A stretch of DNA of 62,426 nucleotides, the filler included. It is 22 parts of 22 records of this genome, joined end to end, with 100 filler letters (N's around TTAATTAATTAA, not from the genome) between each part and the next. Parts side by side here need not be neighbours in the genome. Positions count along the whole stretch, not along the records: positions 24,991 to 29,762 come from SRR16133337_69695; positions 29,863 to 31,906 come from SRR16133337_69980; positions 32,007 to 34,646 come from SRR16133337_70050; positions 34,747 to 37,840 come from SRR16133337_70084; positions 37,941 to 40,753 come from SRR16133337_70127; positions 40,854 to 43,020 come from SRR16133337_70424; positions 43,121 to 46,985 come from SRR16133337_70428; positions 47,086 to 49,252 come from SRR16133337_70509; 14 more parts are not named here. One strand, written 5' to 3'. Below, piece by piece: positions 1 to 62,426 of this stretch. The notes beneath the pieces are model-generated. The model ran no database searches and was not told where the DNA came from. It saw only the letters and a list, made by a program, of their open reading frames with translations. The stretch's first letter is position 1. Each line of letters opens with the position of its first letter. The translations under genes and the position numbers were made by a program.

Positions 1-2360
1 AAAAAGCGTTCTCATTGGCATGTGATCACAACAGTACCGAAGAAAAAAATTTGTGATAGAATTTTTTGTGTTACACAGCTGAACAAGTTCGAGAGAAACG
101 CGACGAGGAGGGCATTTGACGCTCCAAATATCAACCAAAATGAGCTTCCATTGTAGGAAAAAGAACATTGACTCCATCGCCAGCAACTTGGCAACTTGTG
201 AAGGAAGGAACATTCTGTTACTGTTGATTTTCAAAATTTTCAGATTTTCCAAAATTCACACACAGCATCTTTGGCACGCGTGACGTGATGTAAAGCATAA
301 TTTTCAAAATAACTCTATTCAAGACTGAAGTTGGGATCTACGAGGTTTCATGGAGGCACCAAATTCCGAAAACTAACCCATGCATGATTGGAATTCTGTG
401 TTGGTGATGGCTTTTCAGTGTTTTGGCGAAATTTTCAGACTGCAGCCTAAAGTCACACAATCAGATAGATGCCAACACCACGTTGAAGTGGGCGTATGAG
501 AATGTTGGTTGACAAAGTTTTTGCAATTGGTGGCTTTGTTTTTCAGAAAAATGGTGTGGAAGCAACAACAGCGCCAAAAAAACGAGCAAGCTCGAGTGTT
601 TTTCAAAAGTCCGAAAACTGTGAGCGAATTTTCTGCCAAAAAAACTTTTTGTGGTGCGTGTGGAGTGCGAGAACCGTTTCGGAGAAATTATGTTTTTCCA
701 AATGGTTTTTTATTGGGTGAGAACATAAAAAACGGTGGAAGTCATATCTTCGTAGCCGTGTGAAAAATGTCTGGTGGAGAGGAAGAAGAGAAATTCGTGG
801 CGGGTGTACAGAATTTGGCCAAGAACGAGGTGCGCAGCAAGAACTAGGATATCGGTTGTTGGTTTGAAATCCCAAGCAACACTCAAACACCAGTTTTGCG
901 AGTCTATTAGTTTTGCAATCGCGACCATCCAAAGGATTGAAAAACGAGTGATGGCTTGACCTGAGCTCAAAATCCCACAAAAGGTGGAAAATTTCAAACT
1001 GATTTTACTGGTTTTAGCATTTTCTGCACCGAACCCGTTGCGTAGTGAGAAATGGAAAACACATGCAAAAATCACCTTGCAGCACCAAATCTATTGCATC
1101 ACAAGCACAAGGAAGCAAAACGTTTACAGCCCTGTACCACGATTAGAACACCGTGTAGAACATTTGGAAGGGGTAGTTGGTGTTGAAAATGGAACAAAGA
1201 GAAACACGGGAAGGGACTCCGAGAAATGCACCAAAAATGAACACATTTCCGTAAAAGACCTGGGGGAAATTGACCAAACGCGGGTGTTTGCTCTCAGGAG
1301 TGCAAAAGTTATTCTTGTTCCAACTGCCTTGAGTAGCACCCACTCGATTTTGACAAGCCCGGTGGGGTGGTGATATTTGAAATTAAATAAATTGGCCCCA
1401 TTTGCTCCGCTGCGTGCAAGACTGTTGAAGCGTTTTGGCAAAAAGTGGCACAGTTACAACGCAGGCACTACAATTACCGTTGAAACCATTCCTTTTTTTG
1501 ACCATGGTTGACCGTCAAATTATCATTTTCTCGCCCGTTTGAGTCTCACAAAACCCGTTAGCATGGTTTTCAAGCATTTTGGGACTGAATGTTTTGCTTC
1601 AATAATGCAACATTTCCCAAACAACATTACTGTGAGGCAATTTCAATCTGATTGATTGTGTGCATTTTATTGTCCTTGTGAGTTTAGGAATTTAGTTTGG
1701 CAAAAAATTCCACTTCTGGAAATCCCACCCAATTTTGGTGCAAACCCACAGTTGGGGGAACGTGGTTCGCACACAATTCCAGTCATACATAATAACATAT
1801 GACTACAGGTCATATTGTCTATTTTGTCACGCTCATCCACCCGCCAAACCACTTTGTATATTTTAGTAATTACTGTATTTCCCGTTGGAATGAGATGATT
1901 GACTTGCTGTTATTGAGAAAGGACAAAAGCCGTGATTGGCCAGCCAATTAGGTGCGGAAAATATGCTCAAAAAACCAATTCGTTGCATTTTTTGATTTGT
2001 TTCAAAAATGGTTGCAAATCGTAGAGCCGAATAAGACTCGAGGCAGCTATTTTGTGTACTTGAGGGCACGTGAGGGAAACCGACAATTTGGAGAGGCCTC
2101 CAAGCAAGTCCGTGCGTGCTTTTTCTATTCAATGAAGGGGGATACTGCCAGTTGCCAACCAGATTTTGTTTTGCTCCCCGACATGCACTCTACATCTAAA
2201 CCATTGATTGTCATTGGATTGTTGACAGTGTCGAAAAAGTTTGACTCCTCATTTGAAAGTGGTTTTTCCTGTAATATCCAATATTCGAGAAGTATTCGAA
2301 CGGATATGGGAGGGAAGATAGTGGTGGTGTTATAATACAGGCAATTCAGGGTAAAACCCC

Positions 2361-2460
2361 NNNNNNNNNNNNNNNNNNNNNNNNNNNNNNNNNNNNNNNN
2401 NNNNTTAATTAATTAANNNNNNNNNNNNNNNNNNNNNNNNNNNNNNNNNNNNNNNNNNNN
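2361..2460. other. Artificial contig linker (first of 21): 44 N + TTAATTAATTAA + 44 N
   Basis: The same 100-bp spacer with six-frame stops recurs 21 times (e.g. 4996-5095, 18318-18417, 24891-24990, 37841-37940, 60322-60421). Confidence 0.99.
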
Positions 2461-3279
2461 ACTTCAACCACACCAAACTCTCAAGGAGCCCTAACTGGGC
2501 CAGAAAAAAAAAACTTGGACATATGGAAGACACCGATTGAAGTAGACGAACAAACCTGGAACCCATGTACTCGATCTTCTTACTCTGTGTGTCACACGAT
2601 TTCGGCAGTGTTTACTCTTTTATTATTTTCGTAAATTCGAATTACTTAAAAGCCTTTTTGGTGTCTGGAAGCTGTCGCCAGTTGTTTTGCTTTTTACCAA
2701 CTTCGTATATTAGTGTTCCTGCTGGTTACCTTTCTTGTTTTTTGATTTTTTGTTATTTTAGAATGTTCATGAGGTGTACGGTTTTCCTCTTTCAGTGTTT
2801 TGACATACGAATTTTACTTTTAAGTATTTTGTGTGTACCTGCCGGCCCAAATTTAGCGTATTTGGTTGTTTAAGTAAATAAATGTCATATCCATGACAAC
2901 ATTATGGGATTTCACCCAGATTTATTTTCCCATTTACTTTTGAATTTCCACTTTATAGGCGTGCGAGTTTGGTTTGAAAATGTCAATTCAATTGTACGCC
3001 GTTTGAACTTGAGGAAACAAATGTAGTACCTAATGTTTTATGAATCAAACCACCACTTGTGACAATCCCTCCACCAACAGTGACTTTGAAGTTGTCACCG
3101 TCATCGAACGATTCCGATTTAGACCATAAATCATCAGAATCTAAGCTGTCTGGAATTTAGCCAAAAGGTAAATTTGATATCATATTTCTTTTGTATTGCG
3201 TCTTAGTCCAGGAATATCATATTAGCATTCGTAGCTTTGACTGCACAATTGGAGTTGTACATGACAAAAATCCCTCCAC

Positions 3280-3940
3280 CACTGACAAGAAACACCCACT
3301 CCCTACCAAACAAAAGCCCAAAACACAACCTACCAAAGCCCACACCCCAAACACATATCACCGCCAAAACGACACCCACAAACAACCACCCATCCAAAAA
3401 CACACAGAGTCCAAACACAAGGCACAAAAAACAAACGTCACACAAAATCACACCCAGCAGAAAAATACAAGTACTCAAGCAACACCATACAGAAACATGG
3501 GCCACCAAAACACTACACCAAAAAACATGAACGTACAAAAACGAACACCAGAAACACACACCAAAAGAAACACCTTCCTAACAATACAACTGCCCAAAAC
3601 GCACCTGGACCAAAAACGACCCACACAACACCAAAAGCACCACCACAGAAAAACATAACCCCCAAAAACACATGCACCATAAATCATCCACGCTAAAATA
3701 ACAGGCAAACTAAAAAAGACATACACTGCCAAAAATGAGACACTGACGAAAACACCATTACCCAAAAATAAAGCCGAAAGAATTACCACGCAAAAACACA
3801 CATACACACCACCAAAACACATACATCCCCATAAAACACATCCCTCAAAAAGCAAGCCCAAACAGCTCGCCCAAAGGAATTCACCAAATAACCACAAAGA
3901 AAACCACCCCAAAACACGCACACAACCAAAAAACGGACCC
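3280..3940. repeat. Degenerate A/C-rich low-complexity tract
   Basis: The + strand is mostly A and C (ACAC, CAAAA, CACC motifs). This produces spurious T/K/H/Q-rich and V/F/C/G-rich ORFs. Confidence 0.8.
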
Positions 3941-5285
3941 GAATTTTTATATTTTATCTGCGTAATCATACCAACACATGTTAGGCATCTCCCAACACAG
4001 TTATTTTTCTCTGCAGATGAACAAGACGCGCTCATTTGTATTAATTCGTTTATTAGAGCATGTTTGTACAGCAGACTAGGCAATCAGCCTACATGATAAG
4101 TTACATTTTTTGGTTAAAGTTCGAACACGTGGTACCACAAATTCGGACTTTCTGTGGGGAAGTACTAAGTTGTGTCAATATTTTCACGGCGTTTCAGGCG
4201 GTCAACAACCCCCAAAGTTTCCAGTATTGGCGTGATTGATTTTTGATTTGCTGTTTCAGTTTCGAGAAAAATGCAAAACAGATTTTTTAACCGCAAATTT
4301 TTCAAACAAAATTGAAAATCTGTCAGGATAATACTGGAATAGATATGCTAGGGTAATATCTATGATAATTTTGGAACCACTGGAACCTTTTGAAAAACTT
4401 TAGATAACTTTTTCAGGGGAAAAAGCTAAAACCAAAAAATACGCCTGACTAGATTGAACCCACGAAGGAGGGAGAAAATAATAAGAGTATTTGGAGAGGC
4501 CCAACATGTGTTTAGTGTTGTATGATAAAATGTTGCTTGTGAAGCTTGGTTGTCTGCACCAGATTCCCCGCTTGTCATAGATTTCACTCACGTCACTATA
4601 TTTTCTGACTCTCAACAGTTTTGCGGGGCAAGGTTTGATTTTCATGTTTCTAGTTGCAATGTTAGTCCAGAAACATGGCTACATAGGCGTTCAGGTTCAA
4701 TACAGCATCTCGCAAGGGGTTGAGACCTCAAAGAATAAAGTGGTACTTTGCCGTGGGGCGGGTACTTTACCATGGGTGGGTAATTTGCATATGATGACCA
4801 AAAAACAAAGACAAAATTATTCATGCGGAAGTGCTGTATCAAAGAGTCATGACGCTAATTTTTATGACATTTTAGAATCAAATATCGTCATTTTAGTAGA
4901 AAAAACACTATTTCAGATACATTTTGGTACGCCATCTTCTCATTTACGGGGTGTTTTTTGAAGAACAAAAGCGGCCCTCTGCAACAAAGTGTAGTNNNNN
5001 NNNNNNNNNNNNNNNNNNNNNNNNNNNNNNNNNNNNNNNTTAATTAATTAANNNNNNNNNNNNNNNNNNNNNNNNNNNNNNNNNNNNNNNNNNNNAACGG
5101 ATCGTTTGGCAAAATAAAGAGTAACACAGTTTCATGTTAAGTTGGAAATAATTTTTTGTTATTTGTACTCAAAAATGCTCTTGTTGCAGCTCAATCTTCA
5201 CAATAACATTTTTACTGTTTGTTCTTTTTTTGTTTATTCAAATACCCTTCAAAACAACAGAGTCATCATGGTTGTGTTTGTTTAG

Positions 5286-7549
5286 AAAGCAGCCAAACAG
5301 CTTGAGGAGCTGGAAGCAGAAATTGTTGAGGAGCAAAAAACAAGATTTGAACTTAATGTAAGTGTGATCGTGTTTCTAAATTATATTTTAATCTTGTGGC
5401 GAAGTGCTCACCACCCCTCCGCCCCTCTTCCACATAACTCCACGCACCTCACCACAACCCCAACCCATTCACTCCTACCACAACCCACGTTTTTAAAGAG
5501 AGAGAGAGAGTTAAGTTGGAAAGCCTAGGGTTCCACACATAGGTTCCAGACTGCAAACGGTTCAATGATTTATTTACTCTCTCTCTTTGATTATTTAGGA
5601 TGCTCAATTGAAAGAATACAATGACGCAAAAGTGAAATCTGGAGCTGCGATATCGGGCGAAAAAGAAAATCTTGAGCGAATCAAACGCAAAAAACAACTA
5701 GCCAAGGTTTGTTTGTAAATCTGTTACACTGATTCCCATTCATCAAAAAATTGTTTCAACATGTGGCATCACACACAGCGAATATAATGCAAGTTATAAT
5801 TCGCCATGCACTAATTGAATGAAAAATGAATAGCTTTGGCACAGCGATGAATTTGAGAAACGTTGTTTTGAAATGAATGGATGTTTTTCCAGAAATGAGT
5901 GCGGCAAGCCATTACAACAGTAGATGGTTGCATTGGTGCTGTGCAATTTGTTGTTTTGGTGAATATTGCATTCGATTTTGTTTTCGAGGCATTCAATTGT
6001 CATACTGAACTACATTTTTTTTCGAATGCCTCGATTCAATTACTGTGCTTTATTTTTGTTACTGTGTTTTATTCATTTGGGTGTTTTTTAATGGCTCTTT
6101 TTGTTCGTTCATTTTTCGAATAACAAAGAAATGTCAGCGGTAGTATCTTCAAACAACAAAGTCGCTTGCACACCACAGTTATTCTGTGTACGAAGCATGT
6201 GCAATCCACAGAAAAATGCCATTGTATCAAAAACACACAATCAAATAAGTCCAAATGCCTTCAATGTGTTAAAAAGTTGCCAAGTGTTTGAGAGCACTTA
6301 AAAAAGGTGGTACAATGCACTGCAATGTATCTAAATTACTATCTGTTTTCTTACTTAATCCGGGAATTCAAGAAAAATTGCTACAATTTTTTCTAATTTT
6401 TCTAATTTTTTTGGAATCACAAGAACGGAATTTTCAGAATCATGAAGTTCTACATACAACATAGACTACGCAGACAGGTAATTCCCGTTAGACATTTTTG
6501 TAGTTGTTTCTACATAATATAAAACAAGTCACTTGGACTTTTTGTTTAACGTACGATTCCTTCAAGTGTAAAATGATTCTCACTCTCTTCATCACATAAT
6601 TCTCCACTTCACGCGGGAAAGATTTGCTTGGGAACCTTTTTTTTTGCCTCATCCAATTTTTTCTTTGGTGGAATCGAGATGGCCGAAACATATCCGTGTA
6701 CTTGTCCAATTTTGCGCAGGTAATAAAACAATGGGATAGATACCACGTTCCTTACAGTAGTAACAATTTGTTTGTACAATAAATGATTTAAAGAAGCCTT
6801 TATATTTAGGAACAACACGAAAACATCCACAATCAAATGCAATCCCTCAACGAACATGTCAGTCACCATACTTCCTCGCTCGAGAAACTTTCTTCGCGGA
6901 AAAATGACATCGAAAAAAGTCTGTCTCAAAACAAAACGCGTCTCAATAGCAGAAGAAATAGTAGACGAGACGCAGTGGCACAGGCCCAACAAAATGAGTG
7001 AGTATTGTTCTTTTCTTGTGTGGACTCTTTTTTTTTTCCGTCGAAACATTAACCATGGGCGCAGCTCAGTGTATTAATGAATAACACCCCGCTCCCCTTC
7101 CATAAACAAACCAATCTGTGTCCACATGCCCTCGGATTGAGGTCTAGAACTGTATCTGGCTTGAGGTGTTTTTGTGTTGTTTTTTGTGCGAGGTGTGTTT
7201 TGGGGCTGGAAAAGCACCACAATGTTTCATTTTTTGTACTGTAAATGCTTCCCTTCAAGAAAATTTAATCATTGTGTTAGTGTGTTGTTACAAAAAAATG
7301 TGAATCCCTACTAGGCCCAATATTTGTTATGTAACGATGCTTAAACGCATTTTTTTACTTTCATTAAATGTATTTATTGTTTGACTATTTTGTCACATAG
7401 AAAAGGAATTGTTTTAGTATCTTCTTAATGTTGTTTTGACAATCTCAAGTGTTGATATCATTTTTTGTTTGTAGTCGTCGCCGTGAAGAGTTGAATGACG
7501 AGCTTGAAAAATGTCAGCGTGCGTTGCAAGATGCGAATTCTGATGAAAG
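5286..7549 (+). CDS. Partial spliced eukaryotic gene, SMC1-like cohesin coiled-coil arm
   Basis: Four GT-AG exons with compatible phases: 5286-5357, 5599-5706, 6810-6997, 7475-7549. The spliced protein reads ...FELNDAQLKEYNDAK...(~100 aa)...RRREELNDELEKCQRALQDANSDER, matching my recollection of the motifs and spacing of the SMC1 arm before the hinge. Confidence 0.65.
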
Positions 7550-9949
7550 GTAATGAATTACGCCAAATCAAATTCCCAATCTTGGGTTCAAACTGAAAAA
7601 CGGCCAAATATTACCCCAAATACGTGTGGCCAGGAATGGAAAAAGAGAAAGTTTCCATATTTTCGAAGTAAAATTAGCTTAATTTTTGTTTCCATAATTT
7701 TTGTTCCCGTATTTCTCACTTGGCAATCGATCAGCTGGAAAATAGGCTCCGGCTAGGCTCTCTGAGGTTTCACTATTTTTGGACACTTTTAATTGTTTGC
7801 AAGGTAGAAGAGGCCATCGATGAAAAAATATATCATGACTTCAACCAAAGTCATGCTGCTTCTCGTCATGGAAAGTTTGTTATGGCTTGCTGTGCCAGCC
7901 ACTGGGATATTTGACTTTTCTTTGAATAGCTATTTGGGGTAACTCATATCAGGAATTGAATTTGCGTGGAGATATGCATTTTTTTTTATTTTTGTGTGCT
8001 CCGACCAATTTATAAGCGCTCAAATGGTTAGAGTATTTATAGTTAGAACCTAAGATTTTACAGGATGCTAGCTATATTTTGTACTTACTTTGCCCCACCC
8101 CACACCACCCCACCCTTTTGTGTGTGTGTGTGTGTGTCAAAATGAGTACAAGCTNNNNNNNNNNNNNNNNNNNNNNNNNNNNNNNNNNNNNNNNNNNNTT
8201 AATTAATTAANNNNNNNNNNNNNNNNNNNNNNNNNNNNNNNNNNNNNNNNNNNNGGAGTGATCATTCATTGATATGGTCTCCACACATGCAGAGAAATGA
8301 AATTAAAAAATGCAAAAATAAGACTACGTATTGAGTTGGATTGTGTCTTGCAAAAACACGCTTTTTGTGTAATTTTGTGAATTATTGATTTTTTACTAGT
8401 AGACTTAAGATACTTCTTGATCAGCAACAACCTCGAGTGGATAAAATGTCAGCGACAAACTCGCAAAGTGTCACAGTGGATTGTATATTTCCTCAAAACT
8501 GACTTGAAAGAGAATTTACTTCGGTAAGTTTCTTGAAACATGTTTCAAGGCATTTTTTAAAAAAAAATCAACATCGAATTAAAATGCGTGACACGTTCTT
8601 TACAGGAGTACCACATAGGAAAAAAATAATGTACATTCGCATCTGTTCTCCTTTGTAAATTTAACAAAACCAATAATGGATGTTTTATGTGGAATCGACC
8701 TCATGGTAAAAAGTTAGGCCATAATGTCTGTGTCATACAGGTTTTTGACACAATGCAATTTCGTTCTTTATTCATTGAAAAGAAAAACTTCAACAGTGCT
8801 CATTTGGTTACGTACATGTTTGTTGGAACTGTGTGGGGTACCACGCGACATTTTCACTATACCGGGCACGTAACATATTTCAAATTTTCAACCGAATGAA
8901 TAACACAACCTGAGAGAATTTAAAATACATGTTCTTTTTTGAAAGTTCTTTAATCTTACTATGCATTGAAAATATTCGAGTAGAAGAAAATCGAATCAAA
9001 GCATAAACTCACCTTCTGTTTGGTAGGATTTTGTATAATCGGTTTGCTGTCACGTTGACACTATTAAGTATTTACTTTGACTTTGTGGTGGTACGGTCCA
9101 GGCGATATGCGATCTTCAAAATGAAAAAAAAAATCGATAGGTGAAATTTATCGAATAATTGAATTATTTTTTTTCAAATCAAACCAAATTACAGTTTTTC
9201 ACATCTAACTCATAATACTGAACGAATAATTCATATGTTACAAAGTATATATAAATTGTTTGTAACACGATTGTAAGTGCATAAAACATATCACCACTTT
9301 TCGTAAAGCTGTAAACCATACAAGACCGAAACATTCATTACATTTGTGAAAAAATCTCGAATGTTTTTTGCACATGTGCCTTTTCTTAAAATATTGCATT
9401 TCTCGCAAAGGGCCAGATGAATATGTTTTTGTACTGTTTTGGAAATTTATAAATACCACCTTGTAACCGTACAAATTTCAGGCTTGACAATTTTTTTCGT
9501 TCTACCTCTGTATACAAATCAGATGGTTTGCTGTCAATATTGATTTTTTGTTCAATTGTTTTGACATGCAATGTTCACTTTTTCATACTGAGTCAAATGT
9601 AAGGATATATTGCAAGCTGATACTTATCTTACGGAATTTTAAATCCACTTGCAAAAAAGATTTTTCTGCTGCTTACCAAGATTTAGATGGAGCAAATAAA
9701 ACTTCAACAACTTACATATGAAATACATTTGGGAAAGCCTGGAAATATCCTTTGTGGGATCTTTTTTCGTCTTGAAAACTTATGTGTTTGTGTGGGATAA
9801 AGAGATACCGTAGCTTTTTTTGGTCTCACAGTATTATCAAATTGTTAATTAAATACAAAAATTTCATTTATATACAGTTTATTTACATAAAAAACAACAG
9901 ACAATTAGTAACGAAACTAATTTCTCCAAAAATCATTGAATATTAAGTT

Positions 9950-10120
9950 TCATTGCTTCAAGAATTTTGCAACTCTGTAACGAGATAAAATATTCCTTGC
10001 AGAGTTTGTATGATTGTAAACACCACCATTAAATTCTTTTGTTGCATCGAGTCCATTGTATGCACGAAAGTATTTGATTCCACCAGGATGACGAGATGAA
10101 AATTCACTTACATCATGAAC
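9950..10120 (-). CDS. Terminal exon encoding a cytochrome b5 domain of OLE1-type (b5-fused) delta-9 fatty acid desaturase
   Basis: After a tttgtag acceptor: VHDVSEFSSRHPGGIKYFRAYNGLDATKEFNGGVYNHTNSARNILSRYRVAKFLKQ*. It has the HPGG heme motif and the DATxxFNGGVYxH signature. Too short for the ORF track. Confidence 0.85.
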   Translation of the reverse strand, partial: VHDVSEFSSRHPGGIKYFRAYNGLDATKEFNGGVYNHTNSARNILSRYRVAKFLKQ

Positions 10121-11645
10121 CTACAAAATAAATTAAATTACTAATTATTGTTGCTTTCATTTCAATGAACTATTTTGCTAACATTATCAAAAAAAGTATT
10201 TTTATTTTATTTTTTGGACTTGTCAGTACAGGGGCTAACAGAGTAAGAACCCCCNNNNNNNNNNNNNNNNNNNNNNNNNNNNNNNNNNNNNNNNNNNNTT
10301 AATTAATTAANNNNNNNNNNNNNNNNNNNNNNNNNNNNNNNNNNNNNNNNNNNNCCCAAAAATCAAACACATCGCTTTTCAAAATCCTAAGAAAGTCTCT
10401 GTTAAACAAAATTTTGAGTGCCTCGTACTAAATTCATTTGTGTTGTTCTCGTTAGTATTTAAACATTTTGGTGAAGTTGATGAACAAGGTAAGGAACTAC
10501 ATGAGTTTATTAAACACATGGTTAATCTTTAATTTGTCTTCATGAATTCGAAATGAAGTGTTGCTAAAGTATTCTATCATATTGTTTTAAGCCATATTAG
10601 TTTCTAAAGAAATAAACAGTGATTATTCTTAAGGAACTGGACCGGAACACTTTTTCATACGGAGTTTAGTTTTTATGTTCAGAACCTTCATTCCCTACAA
10701 TTTTTTTGTTTTGACTAGAAAAATTGGCTGAATTAATTTTGGACACTGGAGAAAGAAAAATAACAATATAAAAAAACAAATTTATCTTCAATTGAATTTT
10801 CATAAAGAAATCACCATAGATAATGATTTTGCAATAATAACAAATTAAAGGTTATCTTTTTATTACAAATCGGTACATGTTTTCGCCTTTTGAGTAGGAC
10901 TGAAAGGCATCTGCGACTGAGTATAATGTTCACGAAGCAGATTTTTCTTCACAACATGTAGTTGAATTCTAAAATTCATGCTAAAATGTCACATTTTTAC
11001 AACAAGTCATTGGGAATGAATGTTTTTGAAATGAAGAACTTCTTATCAAAACAAGGTATCTGTCTCGTACTTTAAAAACTTTCGCTCGTACTCATGGACC
11101 ATATCTATGGACACAAGAAAAATTGAATAATTTTATGTATTCATGTTTTTAAAGCATTACGTTGATTGTTTTATTTTTGTTTTCACTAACAATTCTGTAT
11201 TTTCTTTCGAAATGAAATATCTATGAATTGTTGAAAAAACACGTTGCTTGCTTTTTGTATTGGAAGCATATCAACCACAAAAATATGAATAAAATGATGA
11301 AATGTTTTCTTGAAATTTCGTTTAGAATTTTTTTTTAGTTCCTTTGTTTTAAAAAAGTGTTTGGAAAACATTTCGTCATGACATTTGTTTTCATATTGTT
11401 GTTGTTCAAATCTTTTAATACAAAAAAAATCAATTCCTGTTTAACAAATTTTATAGCGTAAGATAAATTGTAACTGGATGCTTTGAAAACATGAGCACAT
11501 AAAATTGTTTGAAAAAAACATTTGAAAATATTATATGTTTTTACATAGTTTTTTATTTTGGTTGTGGGGGATGATTTGGACAGTAGCCATGAGAATGGTG
11601 TGATAAAAACCAAATTAACATGCTGATTGTATATGTTTATTGCAG

Positions 11646-11865
11646 GCATTCATGTCACTCTCGTGTTTATACGCTGTTTAATACATCAAAACCTGCACGA
11701 TTTGCATATGAGTATGCATGTATATGTGATCCTGACACTGCATATATGTGGGATTTTTTATGGAGACATCACAAGAAGAAAGATCAACTTGGTGAATATT
11801 ATATAAATGAATCTTTGATTCTTTTCAAGAGCTTATTCAAACATCCTGAAGTATGTCTTGATTAG
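11646..11865 (+). mobile_element. piggyBac-like transposase fragment (relic)
   Basis: FNTSKPARFAYEYACICDPDTAYMWDF resembles the piggyBac motif YxPxKPx(K/R)YGxK...CDxxTxYxxxF. No long ORF or TIRs seen. Confidence 0.45.
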
Positions 11866-12116
11866 AAAACCAAAATTTTTATCAGTCGTCATAGTGAATC
11901 TTTGTACAAAATGCTACAAAACATCATTCATAAAAATAAATTCCTTGTGAAAATATTTTTTTTTACTTCGAAAATTTCTTATTCAAACAAAAAGTAAATG
12001 ATTGTACCAGACTGTAAATGCACAAAAAATGAAGGAGTAATTGTAAAACTTTGAGTTAAAATTTTGGACGTTGTTAGGAATATCCAAGAGGTTGCTTTTC
12101 AGTTTTTATTTTCTCA

Positions 12117-12170
12117 CAAAACAGCGGTGACGATAAATTTTTCATCAAAACAGCGGTGACGATAAATTTT
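12117..12170. repeat. Two-copy 29-bp tandem repeat
   Basis: caaaacagcggtgacgataaatttt starts at both 12117 and 12146. Confidence 0.9.
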
Positions 12171-13761
12171 GTGACACAGCGGCGCAAAAAATATGACGTG
12201 TCTCTGTGCAGTAAAAAGAAGACTGTTTTTGGATTTTGGGTTAGTTCTCTGTCAAGAGTGCTCAGGTTAAATCAATTGAAATGCAGTTATGTTATCTTCG
12301 AAATGTCAAAAGATAAGACAAAAACTTGCAACAAAACAATGATTTTGGACGAGACAAAAATAGGAAACTAAATTAAATAAATAACTTAAATTAAGATTTA
12401 AGATTTTCAAAGGGTGAAGGTTGATTTCCACAACTTTTCAATTATGAAATTTTCGATTTTCTAAAAGGGGTAGTGGTGGATGTGGAGTGTGGGGAGTGCG
12501 GGTGTTTATTTGATGAAAATTCACGACTAAAATNNNNNNNNNNNNNNNNNNNNNNNNNNNNNNNNNNNNNNNNNNNNTTAATTAATTAANNNNNNNNNNN
12601 NNNNNNNNNNNNNNNNNNNNNNNNNNNNNNNNNGTAGTGCGAGGTAAGACACCCCAAACGAAAATTGTGAAATTGTGAAAAATTCAACGTTCAATGAAAA
12701 GGTAAATTCATTGAGCGAAATTTTTCGTGTTAAAAAATACGAAATTGAATACAAAAATTCCATATGTGGGTATGTAGACCATCTTTTTTGCAGGTTGTTT
12801 TAGTAAAATATGTGCTTTAGTACTTACACAATCTGAATCTTCATATTGAGGTTCGATTTCTCCCGCAACGAAAAGAGGCGGTTCTTTTATTTTTGGGAGA
12901 GTATTTGGCACAACCTTGGGAGCATCCCTCTAATAAATACGTACACGCAAATAAATGTTATATTTTCGTGCACAATTCTTGAAAAAATCAAAGGATACAA
13001 CAACATTCAATTTTTTTGTTGTAAAATAAGATCTGGGGAACTTATTTCGTATTTCACTGTACTTTTAGAAAACAATATCGGAACCAACAGAAAACATTAT
13101 TTTTCGGACTTTCAAGAAAAACTTACGTCACACACACACACACACCCCGAAGAAAAAAAAACGAAAAGGGAAAACATCAAGTTGGTTTGACGTGACTGAA
13201 AAAACAACGTATGATAAATTCTTTTTAACAAGTAACAGAGGAAGCAAAAAAACTAAATTCAAAGTAAATTTTTTTGAAGTGTTAAAAGATACGTTGAACA
13301 TTAATTAAAACAATTAGCGGTGAAAAACATTTTGGATGACAACTGGAAGCTCAGATTTTGTAACGCGCCGTTGCTATTCCGACGAATTGCATGGAGATTT
13401 ATCAGAAAAATAGTAGTATTGTACAAATGTTGCTCGTTTGTAGGCAATCTAAAAAAACTACGTCTTTATTATTTTGGATTATGCCCTGTTGTTTCAATAC
13501 TTCGCATTTATGTTTGGACCTCAGAAAATATTTGCATATGGGATCTCGCAAAAATCTAACTGGAGAATAGAATTTTTCAAATCATTCAACATTACTGTAT
13601 TTTTCACGGTTGTACTGCGACCAATGCTGCTGAGCTGACAGGCTAAACGCAGTCACAAGATTGACACCCCAAAAAATGTTTACAAAATATGTTCTTTTTA
13701 GATTACTGGCAGTGCAAAACAAATAGTGGCACCAATAAAACTTTTTATGTTATTTAGAAAA

Positions 13762-14289
13762 ATGCGCGTGCCTACAATCTACTACAGATTCATGCGCAAT
13801 TATGGATTCATATTTTATTTTTTTATGTACTCGTTGGTTCCTGTATATTGTATGATTGCGATTCTCTGCCATGTCATTATATTCGAATATGAACATTTTC
13901 AAACTATATTTGACCCTGAAAAGGAGCAAACATATCTCCTCAACATTTCAGAAGAAGTCCAAACAATTGTATCAACATACTGCAGAAACAATCGGGAAGA
14001 ATTTATTTGCGATGCAATCAAAAACAATTTTAAAATCCATGCGGAATTTGTGCCTCAAGAAATGAGAGAAAACATTGCGAGGGCAGACAATATACATTCT
14101 ACAATTTATGGGATGCTGATAAATATTTTTGTAATATTCCCTCTGGGAACAATCACACTCGCGAACTTATTATACTTTCTGGTGGTAACATGTTTAGAAA
14201 CCCCAAGTGAATATTCGACGTGGAATGCAAAATATGCTTCTTTGTACCAAGAATCTCTGGCGAATGAAAGAATTTTGTTTCAAATATGA
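13762..14289 (+). CDS. Hypothetical eukaryotic membrane protein (two hydrophobic segments)
   Basis: ORF of ~175 codons from ATG in AT-rich DNA, with hydrophobic stretches near both ends. No family recognised. Confidence 0.45.
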   Translation: MRVPTIYYRFMRNYGFIFYFFMYSLVPVYCMIAILCHVIIFEYEHFQTIFDPEKEQTYLLNISEEVQTIVSTYCRNNREEFICDAIKNNFKIHAEFVPQEMRENIARADNIHSTIYGMLINIFVIFPLGTITLANLLYFLVVTCLETPSEYSTWNAKYASLYQESLANERILFQI

Positions 14290-17200
14290 AATCTGAAAAA
14301 AGGCGTTGTGCTCGGAATTCGGCATTATTAAAAAATGTATTAATGAAAACACGTGTATTTGTGATAGTAAGCAAGCATCATGCGAGCTAACAAAGGCGCA
14401 TTTTTTTAAGAATACAGTGAATTCAAAACAAGCACATACATCATGAAGCCCGGTTTGAAATTGGTTTTGAACATATTTGCTCTATTTCCAATGTTTTATT
14501 ATTTGGAATATTATTTGCGTGATGAAGAAAACGTTTTTGGTATTGTTTTTGAATTGTCATCCGATGGGAAATGTGTGAGATGTTGTGCAGGACTACGGCG
14601 CTACAAAATGGTTTTGGAGATTCGTTTAGTCATAAATGTTAATATAAAAACACTTTTTTCAAATAAAATGCCCGATTCTTCATAAAATACTAATCTTCTA
14701 AAGAATTTGCTTGATGAATGTGTTTTTAGGAAGGTTTTAGTGAATTTCAGTAAAACTTTCGGAAATGACAAAACCAAATATGCTCGTAATTGTTTGCTAC
14801 TATAGTTGTAAACCANNNNNNNNNNNNNNNNNNNNNNNNNNNNNNNNNNNNNNNNNNNNTTAATTAATTAANNNNNNNNNNNNNNNNNNNNNNNNNNNNN
14901 NNNNNNNNNNNNNNNTTGTCAAATAAAGAAAGAATTATAATACAAAAAATTTATCTTGAAGAGCGGCATAAAATTTCAAAATTATTTCAAAATTTGATTG
15001 TCAAAATACGAGGGGCGAATAGAATGCGAATATTTTATCATACTACCAAAAATTTTTTCACAAATAATTTTATCTGAAAAATTATCTTGTGTTTTACTTT
15101 GCAGGATGTGTACCTGGTAATTTGTATTCACATGCGAATGCACTTTGCAAGATCGAGTTTTTCGAATCGTCTATTGCAAGCATTGTTTTGGCTTGCTGAC
15201 CTTCAAGCATCTGTCCAATCTAACAAAGCAAATATGTATTTTATGTGAACTCGTTTGGGCAATGCATATGTTACCTTGGTTTCCTGAGTGTACAGAATAC
15301 AGAGTCAAATATAATTTTATGTAGATTATTTCGCACTCACCATTTTCAGAAGACAATGATTGCTTGTGTTCCCTTCTTTTCCATCGTCTTTTAAATTTAT
15401 TTGACCGAATTCAGCATAGTTATCCCTGAACGGACAATCATCACATTTTACTAACATTGTTGCTTTCAAATTCGGTGGTGTGTGTGGGTGTATTGGGACA
15501 TTTCTGTAAAATCAATCCTACTTACAGTAATAATATATTCTTGAATAGCAGGAAAATATATGGTACTCTTACTTTAACATAGAAAACCCAGTATCGATGT
15601 AAAAAAATTCTGGTTTGGCGTAGATAAATTCGGTACCTATCAATAATGAACGAAAATACATTGGTCAACAACTTCTCACAAATCCAAAAAGGGTTTCGTG
15701 TGTGGATGCCTTCAAGTCGATATCCTATTATGAAAAATCGTTTTCAATCTTGGGAAAAAAGTATGGACCTGGATCTCAAAATCCATGCAACTGGTTTAAG
15801 CAATAATTGTTTTGTGGAAGGTAGCATACGTATATCGCGCATGAAAAATCAAGCAAAACAATAAAACAGACACTTTTGCACAAATACAATTTTTTCATGT
15901 TACAGCGAAATTGCACTGTCATGTTGCCGAGATCGTTGAGAACATTATTGTTTGATTTTCAATTTTCCAAAAGTAGATTTTGCCAACTTTTTTGGACAAA
16001 TAACAAAAATTCTCTCGGAATGAATCTCTTGAAAGGAAAACTTTAATATAAAAAAAAGTGTGTCTCCTACCTTGAGAAATAACAGTAAGTGAAAATGATG
16101 TTGATTTTTGTCAAAATGATGCTCATATTTAGAGGTAAAGTGTGCAGGGATAGTATGCGTTTTTGATATTAACTGTTATGAAGTGTGAAACACTTACGAG
16201 ATATTATCGAGCTTAGTGTTGATGTTCTCGAATTTTTGTTGTGTCATACAAAAAATTTGCATGAAAAATGATTTCGTTGAATTACGTCTTCTAAGTAAGC
16301 AAAAAAGCTTTGAGAGGAAGAAATATTCGGTATGAAGCTTAATTAAATATAAAGTGTGTTTTTTTAGAAAGAACAAGAAACAAATTTATTATGGGATATT
16401 TTTACAAACTTATGCAGTCAAAACATTTTGATAACAACATCATTCTTGAAATCGTTTTTCAAACGAACGTTGGTGTTTTGAAATGTTTTAGTTGCGCTGT
16501 ATAATATCAATATACAGTTTACGTCATGTCTTGTGGTACAGCTTAGAGTCTGTCCATATGCGGAATGTAGATTATACAATGTGCTCTTGCATGTACGGTA
16601 GATAACGCAGAAAGTCAAGTAAGTCAGAAATTAACACAGTAACATTTTGTACGTTTCCTCGATTGTGGTTCCAGAGTGTGTTGCCAATAAAAATGTTTTT
16701 CCTGCGATGGCACAAAAACCTGTACAATTGACTAGCAATTGTTTGTGAAATTGTACTGCGTACAGAAAATGAAAATTTCAATGTGCGACGTTGTTATCTC
16801 ATTGTTTTAGGAGTGTTGTCTTCTCGTGGTAGGATTCTGTATATCGATTTTTAAATGCGATATTTGTGGTTTTCAGCCTTATTCTCTGCCAAAAATTGTG
16901 CAAATAGCAGAAACTACAGTATTGGAACAAAACAATAATTTTCGAGTAGTGGAAGGGTGTGGGCGTGGTAGCGTGTGAGAGGGGGTGGGGCGACAATCAT
17001 TTGTCAAATGTATTAAAAATGACACTTTAAAATGAAAAATTCAATATTTCGTGCACTTACTTATCTGTGATTATTATAGCAACGGGATCATGACGAAGTG
17101 TTTTCATTACACTAAGTCCCGGTTTCCAGGCCTGCACATATGACAACTCACCAATAATCTACATACAAGACAAAAACAGATGTGTCAAAACTTTTATATC

Positions 17201-18554
17201 AGTGATGTGATTCTAATCCTTCACTTTCGTGACATTGGATATATATAACTGCAAAAATATATATAATGATGTGTAGAAAGCGTTTTAGAAGCAAATTGGG
17301 TGACATACGTAAAAACAAATTAATGTTTTCAAACGTTTCCAGTCCTAGTGCATCCTCGTGTTGTACCCTCCACTGGACTAGAATTGTAATATGCTGTTGA
17401 AATCTATTTTACTTTTTATCTTAACCTGAAGAAATCTCTGAAATGTGTGTTTTCTCTAAGAATGTAAAGATATGGACTTTTTCTTATTGTTAAAATGTTT
17501 TTCTAATGCATCAGCGAATAGTAAGTAAAAACGTCTGAAAATTAGTGGTGATTTTCGGTATCAAAGGGAAATTATTTCTGGATTTTGTTTGTGACAATAT
17601 GTGAAATTTTTCATATTCTCACAAATTTCCACAATGTTCTTCTAATTTATGTTTTTAAGTTTTAAGTTGAAAAAAAATATTTACTTACAATGATAATCGA
17701 TGACTGCGTGAAAATATTTGCTTCATGTGTAAATAACGGACTCAGAGTTTGTTTTCGATTCAATCCGTGTTTAAGATCTTTGACGTCAGTTAATATCTCG
17801 AGAAAAACGCTTGCCTATGCACGCATGGTAAAAAAGAAAAGTAACATTTTTTTCATACGTTTCGGACAAAACATTCGAGAATTCATATTTTTTTTTCAAC
17901 ATTTACGCGTACTTTAATTTATTGAAGAACAAATTACCTTTTTGAATGGTTTTACGTCAGATTTTAATTCTTTCAGAAGTGATTTGATTTCTGAGCGCAC
18001 AATTACAGACTGAGAACTAAGCGTTTCACGAAACGTAGTGTATTTCAAATTGTTTATTTCGCCCTAAAATAAAAATAATAAGTTTTTTGCACATTAAATT
18101 ACATATATTTTATTTTGTGTGTTTGCCCCCTTTGTTTTGTTTCATGTGATAAATAAAAACATATGGTGATTCTTACCCCTGCACAGGTGCTTTCACATCA
18201 AGTAAGCCCCTATCAATACATTTTTTTTCAGATTTGAGGTGGTGATGGGGGGTACATGTTTTTTAGAAAAAAAAATTTGTACAAAAATGAACCACCGCCT
18301 GCCCATTTTCAAAAAAANNNNNNNNNNNNNNNNNNNNNNNNNNNNNNNNNNNNNNNNNNNNTTAATTAATTAANNNNNNNNNNNNNNNNNNNNNNNNNNN
18401 NNNNNNNNNNNNNNNNNCCTTTAGATTAGCCAAGAGAAAAAAATCTATTCAAAAAAGAAAATAGGTTGTTTTTTAAATTTCTTTTTGTATCTTCCTTTTC
18501 AAATCAGAACTACGTTTCTTATACTAACCATTGGGCGTAATTAGGAAAAACTGA

Positions 18555-19133
18555 ATGAATTGTGAAACAATAGATATGATTGAAATAATACTTACTCCAA
18601 TTCTGACCATTCTTTCAAACATAATTTTTTACTTATGTATAAAAAAATATGTTGACCGCTCTATTGAACAATACAAAATAACTTATAGCGGGATTTTTAA
18701 GGAAAAAATAGATATCTATCGAGAAATTTTGGATAAATCTTATCGAATAAAGCTTCTGATTCGTCGTTATCATTTGACTGGAGATGAAAAACAAGGTGCT
18801 GACTTTATTCGCGAAATTGTGGAATTCATAAACTATTACTTAAAAAATCAGCCTTTTCTATCTGAAAATATGCTTGATAAGCTTAAAAAAATTACAGCAG
18901 AATTTCAATTTATTTTTGATAACTCATATCCATATTATTCTCTATCAAAAGTCAGTGGAATTAGTAAAGAAAAGCGAACTGAAATGCTATCGAAATTTTT
19001 TAAAGCTGGAAATAAGTTTAAAACTGATAATCCCTTTAACGAATTAGAAACTGTAATTATTAAAGAAATGAGAGCGGATTTGAAAACTGATCATTTTAAA
19101 AAAGGAAAAAGGAAAATTCTATCACATTTTTAA
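18555..19133 (+). CDS. Hypothetical protein, N-terminal TM helix plus helical domain
   Basis: 192-aa ORF on a bacterial contig. IEIILTPILTILSNIIFYLCI is a hydrophobic segment. Confidence 0.75.
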   Translation: MNCETIDMIEIILTPILTILSNIIFYLCIKKYVDRSIEQYKITYSGIFKEKIDIYREILDKSYRIKLLIRRYHLTGDEKQGADFIREIVEFINYYLKNQPFLSENMLDKLKKITAEFQFIFDNSYPYYSLSKVSGISKEKRTEMLSKFFKAGNKFKTDNPFNELETVIIKEMRADLKTDHFKKGKRKILSHF

Positions 19134-19343
19134 AAGTTCATCTACTGATATTTCAAAACCATTAGCTATTTTAATCAAAGTTAGTAAACGAGGATTCGTT
19201 TTACCTTTTTCAATCATATATAACTGAGTTCTTCCAATCTCACAATCAAAGGCAAATGACTTTTGGTCAATTCCATTAGTTTCTCTCAACTTTTTGATTC
19301 TTTCTCCTAGTTTTCGGAGATATTTTTCATCTTTCGTGTTCAC
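19122..19343 (-). CDS. XRE-family HTH transcriptional regulator
   Basis: LGERIKKLRETNGIDQKSFAFDCEIGRTQLYMIEKGKTNPRLLTLIKIANGFEIS fits the HTH_3 pattern. Confidence 0.92.
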   Translation of the reverse strand: MNTKDEKYLRKLGERIKKLRETNGIDQKSFAFDCEIGRTQLYMIEKGKTNPRLLTLIKIANGFEISVDELLKM

Positions 19344-19376
19344 TATACCGAAATTCCGTATTTTTTTTCTATCTTG

Positions 19377-19394
19377 TGTTCGCTATAATGAACA
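19377..19394. promoter_or_regulatory. Putative operator (inverted repeat with central TATA) upstream of the XRE gene
   Basis: TGTTC-gcTATAat-GAACA lies ~35 bp upstream of the 19343 start. Confidence 0.5.
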
Positions 19395-19421
19395 TTTGGA
19401 AAAATGAATGAAATTAGAAAA

Positions 19422-19631
19422 TCAAGATTTAGACTTTACAAACAACTCTCTCACTTCAACATTTAAAATCTCTGCAATACTATAAAATGTTTCAATAGTT
19501 GGTTGCATATCGTTTGTACACCAACGAGAAACGGTGGACTTATCTTTATCCAACTGTTCAGATAACCATTTAGCTGACTTCTCTTTCTCGGCTAAGACTA
19601 TTTTGATTCTATTATACTTAGATTTTGACAT
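19422..19631 (-). CDS. XRE-family HTH regulator (small Bacteroidota type)
   Basis: YNRIKIVLAEKEKSAKWLSEQLDKDKSTVSRWCTNDMQPTIETFYSIAEILNVEVRELF. Confidence 0.93.
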   Translation of the reverse strand: MSKSKYNRIKIVLAEKEKSAKWLSEQLDKDKSTVSRWCTNDMQPTIETFYSIAEILNVEVRELFVKSKS

Positions 19632-19821
19632 TAAGCCAATTAAATTTCGTTTGATGCAAATATAATTGATTCAAAATCAATCGATTTTCAATAAAAGTTT
19701 TCAAAAAACGAATTATAGTTTTCATATAACGAAAATTTATTTTATATTTACGAAAACAAAAAGAAATAAATTGGCTGTTAAAAAAAATATAAAAACTCCT
19801 TGTAAAATTTAAATAAAGTTC

Positions 19822-19829
19822 TATCTTTG
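19822..19829 (+). promoter_or_regulatory. Bacteroidota housekeeping -7 promoter element
   Basis: TATCTTTG matches TAnnTTTG, 18 bp upstream of the tRNA. Confidence 0.75.
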
Positions 19830-19846
19830 CAACCGCTTAAAGCTAC

Positions 19847-19923
19847 GGTCTGGTAGTTCAGTTGGTTAGAATACCTGCCTGTCACGCAGGGGGTCGCGAG
19901 TTCGAGTCTCGTCCAGACCGCCA
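19847..19923 (+). tRNA. tRNA-Asp (GTC)
   Basis: GGTCTGG/CCAGACC acceptor stem, anticodon arm CCTGC-CTGTCAC-GCAGG, GTTCGA T-loop, encoded CCA. Confidence 0.98.
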
Positions 19924-19989
19924 ATAAAAATCTCAACACTTTGATTTTAGGAAGTTGTTATTTTTTAATTTCTGATACTAATTCTATTT

Positions 19990-20165
19990 CTAAAAAATCA
20001 GTTTTGGTATAAGGGTTTTTAAAAGGTCTTGACTATCTATTTTTGGTAAATCTGGTCGTAATTTCTTTTTACAACTCTGCATCAAATTCTTAATAGCAAT
20101 AATCAAATCAATAGTTTGTTCAGCTGTTACCTCAACGCCTTTTAACAAGTAAAGTATCAAACTTT
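19990..20165 (-). pseudogene. Remnant of a Fic-family protein (C-terminal helical region)
   Basis: ILYLLKGVEVTAEQTIDLIIAIKNLMQSCKKKLRPDLPKIDSQDLL resembles the segment that follows the Fic motif (ILYMLxGVExTA...I...LM...IR..LPKIYSQDLL). No HPFxxGNGR motif and no room for the N-terminus. Confidence 0.65.
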
Positions 20166-20200
20166 CCCCGTCATGCGGAGTATATAAAGACCAACGAACC

Positions 20201-22549
20201 TTACCCAATCACTTTTAACTTTGCAAATTTTAAAATAAGCTTTTTAGAACCTCCTTTTTCAAACTTAATTTCAGCTTTGGTATCTCCTCCTATTCCTTCT
20301 AGTTTTAAGACTTCTCCTCTTCCAAAACGAGCATGTTCTACAAAATTTCCTATGACAATTTTAGAGTCAAATAAATTTCCACGAGTTTCACTTACTGTTG
20401 AAATGGGTTTTAGATTTTTAGAAACCAATAACTTTTGTTTTTCAGATGTTGTTGTGGTTTGATCCGTACGTACATTTACCGAACTTCTAGAAATTGGCTT
20501 TCTAAAGCGTATTTTATCTTTTGAAATGTTGCTATCAAACAAACTGCTATCTACAAAATTATGGGGTCGTGGTTCTAATTTTTTTGGATTTAAGTATTCT
20601 AAAAAACTTGCCTCTATTTCTTCTAGAAAACGACTCGGTTCACAGTCTACTAGTTTTCCCCAACGATAACGTGTCTGTGCAAAACTTAAATAGGCTTGTT
20701 GTTTTGCTCTTGTTAAGGCCACATAAAACAAACGACGCTCTTCTTCCAACTCGCTTCGGGTGTTCATACTCATGGCAGATGGGAATAGAGATTCTTCTAA
20801 CCCAACTATATATACATAAGGATATTCCAGTCCTTTTGCCAAGTGAATGGTCATCAAAGAAACCATCGGTTCGTCCTCCTCTTTATCGCTGTCTAAATCT
20901 GACTTTAAAGCGATCTCTTCTAAAAAGACAGCCAAAGAATCTTCTTGTTCCTTTTCTTTAGCATCCTCAATAAAATATTTGATCCCATTCAGCAATTCTT
21001 GTATATTTTCTATTTTACTCACATTTTCTAGAATTCCATCGGCTTCTAAATCTTTTACGATCCCCACTTGTTTGACCACTAAATCTGCGACTTCAAAAGC
21101 GTTCTGTTTTTGAGAGGCAATGGTAAAACTTTGTAGCATCGTGGCAAAATTTAACAATTTCGTTTTTGTTCCTGCATTTATTTTTAAATCAACTTTATCG
21201 ATGTATTTTACAATCTCAAACAAAGGTTTTTTGTAATAATTGGCCGCAACAATTAATTTATCGATCGTTGTTTGTCCAATGCCTCTTGCTGGATAATTGA
21301 TGATGCGTTTCAAGGCTTCTTCATCATTTGGGTTGATCAACAGACGTAGATAAGACAATACATCTTTGATTTCTTTTCGTTGGTAAAAAGAAGTTCCTCC
21401 ATAAATTTTATAGGCAATTCTCTTTTTACGTAAAGCATCTTCTATGGCTCTAGATTGGACATTGGTTCTGTAAAGGATACAAAATTTATTATTCGTCAAT
21501 TGATGGTTCATTTTGTTCTCAAAAATAGAATTTGCCACCCAACGTCCTTCCTCTCCATCAGAAATGGTACGCATCACTTTTACTTTAGATCCCTTGCTAT
21601 TGGCTGTCCAAATTTCTTTGTCAAGTTTTGTTTTATTTTTGGCAATCAAGCTATTGGCTGCGGCTACAATATTTTTTGTGGAACGGTAGTTTTGCTCTAA
21701 TTTAAACTTTTGTACATTTTCATAATGCTTTTGAAAATTCAAGATATTGTTGATATTCGCACCACGAAATGCATAGATACTTTGAGAATCATCTCCTACC
21801 ACACAGATATTTTGAAAACGATCTGCCAAAGCACGTACGATTAGATATTGAGAGTGGTTGGTATCTTGGTACTCATCTACCATGACATAACGAAAACGAT
21901 CTTGATATTTTGCCAATACCTCTGGAAAACGCGATAACAATTCATTGGTTCTTAACAATAAATCATCAAAATCCATCACTCCAGATTGAAAGCAACGGTC
22001 TACATATTCTTTGTAAATATCGCCTATTTTAGGTCGACTTGCCATGGTATCGGCTTCTTTTAATTCGGGATTGCGATGATATGCTTTTACCGTAATCAAA
22101 CTATTTTTAAACTGAGAAATTCTACTCAATACCCCTTTAACTTTGTACCGCTCTTTGTCCAGTCCCATCTCACGAATAATAGCTCCTATCAATTTTACAG
22201 AATCTTGTGTATCATAAATGGTGAAATTCCTAGGGTAGCCTAATTTGTCTGATTCTGAACGAAGAATTCTTGCAAATACGGAATGAAAGGTTCCCATCCA
22301 CAAGTTTTTTGCCTCACTTTGTCCCACTACAGAAGCAATACGCTCTTTCATTTCTCGAGCGGCTTTGTTGGTAAAGGTTAGAATCAGAATATTGAAGGCA
22401 TCCACCCCCGTTTTCATCAAGTGTGCGATTCTATAAGTAAGCACTCTTGTTTTACCCGAGCCTGCACCTGCGATGATAATCATAGGTCCTTCTTTCTGTA
22501 AAACTGCTTCTTTCTGCGATGGATTTAATGCGTCTAAATAATCTGCCAA
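20201..22549 (-). CDS. pcrA: ATP-dependent DNA helicase UvrD/PcrA
   Basis: 782 aa, TTG start. Motifs AGAGSGKT, VDEYQDTN, VGDDSQSIYAFRGA, LEQNYRST, TIHLAKGLEY, EEERRLFYVALTRA. Confidence 0.97.
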   Translation of the reverse strand: MADYLDALNPSQKEAVLQKEGPMIIIAGAGSGKTRVLTYRIAHLMKTGVDAFNILILTFTNKAAREMKERIASVVGQSEAKNLWMGTFHSVFARILRSESDKLGYPRNFTIYDTQDSVKLIGAIIREMGLDKERYKVKGVLSRISQFKNSLITVKAYHRNPELKEADTMASRPKIGDIYKEYVDRCFQSGVMDFDDLLLRTNELLSRFPEVLAKYQDRFRYVMVDEYQDTNHSQYLIVRALADRFQNICVVGDDSQSIYAFRGANINNILNFQKHYENVQKFKLEQNYRSTKNIVAAANSLIAKNKTKLDKEIWTANSKGSKVKVMRTISDGEEGRWVANSIFENKMNHQLTNNKFCILYRTNVQSRAIEDALRKKRIAYKIYGGTSFYQRKEIKDVLSYLRLLINPNDEEALKRIINYPARGIGQTTIDKLIVAANYYKKPLFEIVKYIDKVDLKINAGTKTKLLNFATMLQSFTIASQKQNAFEVADLVVKQVGIVKDLEADGILENVSKIENIQELLNGIKYFIEDAKEKEQEDSLAVFLEEIALKSDLDSDKEEDEPMVSLMTIHLAKGLEYPYVYIVGLEESLFPSAMSMNTRSELEEERRLFYVALTRAKQQAYLSFAQTRYRWGKLVDCEPSRFLEEIEASFLEYLNPKKLEPRPHNFVDSSLFDSNISKDKIRFRKPISRSSVNVRTDQTTTTSEKQKLLVSKNLKPISTVSETRGNLFDSKIVIGNFVEHARFGRGEVLKLEGIGGDTKAEIKFEKGGSKKLILKFAKLKVIG

Positions 22550-22579
22550 ATTAATTGAATTTATTTGTTGTTGTTGTTT

Positions 22580-22767
22580 GCTTTAGGCTGTAAGCTTTTA
22601 CCTATTGCCTATCTGTCTGTCTTATTGTCATGCAGTCTTATTGTCTTGCAGATGGTGATACAGTGAAACGGTGATGCCGTGAAGCAGTCATGTTCGTCTT
22701 TCTTTTTTACCCTTTTGCCTATAGCTTAAAGCCTACAACCTTTTTGTCTTGCAGTCGGGTTGTCATG
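22580..22767. repeat. Degenerate heptamer/octamer periodic intergenic repeats
   Basis: 8-mers ctgtctta ttgtcatg cagtctta ttgtcttg, then tggtgata cagtgaaa cggtgatg ccgtgaag cagtcatg. These are bracketed by inverted 7-mers (tttaggc tgtaagc ... gcctata gcttaaa gcctaca). Confidence 0.65.
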
Positions 22768-22867
22768 NNNNNNNNNNNNNNNNNNNNNNNNNNNNNNNNN
22801 NNNNNNNNNNNTTAATTAATTAANNNNNNNNNNNNNNNNNNNNNNNNNNNNNNNNNNNNNNNNNNNN

Positions 22868-24619
22868 GTTGTACCGACGAGCGATACAAACCAATCACCA
22901 AAATCTGGAAATGAAATCTCTATTGCTTCTTGATTGTCACTATTCCATGAAGCATAATCAAAATAGTCCAAACCTCCAATCTGCAAGAACTTTACGATAA
23001 TATCTACATCTCCACGTCCTCCAGATGTCATTATTGTTAAAGATATTGCGTCTATCAAAGTAAATAAAAAAATATTTCTTATTCGAATCATACATAAGTA
23101 TGCACTCCGGTCCTAGTTTCCATGACTTGGATTCAGATACCTATATTTTGACTTTAGGTGTTTTTTTTGTATTTTAACACGTCATCACTTAGCAATATTG
23201 CAAACCACACATTTTTAGAAGATCTACCTGGAAGCATGTCTTTTATAAGTTCGAGACATTTGTGGAAATGTTTTATTCCATAAAGAAATACATATGTAAG
23301 TACACACGTACACACTATCATCCACACAAAACAAAAAATAGATAGCAATTGTAGAAATGGGATTGTGTGATCAAAATTTTGAGTTTCCCTATTTTCATAT
23401 TGTTTAAATGAGTGAAGAAAAGTCGGTAAGCACCCATATTACGTGTAAATCATAGAGTAAGTTGGTGCCACACCACACACACTTTTTGTAGCTTACCTGG
23501 CGGGATAGTGACTTTGAACGTAGTTTGCGAACCAGCACTGCCAGAAACAGATGTCGAATCCCCATTTAACAGTTCCCGAATTTCAGCTGAAAAAAGCAAA
23601 AAATTTATAAACTTACACAAACCGTAGAGTTGCGATATAAATACGATAAAAATGAAATATCTTTTAGAACAAAAGGTCCACTCCGAATTATTTCGTTTTA
23701 CAATCCTATTTAGCACGTATTAGATCCAAGAAATTCAATGTTCACAAAATCAGAGAAAATGAACGGATAAAAATTACATTTCAAGTTTCTTATTTTGCAA
23801 ATTGAATTTCAGACGTGTAGTCCTCATATCAATGAGTACCCTACTCTCCCTCCCACAGCCACTCCGTCACCTTCAATAAGCGCGCACACTCCTCCATACT
23901 CAAAAATTTATGTTTTAAAATGTCTTTGAAATAATCTTTTAGATTTCAAAATTTGACATGCATTTTCACATTTTTTTCATACACTTATGTGAAAGTTAGT
24001 GAACAAATGACTTTTTTATTGAGGTGTTAGTTTCTTAACAGCTGTGCTTGGTTTTTTCACTCCGGAGGGATCTGAAGGAAAAATATGAGCTATATTAGCA
24101 AATATATCCAGTTGAAGAAAATATATTGTGTTGTCATGTCCAAATTTGTTTCTACAAAATATTTATCTGCACTTAAGTTTGAAAATGCGAAAAAATGCGA
24201 ATTTTCCCTAAATCTCTCTGAGAATTGTTTTAGCTAGTTAAGTACTATATTATTGTAACAAAAAAAACTTATTTTCAAAATTACATTAAATTTGACATAG
24301 CTTCCACAAAAGTGCAACTCAAAAATAAAAGCAACCATACAAATCGATGTGTGTATCTGTCTTAGCATGCAATGAATAATGTTACCTTGATCAATTACTT
24401 CTACGGAAAGAAAAGTGTTTACGAGCGCTGAAAGAGGTACAATCGCAATATCGTATGTTCCATTCATTATTTGCGGTGTTGAAAGCGCGTCAATAAACAA
24501 AACCGTATTCGGCGAAGTATTAAGAAACGGTTGTACAAAGAAATCATATTGACCTCCGTAGAAATCAACCATACCACCATTTTCTGAATCCACGGACCGT
24601 GCCAATAAATAGAGCGAAC
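22868..24619 (-). CDS. Partial spliced gene with tandem PPC (pre-peptidase C-terminal)-like domains
   Basis: Phase-1 exons 24619-24386, 23586-23497 and 23051-<22868. The spliced protein includes ELLNGDSTSVSGSAGSQTTFKVTIPPDAISLTIMTSGGRGDVDIIVKF...NQEAIEISFPDFGDWFVSLVG, a PPC pattern. Confidence 0.75.
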
Positions 24620-24990
24620 CTAAAAACATATAAAGACATACAGAATTAACTAGATTCAAACAAAAGCGCAAAAACATTTCTCTAGAAAAATGTGGCTGGT
24701 TTTCGAGCTGAATCCAATTTCAGTATAAAAAATGACAAACTCCCAAAACGCCTGTCTGAAACTCGTTTTGTGTCCAAAAGAGACGCTTTTTAGCATCCAA
24801 AACAAAATACTGTTGAAAGTTTTAACAAGATGAACCTGGTATACACTTTCTTTTGTAAAGATTTCACATGGCGTTTATGGATATTTTACANNNNNNNNNN
24901 NNNNNNNNNNNNNNNNNNNNNNNNNNNNNNNNNNTTAATTAATTAANNNNNNNNNNNNNNNNNNNNNNNNNNNNNNNNNNNNNNNNNNNN

Positions 24991-25044
24991 TTAGAAACAA
25001 AAAGAGGGTTCTAAAAATTCGGGTTTTTAACTGGGTGGAGTATA
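24991..25044. repeat. TATA-ended palindromic element, right arm (copy A)
   Basis: AAAAATTCGGGTTTTTAACTGGGTGGAGTATA at 25013-25044, preceded by a TTAGAAAC...GGTTCTAA hairpin. At the contig start. Confidence 0.85.
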
Positions 25045-25167
25045 ACCCAAATATCCCAATGGGTTTCTTGGGTTAAATATTTACTTGGAAATATTCCTAA
25101 TTACCACAAAAAAGATTTATACTTTTATAGATTCAAAGTAATAGGATATAAAATAGCAACATATAGA

Positions 25168-27102
25168 ATGCAAAATTTACAAACCGACCTTATAGAACTA
25201 CTTAAAAACGAAGATAATTTAGTAGTAGAGAATCAATTGAATAAAAACAAAATAATAGAAGCGGCTTTAAAGGTAGCCCCTTTTTTAATTAATCTTTTAA
25301 TTAAGAATAAAACCTTTAAAAAACACTTCTTTCAAGAAGTAGAAAATGTCTTAGTGTTCGATAAAATTAAGTTTCAACGGTTTGTCAATAACAAGTCTTT
25401 TTTACCCGATAGCTATACAGCCTTTAAAAACAAGATAGGTTTAGCCATTAATGATGATACAACAGATAGCTTTATAAAAACTAAAAACGATGTGGTATTG
25501 GTGTGGCCTCATAAAGATTGTGTATTAGAAGGTGGGCAGACTAAAGAAAACCAAAAACGAAACGAAATATTTTGGAATGAAACCCTTGCACCAGATAATG
25601 TAGATCGGTTATTAGATGCTAAGGCTTTTACCAACTTTAAAAAGTACGATAAAGAAGGAGAGCATAAAGTAACCGACCTAAAAGGCGATGAAAACCTTAT
25701 CTTAAAAGGTAATAACTTATTGGTATTATCTTCTTTGCTAAAAACACATAGAGGTAAAATAAAGCTTATTTATATAGACCCTCCATATAATACAGGTAAT
25801 GATAGTTTTCAATATAATGACAGTTTTAACCATTCTACGTGGTTAACGTTTATGAAAAATCGTTTAGAGATTGCAAAACAACTTTTAAAAGAGGATGGTT
25901 TAATATTTGTACAATGTGATGATAATGAGCAAGGCTATTTAAAGGTTTTAATGGATGAAGTATTTAATCCTTTAAATTTTATTAGCACCATTGTTTCAAA
26001 AGCAGCACCAAATGCAAGAGATTATGGTCATATTGGAAAAATGCATGAGTATATTCAAATGTATGCTAAAAATTATGAAAATACAGTATCTTATCATCTA
26101 GAGGATAAATCAAAAAAGTTTACATATAAAGATGCTAAAAGTCCTTTTAATATTCATCCACTTTATAATAGTAATGTTAATTTTCATAAGGGAAATAGAC
26201 CAAACTTATACTATCCATTTTATTTAAACCCAAATAATAAAATTGAAGGTAATTTTTTAGAAATTTCTTTAATAAAACAAGATGGTTTTATTGAAGTCTT
26301 TCCGCCTACTTCAGTTAAAGATAATGTCCAATTTGTTTGGAGATGGGGTAAAGAGAAAAGTAAAACTAATTTAAAGATTGAAATTGTTGGTTATCAAACT
26401 AATACAGGGGAGTATAGAATAATTCAAAAAATGCGTACAACAGCAAAAGTTGCACGTTCAATTTGGGATGAAACAGAAATGTCAAACAGAAGGGCAACTG
26501 AAGATTTGCAAAAGTTATTTAATAAAAAAATCTTTGCTTATCCAAAAAGTGAATATTTATTAAAACGTATAATTCAAATAGCTACAAAAGAAAATGATAT
26601 AATATTAGATTATCATATTGGTAGCGGTACAACAGCAGCAGTAGCTCACAAAATGAATAGAAAATACATTGGCATTGAGCAAATGGATTATATCCAAAAT
26701 GTTACAGTGGAAAGATTAAAGAAAGTAATTGATGGCGAACAAGGAGGTATAAGTAAAGACGTCAATTGGCAAGGTGGTGGTTCTTTTATATACGCAGAAT
26801 TAATGGAGTATAACCAATACTTTATCAATAAAATACAAAAAGCTAAAACAAAAGAGGCAATAATTGCTATTTGGCAAGAAATGCAAGACAAAGCATTTAT
26901 ATCCTATCAATTTGATAAAGACATCTTTAACGAGCGTTTAGAAGCCTTTAAAACAACTTCTCTAGAAACCATGCAACACTATTTAATTGAGGTGTTGGAT
27001 AAAAACCAACTCTATGTAAACTTTAGTGAAATAGAAGACACCGCATTTACTATAAGTGAAGAAGACAAAGCCTTAAACTATTCATTTTATAATAAAAAAT
27101 AA
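25168..27102 (+). CDS. mod: Type III restriction-modification methyltransferase (Mod)
   Basis: 644 aa. IYIDPPYNTG catalytic motif precedes the LDYHIGSGTT SAM-binding motif (beta class). Directly upstream of res. Confidence 0.95.
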   Translation: MQNLQTDLIELLKNEDNLVVENQLNKNKIIEAALKVAPFLINLLIKNKTFKKHFFQEVENVLVFDKIKFQRFVNNKSFLPDSYTAFKNKIGLAINDDTTDSFIKTKNDVVLVWPHKDCVLEGGQTKENQKRNEIFWNETLAPDNVDRLLDAKAFTNFKKYDKEGEHKVTDLKGDENLILKGNNLLVLSSLLKTHRGKIKLIYIDPPYNTGNDSFQYNDSFNHSTWLTFMKNRLEIAKQLLKEDGLIFVQCDDNEQGYLKVLMDEVFNPLNFISTIVSKAAPNARDYGHIGKMHEYIQMYAKNYENTVSYHLEDKSKKFTYKDAKSPFNIHPLYNSNVNFHKGNRPNLYYPFYLNPNNKIEGNFLEISLIKQDGFIEVFPPTSVKDNVQFVWRWGKEKSKTNLKIEIVGYQTNTGEYRIIQKMRTTAKVARSIWDETEMSNRRATEDLQKLFNKKIFAYPKSEYLLKRIIQIATKENDIILDYHIGSGTTAAVAHKMNRKYIGIEQMDYIQNVTVERLKKVIDGEQGGISKDVNWQGGGSFIYAELMEYNQYFINKIQKAKTKEAIIAIWQEMQDKAFISYQFDKDIFNERLEAFKTTSLETMQHYLIEVLDKNQLYVNFSEIEDTAFTISEEDKALNYSFYNKK

Positions 27103-27110
27103 TAGTTGCT

Positions 27111-29732
27111 ATGAGTTTATTCAATCAAGATCCCATACAACGTTTAGACAAACGTATTGCCTCAAAAATAGAGGATGGCGATATTATTGTAGAGTTATCA
27201 CCAATCATTAAAAATAATTTAAAATTTACCCCCAGACCTTACCAAGAAGAAGCCTTTACAGCACTTAACTATTATCTAAACAATCCCCGTTTATTAAGAG
27301 CCAACCAACCAACACAAGTATTGTTTCATATGGCAACAGGTAGTGGTAAAACGTTGGTAATGGCAGGTGCTATGTTAGAGTTGTATAAAATGGGCTACCG
27401 CAATTTTATATTCTTTGTAAATACAGATACCATTATTCGTAAAACCAAAGAAAACTTCTTAAATCCTAATAGCTCTAAATATTTGTTTAAAGAACAAATC
27501 AATATAGACGGTGTAAACGTAAACATTACAGAAGTAGAAAGTTTTGAAAGCACCCATCCAGACGATATAAGCATTCTCTTTTCCACCATACAAGGCTTAC
27601 ATACAAAGTTAAATGCACCAAGAGAAAACAGCATCACTTTTGATGATTTTTTAGATAAAGAAATAGTATTGATTAGTGATGAAGCCCATCATATTAATAC
27701 CTTGACAAAAAAGAAATTAAGCAAAGGAGAAAAAGAAAATTCTACAAGTTGGGAACATACGGTTAAACGTATTTTAGAAAGTAACCCTGATAATAATATA
27801 ATGTTAGAGTTTACGGCTACGTTAGAACTCCATCATCCTAATATTGCTTCAAAATATGCCAATAAATTATTATACGATTATTCATTAGCTAAATTTAGAG
27901 AAGATGGCTATTCTAAAGAATTACAAACCAATCAAGTAGATTATCAACCTATACAAAGAGCGGTTGTTGCAGTACTTATAAGTCAGTTTAAAAAGAAGAT
28001 TTTTGCCTCTAAAGGAATTTTAGCAAAACCAGTAGTGATGTTTAAATCCAAAACAACTGCTGAAAGTGCTGAAATGGAAAAAGCATTTATTGATGAAATA
28101 CGAAATCTAAATGTTCAAAAATTAGAATTGCTGATCCAATTAGATAATGCCATTTTAGATAAAGCAGTAGACTATTTTAAAACCTTAAATATTTCTCCAC
28201 AAGGTTTAATTGATGAGATCAAAGAAGATTTTTCAGAAGATAAAATCATATCGGTTAATTCTAAAAACGATAGTGACGATAAACAAATAGTTATTAATAG
28301 TTTAGAAGACCATAACAACGAATACAGAGCCGTTTTTGCTGTAGATAAACTCAATGAAGGTTGGGATGTTTTAAACCTATATGATATCGTTAGATTATAT
28401 GATACGCGTGATGCAACAGGAAATAAACCCGGAAAAACAACCGTAGCAGAAGCACAATTAATAGGTAGAGGTGCAAGATATTATCCTTTTCAGTTAGAAG
28501 AATCACAAGAATTAGACAAACGTAAATACGATAATGATTTAGATAACATTATACGTCATTGCGAAACGTTACATTATCATTGCTCACACAATCCAAGATA
28601 TATTACAGAATTAAATAATGCCTTACGTCAAATAGGAATGTTTCCTGAAGAAAAGGTAGAAGTAGATTTAATTCTAAAAAAGGAATTTAAAGAAACATCA
28701 CTCTATAAAAACGGTTTTATATTCTTAAATAAAAAGGTAAAGAACAATCCTAAAACCTTATTAGAATATCAAGAACCTAAGATTATAAAAAAACATACCT
28801 ATACATTAAGAACAAATCGTTCTGCTTCTACAACTATTTTAGATAGCGCTTCAGTTAAGCAAAATAAAGTTCAAGCAAATTATACAAATAAGCACCTTTT
28901 TTCAGTTTGGGATAAAACCCTTATTCAAAAGGGATTAAATAAAATACCTTTTTATCATTTTAGTAATATTAGACGTTATTTCCCAAGTGTGAAGTCAATG
29001 GATGATTTTATTACAGAGGCTAAATATTTTGGAGGGATAATCGTTGAAGTAACAGGTTTACAAAAAGATACTAATAATTTATCGCCTCAACAGAAGTTAG
29101 AAATAGTTATGAATGTTGCGACTAAGGTGGCTGATGAAATAGCCACCAAGTTTGGCGATTATAGAGGTACAAAATCATTTTATCGTGAGCCTTTAAGAGC
29201 GTATTTCAAAAACAAAAAACTATCCTTTTCCGTGAACACAAATACAACAGCAGAAACAGGAAGACCAACAATGCGTAATGATATAGACCCAAAATATTTT
29301 GTGGATTTAGATAAAGCAGATTGGTATGCATATAATGAGAATTATGGTTCTTCAGAAGAAAAGTTTTTAGTGAAATATTTCCACGATAACATTGCTAATT
29401 TAAAAGAGAAATTTAAAAACATCTATCTGTTAAGAAATGAACGTTTCTTTAAACTATACAGGTTTAGTGATGCAAAAGCAATAGAACCAGACTTTGTGTT
29501 ATTTATGACAGATAAAAATTCTGATGAAGAAGTAATTTATCAATTATTTATAGAGCCAAAAGGAAACCATTTATTGGATAACGATAAATGGAAAGAACAA
29601 TTCCTTTCAGAAATTGAAAAAGAAGCTTTCATTGAATTATATCAAAACCAACAATACAAATTGATTGGGATGCCTTTCTATAACAAGGAAAATAGAGAAG
29701 ATGTCTTTACAGAAAAATTAAACGTTCTGTAA
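27111..29732 (+). CDS. res: Type III restriction endonuclease/helicase (Res)
   Basis: 873 aa. MATGSGKT, SDEAHH, NEGWDV, QLIGRGAR, and a C-terminal EPDF...IEPKG nuclease motif. Confidence 0.95.
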   Translation: MSLFNQDPIQRLDKRIASKIEDGDIIVELSPIIKNNLKFTPRPYQEEAFTALNYYLNNPRLLRANQPTQVLFHMATGSGKTLVMAGAMLELYKMGYRNFIFFVNTDTIIRKTKENFLNPNSSKYLFKEQINIDGVNVNITEVESFESTHPDDISILFSTIQGLHTKLNAPRENSITFDDFLDKEIVLISDEAHHINTLTKKKLSKGEKENSTSWEHTVKRILESNPDNNIMLEFTATLELHHPNIASKYANKLLYDYSLAKFREDGYSKELQTNQVDYQPIQRAVVAVLISQFKKKIFASKGILAKPVVMFKSKTTAESAEMEKAFIDEIRNLNVQKLELLIQLDNAILDKAVDYFKTLNISPQGLIDEIKEDFSEDKIISVNSKNDSDDKQIVINSLEDHNNEYRAVFAVDKLNEGWDVLNLYDIVRLYDTRDATGNKPGKTTVAEAQLIGRGARYYPFQLEESQELDKRKYDNDLDNIIRHCETLHYHCSHNPRYITELNNALRQIGMFPEEKVEVDLILKKEFKETSLYKNGFIFLNKKVKNNPKTLLEYQEPKIIKKHTYTLRTNRSASTTILDSASVKQNKVQANYTNKHLFSVWDKTLIQKGLNKIPFYHFSNIRRYFPSVKSMDDFITEAKYFGGIIVEVTGLQKDTNNLSPQQKLEIVMNVATKVADEIATKFGDYRGTKSFYREPLRAYFKNKKLSFSVNTNTTAETGRPTMRNDIDPKYFVDLDKADWYAYNENYGSSEEKFLVKYFHDNIANLKEKFKNIYLLRNERFFKLYRFSDAKAIEPDFVLFMTDKNSDEEVIYQLFIEPKGNHLLDNDKWKEQFLSEIEKEAFIELYQNQQYKLIGMPFYNKENREDVFTEKLNVL

Positions 29733-29762
29733 TATACTCCGTCCCCTTAGAAACCCGAAAAT
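29733..29762. repeat. TATA-ended palindromic element, left arm (copy B)
   Basis: TATACTCCGTCCCCTTAGAAACCCGAAAAT starts on the base after the res TAA and runs to the contig end. Confidence 0.88.
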
Positions 29763-29865
29763 NNNNNNNNNNNNNNNNNNNNNNNNNNNNNNNNNNNNNN
29801 NNNNNNTTAATTAATTAANNNNNNNNNNNNNNNNNNNNNNNNNNNNNNNNNNNNNNNNNNNNATA

Positions 29866-30520
29866 TTATTGACATACAATTTTCAATTTAAACATTCGAT
29901 TATATTTTTGTCTTATGAGTGCCAACGGAATCCTCGTCAATGGAAAAAACGTTCCGTATAGTACATAACGCGGTGCCCTCGAAATGTCCAAAAGTGCCTC
30001 ATCATCTATCGAAGAAATACTATACATGTACAAACACGCTGCTAGCACACCACCAACACAACAATCGAACAATATTGGCCAGGAAATTATATGAAATGTG
30101 AAATTTGTGCTGGCGAGCAGTAAAAAAATGGTTACAGGCAATATTGCCCCAAAATATATGCACACGTGGCACAAAAGTCTGCGGTACAAGTTGAATCCAG
30201 TATACAAAACATAGCAGTCTGTTGCGAATGTGCCCAGAGCGAATATAATAAAAAGTATAAATAGTGCTGATGTTTTTGGTTGTAGTTCCCAAGTTTGAAT
30301 AATTTTGAGTTTGTATTTTTGATTGCAGGTTGAACAAGTTGAATGATTTTCGTTGATGCGAGTTTGTAGCCAGTGTTCTAAGCAGCCGCGATGTACTAGC
30401 CCTAAAGATTTATAAAAAAACGAAACAATCAATTAAATTTCGCAATATGCGCGGTGCTTTTTACAATTCCATTTAAAAAAATCTTTATCGGGTTGGTGAA
30501 AACAAATTAGGCAATATCTT
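29866..30520 (-). CDS. RINGv (RING-CH)/MARCH-like membrane E3 ligase, eukaryotic, 5' structure uncertain
   Basis: VHRGCLEHWL...TCSTCNQKY is followed by several TM segments. A RYCLICF segment lies upstream near 30500 in a separate ORF. Confidence 0.65.
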
Positions 30521-32724
30521 GTACAGCACTCAACTGCTCGCTCATTTAGAAAATGTGAAGAATTAAGCTTCATAAAATGGAGTTAAAAAACGCATTGTTT
30601 TAGTTAGAGTGGTGGTGCATTTTCATGATTTCGGTACGTCGTTGATACAGTCTGTGGCCCCAAATATAAGCCAACAAACACGTAAACACATTGTTTTTCA
30701 ATTCACAACAAACCTATTTGAGTCGGGAATTGTTTTTCGTTCTTTTTCAATTATGGCAACTGAAATCCAACATAGATTTTGTCAAATTTGAATAGTTGTA
30801 TGTTCGATGACAAAAACAAAATCACAGGACGGAACTCAATCGGAATTTCTTGAAGAGTTGATTTTCAGTACACGAATTATTTCTTGTTCGGAGATCAGGG
30901 TGTTTTCCAAACCATACCGTGATTTTTTATTCATTCATTACTTGCCTGTTGTTCCTTTGCAGTCACATGGAGAGATCAAATTTTCGCTTTTTTCGCTGCT
31001 GTAACATATAAAACACTCTCTGCTGTCAACCATTTTTCAAAAAGAGTGCGTGACACGTGTTAGCGACGTACGAAACTTGCACGTGCGTGTTGTTTACTTT
31101 TCGGACTTTGTGAATCGTATACTGTATTTCATTAATCATAATTTCGGACTTTGGTGGTGGCGATATGTGTGGTGGAAAATGAATTGAAAAATTACTATGC
31201 AACCGTGCTTTATGTTGACATTGTGAATTATTTATTTTTCGTGTATTTTAGGCAGCGAACGCACCCGCAGATGGCTCAGCAATGGACGTTTCGGATGACG
31301 AAACCCAAGGTACCAATTCTTTTTGAAAATCGTATTGTTTTTTGACACTGAGAAGTTGTGATGAGTATTACCAAAATGCCCAACGTGTTTTCATAAAAAA
31401 TCAGTCAGACAATGCACTCAAACCAGATCAAAAACCCCGACAAACTAATGATGGTAATGCGTGCGTGTTGGTGGGAAGGGGAAACAGCATGGTGTTAGTG
31501 ACGAGCATGCTTCCTTGAACACAATGAAAGACTACAACACATCCATTTTTGTAAGCACAGCACCATTTTCGATTTCCGAAAAAACGGGTTCGTTTTTGTT
31601 TTTTGTTTTAAAAAAATCGAGGCTTCGTGAGAGCGGCTCGGAAGCTGGCTGTCAGACGAAGGAATGTCAAAGTGTTACCATTTTTGCTACACCATATGAA
31701 AATTTTCGTTTTGGGGGCGTGATATTTCCCATCGGCTTTTGCCTGTTCACTTTTGTGTTATTTATTAAATCAACAAATAGCAAATTTATTGGAAAATATA
31801 TCCAATTGGAGGAAAATATTGTGTAGACATTTTCAAACTTTTTCACAACAATATTCTTTAGTCCTAAAATCAGTCACTTAAAGTTTGAAAATGCGAAAAA
31901 TTGTGANNNNNNNNNNNNNNNNNNNNNNNNNNNNNNNNNNNNNNNNNNNNTTAATTAATTAANNNNNNNNNNNNNNNNNNNNNNNNNNNNNNNNNNNNNN
32001 NNNNNNTGGGTCATTAATTCTCTACGATACAGTAACCATTCCACAACCTCAACTTCTAAAATTGAAAATTTGGGGTTTTATACAACCAAAAAGCGTAAAG
32101 GAATTACGTGCTTCAAACATGCTTTAATGAAAAAACGTGAAAACATCAAGTTTTGACAGAAATAAGTTTATATCACGTTTTAAAACGGAAGTTTTTCTGG
32201 TACCTTTTTGGGATACACGATTGCTTTTTGTAGACAACCCATCCCTTTCTTTGTGGATTTTTTTTCTGCTTTAATGTATTGCTATGTCTTCTAAAAACTA
32301 CAATTCTCTTAATTTGCTGTGAATTTTGTGTGATTTTATTTCTTAGCATGTGACGACCCGGAATATTACTCATGTGATACGCGAGAATGCATTTCAAATT
32401 GTTATTTTTGTCTCTCTGACACTTCCAAGTGTGCACCGACTATAGACGAGGACGGTAAGTTAACCTTCATTCATTCAAAAATAGGAAGAAAAAAAAACAA
32501 ATTTCTAGGATTTGTGTTCTAGCATTTGTGATCGCAAAACTTTTTTTTTTGAACTAAAATTTAATGTGACATTAAATAAGAATTTATCAGGTACCCAAAC
32601 TTTGCCATATTTTTGACCTGTGTTTGTCGTGTTGAAATCATAGATACTTTGTCTAAATTATCATTTTATTTCATTATCTTTTTGATAAGACCCTGGAACC
32701 CGTGAAACCCGACCCTGATGCATA

Positions 32725-33073
32725 TTGTTTTTAGGCTGCTGGTTTTATCTGATTCATATAGATGGTGTTGGTAAATCTTATTTAATGTGGCCGATATTTA
32801 TTTTTTCGACGATTTATTCGTGTATATATGTCATAGTTATGCTCGGACATGCTGTTCGGAACAAAATGTATCTATTTGGAAACCATATTGCACACACGAT
32901 TTGTTTTTGCACTGCACTTGTGTTCGGAATCGTATTTGTAGTTCTATTCACACAAGTTTTGAGCTATTGTGATTGTCCAACTGAGAACGGGGCTAGCCAA
33001 ATCACAGACGTGTTCATAGCGATGTTTATATTAACAGTTTTGAATTGGATTTTGTATTTGGTTTCTGTTTTTG
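32725..33073 (+). CDS. Exon of a eukaryotic multi-pass membrane protein
   Basis: Three hydrophobic segments. The frame ends at a G|GTAAGT donor. No family recognised. Confidence 0.5.
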
Positions 33074-35151
33074 GTAAGTGATTTTTAATTTTTGTTTTCA
33101 AATTCTTTACAATGAACGCGTGTTTGTCTAGAGAATTTTGACGTAGTTTGTGGCAATTTAGTGCTTCTCGATTGGCTATGATAGTTTTAGATTACAACAC
33201 ATCGGGGCGTCGTAGTTATAAAAATTTCGCGTACCAAAACATGTCTAAACAAAAAAAAATTACATAAACACACAGATTTGCAGATTTGTGTAAAAACATC
33301 AAAACATACAGCGTCTAACGGTAAGATTCCTCACGCCGTAACAAAATTGTCATTGTTTTGAAAAAAAACTTGTGTAGTAAGTACTCTTATGGTTTTTTTT
33401 CAAAATACCACAACAACCCAAAATTCGTGTATTAGGCGGTGAGAGGGTGGGTGAGTGTGGGTGTGTGTTTTTTTCATTCCATTAGCCTCTGTATTAGGTT
33501 TTAATTGTGAATCAACGTGTTTTCCCAGTTTTATTTGATTTTTGCTTTAACAATCAGAACCAGGTAAAACTTTTTCAAACAAAATAAACGTACCGGTCTT
33601 CCAGCAAGAGTTCAATATTTTTAGCTTTAGAAGTTAACGGATTTTCAAAAAACAACATTTTTCTCTTTGTTTTTCAAAATGCTTTGCTGTAGTTCAAACC
33701 ATTGGTAGAAATTGTTTTTCGTTGTATAATAAAAATATCTTAGATCATTACACCAGGCACCAATTTTATTTGTTTATTTAGGGGCGTTGAACTGTTTTGG
33801 CCCTCCAAAACACTCTGTTTTACCAAATACAATCGACAATCACGATGCCTTAGAATTAAAAGAACAAACCGAAATAGGACACGAAACAAAAAATGGCGAT
33901 AATAACGTTCTTCAGGGTTCTAGAATTGTGCGAAACATTTTAATCACTCTTGCTGCGATTCTTCAATTGAGTTTGCTCATTGCAACAGGAGTGTCATTTT
34001 TCAACTATGAGAGACTGCATGACTACGCTGAATACGATGGATCAGTACATCCATGTGGCTAAAAATATTTTTTACTCAAAGCCTTTTGTGTTCGGGTAGT
34101 TTCTGACAAGCGTCGCAACTAAAATGAAACATCCATAGAAATAAAAAAAATTAGAATGCTTTAAAAAATATGTTTTCATAAATGCAATTTTTTCATGATT
34201 TATCATATTTTTCAAGCACATACTTTGTGATTTTATTTTGCACAATGCCTTTTCATGCACACCAAAATTTTTTTAAATGAAAACAACTCTCCCCGATCTT
34301 TTATTTCTCGGACATGTTTCATTTTTGTAAATTGATATGCATTTGATGAGAACACGTGGATATAGCTATTACTTTTGCTGGTAAGCAGTGTAGACACTTT
34401 AGTTAACACCTCTATGGTGGATGGGAAACGCCCAACGTACGTCGATTCGCCATGAACAAGCAATGTAATATAGCGTATTTTCCACTACTGAAAATCGATT
34501 GACACACTTTTGAAAATGGAAAGGAGGTCGAGAATAATATTTTGCGCCTAAAAAACACAGCCCTTACAGGTTTTTTTTACAAAATTCACTCTCAATTCGC
34601 GAATTTTTGTGTTTTCACCTAAAAATTTGGTGGAATAGACTTTGGANNNNNNNNNNNNNNNNNNNNNNNNNNNNNNNNNNNNNNNNNNNNTTAATTAATT
34701 AANNNNNNNNNNNNNNNNNNNNNNNNNNNNNNNNNNNNNNNNNNNNCATCCAAAATCTCGAAAACTCACATGTTTTTAAAACATTTTTTATTTTGGCTGT
34801 GTCCTCAAAAAGTTCAATGCTCCTTAAGAAGTGCAAGTTGAATTTTTTTCGAAAATTTTCCAACAGAACAAGACACTGTCTCGCCGCTGTCTAATTTTTA
34901 GATTCAAAGCTGGTCTTGTCAAAAAGTATGGTAGGAAATGCTGAAATGTTCAAAAATGTCGCGTCCCTTTGTACTTTTGTACTCATTCTCACCTCATAAC
35001 ATCACATATAATACAACTGCGGGTGTGCACAAACAGCACACGTCAAGGTGCACTCCGCGGTGTGCACACTTGCGTTGCTGTATAAATACAAGGTGACAGA
35101 TAAAGTCAACAAAACATCACAACTCTGATACAACAATTTTGATTTTAAAAG

Positions 35152-37562
35152 TTATTCAACAATAGTACCAATAGCAACATTTGGCAATAGCGCCATTCGT
35201 GCACCAGAAGGAACAAAGACTTGAATTTCATCGTGACCAACCTCCTGTTCAACATCAGGTAAAATTATGTTGCATCCATAGTATCTAAAATATGTCTTAT
35301 TCACAAATTTTGAAGCTTTCCATGCGCCAAAAGAAAATTGTGTAACGATCGTATCATCTCCAGAAGAAAGCATTTCAATTATTCTTGTCAATTGCTTTCT
35401 AGCGTTTAACAGATTTTTCTAAAAAAAATAGAAGAAAAAAAACAAAGAATTAAACCACATTCCACACACCCAAGTAAGCTTTGTTGAACACCAGAGTCAT
35501 TGAAACATTGGAAAATGATCCACGACAAGAGTGTACCGACCTGCTGAATTTTACCCAGTGCATGCCAAAGAAAATCAGTGATGAAAACCACAACCGTTCA
35601 ATTTTCCTCAAAAGCAAAACGCCCAAAATTGAACACGTAGATGTACTTCTCGCCGCGCACTGAGCAGCTCATAGGACTTTTTTAAGGATGGACGACGCCA
35701 ATTTTGAGGAAGTTGAACCCTTCCTGATGTCAATCCACCAAAGGAAAAAATTTATTGCATATTTTCAGTTGCTGTACCTTGTTTAATGTTCCTTTCACCT
35801 CACAAATATGAACTTCATCATCAACCATTAATATGGCATCAATGCCAAATTTTCCTCCAGTTCTTTTATTTTTGAGTGTTACCGAATGTGCATAAAAATC
35901 CGGCTCACGTCCTTGACTTCTTATCAGACCTGCAAGGCTACACATAACTTCCCGTTCTAAACCACGAGCGGCATTATTTATGTAGTTGTGGGCTAAACAA
36001 ACAAAACACAGATTGAAACAACTACCAGTTATGTTATGTCATGTTATGTGTGCAGTGAGTGCTGTGTGGCGTGTGTGGTGTGTAAGTATGTGTACGGATG
36101 TAGCGGGGCAAAAGTACCCCAAAATTTCAAGCACTGGTCGCAAAAGCATGCAAAAATATCAGAAATATTTGATTTAGGGTCCAAAAGTACCCCAAAAATT
36201 TGAACTAAGAGGAGCAAAAACACTCCTAAAATTTTCTTGACCATAAAGCTATGTTGTACAATAAAAAAAAGCCAGGCAGTTGGGCACCACCCATTAACGC
36301 AACACACACACAACACACACACATACTTTGGAAAAATTCATGTAAAACACCACTCGCAAAATTTATTGTGGGAATGTTGCAAACACCCCTCTGTATTTTC
36401 CAAACTGTTATGGATAGGTTTGACTCTCATTGCCGACAAATTTTACACCTAATATGCATACCTGGATCTGCGGATTTGTATACAACGACACATTCGGGGG
36501 TGTGCGTTAACGTGTAGAGATCGCGGTAATGTCGCAATGCTTTTTTGTGTTCGTTGAAAAAACGTCCATCGATTACAACGCCAATAACCCCGTTCGTGTC
36601 TTCCATGTACTTTTCAAGCTTTGATATACCGACATATGCGTCGAGTTTTCCATCAAACGCCACAATTTCTACATCATAAACAAAACATCAAAAATTACCA
36701 ATGTAAAACTTGTTTCTCTTCTGTGTCAGGTTTTGGAAACAAAAATAAAATACACGCGCCACCAGTAGACAATTTAATATATTTTTTACCTCCTCCCTCC
36801 ACACGCACTACCTCTGTGCAATGTGCACAAAATGTACACATTTTTCCTGGCCAAACCCAGTCCCTCCACCCTGTTCAATGTGTACAATATCTGTCATCAA
36901 ATTCCAGGACACGTGCATTGCAGCCATAATTCTGCACCAATATATTGCTAAAGTGTACGTCTCCCTCATGGACACCCTCACCAATCTCTCTTTGTCGTTC
37001 CTCTTCCTCTACACACTATCGCGCTCCTTCATGAAATGTGCGACTGTTTTGTTATGAACACACTCCCACCTCCCCCACCCACCTGTGCACATATACACAT
37101 TTTGTGCACATAAATAGACCCCACTCCCCTCTACATTTTGTATACCCGTCACGCATATTTTATTTTTTGTATTAGAAACAAAAATATTGAGTTTTAGTCG
37201 AAAAAGTTGCACAAACAGCATATTTTGTCCAATCTTTAAGCACAGGGGATATCATAATTTAATTCTTACCACCCCACATACGTGAACCCAGACTAAAATA
37301 CCATATCGAAGTGATCCTAAACAAAAATGTACAAACCACGTGCACATACCAGAAAGTTTTTCTTCTTCAAGACGTTTTGTCTTAACAAAATGCCTAATTT
37401 TTATCGAGTCAATCTTCGAATAACCAAGAGATCTGAGAGTTTTTCTTTTGAAAGCTAAAAGATCCTCGCCCGTGAGTGGTGATTTTGATAAAAATAAATT
37501 TTTCACGTGAAGTTGTTGTGTCATTGCTGCAAGGTCATCGTCTCTCCAAAGAGATATTTGTT
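35152..37562 (-). pseudogene. Spliced SAM-domain + PD-(D/E)xK nuclease gene (Crinkler/CR-like), probably degenerate
   Basis: Exon 37562-37350 is SAM-like (WRDDDL...LF...LTGEDLLAF...LRSLG...KI). Exon 36668-36462 is unassigned. Exon 35992-35778 reads GLEREV...IDAIL...HICEVKG. The downstream frame is broken, and the last segment ends VFVPSGARM...*. Confidence 0.55.
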
Positions 37563-37940
37563 CTACAAAATACATAAAGTTGTAAAATAATCAAAAACAC
37601 ACTCATTTGGAAACGAGAAAAAAGAAAAAGCAATGCATTAAAATACCAATTCCGTCATCGCCAAATTTTGAAAATAGAAACGCAACAACACTAAACTTCG
37701 CAAAGTTCGACTGAGCACAAACAAAACAAGTGTTGATTGTTTTGCCAAAAATTTTGGGTCTGAATGTTTTGTCAATATCACACTTATGGTGTTGAAAGTT
37801 GTAATAAGTATTTTTGGGGTATTACGTAGTCTTTGTGAAANNNNNNNNNNNNNNNNNNNNNNNNNNNNNNNNNNNNNNNNNNNNTTAATTAATTAANNNN
37901 NNNNNNNNNNNNNNNNNNNNNNNNNNNNNNNNNNNNNNNN

Positions 37941-38428
37941 AAATCTCATCTAAACATATACTGTTCAAAAGAAAAAGAAAAAAAAATCTTATGAATATTC
38001 CAGATTATATCTTTTCAAATTTTTTTTTTTTTATATATTAAATTTAGTCGTTTAAATTTAAAATGGTATAAAACGTATTTTAAATTTAAATTGCGTTGTA
38101 AACCTACATTAGGTATTATTATATTTTTGTTAATAAACCAATTTATTAAATAGGGCTCATTTACTTTTTTATTAAATTTTACTTTAAATTTCTTAAACTG
38201 GTATATATAATTTATTTTATTTTTTTGAATTTGATTATTAAAATATAAATAATTATTACTACTTAACGAATAATTTATAGTATTTAATGAACTTAATGGG
38301 TATTCTAAAGTTTTATTATACATATTAAATGACAAAAGCAGTTGATTATTAAAATAACTAGAGTAATTAAATCAGTTTTGATTAGCCTTTAATTTAAATA
38401 GTTGTGGGTTAATTTGATGTCTAAGTAT
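37941..38428 (-). CDS. rps3: Mitochondrial ribosomal protein S3, 5' part (TGA=Trp)
   Basis: HQINPQLFKLKANQN-TGA aligns with the S3 N-terminus GQKINPxxFRLGxxxxW. The frame has only TGA stops to the contig end. Start codon uncertain. Confidence 0.7.
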
Positions 38429-38430
38429 AA

Positions 38431-39171
38431 GAAAACACTGCAGTATACAATATAATACTAAATTTAACTATATTTCTTTATTATTTAAGTTTTTTAATAA
38501 AAATAACAATTTTTAGTTCATTTTTTATAATAATTTTACATTTTTTAGCACCTCAAATGTTTTCTAATTTTAACTTTAAAAAGTACAGTTATCAATTAAA
38601 TTATCTAATAGAATACAACATTATTTATATTTCTAAAACTATGGGAGTTCTATATTTTAACTCAATGTTATTAAAAGGGCATAAATTTTTCTTTTTAGTT
38701 TGAGCTTTTGGAAATTTAGCAGCTTACGTTGGATTTTTAACTAGTTTTAATTCTGATTGGGAAATTTTGTTTATTTGGGCTTTTGCGATATGTTTTATTA
38801 TATATATATACTGAATTTCTTTTTTTTGTGGCCAACTCTTTAATAAATGAATAAATAACTATAAAATACCTATAACTATAGGTTTTATTTTAATTTTTTT
38901 TATTGAATTGCTATCTATAATTATAAGAACTTTTAGTTTAACAACTCGACTAGCTATTAATACTTTTGCTGGGGCCCTTTATTTAATTATATTAAATAAA
39001 TTAATATTTACAACATCCTTTTCAACACATTCTTTATTATTAAATTTTTTTGGATATTTTATTATTAATTATTTAATTGTAGTAATTATATCTGAATTAA
39101 TCAAAATAACCGGGCAGTGTCTATTATTTTTAGCTTTATCTTTTTATTACCTATCTGAATCAGAAAGGTAA
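38431..39171 (+). CDS. atp6: Mitochondrial ATP synthase subunit a (TGA=Trp)
   Basis: 247-codon frame interrupted only by TGA (38701, 38812, 38848). Motifs IELLSIIIRTFSLTTRLAINTFAG and ELIKITGQ...YYL. Start codon uncertain. Confidence 0.88.
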
Positions 39172-39201
39172 ATAAAATAGAATTTGTTTAGCACTTAAAA
39201 G

Positions 39202-40752
39202 CTAACTATGTAAATTACCTTCTAAATTTAGGGTTCAAAAATTAGAAATATTTTTAAAATTATAAAAAAATAAAAATTCTTTTAATCATCATTTTAAAAA
39301 ACTTAAAAAAACTTTGTCACTTTCACTTTTTTTATAATAAACTGCTCATAAAATATACTGAAAATCCCCATTTTTAAAGTAAACTTCTAAAAGAGCTCTT
39401 CAATTTAAAGGTGATTCTATAGAAACTATCAAACCTTCAGTTACTAAAAGTCAAAATAAAATCATGTATTCTATTTTCATAGGAGCTTTAACTGGTTGTA
39501 ATCATATAGCCATGGCTACTTTACCTAATAAATACTGTGTTTTATGCTCATCTAATAATAAATCCCAACCTAACTTTATTAAAAGTTTATGAGCTGCAAA
39601 ATACTCTCTTAAAAGTTTAGGTAATCCATAACAGACTTTAGTTAATAACCAAGGCTGTGCTTTAGAACCTACCCTACTTACAGATAAATCTAGGTTTACC
39701 GCAGGCTTTATCCCTTTTAAAAATAACTTTTTATCTAAATAAATTTGACCGTCAGTAATAGAAATAATATTAGTAGCTATATAACTTGTAATGTCGTTAT
39801 TAAAAGTTTCAACTATAGGTAATGAACTTAAAGACCCAAAAAGGTTTTTCTTACTTAATTTAGCAGATCTTTCTAAAATTCTAGCATGTAAATAAAAAAC
39901 ATCTCCAGGATAGGCTTCTCTTCCAGGAGAACGTCCCATAACTAAAGACATTGTTCTATAAATAGATGCGTGGTTTAATAAATCATCATATATTACTAAA
40001 GCGTGCATCCCGTTATCACGAAAAAATTCACCATGAGTGGTACTAGATAATGCAGATAAATATTGTAATCCCATAGGGTCTGCACTAGTTGTTTTAACTA
40101 TAATTGAATATCACATAGCGTTAAATTGGGTAAGCTCATTTTGAAATTTACTAATTTCGGGATCTCTTTGACCTATAGCAGTATAAATACAAATTAAACG
40201 TTCAATTTCACTTAATGAATGAAGATTGCATCAACTATTTGACTGTCTTTGATTTAAAATTGTAGTTAAAGCTACCTGAGTTTTCCCTACACCTCTGTCA
40301 CCTAGTATCAATTGACGTTGGCCACGGCCTACTGGTATAGTGGCATCTACTATAGACCAGCCCGTTAATAATGGTTCACAAACGGGTCATCGAGCTTTTA
40401 TACCCGGGGCCTTGCATTCAACAGGCCTTATATTTGGTATATTATTAGGTAAATCATTTCAGGAGAAAAAATAACTAATATTGTCTTTTTCACCAGAAGA
40501 TACTATGTGATTTACCGGGTTTACAGTTTTCCCTAAAAAATTGGAACCCACTTCTATTGCAAGGGGCATAAAAGTTCTAATTACTTTATCGTGAGCAATG
40601 ATTTCAGAATCATTGCCATAAGCTATAATTTTAACAAAACTAGATTCTAAAATAAACACTGTTCCATATATTTTAGAATTTTCAAAATAAACATTCTCAC
40701 CTAAAGCGACTTTTAAAAGACCCTTAACTCAAACACAACCATCAAAACTTTT
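39202..40752 (-). CDS. atp1: Mitochondrial ATP synthase F1 alpha subunit, 5'-truncated (TGA=Trp)
   Basis: 517-codon frame with 12 TGA and no other stop before the final TAG. Motifs [64 protein letters not shown]. Confidence 0.95.
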
Positions 40753-40853
40753 ANNNNNNNNNNNNNNNNNNNNNNNNNNNNNNNNNNNNNNNNNNNNTTA
40801 ATTAATTAANNNNNNNNNNNNNNNNNNNNNNNNNNNNNNNNNNNNNNNNNNNN

Positions 40854-40877
40854 TTCAGACGTGTGCTCTTCCGATCT
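40854..40877 (+). other. Illumina TruSeq adapter remnant (artefact)
   Basis: TTCAGACGTGTGCTCTTCCGATCT is the 3' part of the read-2 adapter, at a contig start. Confidence 0.97.
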
Positions 40878-42939
40878 AGTCGTCACATCCAGCATTTGTA
40901 CGACAATCAAAGATTCCATCATCGCATGTACATGAAACCTCCGGTGTAATGCGACCACAACAATTTCTTTCTCCGTATTCACAAGGAATTGTTCCAGCAC
41001 ATTGGGTACCGTGTAAACTCATTGGATCTGAGCCAGGGTCAGGACAATCTATTGTTTCAAAAAAACAAACATTCTTTTTTAAAAAAGCAAAATGTACACG
41101 ATTAAAAAGCATTAGGGTTTTACATAGGGCACAACACAGATGACATCCTTCCTTTTGTATGAACACTATTGGGTGAAATAACGTCAACAAATTTAAATGT
41201 GTATTTCATTTTCGAATGGCATTCCACACAAAATTTTGAATTTTGTCAATTAAATTTAAAGATACTGTCAAAAACTATGTTTAGATAATCAATCAACATT
41301 CGTTTGAGTATTCGGGGAAAACCCATGTAATAAGAATAATAAAATTATTATTGACCAGGGTTTGTCCATTGGGATGATGGGTTGGTAAATAAGGAAGCAT
41401 TTTTTACTGTTCCACAAAAACGTACTCTTTCGCGTTTATTTTCACGATTTGTGTAAACGTCATGTCATCTATGTACTTTACTACTTAGAAGTTTCCCGTC
41501 GCCAGAACATTAGGAAAAATACAGTTCATAGCTACACGGTTAACACCAAACGTGATTTTTACACGAGCATCAAATTGTTGGGAATGATGGTACTGCGTTG
41601 GATTGATTATTTTTTTTAAAAAATAATAATTTTGAGTTTTAAAATGATTGTGAGTGTGTAAAAAGAGTCGACTCTTCTTAAAATTGTGACATTTCAAGTG
41701 GAGGACAGGCAACAATTTCATGTTACAAACTCGACACCAAATGAAAATCACAATTTAAGGAATGAGTCGAATACAAATACCAATTTACACCACGAGAATG
41801 TTCATGTAACGTACCCTCTAAAAAACAAAAACGAAAACACGAGTTACAAATTAGAAGAAGGTCGAATTTATGTTCCAAATTGCAAGTACTGTTCCAAAAA
41901 ATGATTTTTTTTAAAAATAAAATAAAATGTCCCATATGGAAACATATCATGATTTTTTGGATACTTATTCACTAAGTTACATAGTGTCTGGAGGAACAAG
42001 GCGAAAATCCCGCCGTTTACTAATGTACACCGCCTGCTGCACTGCTCTTTTAAAAGTAATTTTCAAAAGGCTAACTTCTAAAAGCCAGGTACACATCTGT
42101 ACTAAAAAAATATTTTTTGTGGTGTTGTGGAAACGGAGTACACCCATGCACCAAAAACACAACACATGGAACCTGCATTTCACAAGACGATTTATATGTT
42201 GATGAACAAGGTTTTTGTGTCTTATATAGCGGGATAGGAGCATCCGAACACAAAATAATCTTCAGTGTTTTGTTTACAACTATATCAGCAATAATATTGT
42301 GAATGTAATATTTTCTAAAAATCACAGTTTCTGATATTGTTGAGGGACTTCTATTTATAAAAATATCATGGCCATAACTCCCCCTTTTTGTTATCGAAAT
42401 CCGTGGATTCCCAGCCTAGTAGAAAATGAAATCATAACCCAACCAACAACTCCAATCTTCTTACGGTTCATTCGAGGTAAAAATTGCCCTTGAAAGGAAA
42501 GTATGATTAATAACTTTATAACCTGGTTTTCAAAAAACCAAAAATGCACTTTTCTGTCTAGAAAACAACTGATAAATCAAGTTTTAGTTATTTTATAACT
42601 TTTGTTCAACTGCCATTACCAAGTAACAGAATATGATCATTTCCACCACGTTAATACAAACCCACTTACCTGAACAACAGAAGATTTCAAAATCAGTAAT
42701 AACTGGACCTTGTTCAATCCCCGTTGCCGCACAATAATCAATCCTTCCACCAACAACAAGATCGAAATGCGCGCCACTAATTGGTCCAGGAAGGCCAAGT
42801 AATTGACGACATTGATCGGCAGCCGCACCGCCACTTGCGAAATAATCAGCATACGACTGATCACAATCAGATAACGTAAAACCGGGTATTGCGTACCAAC
42901 CAGTTGTTACAGCTGAGAGAATTACACCATTGCAGCCCT
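40878..42939 (-). CDS. Partial spliced gene, Cys-rich extracellular modular protein
   Basis: Phase-1 exon 42939-42670 (90 codons, GCNGV...EIFCCS|gtaagt) and phase-1 exon starting at 41048 (CPDP...CEYGERNCCG...CTCDDGIFDC...C). Confidence 0.6.
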
Positions 42940-43126
42940 CTATGTAAACACAAAAAACTTATTTTTTTCCGATTCAAAATGAAAATTGTGTTTTGGGGTG
43001 TAGGCACGGAAACTACGTTTNNNNNNNNNNNNNNNNNNNNNNNNNNNNNNNNNNNNNNNNNNNNTTAATTAATTAANNNNNNNNNNNNNNNNNNNNNNNN
43101 NNNNNNNNNNNNNNNNNNNNGCAAGC

Positions 43127-43741
43127 CTAAAATTTTCGGGTTTCTAACTGAGCGGAGTATCGATTCATCAACCTAGAAACATATTTTCCAATGACATCAA
43201 ATTCCAAATTTACTTCAGTTCCTTTCTTAAAAGAAGGAAAGTTTGTATGCTCGTAAGTAAAAGGTATTATTGCAACGCTAAATTTATTTTTCATAGAGTT
43301 AACAACCGTTAAACTAGTCCCATTGATTGTAATAGCACCCTTTTCTATGGTGATATTATTTTTTGAAGGGTCATATTCAAAGGTAAAAATCCAACTACCC
43401 TTTACATTTTTTATAAGAGTACAAGTAGCTGTTTGATCTACATGTCCCTGTACAAGATGTCCATCCAATCTATCACCAAGTTTCATAGCTCGTTCTAAAT
43501 TGACAAAATCGCCTATTTGTAAAGTTCTTAAATTGGTTTTATCAAGTGTTTCTTTGATAGCAGTTACTGTATAGGTGTTGTTTTCTATTTTTATGACCGT
43601 AAGGCATACTCCGTTATGAGCAATACTTTGATCTATTTTTAGTTCCGTGACAAAATCACAAGTAACAACAATATGCAAATTGTCATTTTCTTTTACAATA
43701 TTTTTTATCAAACCTAGTTTTTCTATGATACCCGTGAACAT
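43127..43741 (-). CDS. ribE: Riboflavin synthase (alpha chain)
   Basis: MFTGIIE N-terminus, SIAHNGVCLTV, VNLERAM, GHLVQGHVD, VNLEFD. Confidence 0.97.
   Translation of the reverse strand: MFTGIIEKLGLIKNIVKENDNLHIVVTCDFVTELKIDQSIAHNGVCLTVIKIENNTYTVTAIKETLDKTNLRTLQIGDFVNLERAMKLGDRLDGHLVQGHVDQTATCTLIKNVKGSWIFTFEYDPSKNNITIEKGAITINGTSLTVVNSMKNKFSVAIIPFTYEHTNFPSFKKGTEVNLEFDVIGKYVSRLMNRYSAQLETRKF
43129..43160. repeat. TATA-ended palindromic element arm (copy C) inside the ribE 3' end
   Basis: AAAATTTTCGGGTTTCTAACTGAGCGGAGTAT. Confidence 0.88.
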
Positions 43742-43803
43742 AAAATTGTCAATTTAATTGATTACTTTTGAACCCTCAAAAATAAGGATAATAAAGTACT
43801 TGA

Positions 43804-44853
43804 ATGGATAAAGAAGAAAAAATTAAAGTCGGAATTTCTATAGGAGATTTAAATGGCGTTGGGTTAGAAGTGGTTTTAAAAACCTTTTCTGATAAACGAA
43901 TTTTAGATTTTTGTACCCCCATTGTTTTTGGATCTACAAAAGTGTTTTCTTATCATAAAAAAGCGATCAATTCTGAAGTGCAAGCACAAGGTATTTCCTC
44001 TTTAGATAGAATTGTGGATGAAAAGATTAATGTGATGAATGTATGGAAAGAAGAGCTGAATATAAATCTTGGAAATCCAACTAAAGATTCAGGTTCTTAT
44101 GCTTTAAAGTCTTTAGTGGCTGCCACCAATGCTTTGAAAACAAAAAAAGTGGATGTTTTGTTAACCGCCCCCATTAGCAAAGGTAATATTCAATCAGATG
44201 AATTTAGATTTGCAGGTCACACAGAATATTTAGAATCTCAATTAGAAGGAGATAGTTTAATGATATTAATAACAGAAGGTTTACGGTTAGGTTTGATCAC
44301 AGGTCATATTCCTATTTCAAAAGTAGCACAAACCATTACCAAAGAATTGATTCAAAAGAAAGTTGATATTATGTATAATACACTGGTGCAGGATTTTGGA
44401 ATTACCAAACCAAAAATCGCGGTTCTAGGTTTGAATCCACATGGTGGAGATCATGGAGTTATTGGTAATGAAGAGGACGAGTTGATACGTCCAACCCTAT
44501 TAGAAATACAACAAAAAGGAAAATTAGTCTATGGTCCCTATGCCGCAGATGGTTTTTTTGGCTCTGAAAACTATCAAAAATTTGATGGTGTATTGGCAAT
44601 GTATCACGATCAAGGCTTGGTTGCCTTTAAAACAATCGCCTTTGGAAATGGAGTTAATTTTACTGCAGGATTATCTGAAATACGAACTTCTCCAGATCAT
44701 GGAACCGCTTTTGAAATTGCAGGAAAAAACAAAGCGGATGCCTCTTCTTTTAGAGAAGCACTATATACAAGTTTAAAAATATATAAAACAAGAGCAAATT
44801 ATATTTCATTGGTAAAAAATAGCTTAAAAAAGAAAAAAGATAGTAACGTGTAA
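43804..44853 (+). CDS. pdxA: 4-hydroxythreonine-4-phosphate dehydrogenase
   Basis: Motifs GDLNGVG, TAPISK, GHTEYL, GLNPH, AMYHDQG, RTSPDHGTAF. A TACTTTTG -7 element lies at 43763. Confidence 0.96.
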   Translation: MDKEEKIKVGISIGDLNGVGLEVVLKTFSDKRILDFCTPIVFGSTKVFSYHKKAINSEVQAQGISSLDRIVDEKINVMNVWKEELNINLGNPTKDSGSYALKSLVAATNALKTKKVDVLLTAPISKGNIQSDEFRFAGHTEYLESQLEGDSLMILITEGLRLGLITGHIPISKVAQTITKELIQKKVDIMYNTLVQDFGITKPKIAVLGLNPHGGDHGVIGNEEDELIRPTLLEIQQKGKLVYGPYAADGFFGSENYQKFDGVLAMYHDQGLVAFKTIAFGNGVNFTAGLSEIRTSPDHGTAFEIAGKNKADASSFREALYTSLKIYKTRANYISLVKNSLKKKKDSNV

Positions 44854-44885
44854 ATTTTAGTTTTTTTCTGTAAAATAAAATTTTA

Positions 44886-44893
44886 TACCTTTG
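44886..44893 (+). promoter_or_regulatory. Bacteroidota -7 promoter element for the (yceD)-rpmF unit
   Basis: TACCTTTG matches TAnnTTTG. Confidence 0.65.
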
Positions 44894-44914
44894 CATGCCT
44901 CAATAACGTTCTAA

Positions 44915-44936
44915 TATACTCCGCCTGATTAGAAAC
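44915..44936. repeat. TATA-ended palindromic element, truncated left arm (copy D)
   Basis: TATACTCCGCCTGATTAGAAAC. Confidence 0.85.
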
Positions 44937-44943
44937 GAAAGCA

Positions 44944-45013
44944 TTAGAGGAGTTAAAAATAAAAAGCACCCTATATAACAAATCCAAGATGGGATTAGTT
45001 AAAAGATTTATGA
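44944..45013 (+). pseudogene. yceD: 3' remnant of yceD/DUF177
   Basis: LEELKIK, then after a +1 shift NPRWD*LKDL. This matches the DUF177 C-terminal DPRWxxLKxL motif, at the expected position just upstream of rpmF. Confidence 0.75.
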
Positions 45014-45032
45014 ATCCATAAAAATCACTACA

Positions 45033-45227
45033 ATGGCACATCCAAAAAGAAAAATCTCCAAACAAAGAAGAGATAAAAGAAGAACTCATTACAAAGCAAC
45101 TACTCCGCAGATAGCTGTAGACCCAACAACAGGTGAAGCACACCTATATCATAGAGCTCATTGGCATGAAGGAAAATTGTATTACAAAGGACAAATTGTC
45201 ATAGATTCTATAGAAGCGGAAGCATAG
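45033..45227 (+). CDS. rpmF: 50S ribosomal protein L32
   Basis: [22 protein letters not shown]...[18 protein letters not shown], the flavobacterial Cys-free type. Confidence 0.97.
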
Positions 45228-45248
45228 TTCTTTAAAAGGAATTTAGAT

Positions 45249-45278
45249 AAAAACCCTCTAAATTATGAGGGGTTTTTT
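45249..45278 (+). terminator. Intrinsic terminator after rpmF
   Basis: AAAACCCTC-loop-GAGGGGTTTTTT. Confidence 0.7.
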
Positions 45279-45397
45279 AGTTTTTTGTAGCCAAAATAAG
45301 TAATTATCGCTTCTTTTTTAACTCCATATGAAATAAATTCCATTACTTTGAATATCGATTTTTTAAGGAAAATTTTTCAAAGAAGCCTCTAAATTTT

Positions 45398-46399
45398 ATG
45401 ATTATGATTAAGAAAACTGCAGTAATTACAGCAGTAGGAAAATATGTTCCTGACTATGTTCTGACAAATAAAGAGCTAGAAACTTTAGTAGAAACCAACG
45501 ATGAATGGATTTATACCAGAACAGGAATCAGAGAAAGAAGAATTTTAAAAGATCCCAATAAAGCCACCTCTTATTTAGCCATCAAAGCCGCTCAAAATTT
45601 GATGGCTAAAAAAGGATTAGATTCTATAGAAATTGACATGGTAATTGTAGGTACTACAACTCCAGATATGAATGTTGCATCTACAGCAATTTATGTTGCT
45701 ACTCAAATAGGAGCCGTAAATGCATTTGGTTATGACTTACAAGCAGCTTGCTCTAGTTTTTTGTACGCAATGTCAGTGGCTGCCAGTTATATAGAGTCTG
45801 GAAAATATAAAAAAGTACTGGTCATTGGTGCAGATAAAATGTCATCTATTGTAGACTATACAGATAGAGCCACGTGTATTATTTTTGGAGATGGGGCAGG
45901 TGCTACACTCTTTGAAGCCAATGAAGAGGGATTGGGTTTGCAAGACGAATACCTAAGAAGTGACGGTATTGGTAGAGATTTTCTAAAAATAGAAGCAGGA
46001 GGTTCTTTGTTACCAACTTCGCAGGATACTTTAGATAAAAGACAACATTATCTTCAGCAAGAAGGGAAAACAGTATTTAAATATGCGGTTTCTAAAATGG
46101 CGGAAGCTAGTGAAAAAATATTACAACGTAATCATCTTACGAACAAAGATATTGATTGGTTGGTACCACATCAAGCAAATAAACGTATTATAGAAGCAAC
46201 CGCAAAAAGGATTCATTTAGAGATGGATAAAGTAATGATCAATATTCAAAATTATGGAAATACGACTTCTGCAACATTGCCATTGCTTTTAGCAGATTAT
46301 GAAGAAAAACTAAAAAAAGGAGATACCATTGTATTTGTTGCTTTTGGAGGTGGGTTTGCATGGGGTGCTATTTATTTGAAATGGGCATACAATTCTTAA
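45398..46399 (+). CDS. fabH: 3-oxoacyl-ACP synthase III
   Basis: AACSSF, HQAN and YGNT catalytic triad; FGDGAGA. Confidence 0.97.
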   Translation: MIMIKKTAVITAVGKYVPDYVLTNKELETLVETNDEWIYTRTGIRERRILKDPNKATSYLAIKAAQNLMAKKGLDSIEIDMVIVGTTTPDMNVASTAIYVATQIGAVNAFGYDLQAACSSFLYAMSVAASYIESGKYKKVLVIGADKMSSIVDYTDRATCIIFGDGAGATLFEANEEGLGLQDEYLRSDGIGRDFLKIEAGGSLLPTSQDTLDKRQHYLQQEGKTVFKYAVSKMAEASEKILQRNHLTNKDIDWLVPHQANKRIIEATAKRIHLEMDKVMINIQNYGNTTSATLPLLLADYEEKLKKGDTIVFVAFGGGFAWGAIYLKWAYNS

Positions 46400-46436
46400 A
46401 AAAGGGAACTTAATAACATTTATATTTAACTTACTT

Positions 46437-46922
46437 ATGGATTTAAAGGACATTCAAAATTTGATAAAGTTTATAGCCAAATCTGGTGCAAGTGAGGTGA
46501 AATTAGAAACAGAAGACATTAAAATCACTGTAAAAACAGATTCTGGTAAAACAGGGACAACTATTTTACAACAAGCTCCAATTTCTCCATCTCAGCTACC
46601 TGTAGTATCTCAAGAGATTTCTCATGGAGATCCTGTACCACAAAAAAAGAAAAGCAATTTGGCTAGTGATGACGACTCTAAGTATTTGACAATTAAATCT
46701 CCAATTATTGGGACATTTTATAGAAGGTCCTCTCCAGACAAAGCGATGTTTGTGGAAGTAGGCGATATCGTTCATGAAGATTCTATTGTTTGTGTTATTG
46801 AAGCAATGAAATTGTTTAATGAAATTGAAGCAGAGGTTTCAGGAAAAATTATAAAAATATTGGTGGAAGATTCCTCTCCAGTAGAGTTTGGACAACCCCT
46901 ATTTTTAGTAGACCCTTCCTAA
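46437..46922 (+). CDS. accB: Acetyl-CoA carboxylase biotin carboxyl carrier protein
   Basis: IEAMKLFNEI biotinylation motif; SPIIGTFY. Confidence 0.97.
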   Translation: MDLKDIQNLIKFIAKSGASEVKLETEDIKITVKTDSGKTGTTILQQAPISPSQLPVVSQEISHGDPVPQKKKSNLASDDDSKYLTIKSPIIGTFYRRSSPDKAMFVEVGDIVHEDSIVCVIEAMKLFNEIEAEVSGKIIKILVEDSSPVEFGQPLFLVDPS

Positions 46923-46975
46923 GTGAGCGGAGTATACTCCGCCCGGTTAGAAACTCCAAAATTTTGGGGTTTCTA
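46917..46975. repeat. Back-to-back arms of the palindromic element sharing one TATA (copy E)
   Basis: TCCTAAGTGAGCGGAG-TATA-CTCCGCCCGGTTAGAAACTCCAAAATTTTGGGGTTTCTA, near the contig end. Confidence 0.88.
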
Positions 46976-49900
46976 TTTTTGTTTGNNNNNNNNNNNNNNN
47001 NNNNNNNNNNNNNNNNNNNNNNNNNNNNNTTAATTAATTAANNNNNNNNNNNNNNNNNNNNNNNNNNNNNNNNNNNNNNNNNNNNTAATTTTTGTGAGCA
47101 TAACTCATTTTTTAATATTGAAATTTCATATATTTGCTCTAAGTCAGCAAAAAGTCAAAGTTTTTTACTGAAAATTTCAGTGTATGCACTCTGAAATACT
47201 GCGGATCTCGTGGAAATATTGCTTGCCTTTCAAACCCTCTAAAACATTAAATATATTAATTTTGTGAGCATAACTCATTTTTTTAATATTAAAATTTAAT
47301 ATCCTGAACGTGTGGCTGGTAGCTGCTTCGGAGTTCCTTGAAATTATTCTATGAAACATAACAAACAATGTTTAAAACCAAAAGGTTGATTTTACAATGT
47401 ACACATTATGATTTATTGAGATTTAATACAAATAAATTCACAGTTGCATAACCCACATTGTTACACCTAAAGCATCACACAAATGATCAACTTTTCTTGC
47501 AACCACGTTTTCTGTGTTTTTTTATTGTGTTTGGGGTAACTTTAATGCTTTTCGGTGAGCTTTTTAACATTCTCACATACAAATTTTCTTCTGAATGCTG
47601 TTGTTTTTGTTGTTTTGTATGTGTTGTTCCGTAGCTCGAAGTTTTGCAGAAGCTTTGAAAACGTGTGGGGAAGCGAAATGCGAAGCAAACAATGCGGATA
47701 GCGCTCTGTCGTTGGTGGTGTACATAGCGTAGTGTTTGAATACTGTTGGTGGCACTTACGAGCAAAACCAAAACAACTCTCTATCACAATGCATTGGCCG
47801 CAATCGAACATTTATCAACTGTATTACGCGCACGTTGTTTCCAGGCATCTTTTTCATTTTTCGAACGCGCAGAAAACCGTGTTACAATTTGTTTTTCTTG
47901 AATAAAAAATCAAGTTTCGAAAAGTAAGGTACCGCCATCATTCTGTTAACTATCAACTCTCAAATTTGTTTTGGTAGACTTTTTGTTTGATTTCCCAAGT
48001 TTGACACCATCAAATCCTGATTCAAATGCAATGATGTCAATTTCGGTGCGAAATCGATCGGGATCACACATGGCCAGAGCTCAACCTGCTTGCAAACAAA
48101 GAACGGTTTCACACCCAACACACTCGGCGAAAAACCTCAATTATTGAAGAAAATACTGATATTGCTGCAGCCAACGATCTAAGTCTAGCACTTGTGATGC
48201 TCAACTAATAATTAAATTTGAAATCTTTTTTAATTTGCCTTTACTTTGATTTTTCTCTCGTTTTATCATAACTCTTAGGTAGGCCGTGAACAAACTTTAT
48301 TTTTTTTGAACATTCCTGTGTCATTCCCTGCTTCGAGTTACGGTTGGGGTTGCGGGAGGAGTTTCCCACTGGCAACAGCGCGCTGCATTCGCCCAGTGTG
48401 AGAAAAAGTGACGTCAATAGCGGCTAGTTCTTGACTGGTGGATGTTCGTGTAGCGCTCAGCACAACTGGAACAAATTTAATTAATTTGGCAATTTCTTTC
48501 GTTTTCTCTTGCACGTTCAAGGTACTGGAAGGGCTGGATGTTGGAGGCATTTGGGGGGGGGGTGGAGAGTGGAAGTGCGGAGAGTGTGGGGAGATGTGTT
48601 TTGGAGGTTTTGAACTTTTTAACCGGTGGGACATTTTCATCAAGCCGGAGGCGCAGAAGCAAGCTGATAATTTTAAATCTAGTGAAACCTGTGTGCGGGG
48701 TGACTTTTTCATAGTGGTGGGGTTGAAATACTTTGGATCGTAAATTAAAAAACCAAATCACAAATTCATCGAAAAACACAAGAAACCCCGATAATTACGT
48801 TTTGAACAACAAAATTATTTTTTGGATACTCATCTACAAAGATATAAACGTCATGAGAATTAATTTATTGATTGCCTGTGTACCATGAATAAAACAAAAC
48901 AAACAAAAATCAAATTAATTGTTCAAGATATCTTTGTATGTTTTCGATTTTTGTCTGGTCGTCGTATGGTTGGTGTGTGGCGTAGACCAACTTTCAAAAG
49001 CCAGTTTCGCCCGTTTCGCCCGTTTGCCCCGAAAAACACACTTTTGTTCATTTCCACATGGATTGCTTTGTTGGGAGAGGTTGGATTTTTTTTCGAACTT
49101 GACCAAAATGAACAATGCCATCATGGTAATTAACTGTGCACTTGCCGGTGTGGAATTCTTTGTTGCTCAGCTTGTAGAATAACTTTTGTTGGACCAAGTG
49201 CTCATTTTAATGAAAAAAAAAGTTATTTCAACTGAAATTAAGGAGCCCTAACNNNNNNNNNNNNNNNNNNNNNNNNNNNNNNNNNNNNNNNNNNNNTTAA
49301 TTAATTAANNNNNNNNNNNNNNNNNNNNNNNNNNNNNNNNNNNNNNNNNNNNGGGAAATATGAGCGCTGTACGAAAGCAAACAAAAGTTATTGCTCGAAA
49401 ACGATGTCATTTCTTTTCAGATTTCAAGACAACGAACTACTGCGAAATTTGTCAACACATTCAGAAAGTGAAATTTTTCTTTTGTGAGGTAGGGCAACTA
49501 CGTTTTACAATTAAATCACGGTTTGAAATATGTGTTGTTTTTCATTAAAATGCTGAATTTCCACGTGTCACATGTCGTAAGTTTTTCACAACTATTTTTT
49601 TCACTAAAATCGCTAAAAAAATTTAGCCCGTGAATAATCTGAAACCCACGTAAAGTCTCCAAATATGAGGAAATGTGCACATCACGTTGCCCAAAAACGC
49701 ACCGTTCAATCATTTTTCGGGATAAAATTTTTTATTGCATGTGTCGGGCAAGAAATGAAAATTGTGAATTTCAATTTTGGTTTGAAATCGTTCTGTGCCC
49801 AAGTATTTTGAGAATTCATAATTTTTCTGCCAGGACCTTTTCAATAGTTGCATAAGCTGTTTTGGGGCATCTTCCCTACTATTCCAAAAGCAGCTTGGTT

Positions 49901-50724
49901 TTGAAAGAAAATGTAAAAAATCAATCCGGATATTTTTTTTCGTTTTCAGAAGAAATTACAAGTCGAATGAATTTTGCCCAAATCTATGACACACCCTCCT
50001 AAACAGCGATGGGTGATATCTGATTGGCTTTTTTCAAAGTGAAAATGTGTGTTTCTTTGCTGATTTTTTCGCCCCAAAATATTGGGAAATATGTAAAGGG
50101 CCTGGAACGATAATTTTAGATGTTTTTGAAGATTGAAAATGAAAAATTTGTTATCAGAAATCGGATTCTAAAACTATATTAGCAAAAAGCACTGGGATTA
50201 AATCGAGGAAATGTTCATTTTAACGAAACCATATAGGCGTTTTTGTTTTCAAGACTAAAATTTACCGTAAACCCGAACAAGTTTGAAGTACAAAAACAAT
50301 AACGCAAAATAAGAGCTTGTAGCGACACAAACATAATTTTAAGTCGATGGACAACAGTGGACGAAATTAAGATTTCATAAATTGAATTGAAAGCATTGTT
50401 CATTTAGGGGAAAAAAATGTGAATTCTATAGAAATCGTCATTCAATTACGAATTTTTATGAATCCTAGTAGAACCGAAAATCCCATTTTTCATTTTCAAT
50501 ATTCAAAAATTTTAATTTTAGTTGTGAATCCATCTTTGCTCAAAAATGGATTATCACAAAACCCAAACAAACCCACCGTTTTTCAGAATTCAGACAGATT
50601 CCCTGAACCATAACCACATTTTCCCCCAAATGTTCGTGTGTGAAACGAAGAAAAATGTTCCATTTCCCGGAAATTTCGCGAGAAAAATAATTCCTTGAAA
50701 AATTGTGAAATCCAAAGAACTTAC

Positions 50725-51411
50725 CAATTGTTCGGTTTGCATCGCGTCCAAAGTTGTTGAACACCTCTCTCAGTATCATCGGTTCGATATGGGGGAACAT
50801 TTGACAAACTTGAGGGAAATCGCTCATTGGAGACCGAGCGACGCCCATGAGGCTTCTGTTAGGAGGAGTACAAGGGCCACCTGAATAAGCAAATAACATC
50901 ACATATGAAAACGTTCCGTACTTCACCACAAAAAAAATTTAATTTAAAATTCAATCGTTTTTATCAAACAATCTTGTCCAGAACAAAAACGAACAGGTAA
51001 AATAAAGCGACGAACAAGAGTCAATATCGTACGAATTTTTGGGTCAGGGACGTGAAGAGGGAAAATTTGCATATGGAATTTTGGGTTATCAAAATCGTAG
51101 CCAGAGATCTGAAATGTGCAATGTTTTCACTTATCCATGATGCACACCACAATAAAAAGTCATGAAAAACGGACACCAGATAACCACAAACCCCATATAT
51201 AAAAAAATCCGAGGTCATAAAAAATGCGAAAAAAAGTGCGAGGAAAAAAGTGGGTGAGGTACTCACCAACTATACCCGCGAAGGAAGGAGAACTATTCGG
51301 TGAAGATGATGGAGAAGACTTATAACCATTCTGTTTCCTGCTACCACGACGTCTGTGTCTTTTGTTTTTTCGTGGTGTTGTAAAAGATGCGTTAGAAGGG
51401 CCTTGTTGCAT
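50725..51411 (-). CDS. Partial spliced gene with a CUE (ubiquitin-binding) domain
   Basis: Phase-1 exon 50880-50725 encodes FPQVCQMFPHIEPMILREVFNNFGRDANRTI (MFP motif). An upstream Ser/basic-rich exon ends at G|GTGAGT near 51268. Confidence 0.6.
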
Positions 51412-53076
51412 AAAACGCTAAAACAAAAACAAACTCCACCCATCAACAAAGGAATGAGGATAGTTGTTTTTTTTCATTGGACCATTATTAATAAATTGAC
51501 CGAGGGGGAATTTCACTCCCTCCATTACACCCAAGGAAATTTACCCTTTGTGGAAAGGCAATGGGGCACAGGGCACTGCCAATGTGGAAATCTACATGAA
51601 AAAAATCAGAGGCGCAAAAAGGTTATACCTTGGAGTGCCTGGAATCTTGTTCGGACATGAGTATGGTAGGTGGGGGGTTGGTCTTTGTGCTGGTTTAGTG
51701 TCGTCCGCATTAAAATGAGATATTGATTTCACTTGTTCGTTAAGGATTTCACTTTTGTTCATTTTATGAAACTAAATTTAGAGGCTTTTCAAATTTTCTT
51801 AATGTTCAGTTCTAATCTGTTTCAGTTGAATAAAACAAAATTCCACGAATTTTCTGGAATTGGAAAGCCAAACCTAAAACCCTGGACGAGCAAATGTGAA
51901 AGCACGATCGGATTTTCATCGTTCTCTCCTTTGCACAAATTGATGACCTGTGGAGTGAGACGTCGAAAGAAAGCGGTGAGCTGGGTGGTTGGAATGAATA
52001 CGCGAATATGTCCTTGAAAAGGGAGCTTAGCTTTTTGTGTCGTCGAAATCGTACGAAATGTACTTTTTGAAAATACTACTTCTTGAACTGTCTAAACGGT
52101 CTCTAACAACCATTGTTTAGCAATTGCAATTGCAAAAGCATTGTAGCAATATTAAAAAAAAAAGTACATATCCCACTCCTGGGCGGTCTTTTTAACGGAA
52201 TTTCGCACGATAAACTCTTTCTGAAAGTACCTGGTGGTTTTGAGCTCTTCTTGCCATTTTTCTGTAAGTTTTTCTCAGAATTTCAGAGGTCTTATCTGAA
52301 TTTCACAAACAAACACAAGCAGTTTGATTCACTAACGCACACAAGATTTTTGCGGCACTTTAATAGAAAATATTGCCAATTGTGCCTGTACGCGTTTGTT
52401 CTTGTTGAAAACATGAAAACTTTCTTTGTTCTTGGGCATACACAAATTTCCCTTATTCTTGTCGTTCAATTTGAGAGCTATGCCTGTGGCTGAATTGTAT
52501 TTTCCCAGCCAACTTTTTCAAATTTTGAATTCGTGTCTGCTCTGTCGCCTCTGGGAGCATTGTAAACAGACAAGAGTATGAGCAAATGCACGACTGACAC
52601 GTGAATGAAAACTGTGAACATTTGACATTTTATGCACACCACGTTTATGGATTGTATACATTGAATTCAAAATGAATTTTCTGAAAATATTTTTTTGGAT
52701 TTTTCTGACTTCGGCTCTATGAAAAAGTTAAGTCCGTTTCGCTGTGGAAATCGTGAGAAATCGCACTGGATGTCATCATGGCATGCTCACTTGGGTTCAA
52801 CATGATTTTTAAGCGAATTATGTCTAAAATATGCATTCATTGTGTCGTTTCCTCCCTTAAAACTTGGCTGCCAACCTTTTTTTGGAAAGATACAATGCCT
52901 ATTCACTTTTTGGTATTTTCGCGAATAAATCACATATTTTTGTCATGCAAAGCAAAGAAAACCTCAAAAGGCATTTNNNNNNNNNNNNNNNNNNNNNNNN
53001 NNNNNNNNNNNNNNNNNNNNTTAATTAATTAANNNNNNNNNNNNNNNNNNNNNNNNNNNNNNNNNNNNNNNNNNNN

Positions 53077-53833
53077 CTAGATATTGAAAAGTTGTATTGT
53101 CCTCATTTGAGGTAAAAACACCCGATATAACAGCCGCTTCAACAGTTGTTTTTGCTAAAACAGGATCAACATCAGATAATAAGATACCCATTCTTAATTT
53201 TAAAGATGCTGCAAATTTCTTCCATTTTGCGATGTCTCCTCCATAAACATTGTCTGCGGTTCCAAAACTTCCATTGTTTAGATCTAAAGCGTCTATAACA
53301 GTAGTGATTCTGGAAATCAGGTCTTTATAAATAATAAGTCCATCATCGTATTTTGGAGAGGTGTTTTCTATGTCTAAAGCTTCACTATAGGGAATATCTC
53401 CAAAAGTTTCTACCAATATACTATAGGCAAAGATCTCCAAAAGCTCAATAATTTGGAGTTTATTTGCTTTTGTCAGTTTATCTTCCTCTAAAGGATAGGT
53501 AGTTTTTGAGATTACTTTAGAAGCCTCCTCTAAGTCTTCTAACACATCTTTATACAAGACTCTCCAATGAAGTTCAGGAATGGTTCGAATTACTTGATCG
53601 TAATTACTTTGATCGGTATAGGTAGTCTGTTGTAGGTACTGTGCCCAAAGTTTTGTACTGTTAACGTTTACATTTAAATCGACGATTTGGTCGGCTAAAT
53701 TTTTCTGTGCTCCTGTAAACAAACTTTCACCAGAAACTACAGAAGGATCTTTTAGGTTCTTATTCAGGTTTTCCAAATCGCTAAAACAAGATACCATTAG
53801 GACTGTTGTTAGGATTATAAATATTTTTTTCAT
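53077..53833 (-). CDS. SusD/RagB family lipoprotein (3'-truncated)
   Basis: Lipobox LMVSC, FGDIPYSEA, WKKFAASLKLR. Directly downstream of SusC. Confidence 0.93.
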
Positions 53834-53845
53834 TTTTTACGCGTT

Positions 53846-55902
53846 TTAGAATTGTAGTTTTACATTAAATCCAAAGTTTCTTGTAGTAGGCAAGGGACTT
53901 ATAGAAACCCCTTGAATATTACCAGAACTCAAACCTCCTTCAGGATCTTCATAAGGAATGTTTTTATGAAGAATCCATAAATTAGAACCTGTTAAACTAA
54001 GAGAAGCTTGGGTTAGCGAAATTTTACGAACCACACGTTCAGGAAGATGATAAGTAATTGCTGCTTCACGAAGTTTTACATAACTAGCATCATACACAAA
54101 AGCTTTATTGGGAAGACCTCTACGATAGCCAAAAGCACCAAATCTATCAGCTCTTATTCGAGTTGTATTTGTTGCTCCATCTTCATTAACTCCAGGATTG
54201 ATAAATCCACCTCCCTCTTCTAAAGAATTTCTTACGGGATTTCCTAAATCATTGATAAAAGCAGTTTCTTTATAAAGACCCGTAGCAAGACCATAGTATT
54301 GATCCAAGGAAAAGAGGTCTCCCCCTTTTTGAATATCAATTAAAAAACGTAAAGAAATATTTTTATAGTGCAGTTTGTTTGTGATTCCCATCAACCAATC
54401 TGGATTGGAATTTCCAATAATTTTATCTGAAGTTGTGGTTTTTATATATTCTCCACTAACAGCATCTACAACTTTTTTTCCATTAAGATATGTATAATCT
54501 GTACCATATATAACACCGTAAGGTTCTCCTATACGAGCATTTATAGTAACTCCTCCTTGAAAATCCCCCAATTGTAAATTATTGCCAATTTCTTCATCTA
54601 AAGAAAGAACCTTATTTCTGTTTCTTGTCCAGTTAGTACTCAAAGACCAAGAAAAAGATTTTGTTTTAAGAGGTACTGCATAAATAGAGAACTCTATCCC
54701 TTTATTTTCAATTTCTCCAGCATTTAAAACTTTATAACGATATCCTGTTGCCTTTGAAACAGCAACTTCAATTATTTGATCTAGAGAATTTGTTTTGTAA
54801 TAGGCAAAATCAAACCCAAGTCGATTCTTTAAAAATTTCATTTCCAAACCCGATTCAACTCCTTTTGTTATTTCAGGTCTTAAATCAGGATTCTTTTTAG
54901 TGTCACTTACCGAAGTGCTGCTCTCTACAATAGGGATATTTACCGTATAGGTATCCTCTAAAAAGTCAAAAGGAGCGTCATTGGAAACTTCAGCGTAGTT
55001 AACTCTAAACTTCCCTAAAGAAAGCCAATCACTTTCGATGAGTTCAGAAAACACAAAACTACCAGAAACGGATGGATAGTTGTAAGTATTGTTGTTTTTT
55101 GGAAGCGTAGAAGAATGATCTCTTCTAAAAGTAGCCTCTAAAAATAAAAAATCTTCATAACCTAATGAAGCACTTAAATAGATCCCATCAACTCCTTTTT
55201 TGTCGGCAATTTCCACGGGGTAAAGAAGCAAGTTTACACTGTTTTGTAGGGAATATAAATTAGGGACGTTTAAGCCACCACTGGTAGCAACATGAATAAA
55301 TTCAAATTTTTCTCTTCTAATATTTGTACCAAGAATCCCTTTTAAGTTGAATTTGTCACTTAAATCTTTATGAAAATTAAGCATCAAATCATAGTTAGTC
55401 TCGGTTTTTTGAATATTTTTTCTCCCATAACCAGCGCTTACTTCTTCTCTGTCATTATTTCCAAATACAATTCCAAATTCACCTGCGACACTACCAATAG
55501 CCCTTCTTTCTTCTTGTAATTCAGAATAGGTATCTGTTGCTACTCTAGCGGTTATATCTAAACCATCCGTTAATTTATAGTTTAAAGAAATATTTCCTAT
55601 AAAACGATTTCTAGAATCATTTTGATAATTCTCATAACGCGCCCAATAAGGATTGTCCCAAAAAATAGGAGGTGCACCAGGATCAGAAGAAGCAGGATTC
55701 CAGCTTATATTTCTGCCCGTTGCAAAATAAATATCTTTTTGTTGTTGTAAGTCAACATTTGTTTGCCACCATTGTTTAAACATTCCTATAATATTACCAC
55801 CATATCCTGTAGAATTACGACCTAATGCATTTGTTTGAATATAGTTTGCAGAACTTGTAACCGACAGTTTTTTATTCATTTTAAAATTTCCACCAAATGA
55901 AA
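53846..55902 (-). CDS. SusC/RagA TonB-dependent transporter (5'-truncated)
   Basis: Beta-barrel motifs RRDHSSTLP, YPSVSGSFVFS, NPDLRPE, NAGEIENKGIE, YDASYVKLRE, and a terminal F. Confidence 0.95.
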
Positions 55903-56002
55903 NNNNNNNNNNNNNNNNNNNNNNNNNNNNNNNNNNNNNNNNNNNNTTAATTAATTAANNNNNNNNNNNNNNNNNNNNNNNNNNNNNNNNNNNNNNNNNN
56001 NN

Positions 56003-58073
56003 AATCAGCCAAGTGCTGTTCCTACTCCACAAGTCACTGCCCCTCCTGGAGAACCTTTGGTCACTGCAGGTATTGTTTTCAAATTAGTTCTGGTTTATGT
56101 TGTTTGTCAAAAAACACATTCACTAGACTGTTTGAAAACAAAAGAAAAAAATGCTCACTTGAAACAAATGCTCACAGAAGGGAAATACTATGCAACGACT
56201 CTGTTGTGGCAAAGAAAATATATATTGCGTTTTTCAAGTGTGTGCAGTGAATAATGAAATGAATTTTGCGAAATAGATTTTATCTATTGCAAATTGTGAT
56301 GGGCTTTATTATGTTATTAATACTGCATTGAGACAAGTTTTCAAAAATTAGAGTTTCTTGAATATCGTTAAAAATAATGAAATGGATATTATTTTCTAAT
56401 AAGCAAGCATCTTCAAATACATGTAACTTTGCTTGTAATGACAGTTGCTAACTCGAAATACATTGTTGTAAGATAGAGCTTGTCATGAAAGCAAGTTTGT
56501 GCAATTGATTTCTTTGCCACGATAGAGTTTTGTTTTCGCATTTGTGTTTCTTGTTTGAACCGAATAGAATCAATTCTAAACTGTTTACCGTTGTTCGATC
56601 GCTTTGTTATTTTAAATTTATTTGTAATTTTTCATTTGTAGAACATTTCAAACCCTATGTACGACTAAGTTGCCAACACACCCCAGCCAAATGTAGACAC
56701 AACCAAGGGTGTACTTATTTCGTGCGTTTTACTTAACCTCTTCTCATATTTCATTTATGTCATTTCTTTTCCAATCATTTGAATCGAATTTTTGAATTTT
56801 CATTACAAATTCCAATTTCGCAAAGAAATAAAATATGTATAATATGTTTTGCAGTCCCACGTTCGATTAAATATATGTACATTGTATCAAAGTGCTTTTG
56901 TGAGCGATGTGGCACTCCCTCCGTTTTATTTATGTGTCTACTTAAAATCGGGAAAAGATCAGAATACGACAAACAGTTTAAATTCCTTTTTATTTTGCAT
57001 GTTTCAATTCGAACAATAATTTATGTACAATCCGTAGAATTATACACGCGATTTGTTTCGTTAAATAGCTCCTACTCCTATTCCAACTCAACTCCCGACT
57101 CCACTCATTACCCAACTACCGTCTGCTCAACCAACACCTGAGGGAACATCACTCCCCAGTCTTCTTCCTGCACGTAAGTCCTCCTGTGATGATAGTTCAA
57201 AAAGATTTAATATTTTATGTTGAACATTCGTCATGGAGAGGAAATTAATAATGCGATATTTGAATTGTTATATTTATATATTTGTTGGTGATTCTATGAG
57301 AAAAAGAATTGAGTTTTTCGATGTTATATGAATTTGAAACTTGTTGTTCTTCTTTAAAATATTTGCTCAATGTCATCGATCAGGCAAAAAAATTAAAATT
57401 TTATTTCGTCGTGTGGTGGATGCTTACACACGAAATATTTTACATGTGTGATTAGTATTTACATTCTCGATTGCTTGGTATATGCCATTCAAACTATAGA
57501 AAATAAATGGCTTTTTCAACAAAGTTCCACTAACTAAGAAACAAAAAACGAATGTAAACATACTTTCTGAATTATCAGTGGGCGTCACAAATACAAAGAT
57601 CTCAGAAAAGACTCTCATTTCGTTTGTTAACGTTTGCGTAGCAAGGAAACATATTGGTGCTTTTGTAGATACAGTGCATGTGGTATTCAAACGCGCTGAA
57701 AATCCGTTTGTGTTTTAGTATGTGTTGTTTTTTGTTACTGACAAAAGGCATTCATTTATACGAAAAGTGCACATACATTCTTGTGATGTCTTCGCTCTAT
57801 TTTTGTGTCGGTTTGGGACTTAACTGGGACTTAGTTCGATTGTTTGTTTAAAACCAGAATCCCACTAGTTATCGTAATATTTATGCTTGTTCACGACACA
57901 AATTGTTAATTTTTTGTGGTAAGAAATATAATCCAAATTCAATTTATGTGGTGGTATTGTATTAGCAATTGGAACTCCGATAGCAACGAATGCTCCTTCT
58001 CCTTCCACAACTCAGTTGCCAACGCCACTGTCTACTCCAATGGTTACGAACATACCGACGGGCGATCCAGCAA
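56003..58073 (+). CDS. Partial spliced mucin-like Pro/Thr/Ser-rich protein
   Basis: Phase-1 exons <56003-56069, 57069-57173 and 57966-58073 with GT-AG boundaries. They encode PT/PS-rich units. Confidence 0.7.
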
Positions 58074-58307
58074 GTAAGTTGTTTTTGTGGTGAATCCGAT
58101 TCAGCGGATCAATGTGTTTCCAATATTTTCCTCGTGAAAATAGTTTTTGAAATTTTGGCCCCTTCACCAAGATTTTCTTGTCAGACGAACTTGACTTTCA
58201 AAAGCATNNNNNNNNNNNNNNNNNNNNNNNNNNNNNNNNNNNNNNNNNNNNTTAATTAATTAANNNNNNNNNNNNNNNNNNNNNNNNNNNNNNNNNNNNN
58301 NNNNNNN

Positions 58308-58337
58308 AAATTCGGGTTTCTAAGGGGGTGGAGTATA
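58308..58337. repeat. TATA-ended palindromic element, right arm (copy F)
   Basis: AAATTCGGGTTTCTAAGGGGGTGGAGTATA at the contig start. Confidence 0.88.
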
Positions 58338-58426
58338 GACATTTAAAATTTAGAATGCTGATGCAAGCCCTAAAAATAACAGTAACCCAAAAAATTTAAC
58401 ACGAAATACTTAAAAAACAAATAATT

Positions 58427-60220
58427 ATGCAAACTATAAAAGGAGGAGAATTCTTACTAAAAGAAACAAAACCTATAGATGTTTTTAGCACAGAAGATTT
58501 TACAGAAGAACAACAAATGATGAAAGCCTCTATTCAAGAATTTATAGATCGAGAAGTTTGGCCACACAAAAATCGTTTTGAAAAAGAAGATTATAGCTTT
58601 GCTGAAGAACTTATGAACAAAGCTGCAGAAATGGGACTTTTAGGCATCTCTGTTCCTGAAGCCTATGGCGGTATGGGAATGGACTTTGTTTCTACAATGC
58701 TTGTTTGCGATTATATTTCTGGAGCTAGCGGTTCTTTAGCAACTGCCTATGGAGCACATACAGGAATTGGAACCATGCCCATTGTATTGTATGGGTCAGA
58801 AGCTCAAAAACAACAATACGTTCCTAAACTAGTGTCTGGAGAATGGTTTGGTTCTTATTGTTTGACGGAACCAGATGCAGGAAGTGATGCCAATTCAGGA
58901 AAAACAAAAGCCACCCTTTCTAAAGATGGAAAACATTATAGAATCAACGGTCAAAAAATGTGGATTTCAAATGCTGGATTTTGTCGTTTGATGATTGTTT
59001 TTGCACGTATTGAAGAGGATAAAAATATATCTGCATTTATCGTAGAATACGATGCTGAAAATCCAAATGGAATTACTCTAGGCGAAGAAGAACGCAAACT
59101 TGGTATCAAAGGCTCTTCTACACGTCAAGTTTTTTACAACAATACCTTGGTACCCGTAGAAAATATGCTTTCTGAAAGAGGAAAAGGTTTTAAAATAGCC
59201 TTAAACTCTTTAAATATAGGACGTATAAAATTAGCGGCTGCCTGTTTGGATCAATCTAGAAGAACAATTACAGAAGCCCTTAAATATGCCAATAAAAGAA
59301 AACAATTCAACAAAACGATTGCCTCTTTTGGTGCCATCCAATATAAATTAGCAGAAATGACAACAGGAACCTATGTTTCTGAATCTGGAAGTTATAGAGC
59401 GGCAAAAGACATCCAAAATAAAATTGATGAGCTCTTAGCTTCTGGAAAATCACATCAAGAAGCAGAATTGAAAGGAGTTGAAGAATACGCTATTGAATGT
59501 GCTATTTTAAAAGTATATGCTTCCGAAAAATCGCAATATGTTGTTAATGAAGGCATTCAAATTTTTGGAGGAATGGGGTTTTCTAAAGACACTCCTATGG
59601 AAGCAGCTTGGCGCGATGCTAGAGTTAGCAGTATTTACGAAGGAACAAATGAAATTAATAGATTACTTAGTATAGGAATATTGCTAAAAAAAGCCTTTAA
59701 AGGTGAATTAGATTTGATGACTCCAGCAATGACAATTGCCAATGATTTGATGAGTACACCTTCTTTTGATACTCCAGACTATTCAGCGTTGTTTTCTGAA
59801 GAAAAAGAAATGCTTTTAAAATTAAAAAAGACTTTTTTAATGATTCTTGGGAAAGCCGTTGAAACTTATGGAATGGAGTTGGAAAATCAACAACAAATAA
59901 TCATGGCTATTGCAGAAATTATGATTGAAATTTACATGGCTGAATCTACCCTCCTAAAAACTGAAAAACGTATCCATAAAACCACAGAAAAGGAGTGCCT
60001 GGAACAGATTGCAATGGCTAGATTAAACTTATTTAATGCCGTAGAAATCATCAATCGCAAAGGAAAAGAAGCTATTATTTCCTTTGCCGAAGGTGATGAA
60101 CAACGTATGCTGCTCACGGGCTTAAAACGTTTTACAAAATACACAAACTATCCAAATGTAATAGGATTGCGAAAAATAATTGCGGCAAAATTAATTGCAG
60201 AAAACAATTATTGTTATTAA
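58427..60220 (+). CDS. Acyl-CoA dehydrogenase (long, VLCAD-like)
   Basis: 597 aa. CLTEPDAGSDA, INGQKMWISN, QIFGGMGF, IYEGTNEI. Confidence 0.96.
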   Translation: MQTIKGGEFLLKETKPIDVFSTEDFTEEQQMMKASIQEFIDREVWPHKNRFEKEDYSFAEELMNKAAEMGLLGISVPEAYGGMGMDFVSTMLVCDYISGASGSLATAYGAHTGIGTMPIVLYGSEAQKQQYVPKLVSGEWFGSYCLTEPDAGSDANSGKTKATLSKDGKHYRINGQKMWISNAGFCRLMIVFARIEEDKNISAFIVEYDAENPNGITLGEEERKLGIKGSSTRQVFYNNTLVPVENMLSERGKGFKIALNSLNIGRIKLAAACLDQSRRTITEALKYANKRKQFNKTIASFGAIQYKLAEMTTGTYVSESGSYRAAKDIQNKIDELLASGKSHQEAELKGVEEYAIECAILKVYASEKSQYVVNEGIQIFGGMGFSKDTPMEAAWRDARVSSIYEGTNEINRLLSIGILLKKAFKGELDLMTPAMTIANDLMSTPSFDTPDYSALFSEEKEMLLKLKKTFLMILGKAVETYGMELENQQQIIMAIAEIMIEIYMAESTLLKTEKRIHKTTEKECLEQIAMARLNLFNAVEIINRKGKEAIISFAEGDEQRMLLTGLKRFTKYTNYPNVIGLRKIIAAKLIAENNYCY

Positions 60221-60290
60221 AATTTAAGAGACTCTATTAATTTGATTGGACAACGGAGAGGGTGTCATACTTGAAAATTTAACGAAGTTT

Positions 60291-60321
60291 AGAAACCTAG
60301 CAGGTTTTTTAAACCTGCTAG
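60291..60321. repeat. Second REP-like palindrome family (AAACCTxxxAGGTTT type)
   Basis: AAACCTAGCAGGTTTTTTAAACCTGCTAG forms nested inverted repeats at the contig end. Confidence 0.7.
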
Positions 60322-60421
60322 NNNNNNNNNNNNNNNNNNNNNNNNNNNNNNNNNNNNNNNNNNNNTTAATTAATTAANNNNNNNNNNNNNNNNNNNNNNN
60401 NNNNNNNNNNNNNNNNNNNNN

Positions 60422-60953
60422 TCTTGTTTTTTTAAATAATTTAAAAACTCCCCTATCAGAATGGGATCAAATTCAATTATTAGAAATATTAAAGAGATTT
60501 GAAAACCAAGAAATACCAGATATTACACCTTGGTTGAAGTCAGAAAATGAATCCGTAATTATTTTTGCGTTAAAACTAGCAAAAATTTACAATCAGTTTG
60601 AGGTAAAAGACACACTGATTGATTTATTAACCCATAAAAGTAAAAAGGTGAGAGTTTCGTTAATTCCTGTATTAAGCTATTTGCAGGTTTTAGAAGCGAA
60701 AGAAATTTTAAAAAGGAACTTTAAAGAATCCAGCCTAGAAGAACAAATCGCTTTTTTTAAAATGTTAGAAAGCACATTTGATCATAAAGATACCTCCTTT
60801 TTATGGGAACACATCCATCATGAAAATTTTGAAATGAAGTTCTCCGCATTAAAAACATTAAAAGAGCTTGATCCCGATGGGTTTGAAAATTTAGAAACAA
60901 CTCCACCAGAGTCCGAATTCGTAAAAATTGTTAAATTTATAAAAAATAACTGA
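60422..60953 (+). CDS. HEAT-repeat protein (5'-truncated)
   Basis: Helical repeats (WLKSENESVIIFALKL, LLTHKSKKVR, HIHHENFEMKFSALKTL). The frame is open from the contig start. Confidence 0.8.
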
Positions 60954-60967
60954 TTGGAGATCTAAGC

Positions 60968-62392
60968 ATGGTACTTATAATAATACTCACATTTGTTTAC
61001 TTATTCATTGCTTATACGATTACAGTAATCGTGTCTTATATCCTATTATCCCTACTTTCTTCATTTGAAACGATTGAATATTTTAAAAAAAACAGTTTTG
61101 TCAACTATAAAGAAATTGTAGCTTCAACGATTTCTCCATCTATTTCCATTATAGCACCCGCCTATAATGAAAGCCTAAATATTGTTGAAAACGTAAGATC
61201 TTTATTGTCAAATCATTACGTAAATTACGATGTCATTATTATAAACGATGGAAGTAACGATGATAGTTTAGAAAAATTGAAGAAAGCCTATGACTTGGTT
61301 CGTGTAGATTATCTTATAAATGAACAGATAAAAACAAAACCATTAAGAGAAGGTGTTTTTAAATCCACCAATCCAGCATTTGAAAAATTGATCGTTGTTG
61401 ATAAAGAAAATGGAGGAAAATCAGATGCGTTAAATTTAGGATTAAATATAAGTAATAGTGACTATGTTGCCTGTATAGATGTTGACTGTTTGTTGTTGGA
61501 AGATGCACTTCAAAAAATGATAAAACCCTTTTTAGAAATAACGGATTTTACGGTAATCGCCACAGGAGGGGTCATAAGAATTGCCAATTCCTGTGTCATA
61601 AAAAACGGAAAATTATTGGAGATTAATTTTCCTAAAAAAATGATAGAAAGAGTGCAAATATTGGAATATTTAAGGTCTTTTTTATTAGGAAGAATGGCTT
61701 GGAGTAGGCTTAATGGACTTTTGGTTATTTCGGGTGCTTTTGGTTTGTTTGACAAAAAAATTGCCATTGAAGTAGGGGGGTATGATACACACACTGTAGG
61801 GGAAGATATGGAAATTATTGTACGAATGAGGAGGCATATGGAAGAGCAGAAAAGAAAATATAAAATTGCCTATATTCCTGATCCGCTTTGTTGGACAGAG
61901 GCTCCAGATAATTATAAGATTCTCATCTCTCAGCGAAACAGATGGACCCGAGGAACTATTGAAACTCTTAAGAAACACCGTAAAATAGCAGGCAACTATA
62001 GATACAGATCTCTTGGGCTTCTGAGTTATCCCTATTGGTTTGTTTATGAAAGAATGGCTCCCATTATTGAAGTTGTAGGAATGCTGTATTTAATAGGATT
62101 AATCGCATCTAAAAGCGTGAGGTGGGACTTTGCTATTGCTTTTTTTATAATCGCCTATTTGTTCTCAGTTCTATTTTCTTTGGTGGCTATCTTTTCGGAA
62201 GAACTCACCTATCATCAATATAAAAAGAGAGGGACAGGTTTTAGTTTGATTCTCACTATTTTATTAGAGCCTTTTACCCTACATCCCTTTATTCTTTATG
62301 CAGCAATAAGGGGTAATTTAGACTATTATTTTAATAAGAAGAAGAAATGGGGGGTAATGAGAAGAAAAGGACTTGCAGAAAGCAAAAGTTAG
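60968..62392 (+). CDS. Processive GT2 glycosyltransferase (PgaC/IcaA-like)
   Basis: APAYNE, NDGSND, NGGKSDALN, DVD, GED, QRNRW; N- and C-terminal TM helices. Confidence 0.93.
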   Translation: MVLIIILTFVYLFIAYTITVIVSYILLSLLSSFETIEYFKKNSFVNYKEIVASTISPSISIIAPAYNESLNIVENVRSLLSNHYVNYDVIIINDGSNDDSLEKLKKAYDLVRVDYLINEQIKTKPLREGVFKSTNPAFEKLIVVDKENGGKSDALNLGLNISNSDYVACIDVDCLLLEDALQKMIKPFLEITDFTVIATGGVIRIANSCVIKNGKLLEINFPKKMIERVQILEYLRSFLLGRMAWSRLNGLLVISGAFGLFDKKIAIEVGGYDTHTVGEDMEIIVRMRRHMEEQKRKYKIAYIPDPLCWTEAPDNYKILISQRNRWTRGTIETLKKHRKIAGNYRYRSLGLLSYPYWFVYERMAPIIEVVGMLYLIGLIASKSVRWDFAIAFFIIAYLFSVLFSLVAIFSEELTYHQYKKRGTGFSLILTILLEPFTLHPFILYAAIRGNLDYYFNKKKKWGVMRRKGLAESKS

Positions 62393-62393
62393 T

Positions 62394-62426
62394 AAAAAAT
62401 TCGGGTTTCTAACTGGGAGGAGTATA
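62394..62426. repeat. TATA-ended palindromic element, right arm (copy G)
   Basis: AAAAAATTCGGGTTTCTAACTGGGAGGAGTATA, 1 bp after the GT2 stop. Confidence 0.88.

Follow-up and report, generated by a model that had tools for sequence, protein, structure and literature searches.

Results

Gene content and host lineage

The window, that is, the whole stretch of DNA analysed here (62,426 nucleotides, filler included), consists of 22 contigs of 2.0–4.8 kb each with N-padded linkers between them. Six of these contigs, adding up to 19,832 bp, were bacterial by gene content and carried uvrD together with a tRNA gene; the type III mod and res genes; ribE, pdxA, rpmF, fabH and accB; a susC/susD pair; an acyl-CoA dehydrogenase gene; and a GT2 gene. 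The other 16 contigs were eukaryotic in appearance, one of them being mitochondrial. The G+C content of the bacterial contigs was 30–35% (65–70% A+T), and an Rfam search of the window at gathering score returned a single match, one tRNA. The best match of fabH was 85% (a Flavicella MAG), followed by two matches of 82%, and that of PdxA was 80%, the nearest named organism being Flavicella sediminum (76%). Judged from these match levels, the host, an uncultured flavobacterium of marine type, belongs to an unsampled lineage of the Flavobacteriaceae related to Flavicella, for which a host-associated lifestyle is plausible.

A repeated arm confined to the bacterial contigs

A 22-bp arm was present seven times in the window at up to 3 mismatches, against a mean of 0.00 and a maximum of 0 in 100 shuffled sequences, and an eighth arm, truncated to 18 bp, was located at positions 46919–46936. 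All eight arms lay in the six bacterial contigs and none in the remaining 16, which corresponds to 7 loci per 19,832 bp of bacterial sequence. Each arm was composed of two 8-bp blocks, TATACTCC (block 1) and TTAGAAAC (block 2), with 63 and 60 out of 64 bases conserved, respectively, across the eight arms, separated by a variable spacer of 6 bp (32/48 bases conserved). This pair of conserved blocks around a free spacer suggests a protein-binding end. The outer terminus of the arm was TATA in seven cases and GATA in one, and the arm consensus, with about 45% G+C (about 55% A+T), exceeded the G+C content of the contigs that carry it.

Arms were found at 6 of the 12 ends of the bacterial contigs, the last of which is also the end of the window and hence possibly a cut. 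As anticipated in the preliminary description of this DNA, no complete copy of the element was present in the window, copies lay at assembly breaks, and four of the seven loci touched or overlapped a stop codon: those of res (29730–29732), ribE (43127–43129), accB (46920–46922) and GT2 (62390–62392). The presence of these repeat copies explains why the genome assembles into short contigs.

Element copies and their neighbouring genes

A long-form copy with a predicted length of about 68 bp occupied positions 24991–25044 on the minus strand (full arm at 25023–25044, an interior of 24 nt and, from the other arm, the final 8 nt); it was truncated by the contig start and lay 124 bp upstream of the ATG of the type III methyltransferase gene. 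The left half of another copy (29733–29762, plus strand), truncated by the contig end, began directly after the native TAA of res, whose product had the same C-terminus as its homologues. The right half of a further copy (58308–58337, minus strand), truncated by the contig start, lay 90 bp upstream of the ATG of the acyl-CoA dehydrogenase gene. At the end of the window, a half-element (62393–62426, minus strand) adjoined the GT2 stop codon with its inner side and finished in the TATA terminus; as no GT2 orthologue was found in five close genomes (best match 31%), this junction had no counterpart for comparison.

The copy at 43121–43161 (minus strand), truncated by the contig start and with GA instead of TA as outer dinucleotide, was read through by ribE, to which it contributed about 10 extra codons plus the stop. 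Consequently, the tail of the protein, counted from its last GKY up to the stop, comprised 20 residues, compared to 9–13 in 64 of 64 relatives scored. The TA that precedes CTCC in this copy coincided with the stop position in L001 and L002, two of the three closest relatives. Towards the other end of this contig, the truncated arm at 46919–46936 (minus strand) had CTAA at its inner end in common with the stop at the native end of accB. This arm stood back-to-back with a long-form copy of about 70 bp, as predicted from its visible part (46933–46985, plus strand; an arm, a 12-bp inner hairpin and a T run), which was truncated by the contig end, and the two members of the pair (46919–46954) had exactly one TATA in common.

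Between pdxA and rpmF the gap was 195 bp, compared to 595–815 bp in all 69 relatives that could be scored. In this gap a half-element, consisting of a single 22-bp arm (44915–44936, plus strand), marked the junction at which about 440 bp of yceD are missing: the upstream leader was retained, the arm stood at the former position of the start codon, and the sequence picked up at about codon 142 in a 3′ remnant of the gene (44929–45032, plus strand) whose first 8 nt were common to the inner block of the arm. Alignment of this remnant to relatives gave scores of 72–96 against shuffle maxima of 55–62. In relatives, yceD encodes the YceD domain (PF02620) and was full length at 75 of 80 fabH loci; among the other five there were four short loci and one, L035, with complete flanks yet without yceD, and loss or displacement of yceD is therefore possible without this element. 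Block 2 of the arm matched the native yceD of L003 in all but one of its 8 bases, which indicates a microhomology of up to 8 bp at the deletion junction. Half-elements accounted for three of the eight arms, all with the outer end kept and the inner side broken, and in the two that could be compared with relatives the breaks coincided with shared motifs of 4–8 bp.

Further copies in run X1

One public run, X1, contains this DNA, and no RNA data set was listed as containing it, which carries no information about expression. Contigs of run X1 were aligned onto positions 43121–46985, a 3.9-kb contig; since this run is the probable source of the window, the results extend those above and are not independent of them. 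A total of 212 records aligned, only one of which covered the unique part, at a depth of 68.7. The summed depth of the two end bins was 8,806 and 5,374, equivalent to 400–510 and 140–180 arms, values that are inflated by overlapping contigs and do not represent a copy number. Among the six rows of loose ends listed, out of 35, at least 35 records left the window sequence at 43160/43161 and at least 15 at 46933/46934, and agreement of the flanks beyond these points was just 0.45–0.62, as expected of differing flanks; TATA is therefore a sharp boundary of the element. Joints of the 'skip' type in the alignment were left out as evidence of back-to-back copies, the intervening letters not being known. 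Five element-bearing contigs among the matches listed had depths of 51–65, near the value of 68.7, and hence probably derive from the same organism. Dozens of element loci are present, and the copy number is likely in the low hundreds, an estimate and not a count. Together with the seven loci in 19,832 bp, the 212 records on one contig confirm the high-copy, TATA-ended palindromic repeat described previously.

Palindrome, length classes and folding

In one run X1 contig, an arm like that at 44915–44936 was followed by 3 letters and by the arm starting at 43129, which closed a palindrome of 58 bp. The pairing of the arms proposed in the preliminary description is thus real, and its size of about 58 bp is correct for this closed copy but not for the two long-form copies, the interiors of which measured 24 nt (24991–25044) and 26 nt (46933–46985) compared to 14 nt in the 58-bp form. 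Five run X1 records among the matches listed aligned to 46933–46984 with 2–7 differences each, and five loose ends beyond 46984, also among the matches listed, opened with CTAAC, the start of the right arm; the element therefore has a second length class, of about 70 bp. In the 12-bp inner hairpin of the copy at 46933–46985, one two-sided change kept the stem. Folding of 46917–46985 gave a z of −4.7, and that of the complete 58-bp form −33.3 kcal/mol.

Search for related elements

The distribution searches covered samples of the collections, by exact or near-exact scans. The exact arm pattern was absent from GTDB genomes and from JGI metagenomes, and no arm was found in any of the five closest genomes. 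Within 401 genomes of the family, 11 arm matches in 10 genomes compared to 7 matches for the control, which is the level of chance, and the nine of these matches that were inspected were all unpaired. A two-arm pattern gave 1–3 sites in 15 of 61 relatives, about as many as the control. With the two-block pattern at least 121 metagenome and 51 viral stretches were retrieved, none of the 172 listed having a paired arm above 16/22. A BLAST of 46917–46985 against 401 genomes of the phylum yielded 10 single weak matches, none with the terminus, and no match in plasmids and phages was better than an E value of 0.5. In the literature searched, to which ISfinder and the Flavobacteriales MITE catalogue of bioRxiv 2024.01.18.576219 do not belong, neither a MITE with such ends nor one of Flavicella was described, and PMC3914696 contained nothing of relevance to the element. 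In agreement with the preliminary description, the searches run matched no named family. At the sensitivities used, no related element was detected in these collections, and the best reading is that the element is lineage-specific. Confinement to one genus would be usual, as bioRxiv 2024.01.18.576219 gives it for 98.2% of MITE clusters.

Discussion

A very small MITE and its proposed mover

Four of six features of MITEs were observed here: a size below 200 bp with no transposase inside (58 bp and about 68–70 bp), terminal inverted repeats with a stable hairpin over the whole length, TA at the termini, and a high, dispersed copy number. Our verdict is that these copies constitute a real, lineage-specific and unusually small MITE family. 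The TA termini, the ends of 22–29 bp and the sharp boundary point to a transposase of the IS630/Tc1-mariner type acting in trans, and we consider it probable that such a TA-targeting enzyme moved the element. According to PMC2170065, 30 bp at each end are enough for ISY100 to move; its ends measure 24 bp, and TA is duplicated. A 58-bp element is therefore mechanistically plausible. ISY100 and the IS630 family differ in being autonomous, and the likeness to ISY100 in TA flanks and in end length (24 bp vs. 22–29 bp) is one of description.

In the proposed model, a cut-and-paste DDE transposase of this type, encoded elsewhere in the genome now or formerly, would bind both conserved blocks of the arm, excise the element and insert it at TA, which would thereby be duplicated. 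Insertions within genes would be purged, and TAA and TAG start with TA, which would account for the persistence of copies in intergenic positions and at stop codons. Some copies would later have shed their inner half and adjoining DNA at short shared motifs, and yceD may have been lost in this way.

The preliminary description had linked the termini to IS630-family elements, a link that found no counterpart in sequence: no IS630-family element occurred within the window, and none of 14 flavobacterial IS630-type elements with defined ends, a small sample, resembled the arm, the best profile score among their 28 ends being −3.2 compared to 32–38 for the arms. Two sets of related genomes contained IS630-type genes (PF13358), in 5 genomes out of 61 and in 10 out of 401. 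Four of the 14 elements had TA|TA termini. An apparent matching end pair in L117/L119 was due to chance. Orthologous sites in relatives were empty, yet the nearest orthologous DNA was just 72–84% identical. For the true end of the element there are two candidates, TA|TACTCC, which fits the ERIC type, and TA|CTCC with a preference for A/T-rich targets; the ribE copy fits the latter and the pair at 46919–46954 fits either.

Other explanations

It is possible, although unlikely, that the MITE was moved by another DDE family (IS982, IS5 or a TWA-duplicating IS630-like group), or that it has CTCC ends and duplicates the four bases TATA. The single TATA common to the back-to-back pair and the coincidence of the TA before CTCC in the ribE copy with the stop of L001 and L002 are consistent with this explanation, as are the 8 of 14 IS630-type end pairs that are unlike TA|TA, including five elements that start with TAC after a 3-bp TWA repeat; the Cardinium MITE, moreover, is reported to derive from IS982 (PMC9769881). 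Against a TWA duplication, the triplets outside TACTCC were TTA, ATA, CGA, ATA, CTA and GTA, never TAA, and a single shared TATA would also be expected if an older copy had received an insertion in its terminal TA.

We regard as improbable a doublet of the REP/REPIN kind, spread by a single-strand HUH transposase (RAYT/TnpA). A pair of short inverted arms, set apart by a spacer of variable length and close to the 3′ ends of genes, does recall the GTAG/CGTC REP dimers as these are described in PMC3733652; neither the GTAG nor the CGTC tag was present in any of three copies tested, however, and three single arms folded at 0.0 kcal/mol and a fourth with a z of 1.1, so that both the tag and the single-arm hairpin are missing here. 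A REP, by contrast, forms a stem-loop of its own.

Even less probable is a domesticated RNA or DNA signal (a terminator, an mRNA stabiliser or a protein-binding site) that was disseminated by recombination and maintained by selection. Such a role would agree with the 3′-end position of four of the seven loci, with the 12-bp hairpin and T run that the long form places 3′ of accB, and with the two-sided change that preserves the stem, but the five closest genomes lack the arm, the 401 family genomes have it at chance level, and copies sit within conserved operons (accB is followed by accC in relatives) and on a destroyed gene.

The attC boxes RYYYAAC and GTTRRRY close a cassette. A recombination site of the attC or Xer type centred on TATA is disfavoured and very improbable: the back-to-back form does read TAA...hairpin...GTTAG with the accB stop inside the first box, and truncations cluster at TTAG/CTAA, but neither GTTRRRY nor RYYYAAC occurred in three copies tested, most run X1 records among the rows listed stop at TATA with unique flanks, and the surrounding genes have housekeeping functions and a conserved order. 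An assembly or amplification artefact, to which the 6 of 8 arms at contig ends and the mixed, concatenated nature of the window might point, has practically no probability, given that the copies differ from one another, that two copies are internal to a contig which one 3,768-bp record matches without difference, and that an independent assembly of run X1 contains many more copies.

Comparison with known repeats

By analogy, the MITE described here may work like ERIC/MITEPlu5, RUP and Correia elements as presented in PMC2229807 and PMC6267812. ERIC (IRU) and MITEPlu5 of Enterobacterales share with it the hairpin over the whole length, the TA termini, the hundreds of diverged copies and the attribution to an IS630-type transposase (PMC2229807, PMC6267812); for MITEPlu5, an ERIC-like element, 552 copies, none identical to the consensus, and a link to IS630 are reported (PMC6267812). 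They differ in phylum, in having a known cognate IS and in their length of 123–127 bp, compared by description only; the 58–70 bp found here do not agree with the length of about 127 bp that marks ERIC. RUP and BOX of S. pneumoniae are likewise small TA-flanked repeats (PMC2229807, PMC3049150), and BOX is stated to provide the stop codon of 36 genes (PMC3049150); RUP measures 107 bp, BOX is modular, and the ends of both have been matched to IS630-Spn1 or ISSpn2, unlike those of the present element. A parallel in a Bacteroidota genome is MITECca01 of Cardinium cOegib, a lineage-specific burst of 169 copies (PMC9769881), which differs in its size (about 240 bp), its IS982 origin, its known parent and its proven endosymbiotic host, whereas for the present host such a lifestyle is presumed. 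Bacterial MITE families are given as 100–200 bp long, and MITEs as A+T-rich, in PMC2229807, whereas the arm contains less A+T than the contigs that carry it.

Consequences for the genome

Lineage-specific bursts of TA-flanked MITEs are already known, and the element alone is therefore a modest addition. The same applies to overlap with stop codons and to high copy number, as in BOX, ERIC-like and Cardinium MITEs; the preference for gene 3′ ends claimed in the preliminary description was overstated, as it is based on four of seven loci and is already known for comparable repeats. Two points give the family more weight: the half-copy at the yceD deletion and the length of 58–70 bp, which is shorter than the bacterial MITE families of PMC2229807 (100–200 bp) and close to the working limit of an IS630-type transposase.

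The proposal that the element accompanies gene loss is supported by the half-copy at yceD; that it reshapes the genome was overstated, being based on one deleted gene (yceD) and one extended gene (ribE), while the complete genes seen look intact. Palindromes are described as risks for breakage and deletion (PMC7999016), and single-end insertion is reported as frequent in vitro for ISY100 (PMC2170065); as an origin of the half-elements, slippage or repair triggered by the hairpin, or insertion of one end only, would fit better than a transposase deleting adjacent DNA. The half-copy that lies precisely where yceD was deleted is a vestige of the way in which repeats of this kind may initiate gene loss. 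Only tentatively, and with more doubt than confidence, can this be extended to the view that a near-minimal, ends-only MITE overran a marine flavobacterium that had recently become host-restricted, and that it now seeds deletions throughout the genome and itself drives gene loss, with hundreds of hairpins whose TTAG/CTAA block collapses onto motifs that match it in adjacent genes. If this view were true, MITE-driven genome reduction would become countable, junction by junction, in a finished genome.

Assembly Features and the Mitochondrial Contig

Every linker between contigs consists of a 12-nucleotide TTAA repeat flanked on each side by 44 N, and these repeats made up the main part of the repeat-finder output across the window. 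At a contig start, positions 40854–40877 resemble an Illumina adapter. The contig at 37941–40753 is mitochondrial and carries atp1 together with an atp6 fragment; its atp1 contains nine TGA codons, and the reading frame is open with translation table 4.

A Second Palindrome, and Loci in Related Genomes

The contig encoding an acyl-CoA dehydrogenase terminates in a further palindrome (60287–60321; 11-bp stem, −14.8 kcal/mol), which is distinct from that of the TATA-ended element. Before it stands TTAGAAACC, the sequence that forms the inner block in the element's arm. This palindrome could be a terminator or belong to a second repeat family, although a degenerate-motif search of five close genomes did not find a family for it.

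In related genomes, the Flavobacteriaceae PF13358 elements at loci L328, L333, L336, L338, L124, L340, L116, and L127 start with TAC and appear to be bordered by a 3-bp TWA direct repeat rather than by TA. At the Psychroflexus locus L035, where both flanks are complete, yceD is absent from the pdxA-fabH interval.

Candidate Island and Probably Mobile Type III mod/res Pair

Two small HTH_3 genes (19122–19382 and 19422–19670) adjoin a tRNA gene (19847–19920), and an orphan of 192 amino acids lies in the same region (18418–20200). The region resembles the border of an island that inserted itself at this tRNA.

An intact type III mod/res pair lies within positions 25044–29733, with an element copy on either side; these two copies might have captured it. 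Because Res homologues reach 89% identity, a value above that of housekeeping genes, and are patchily distributed (2 of 301 genomes), the pair is probably mobile.
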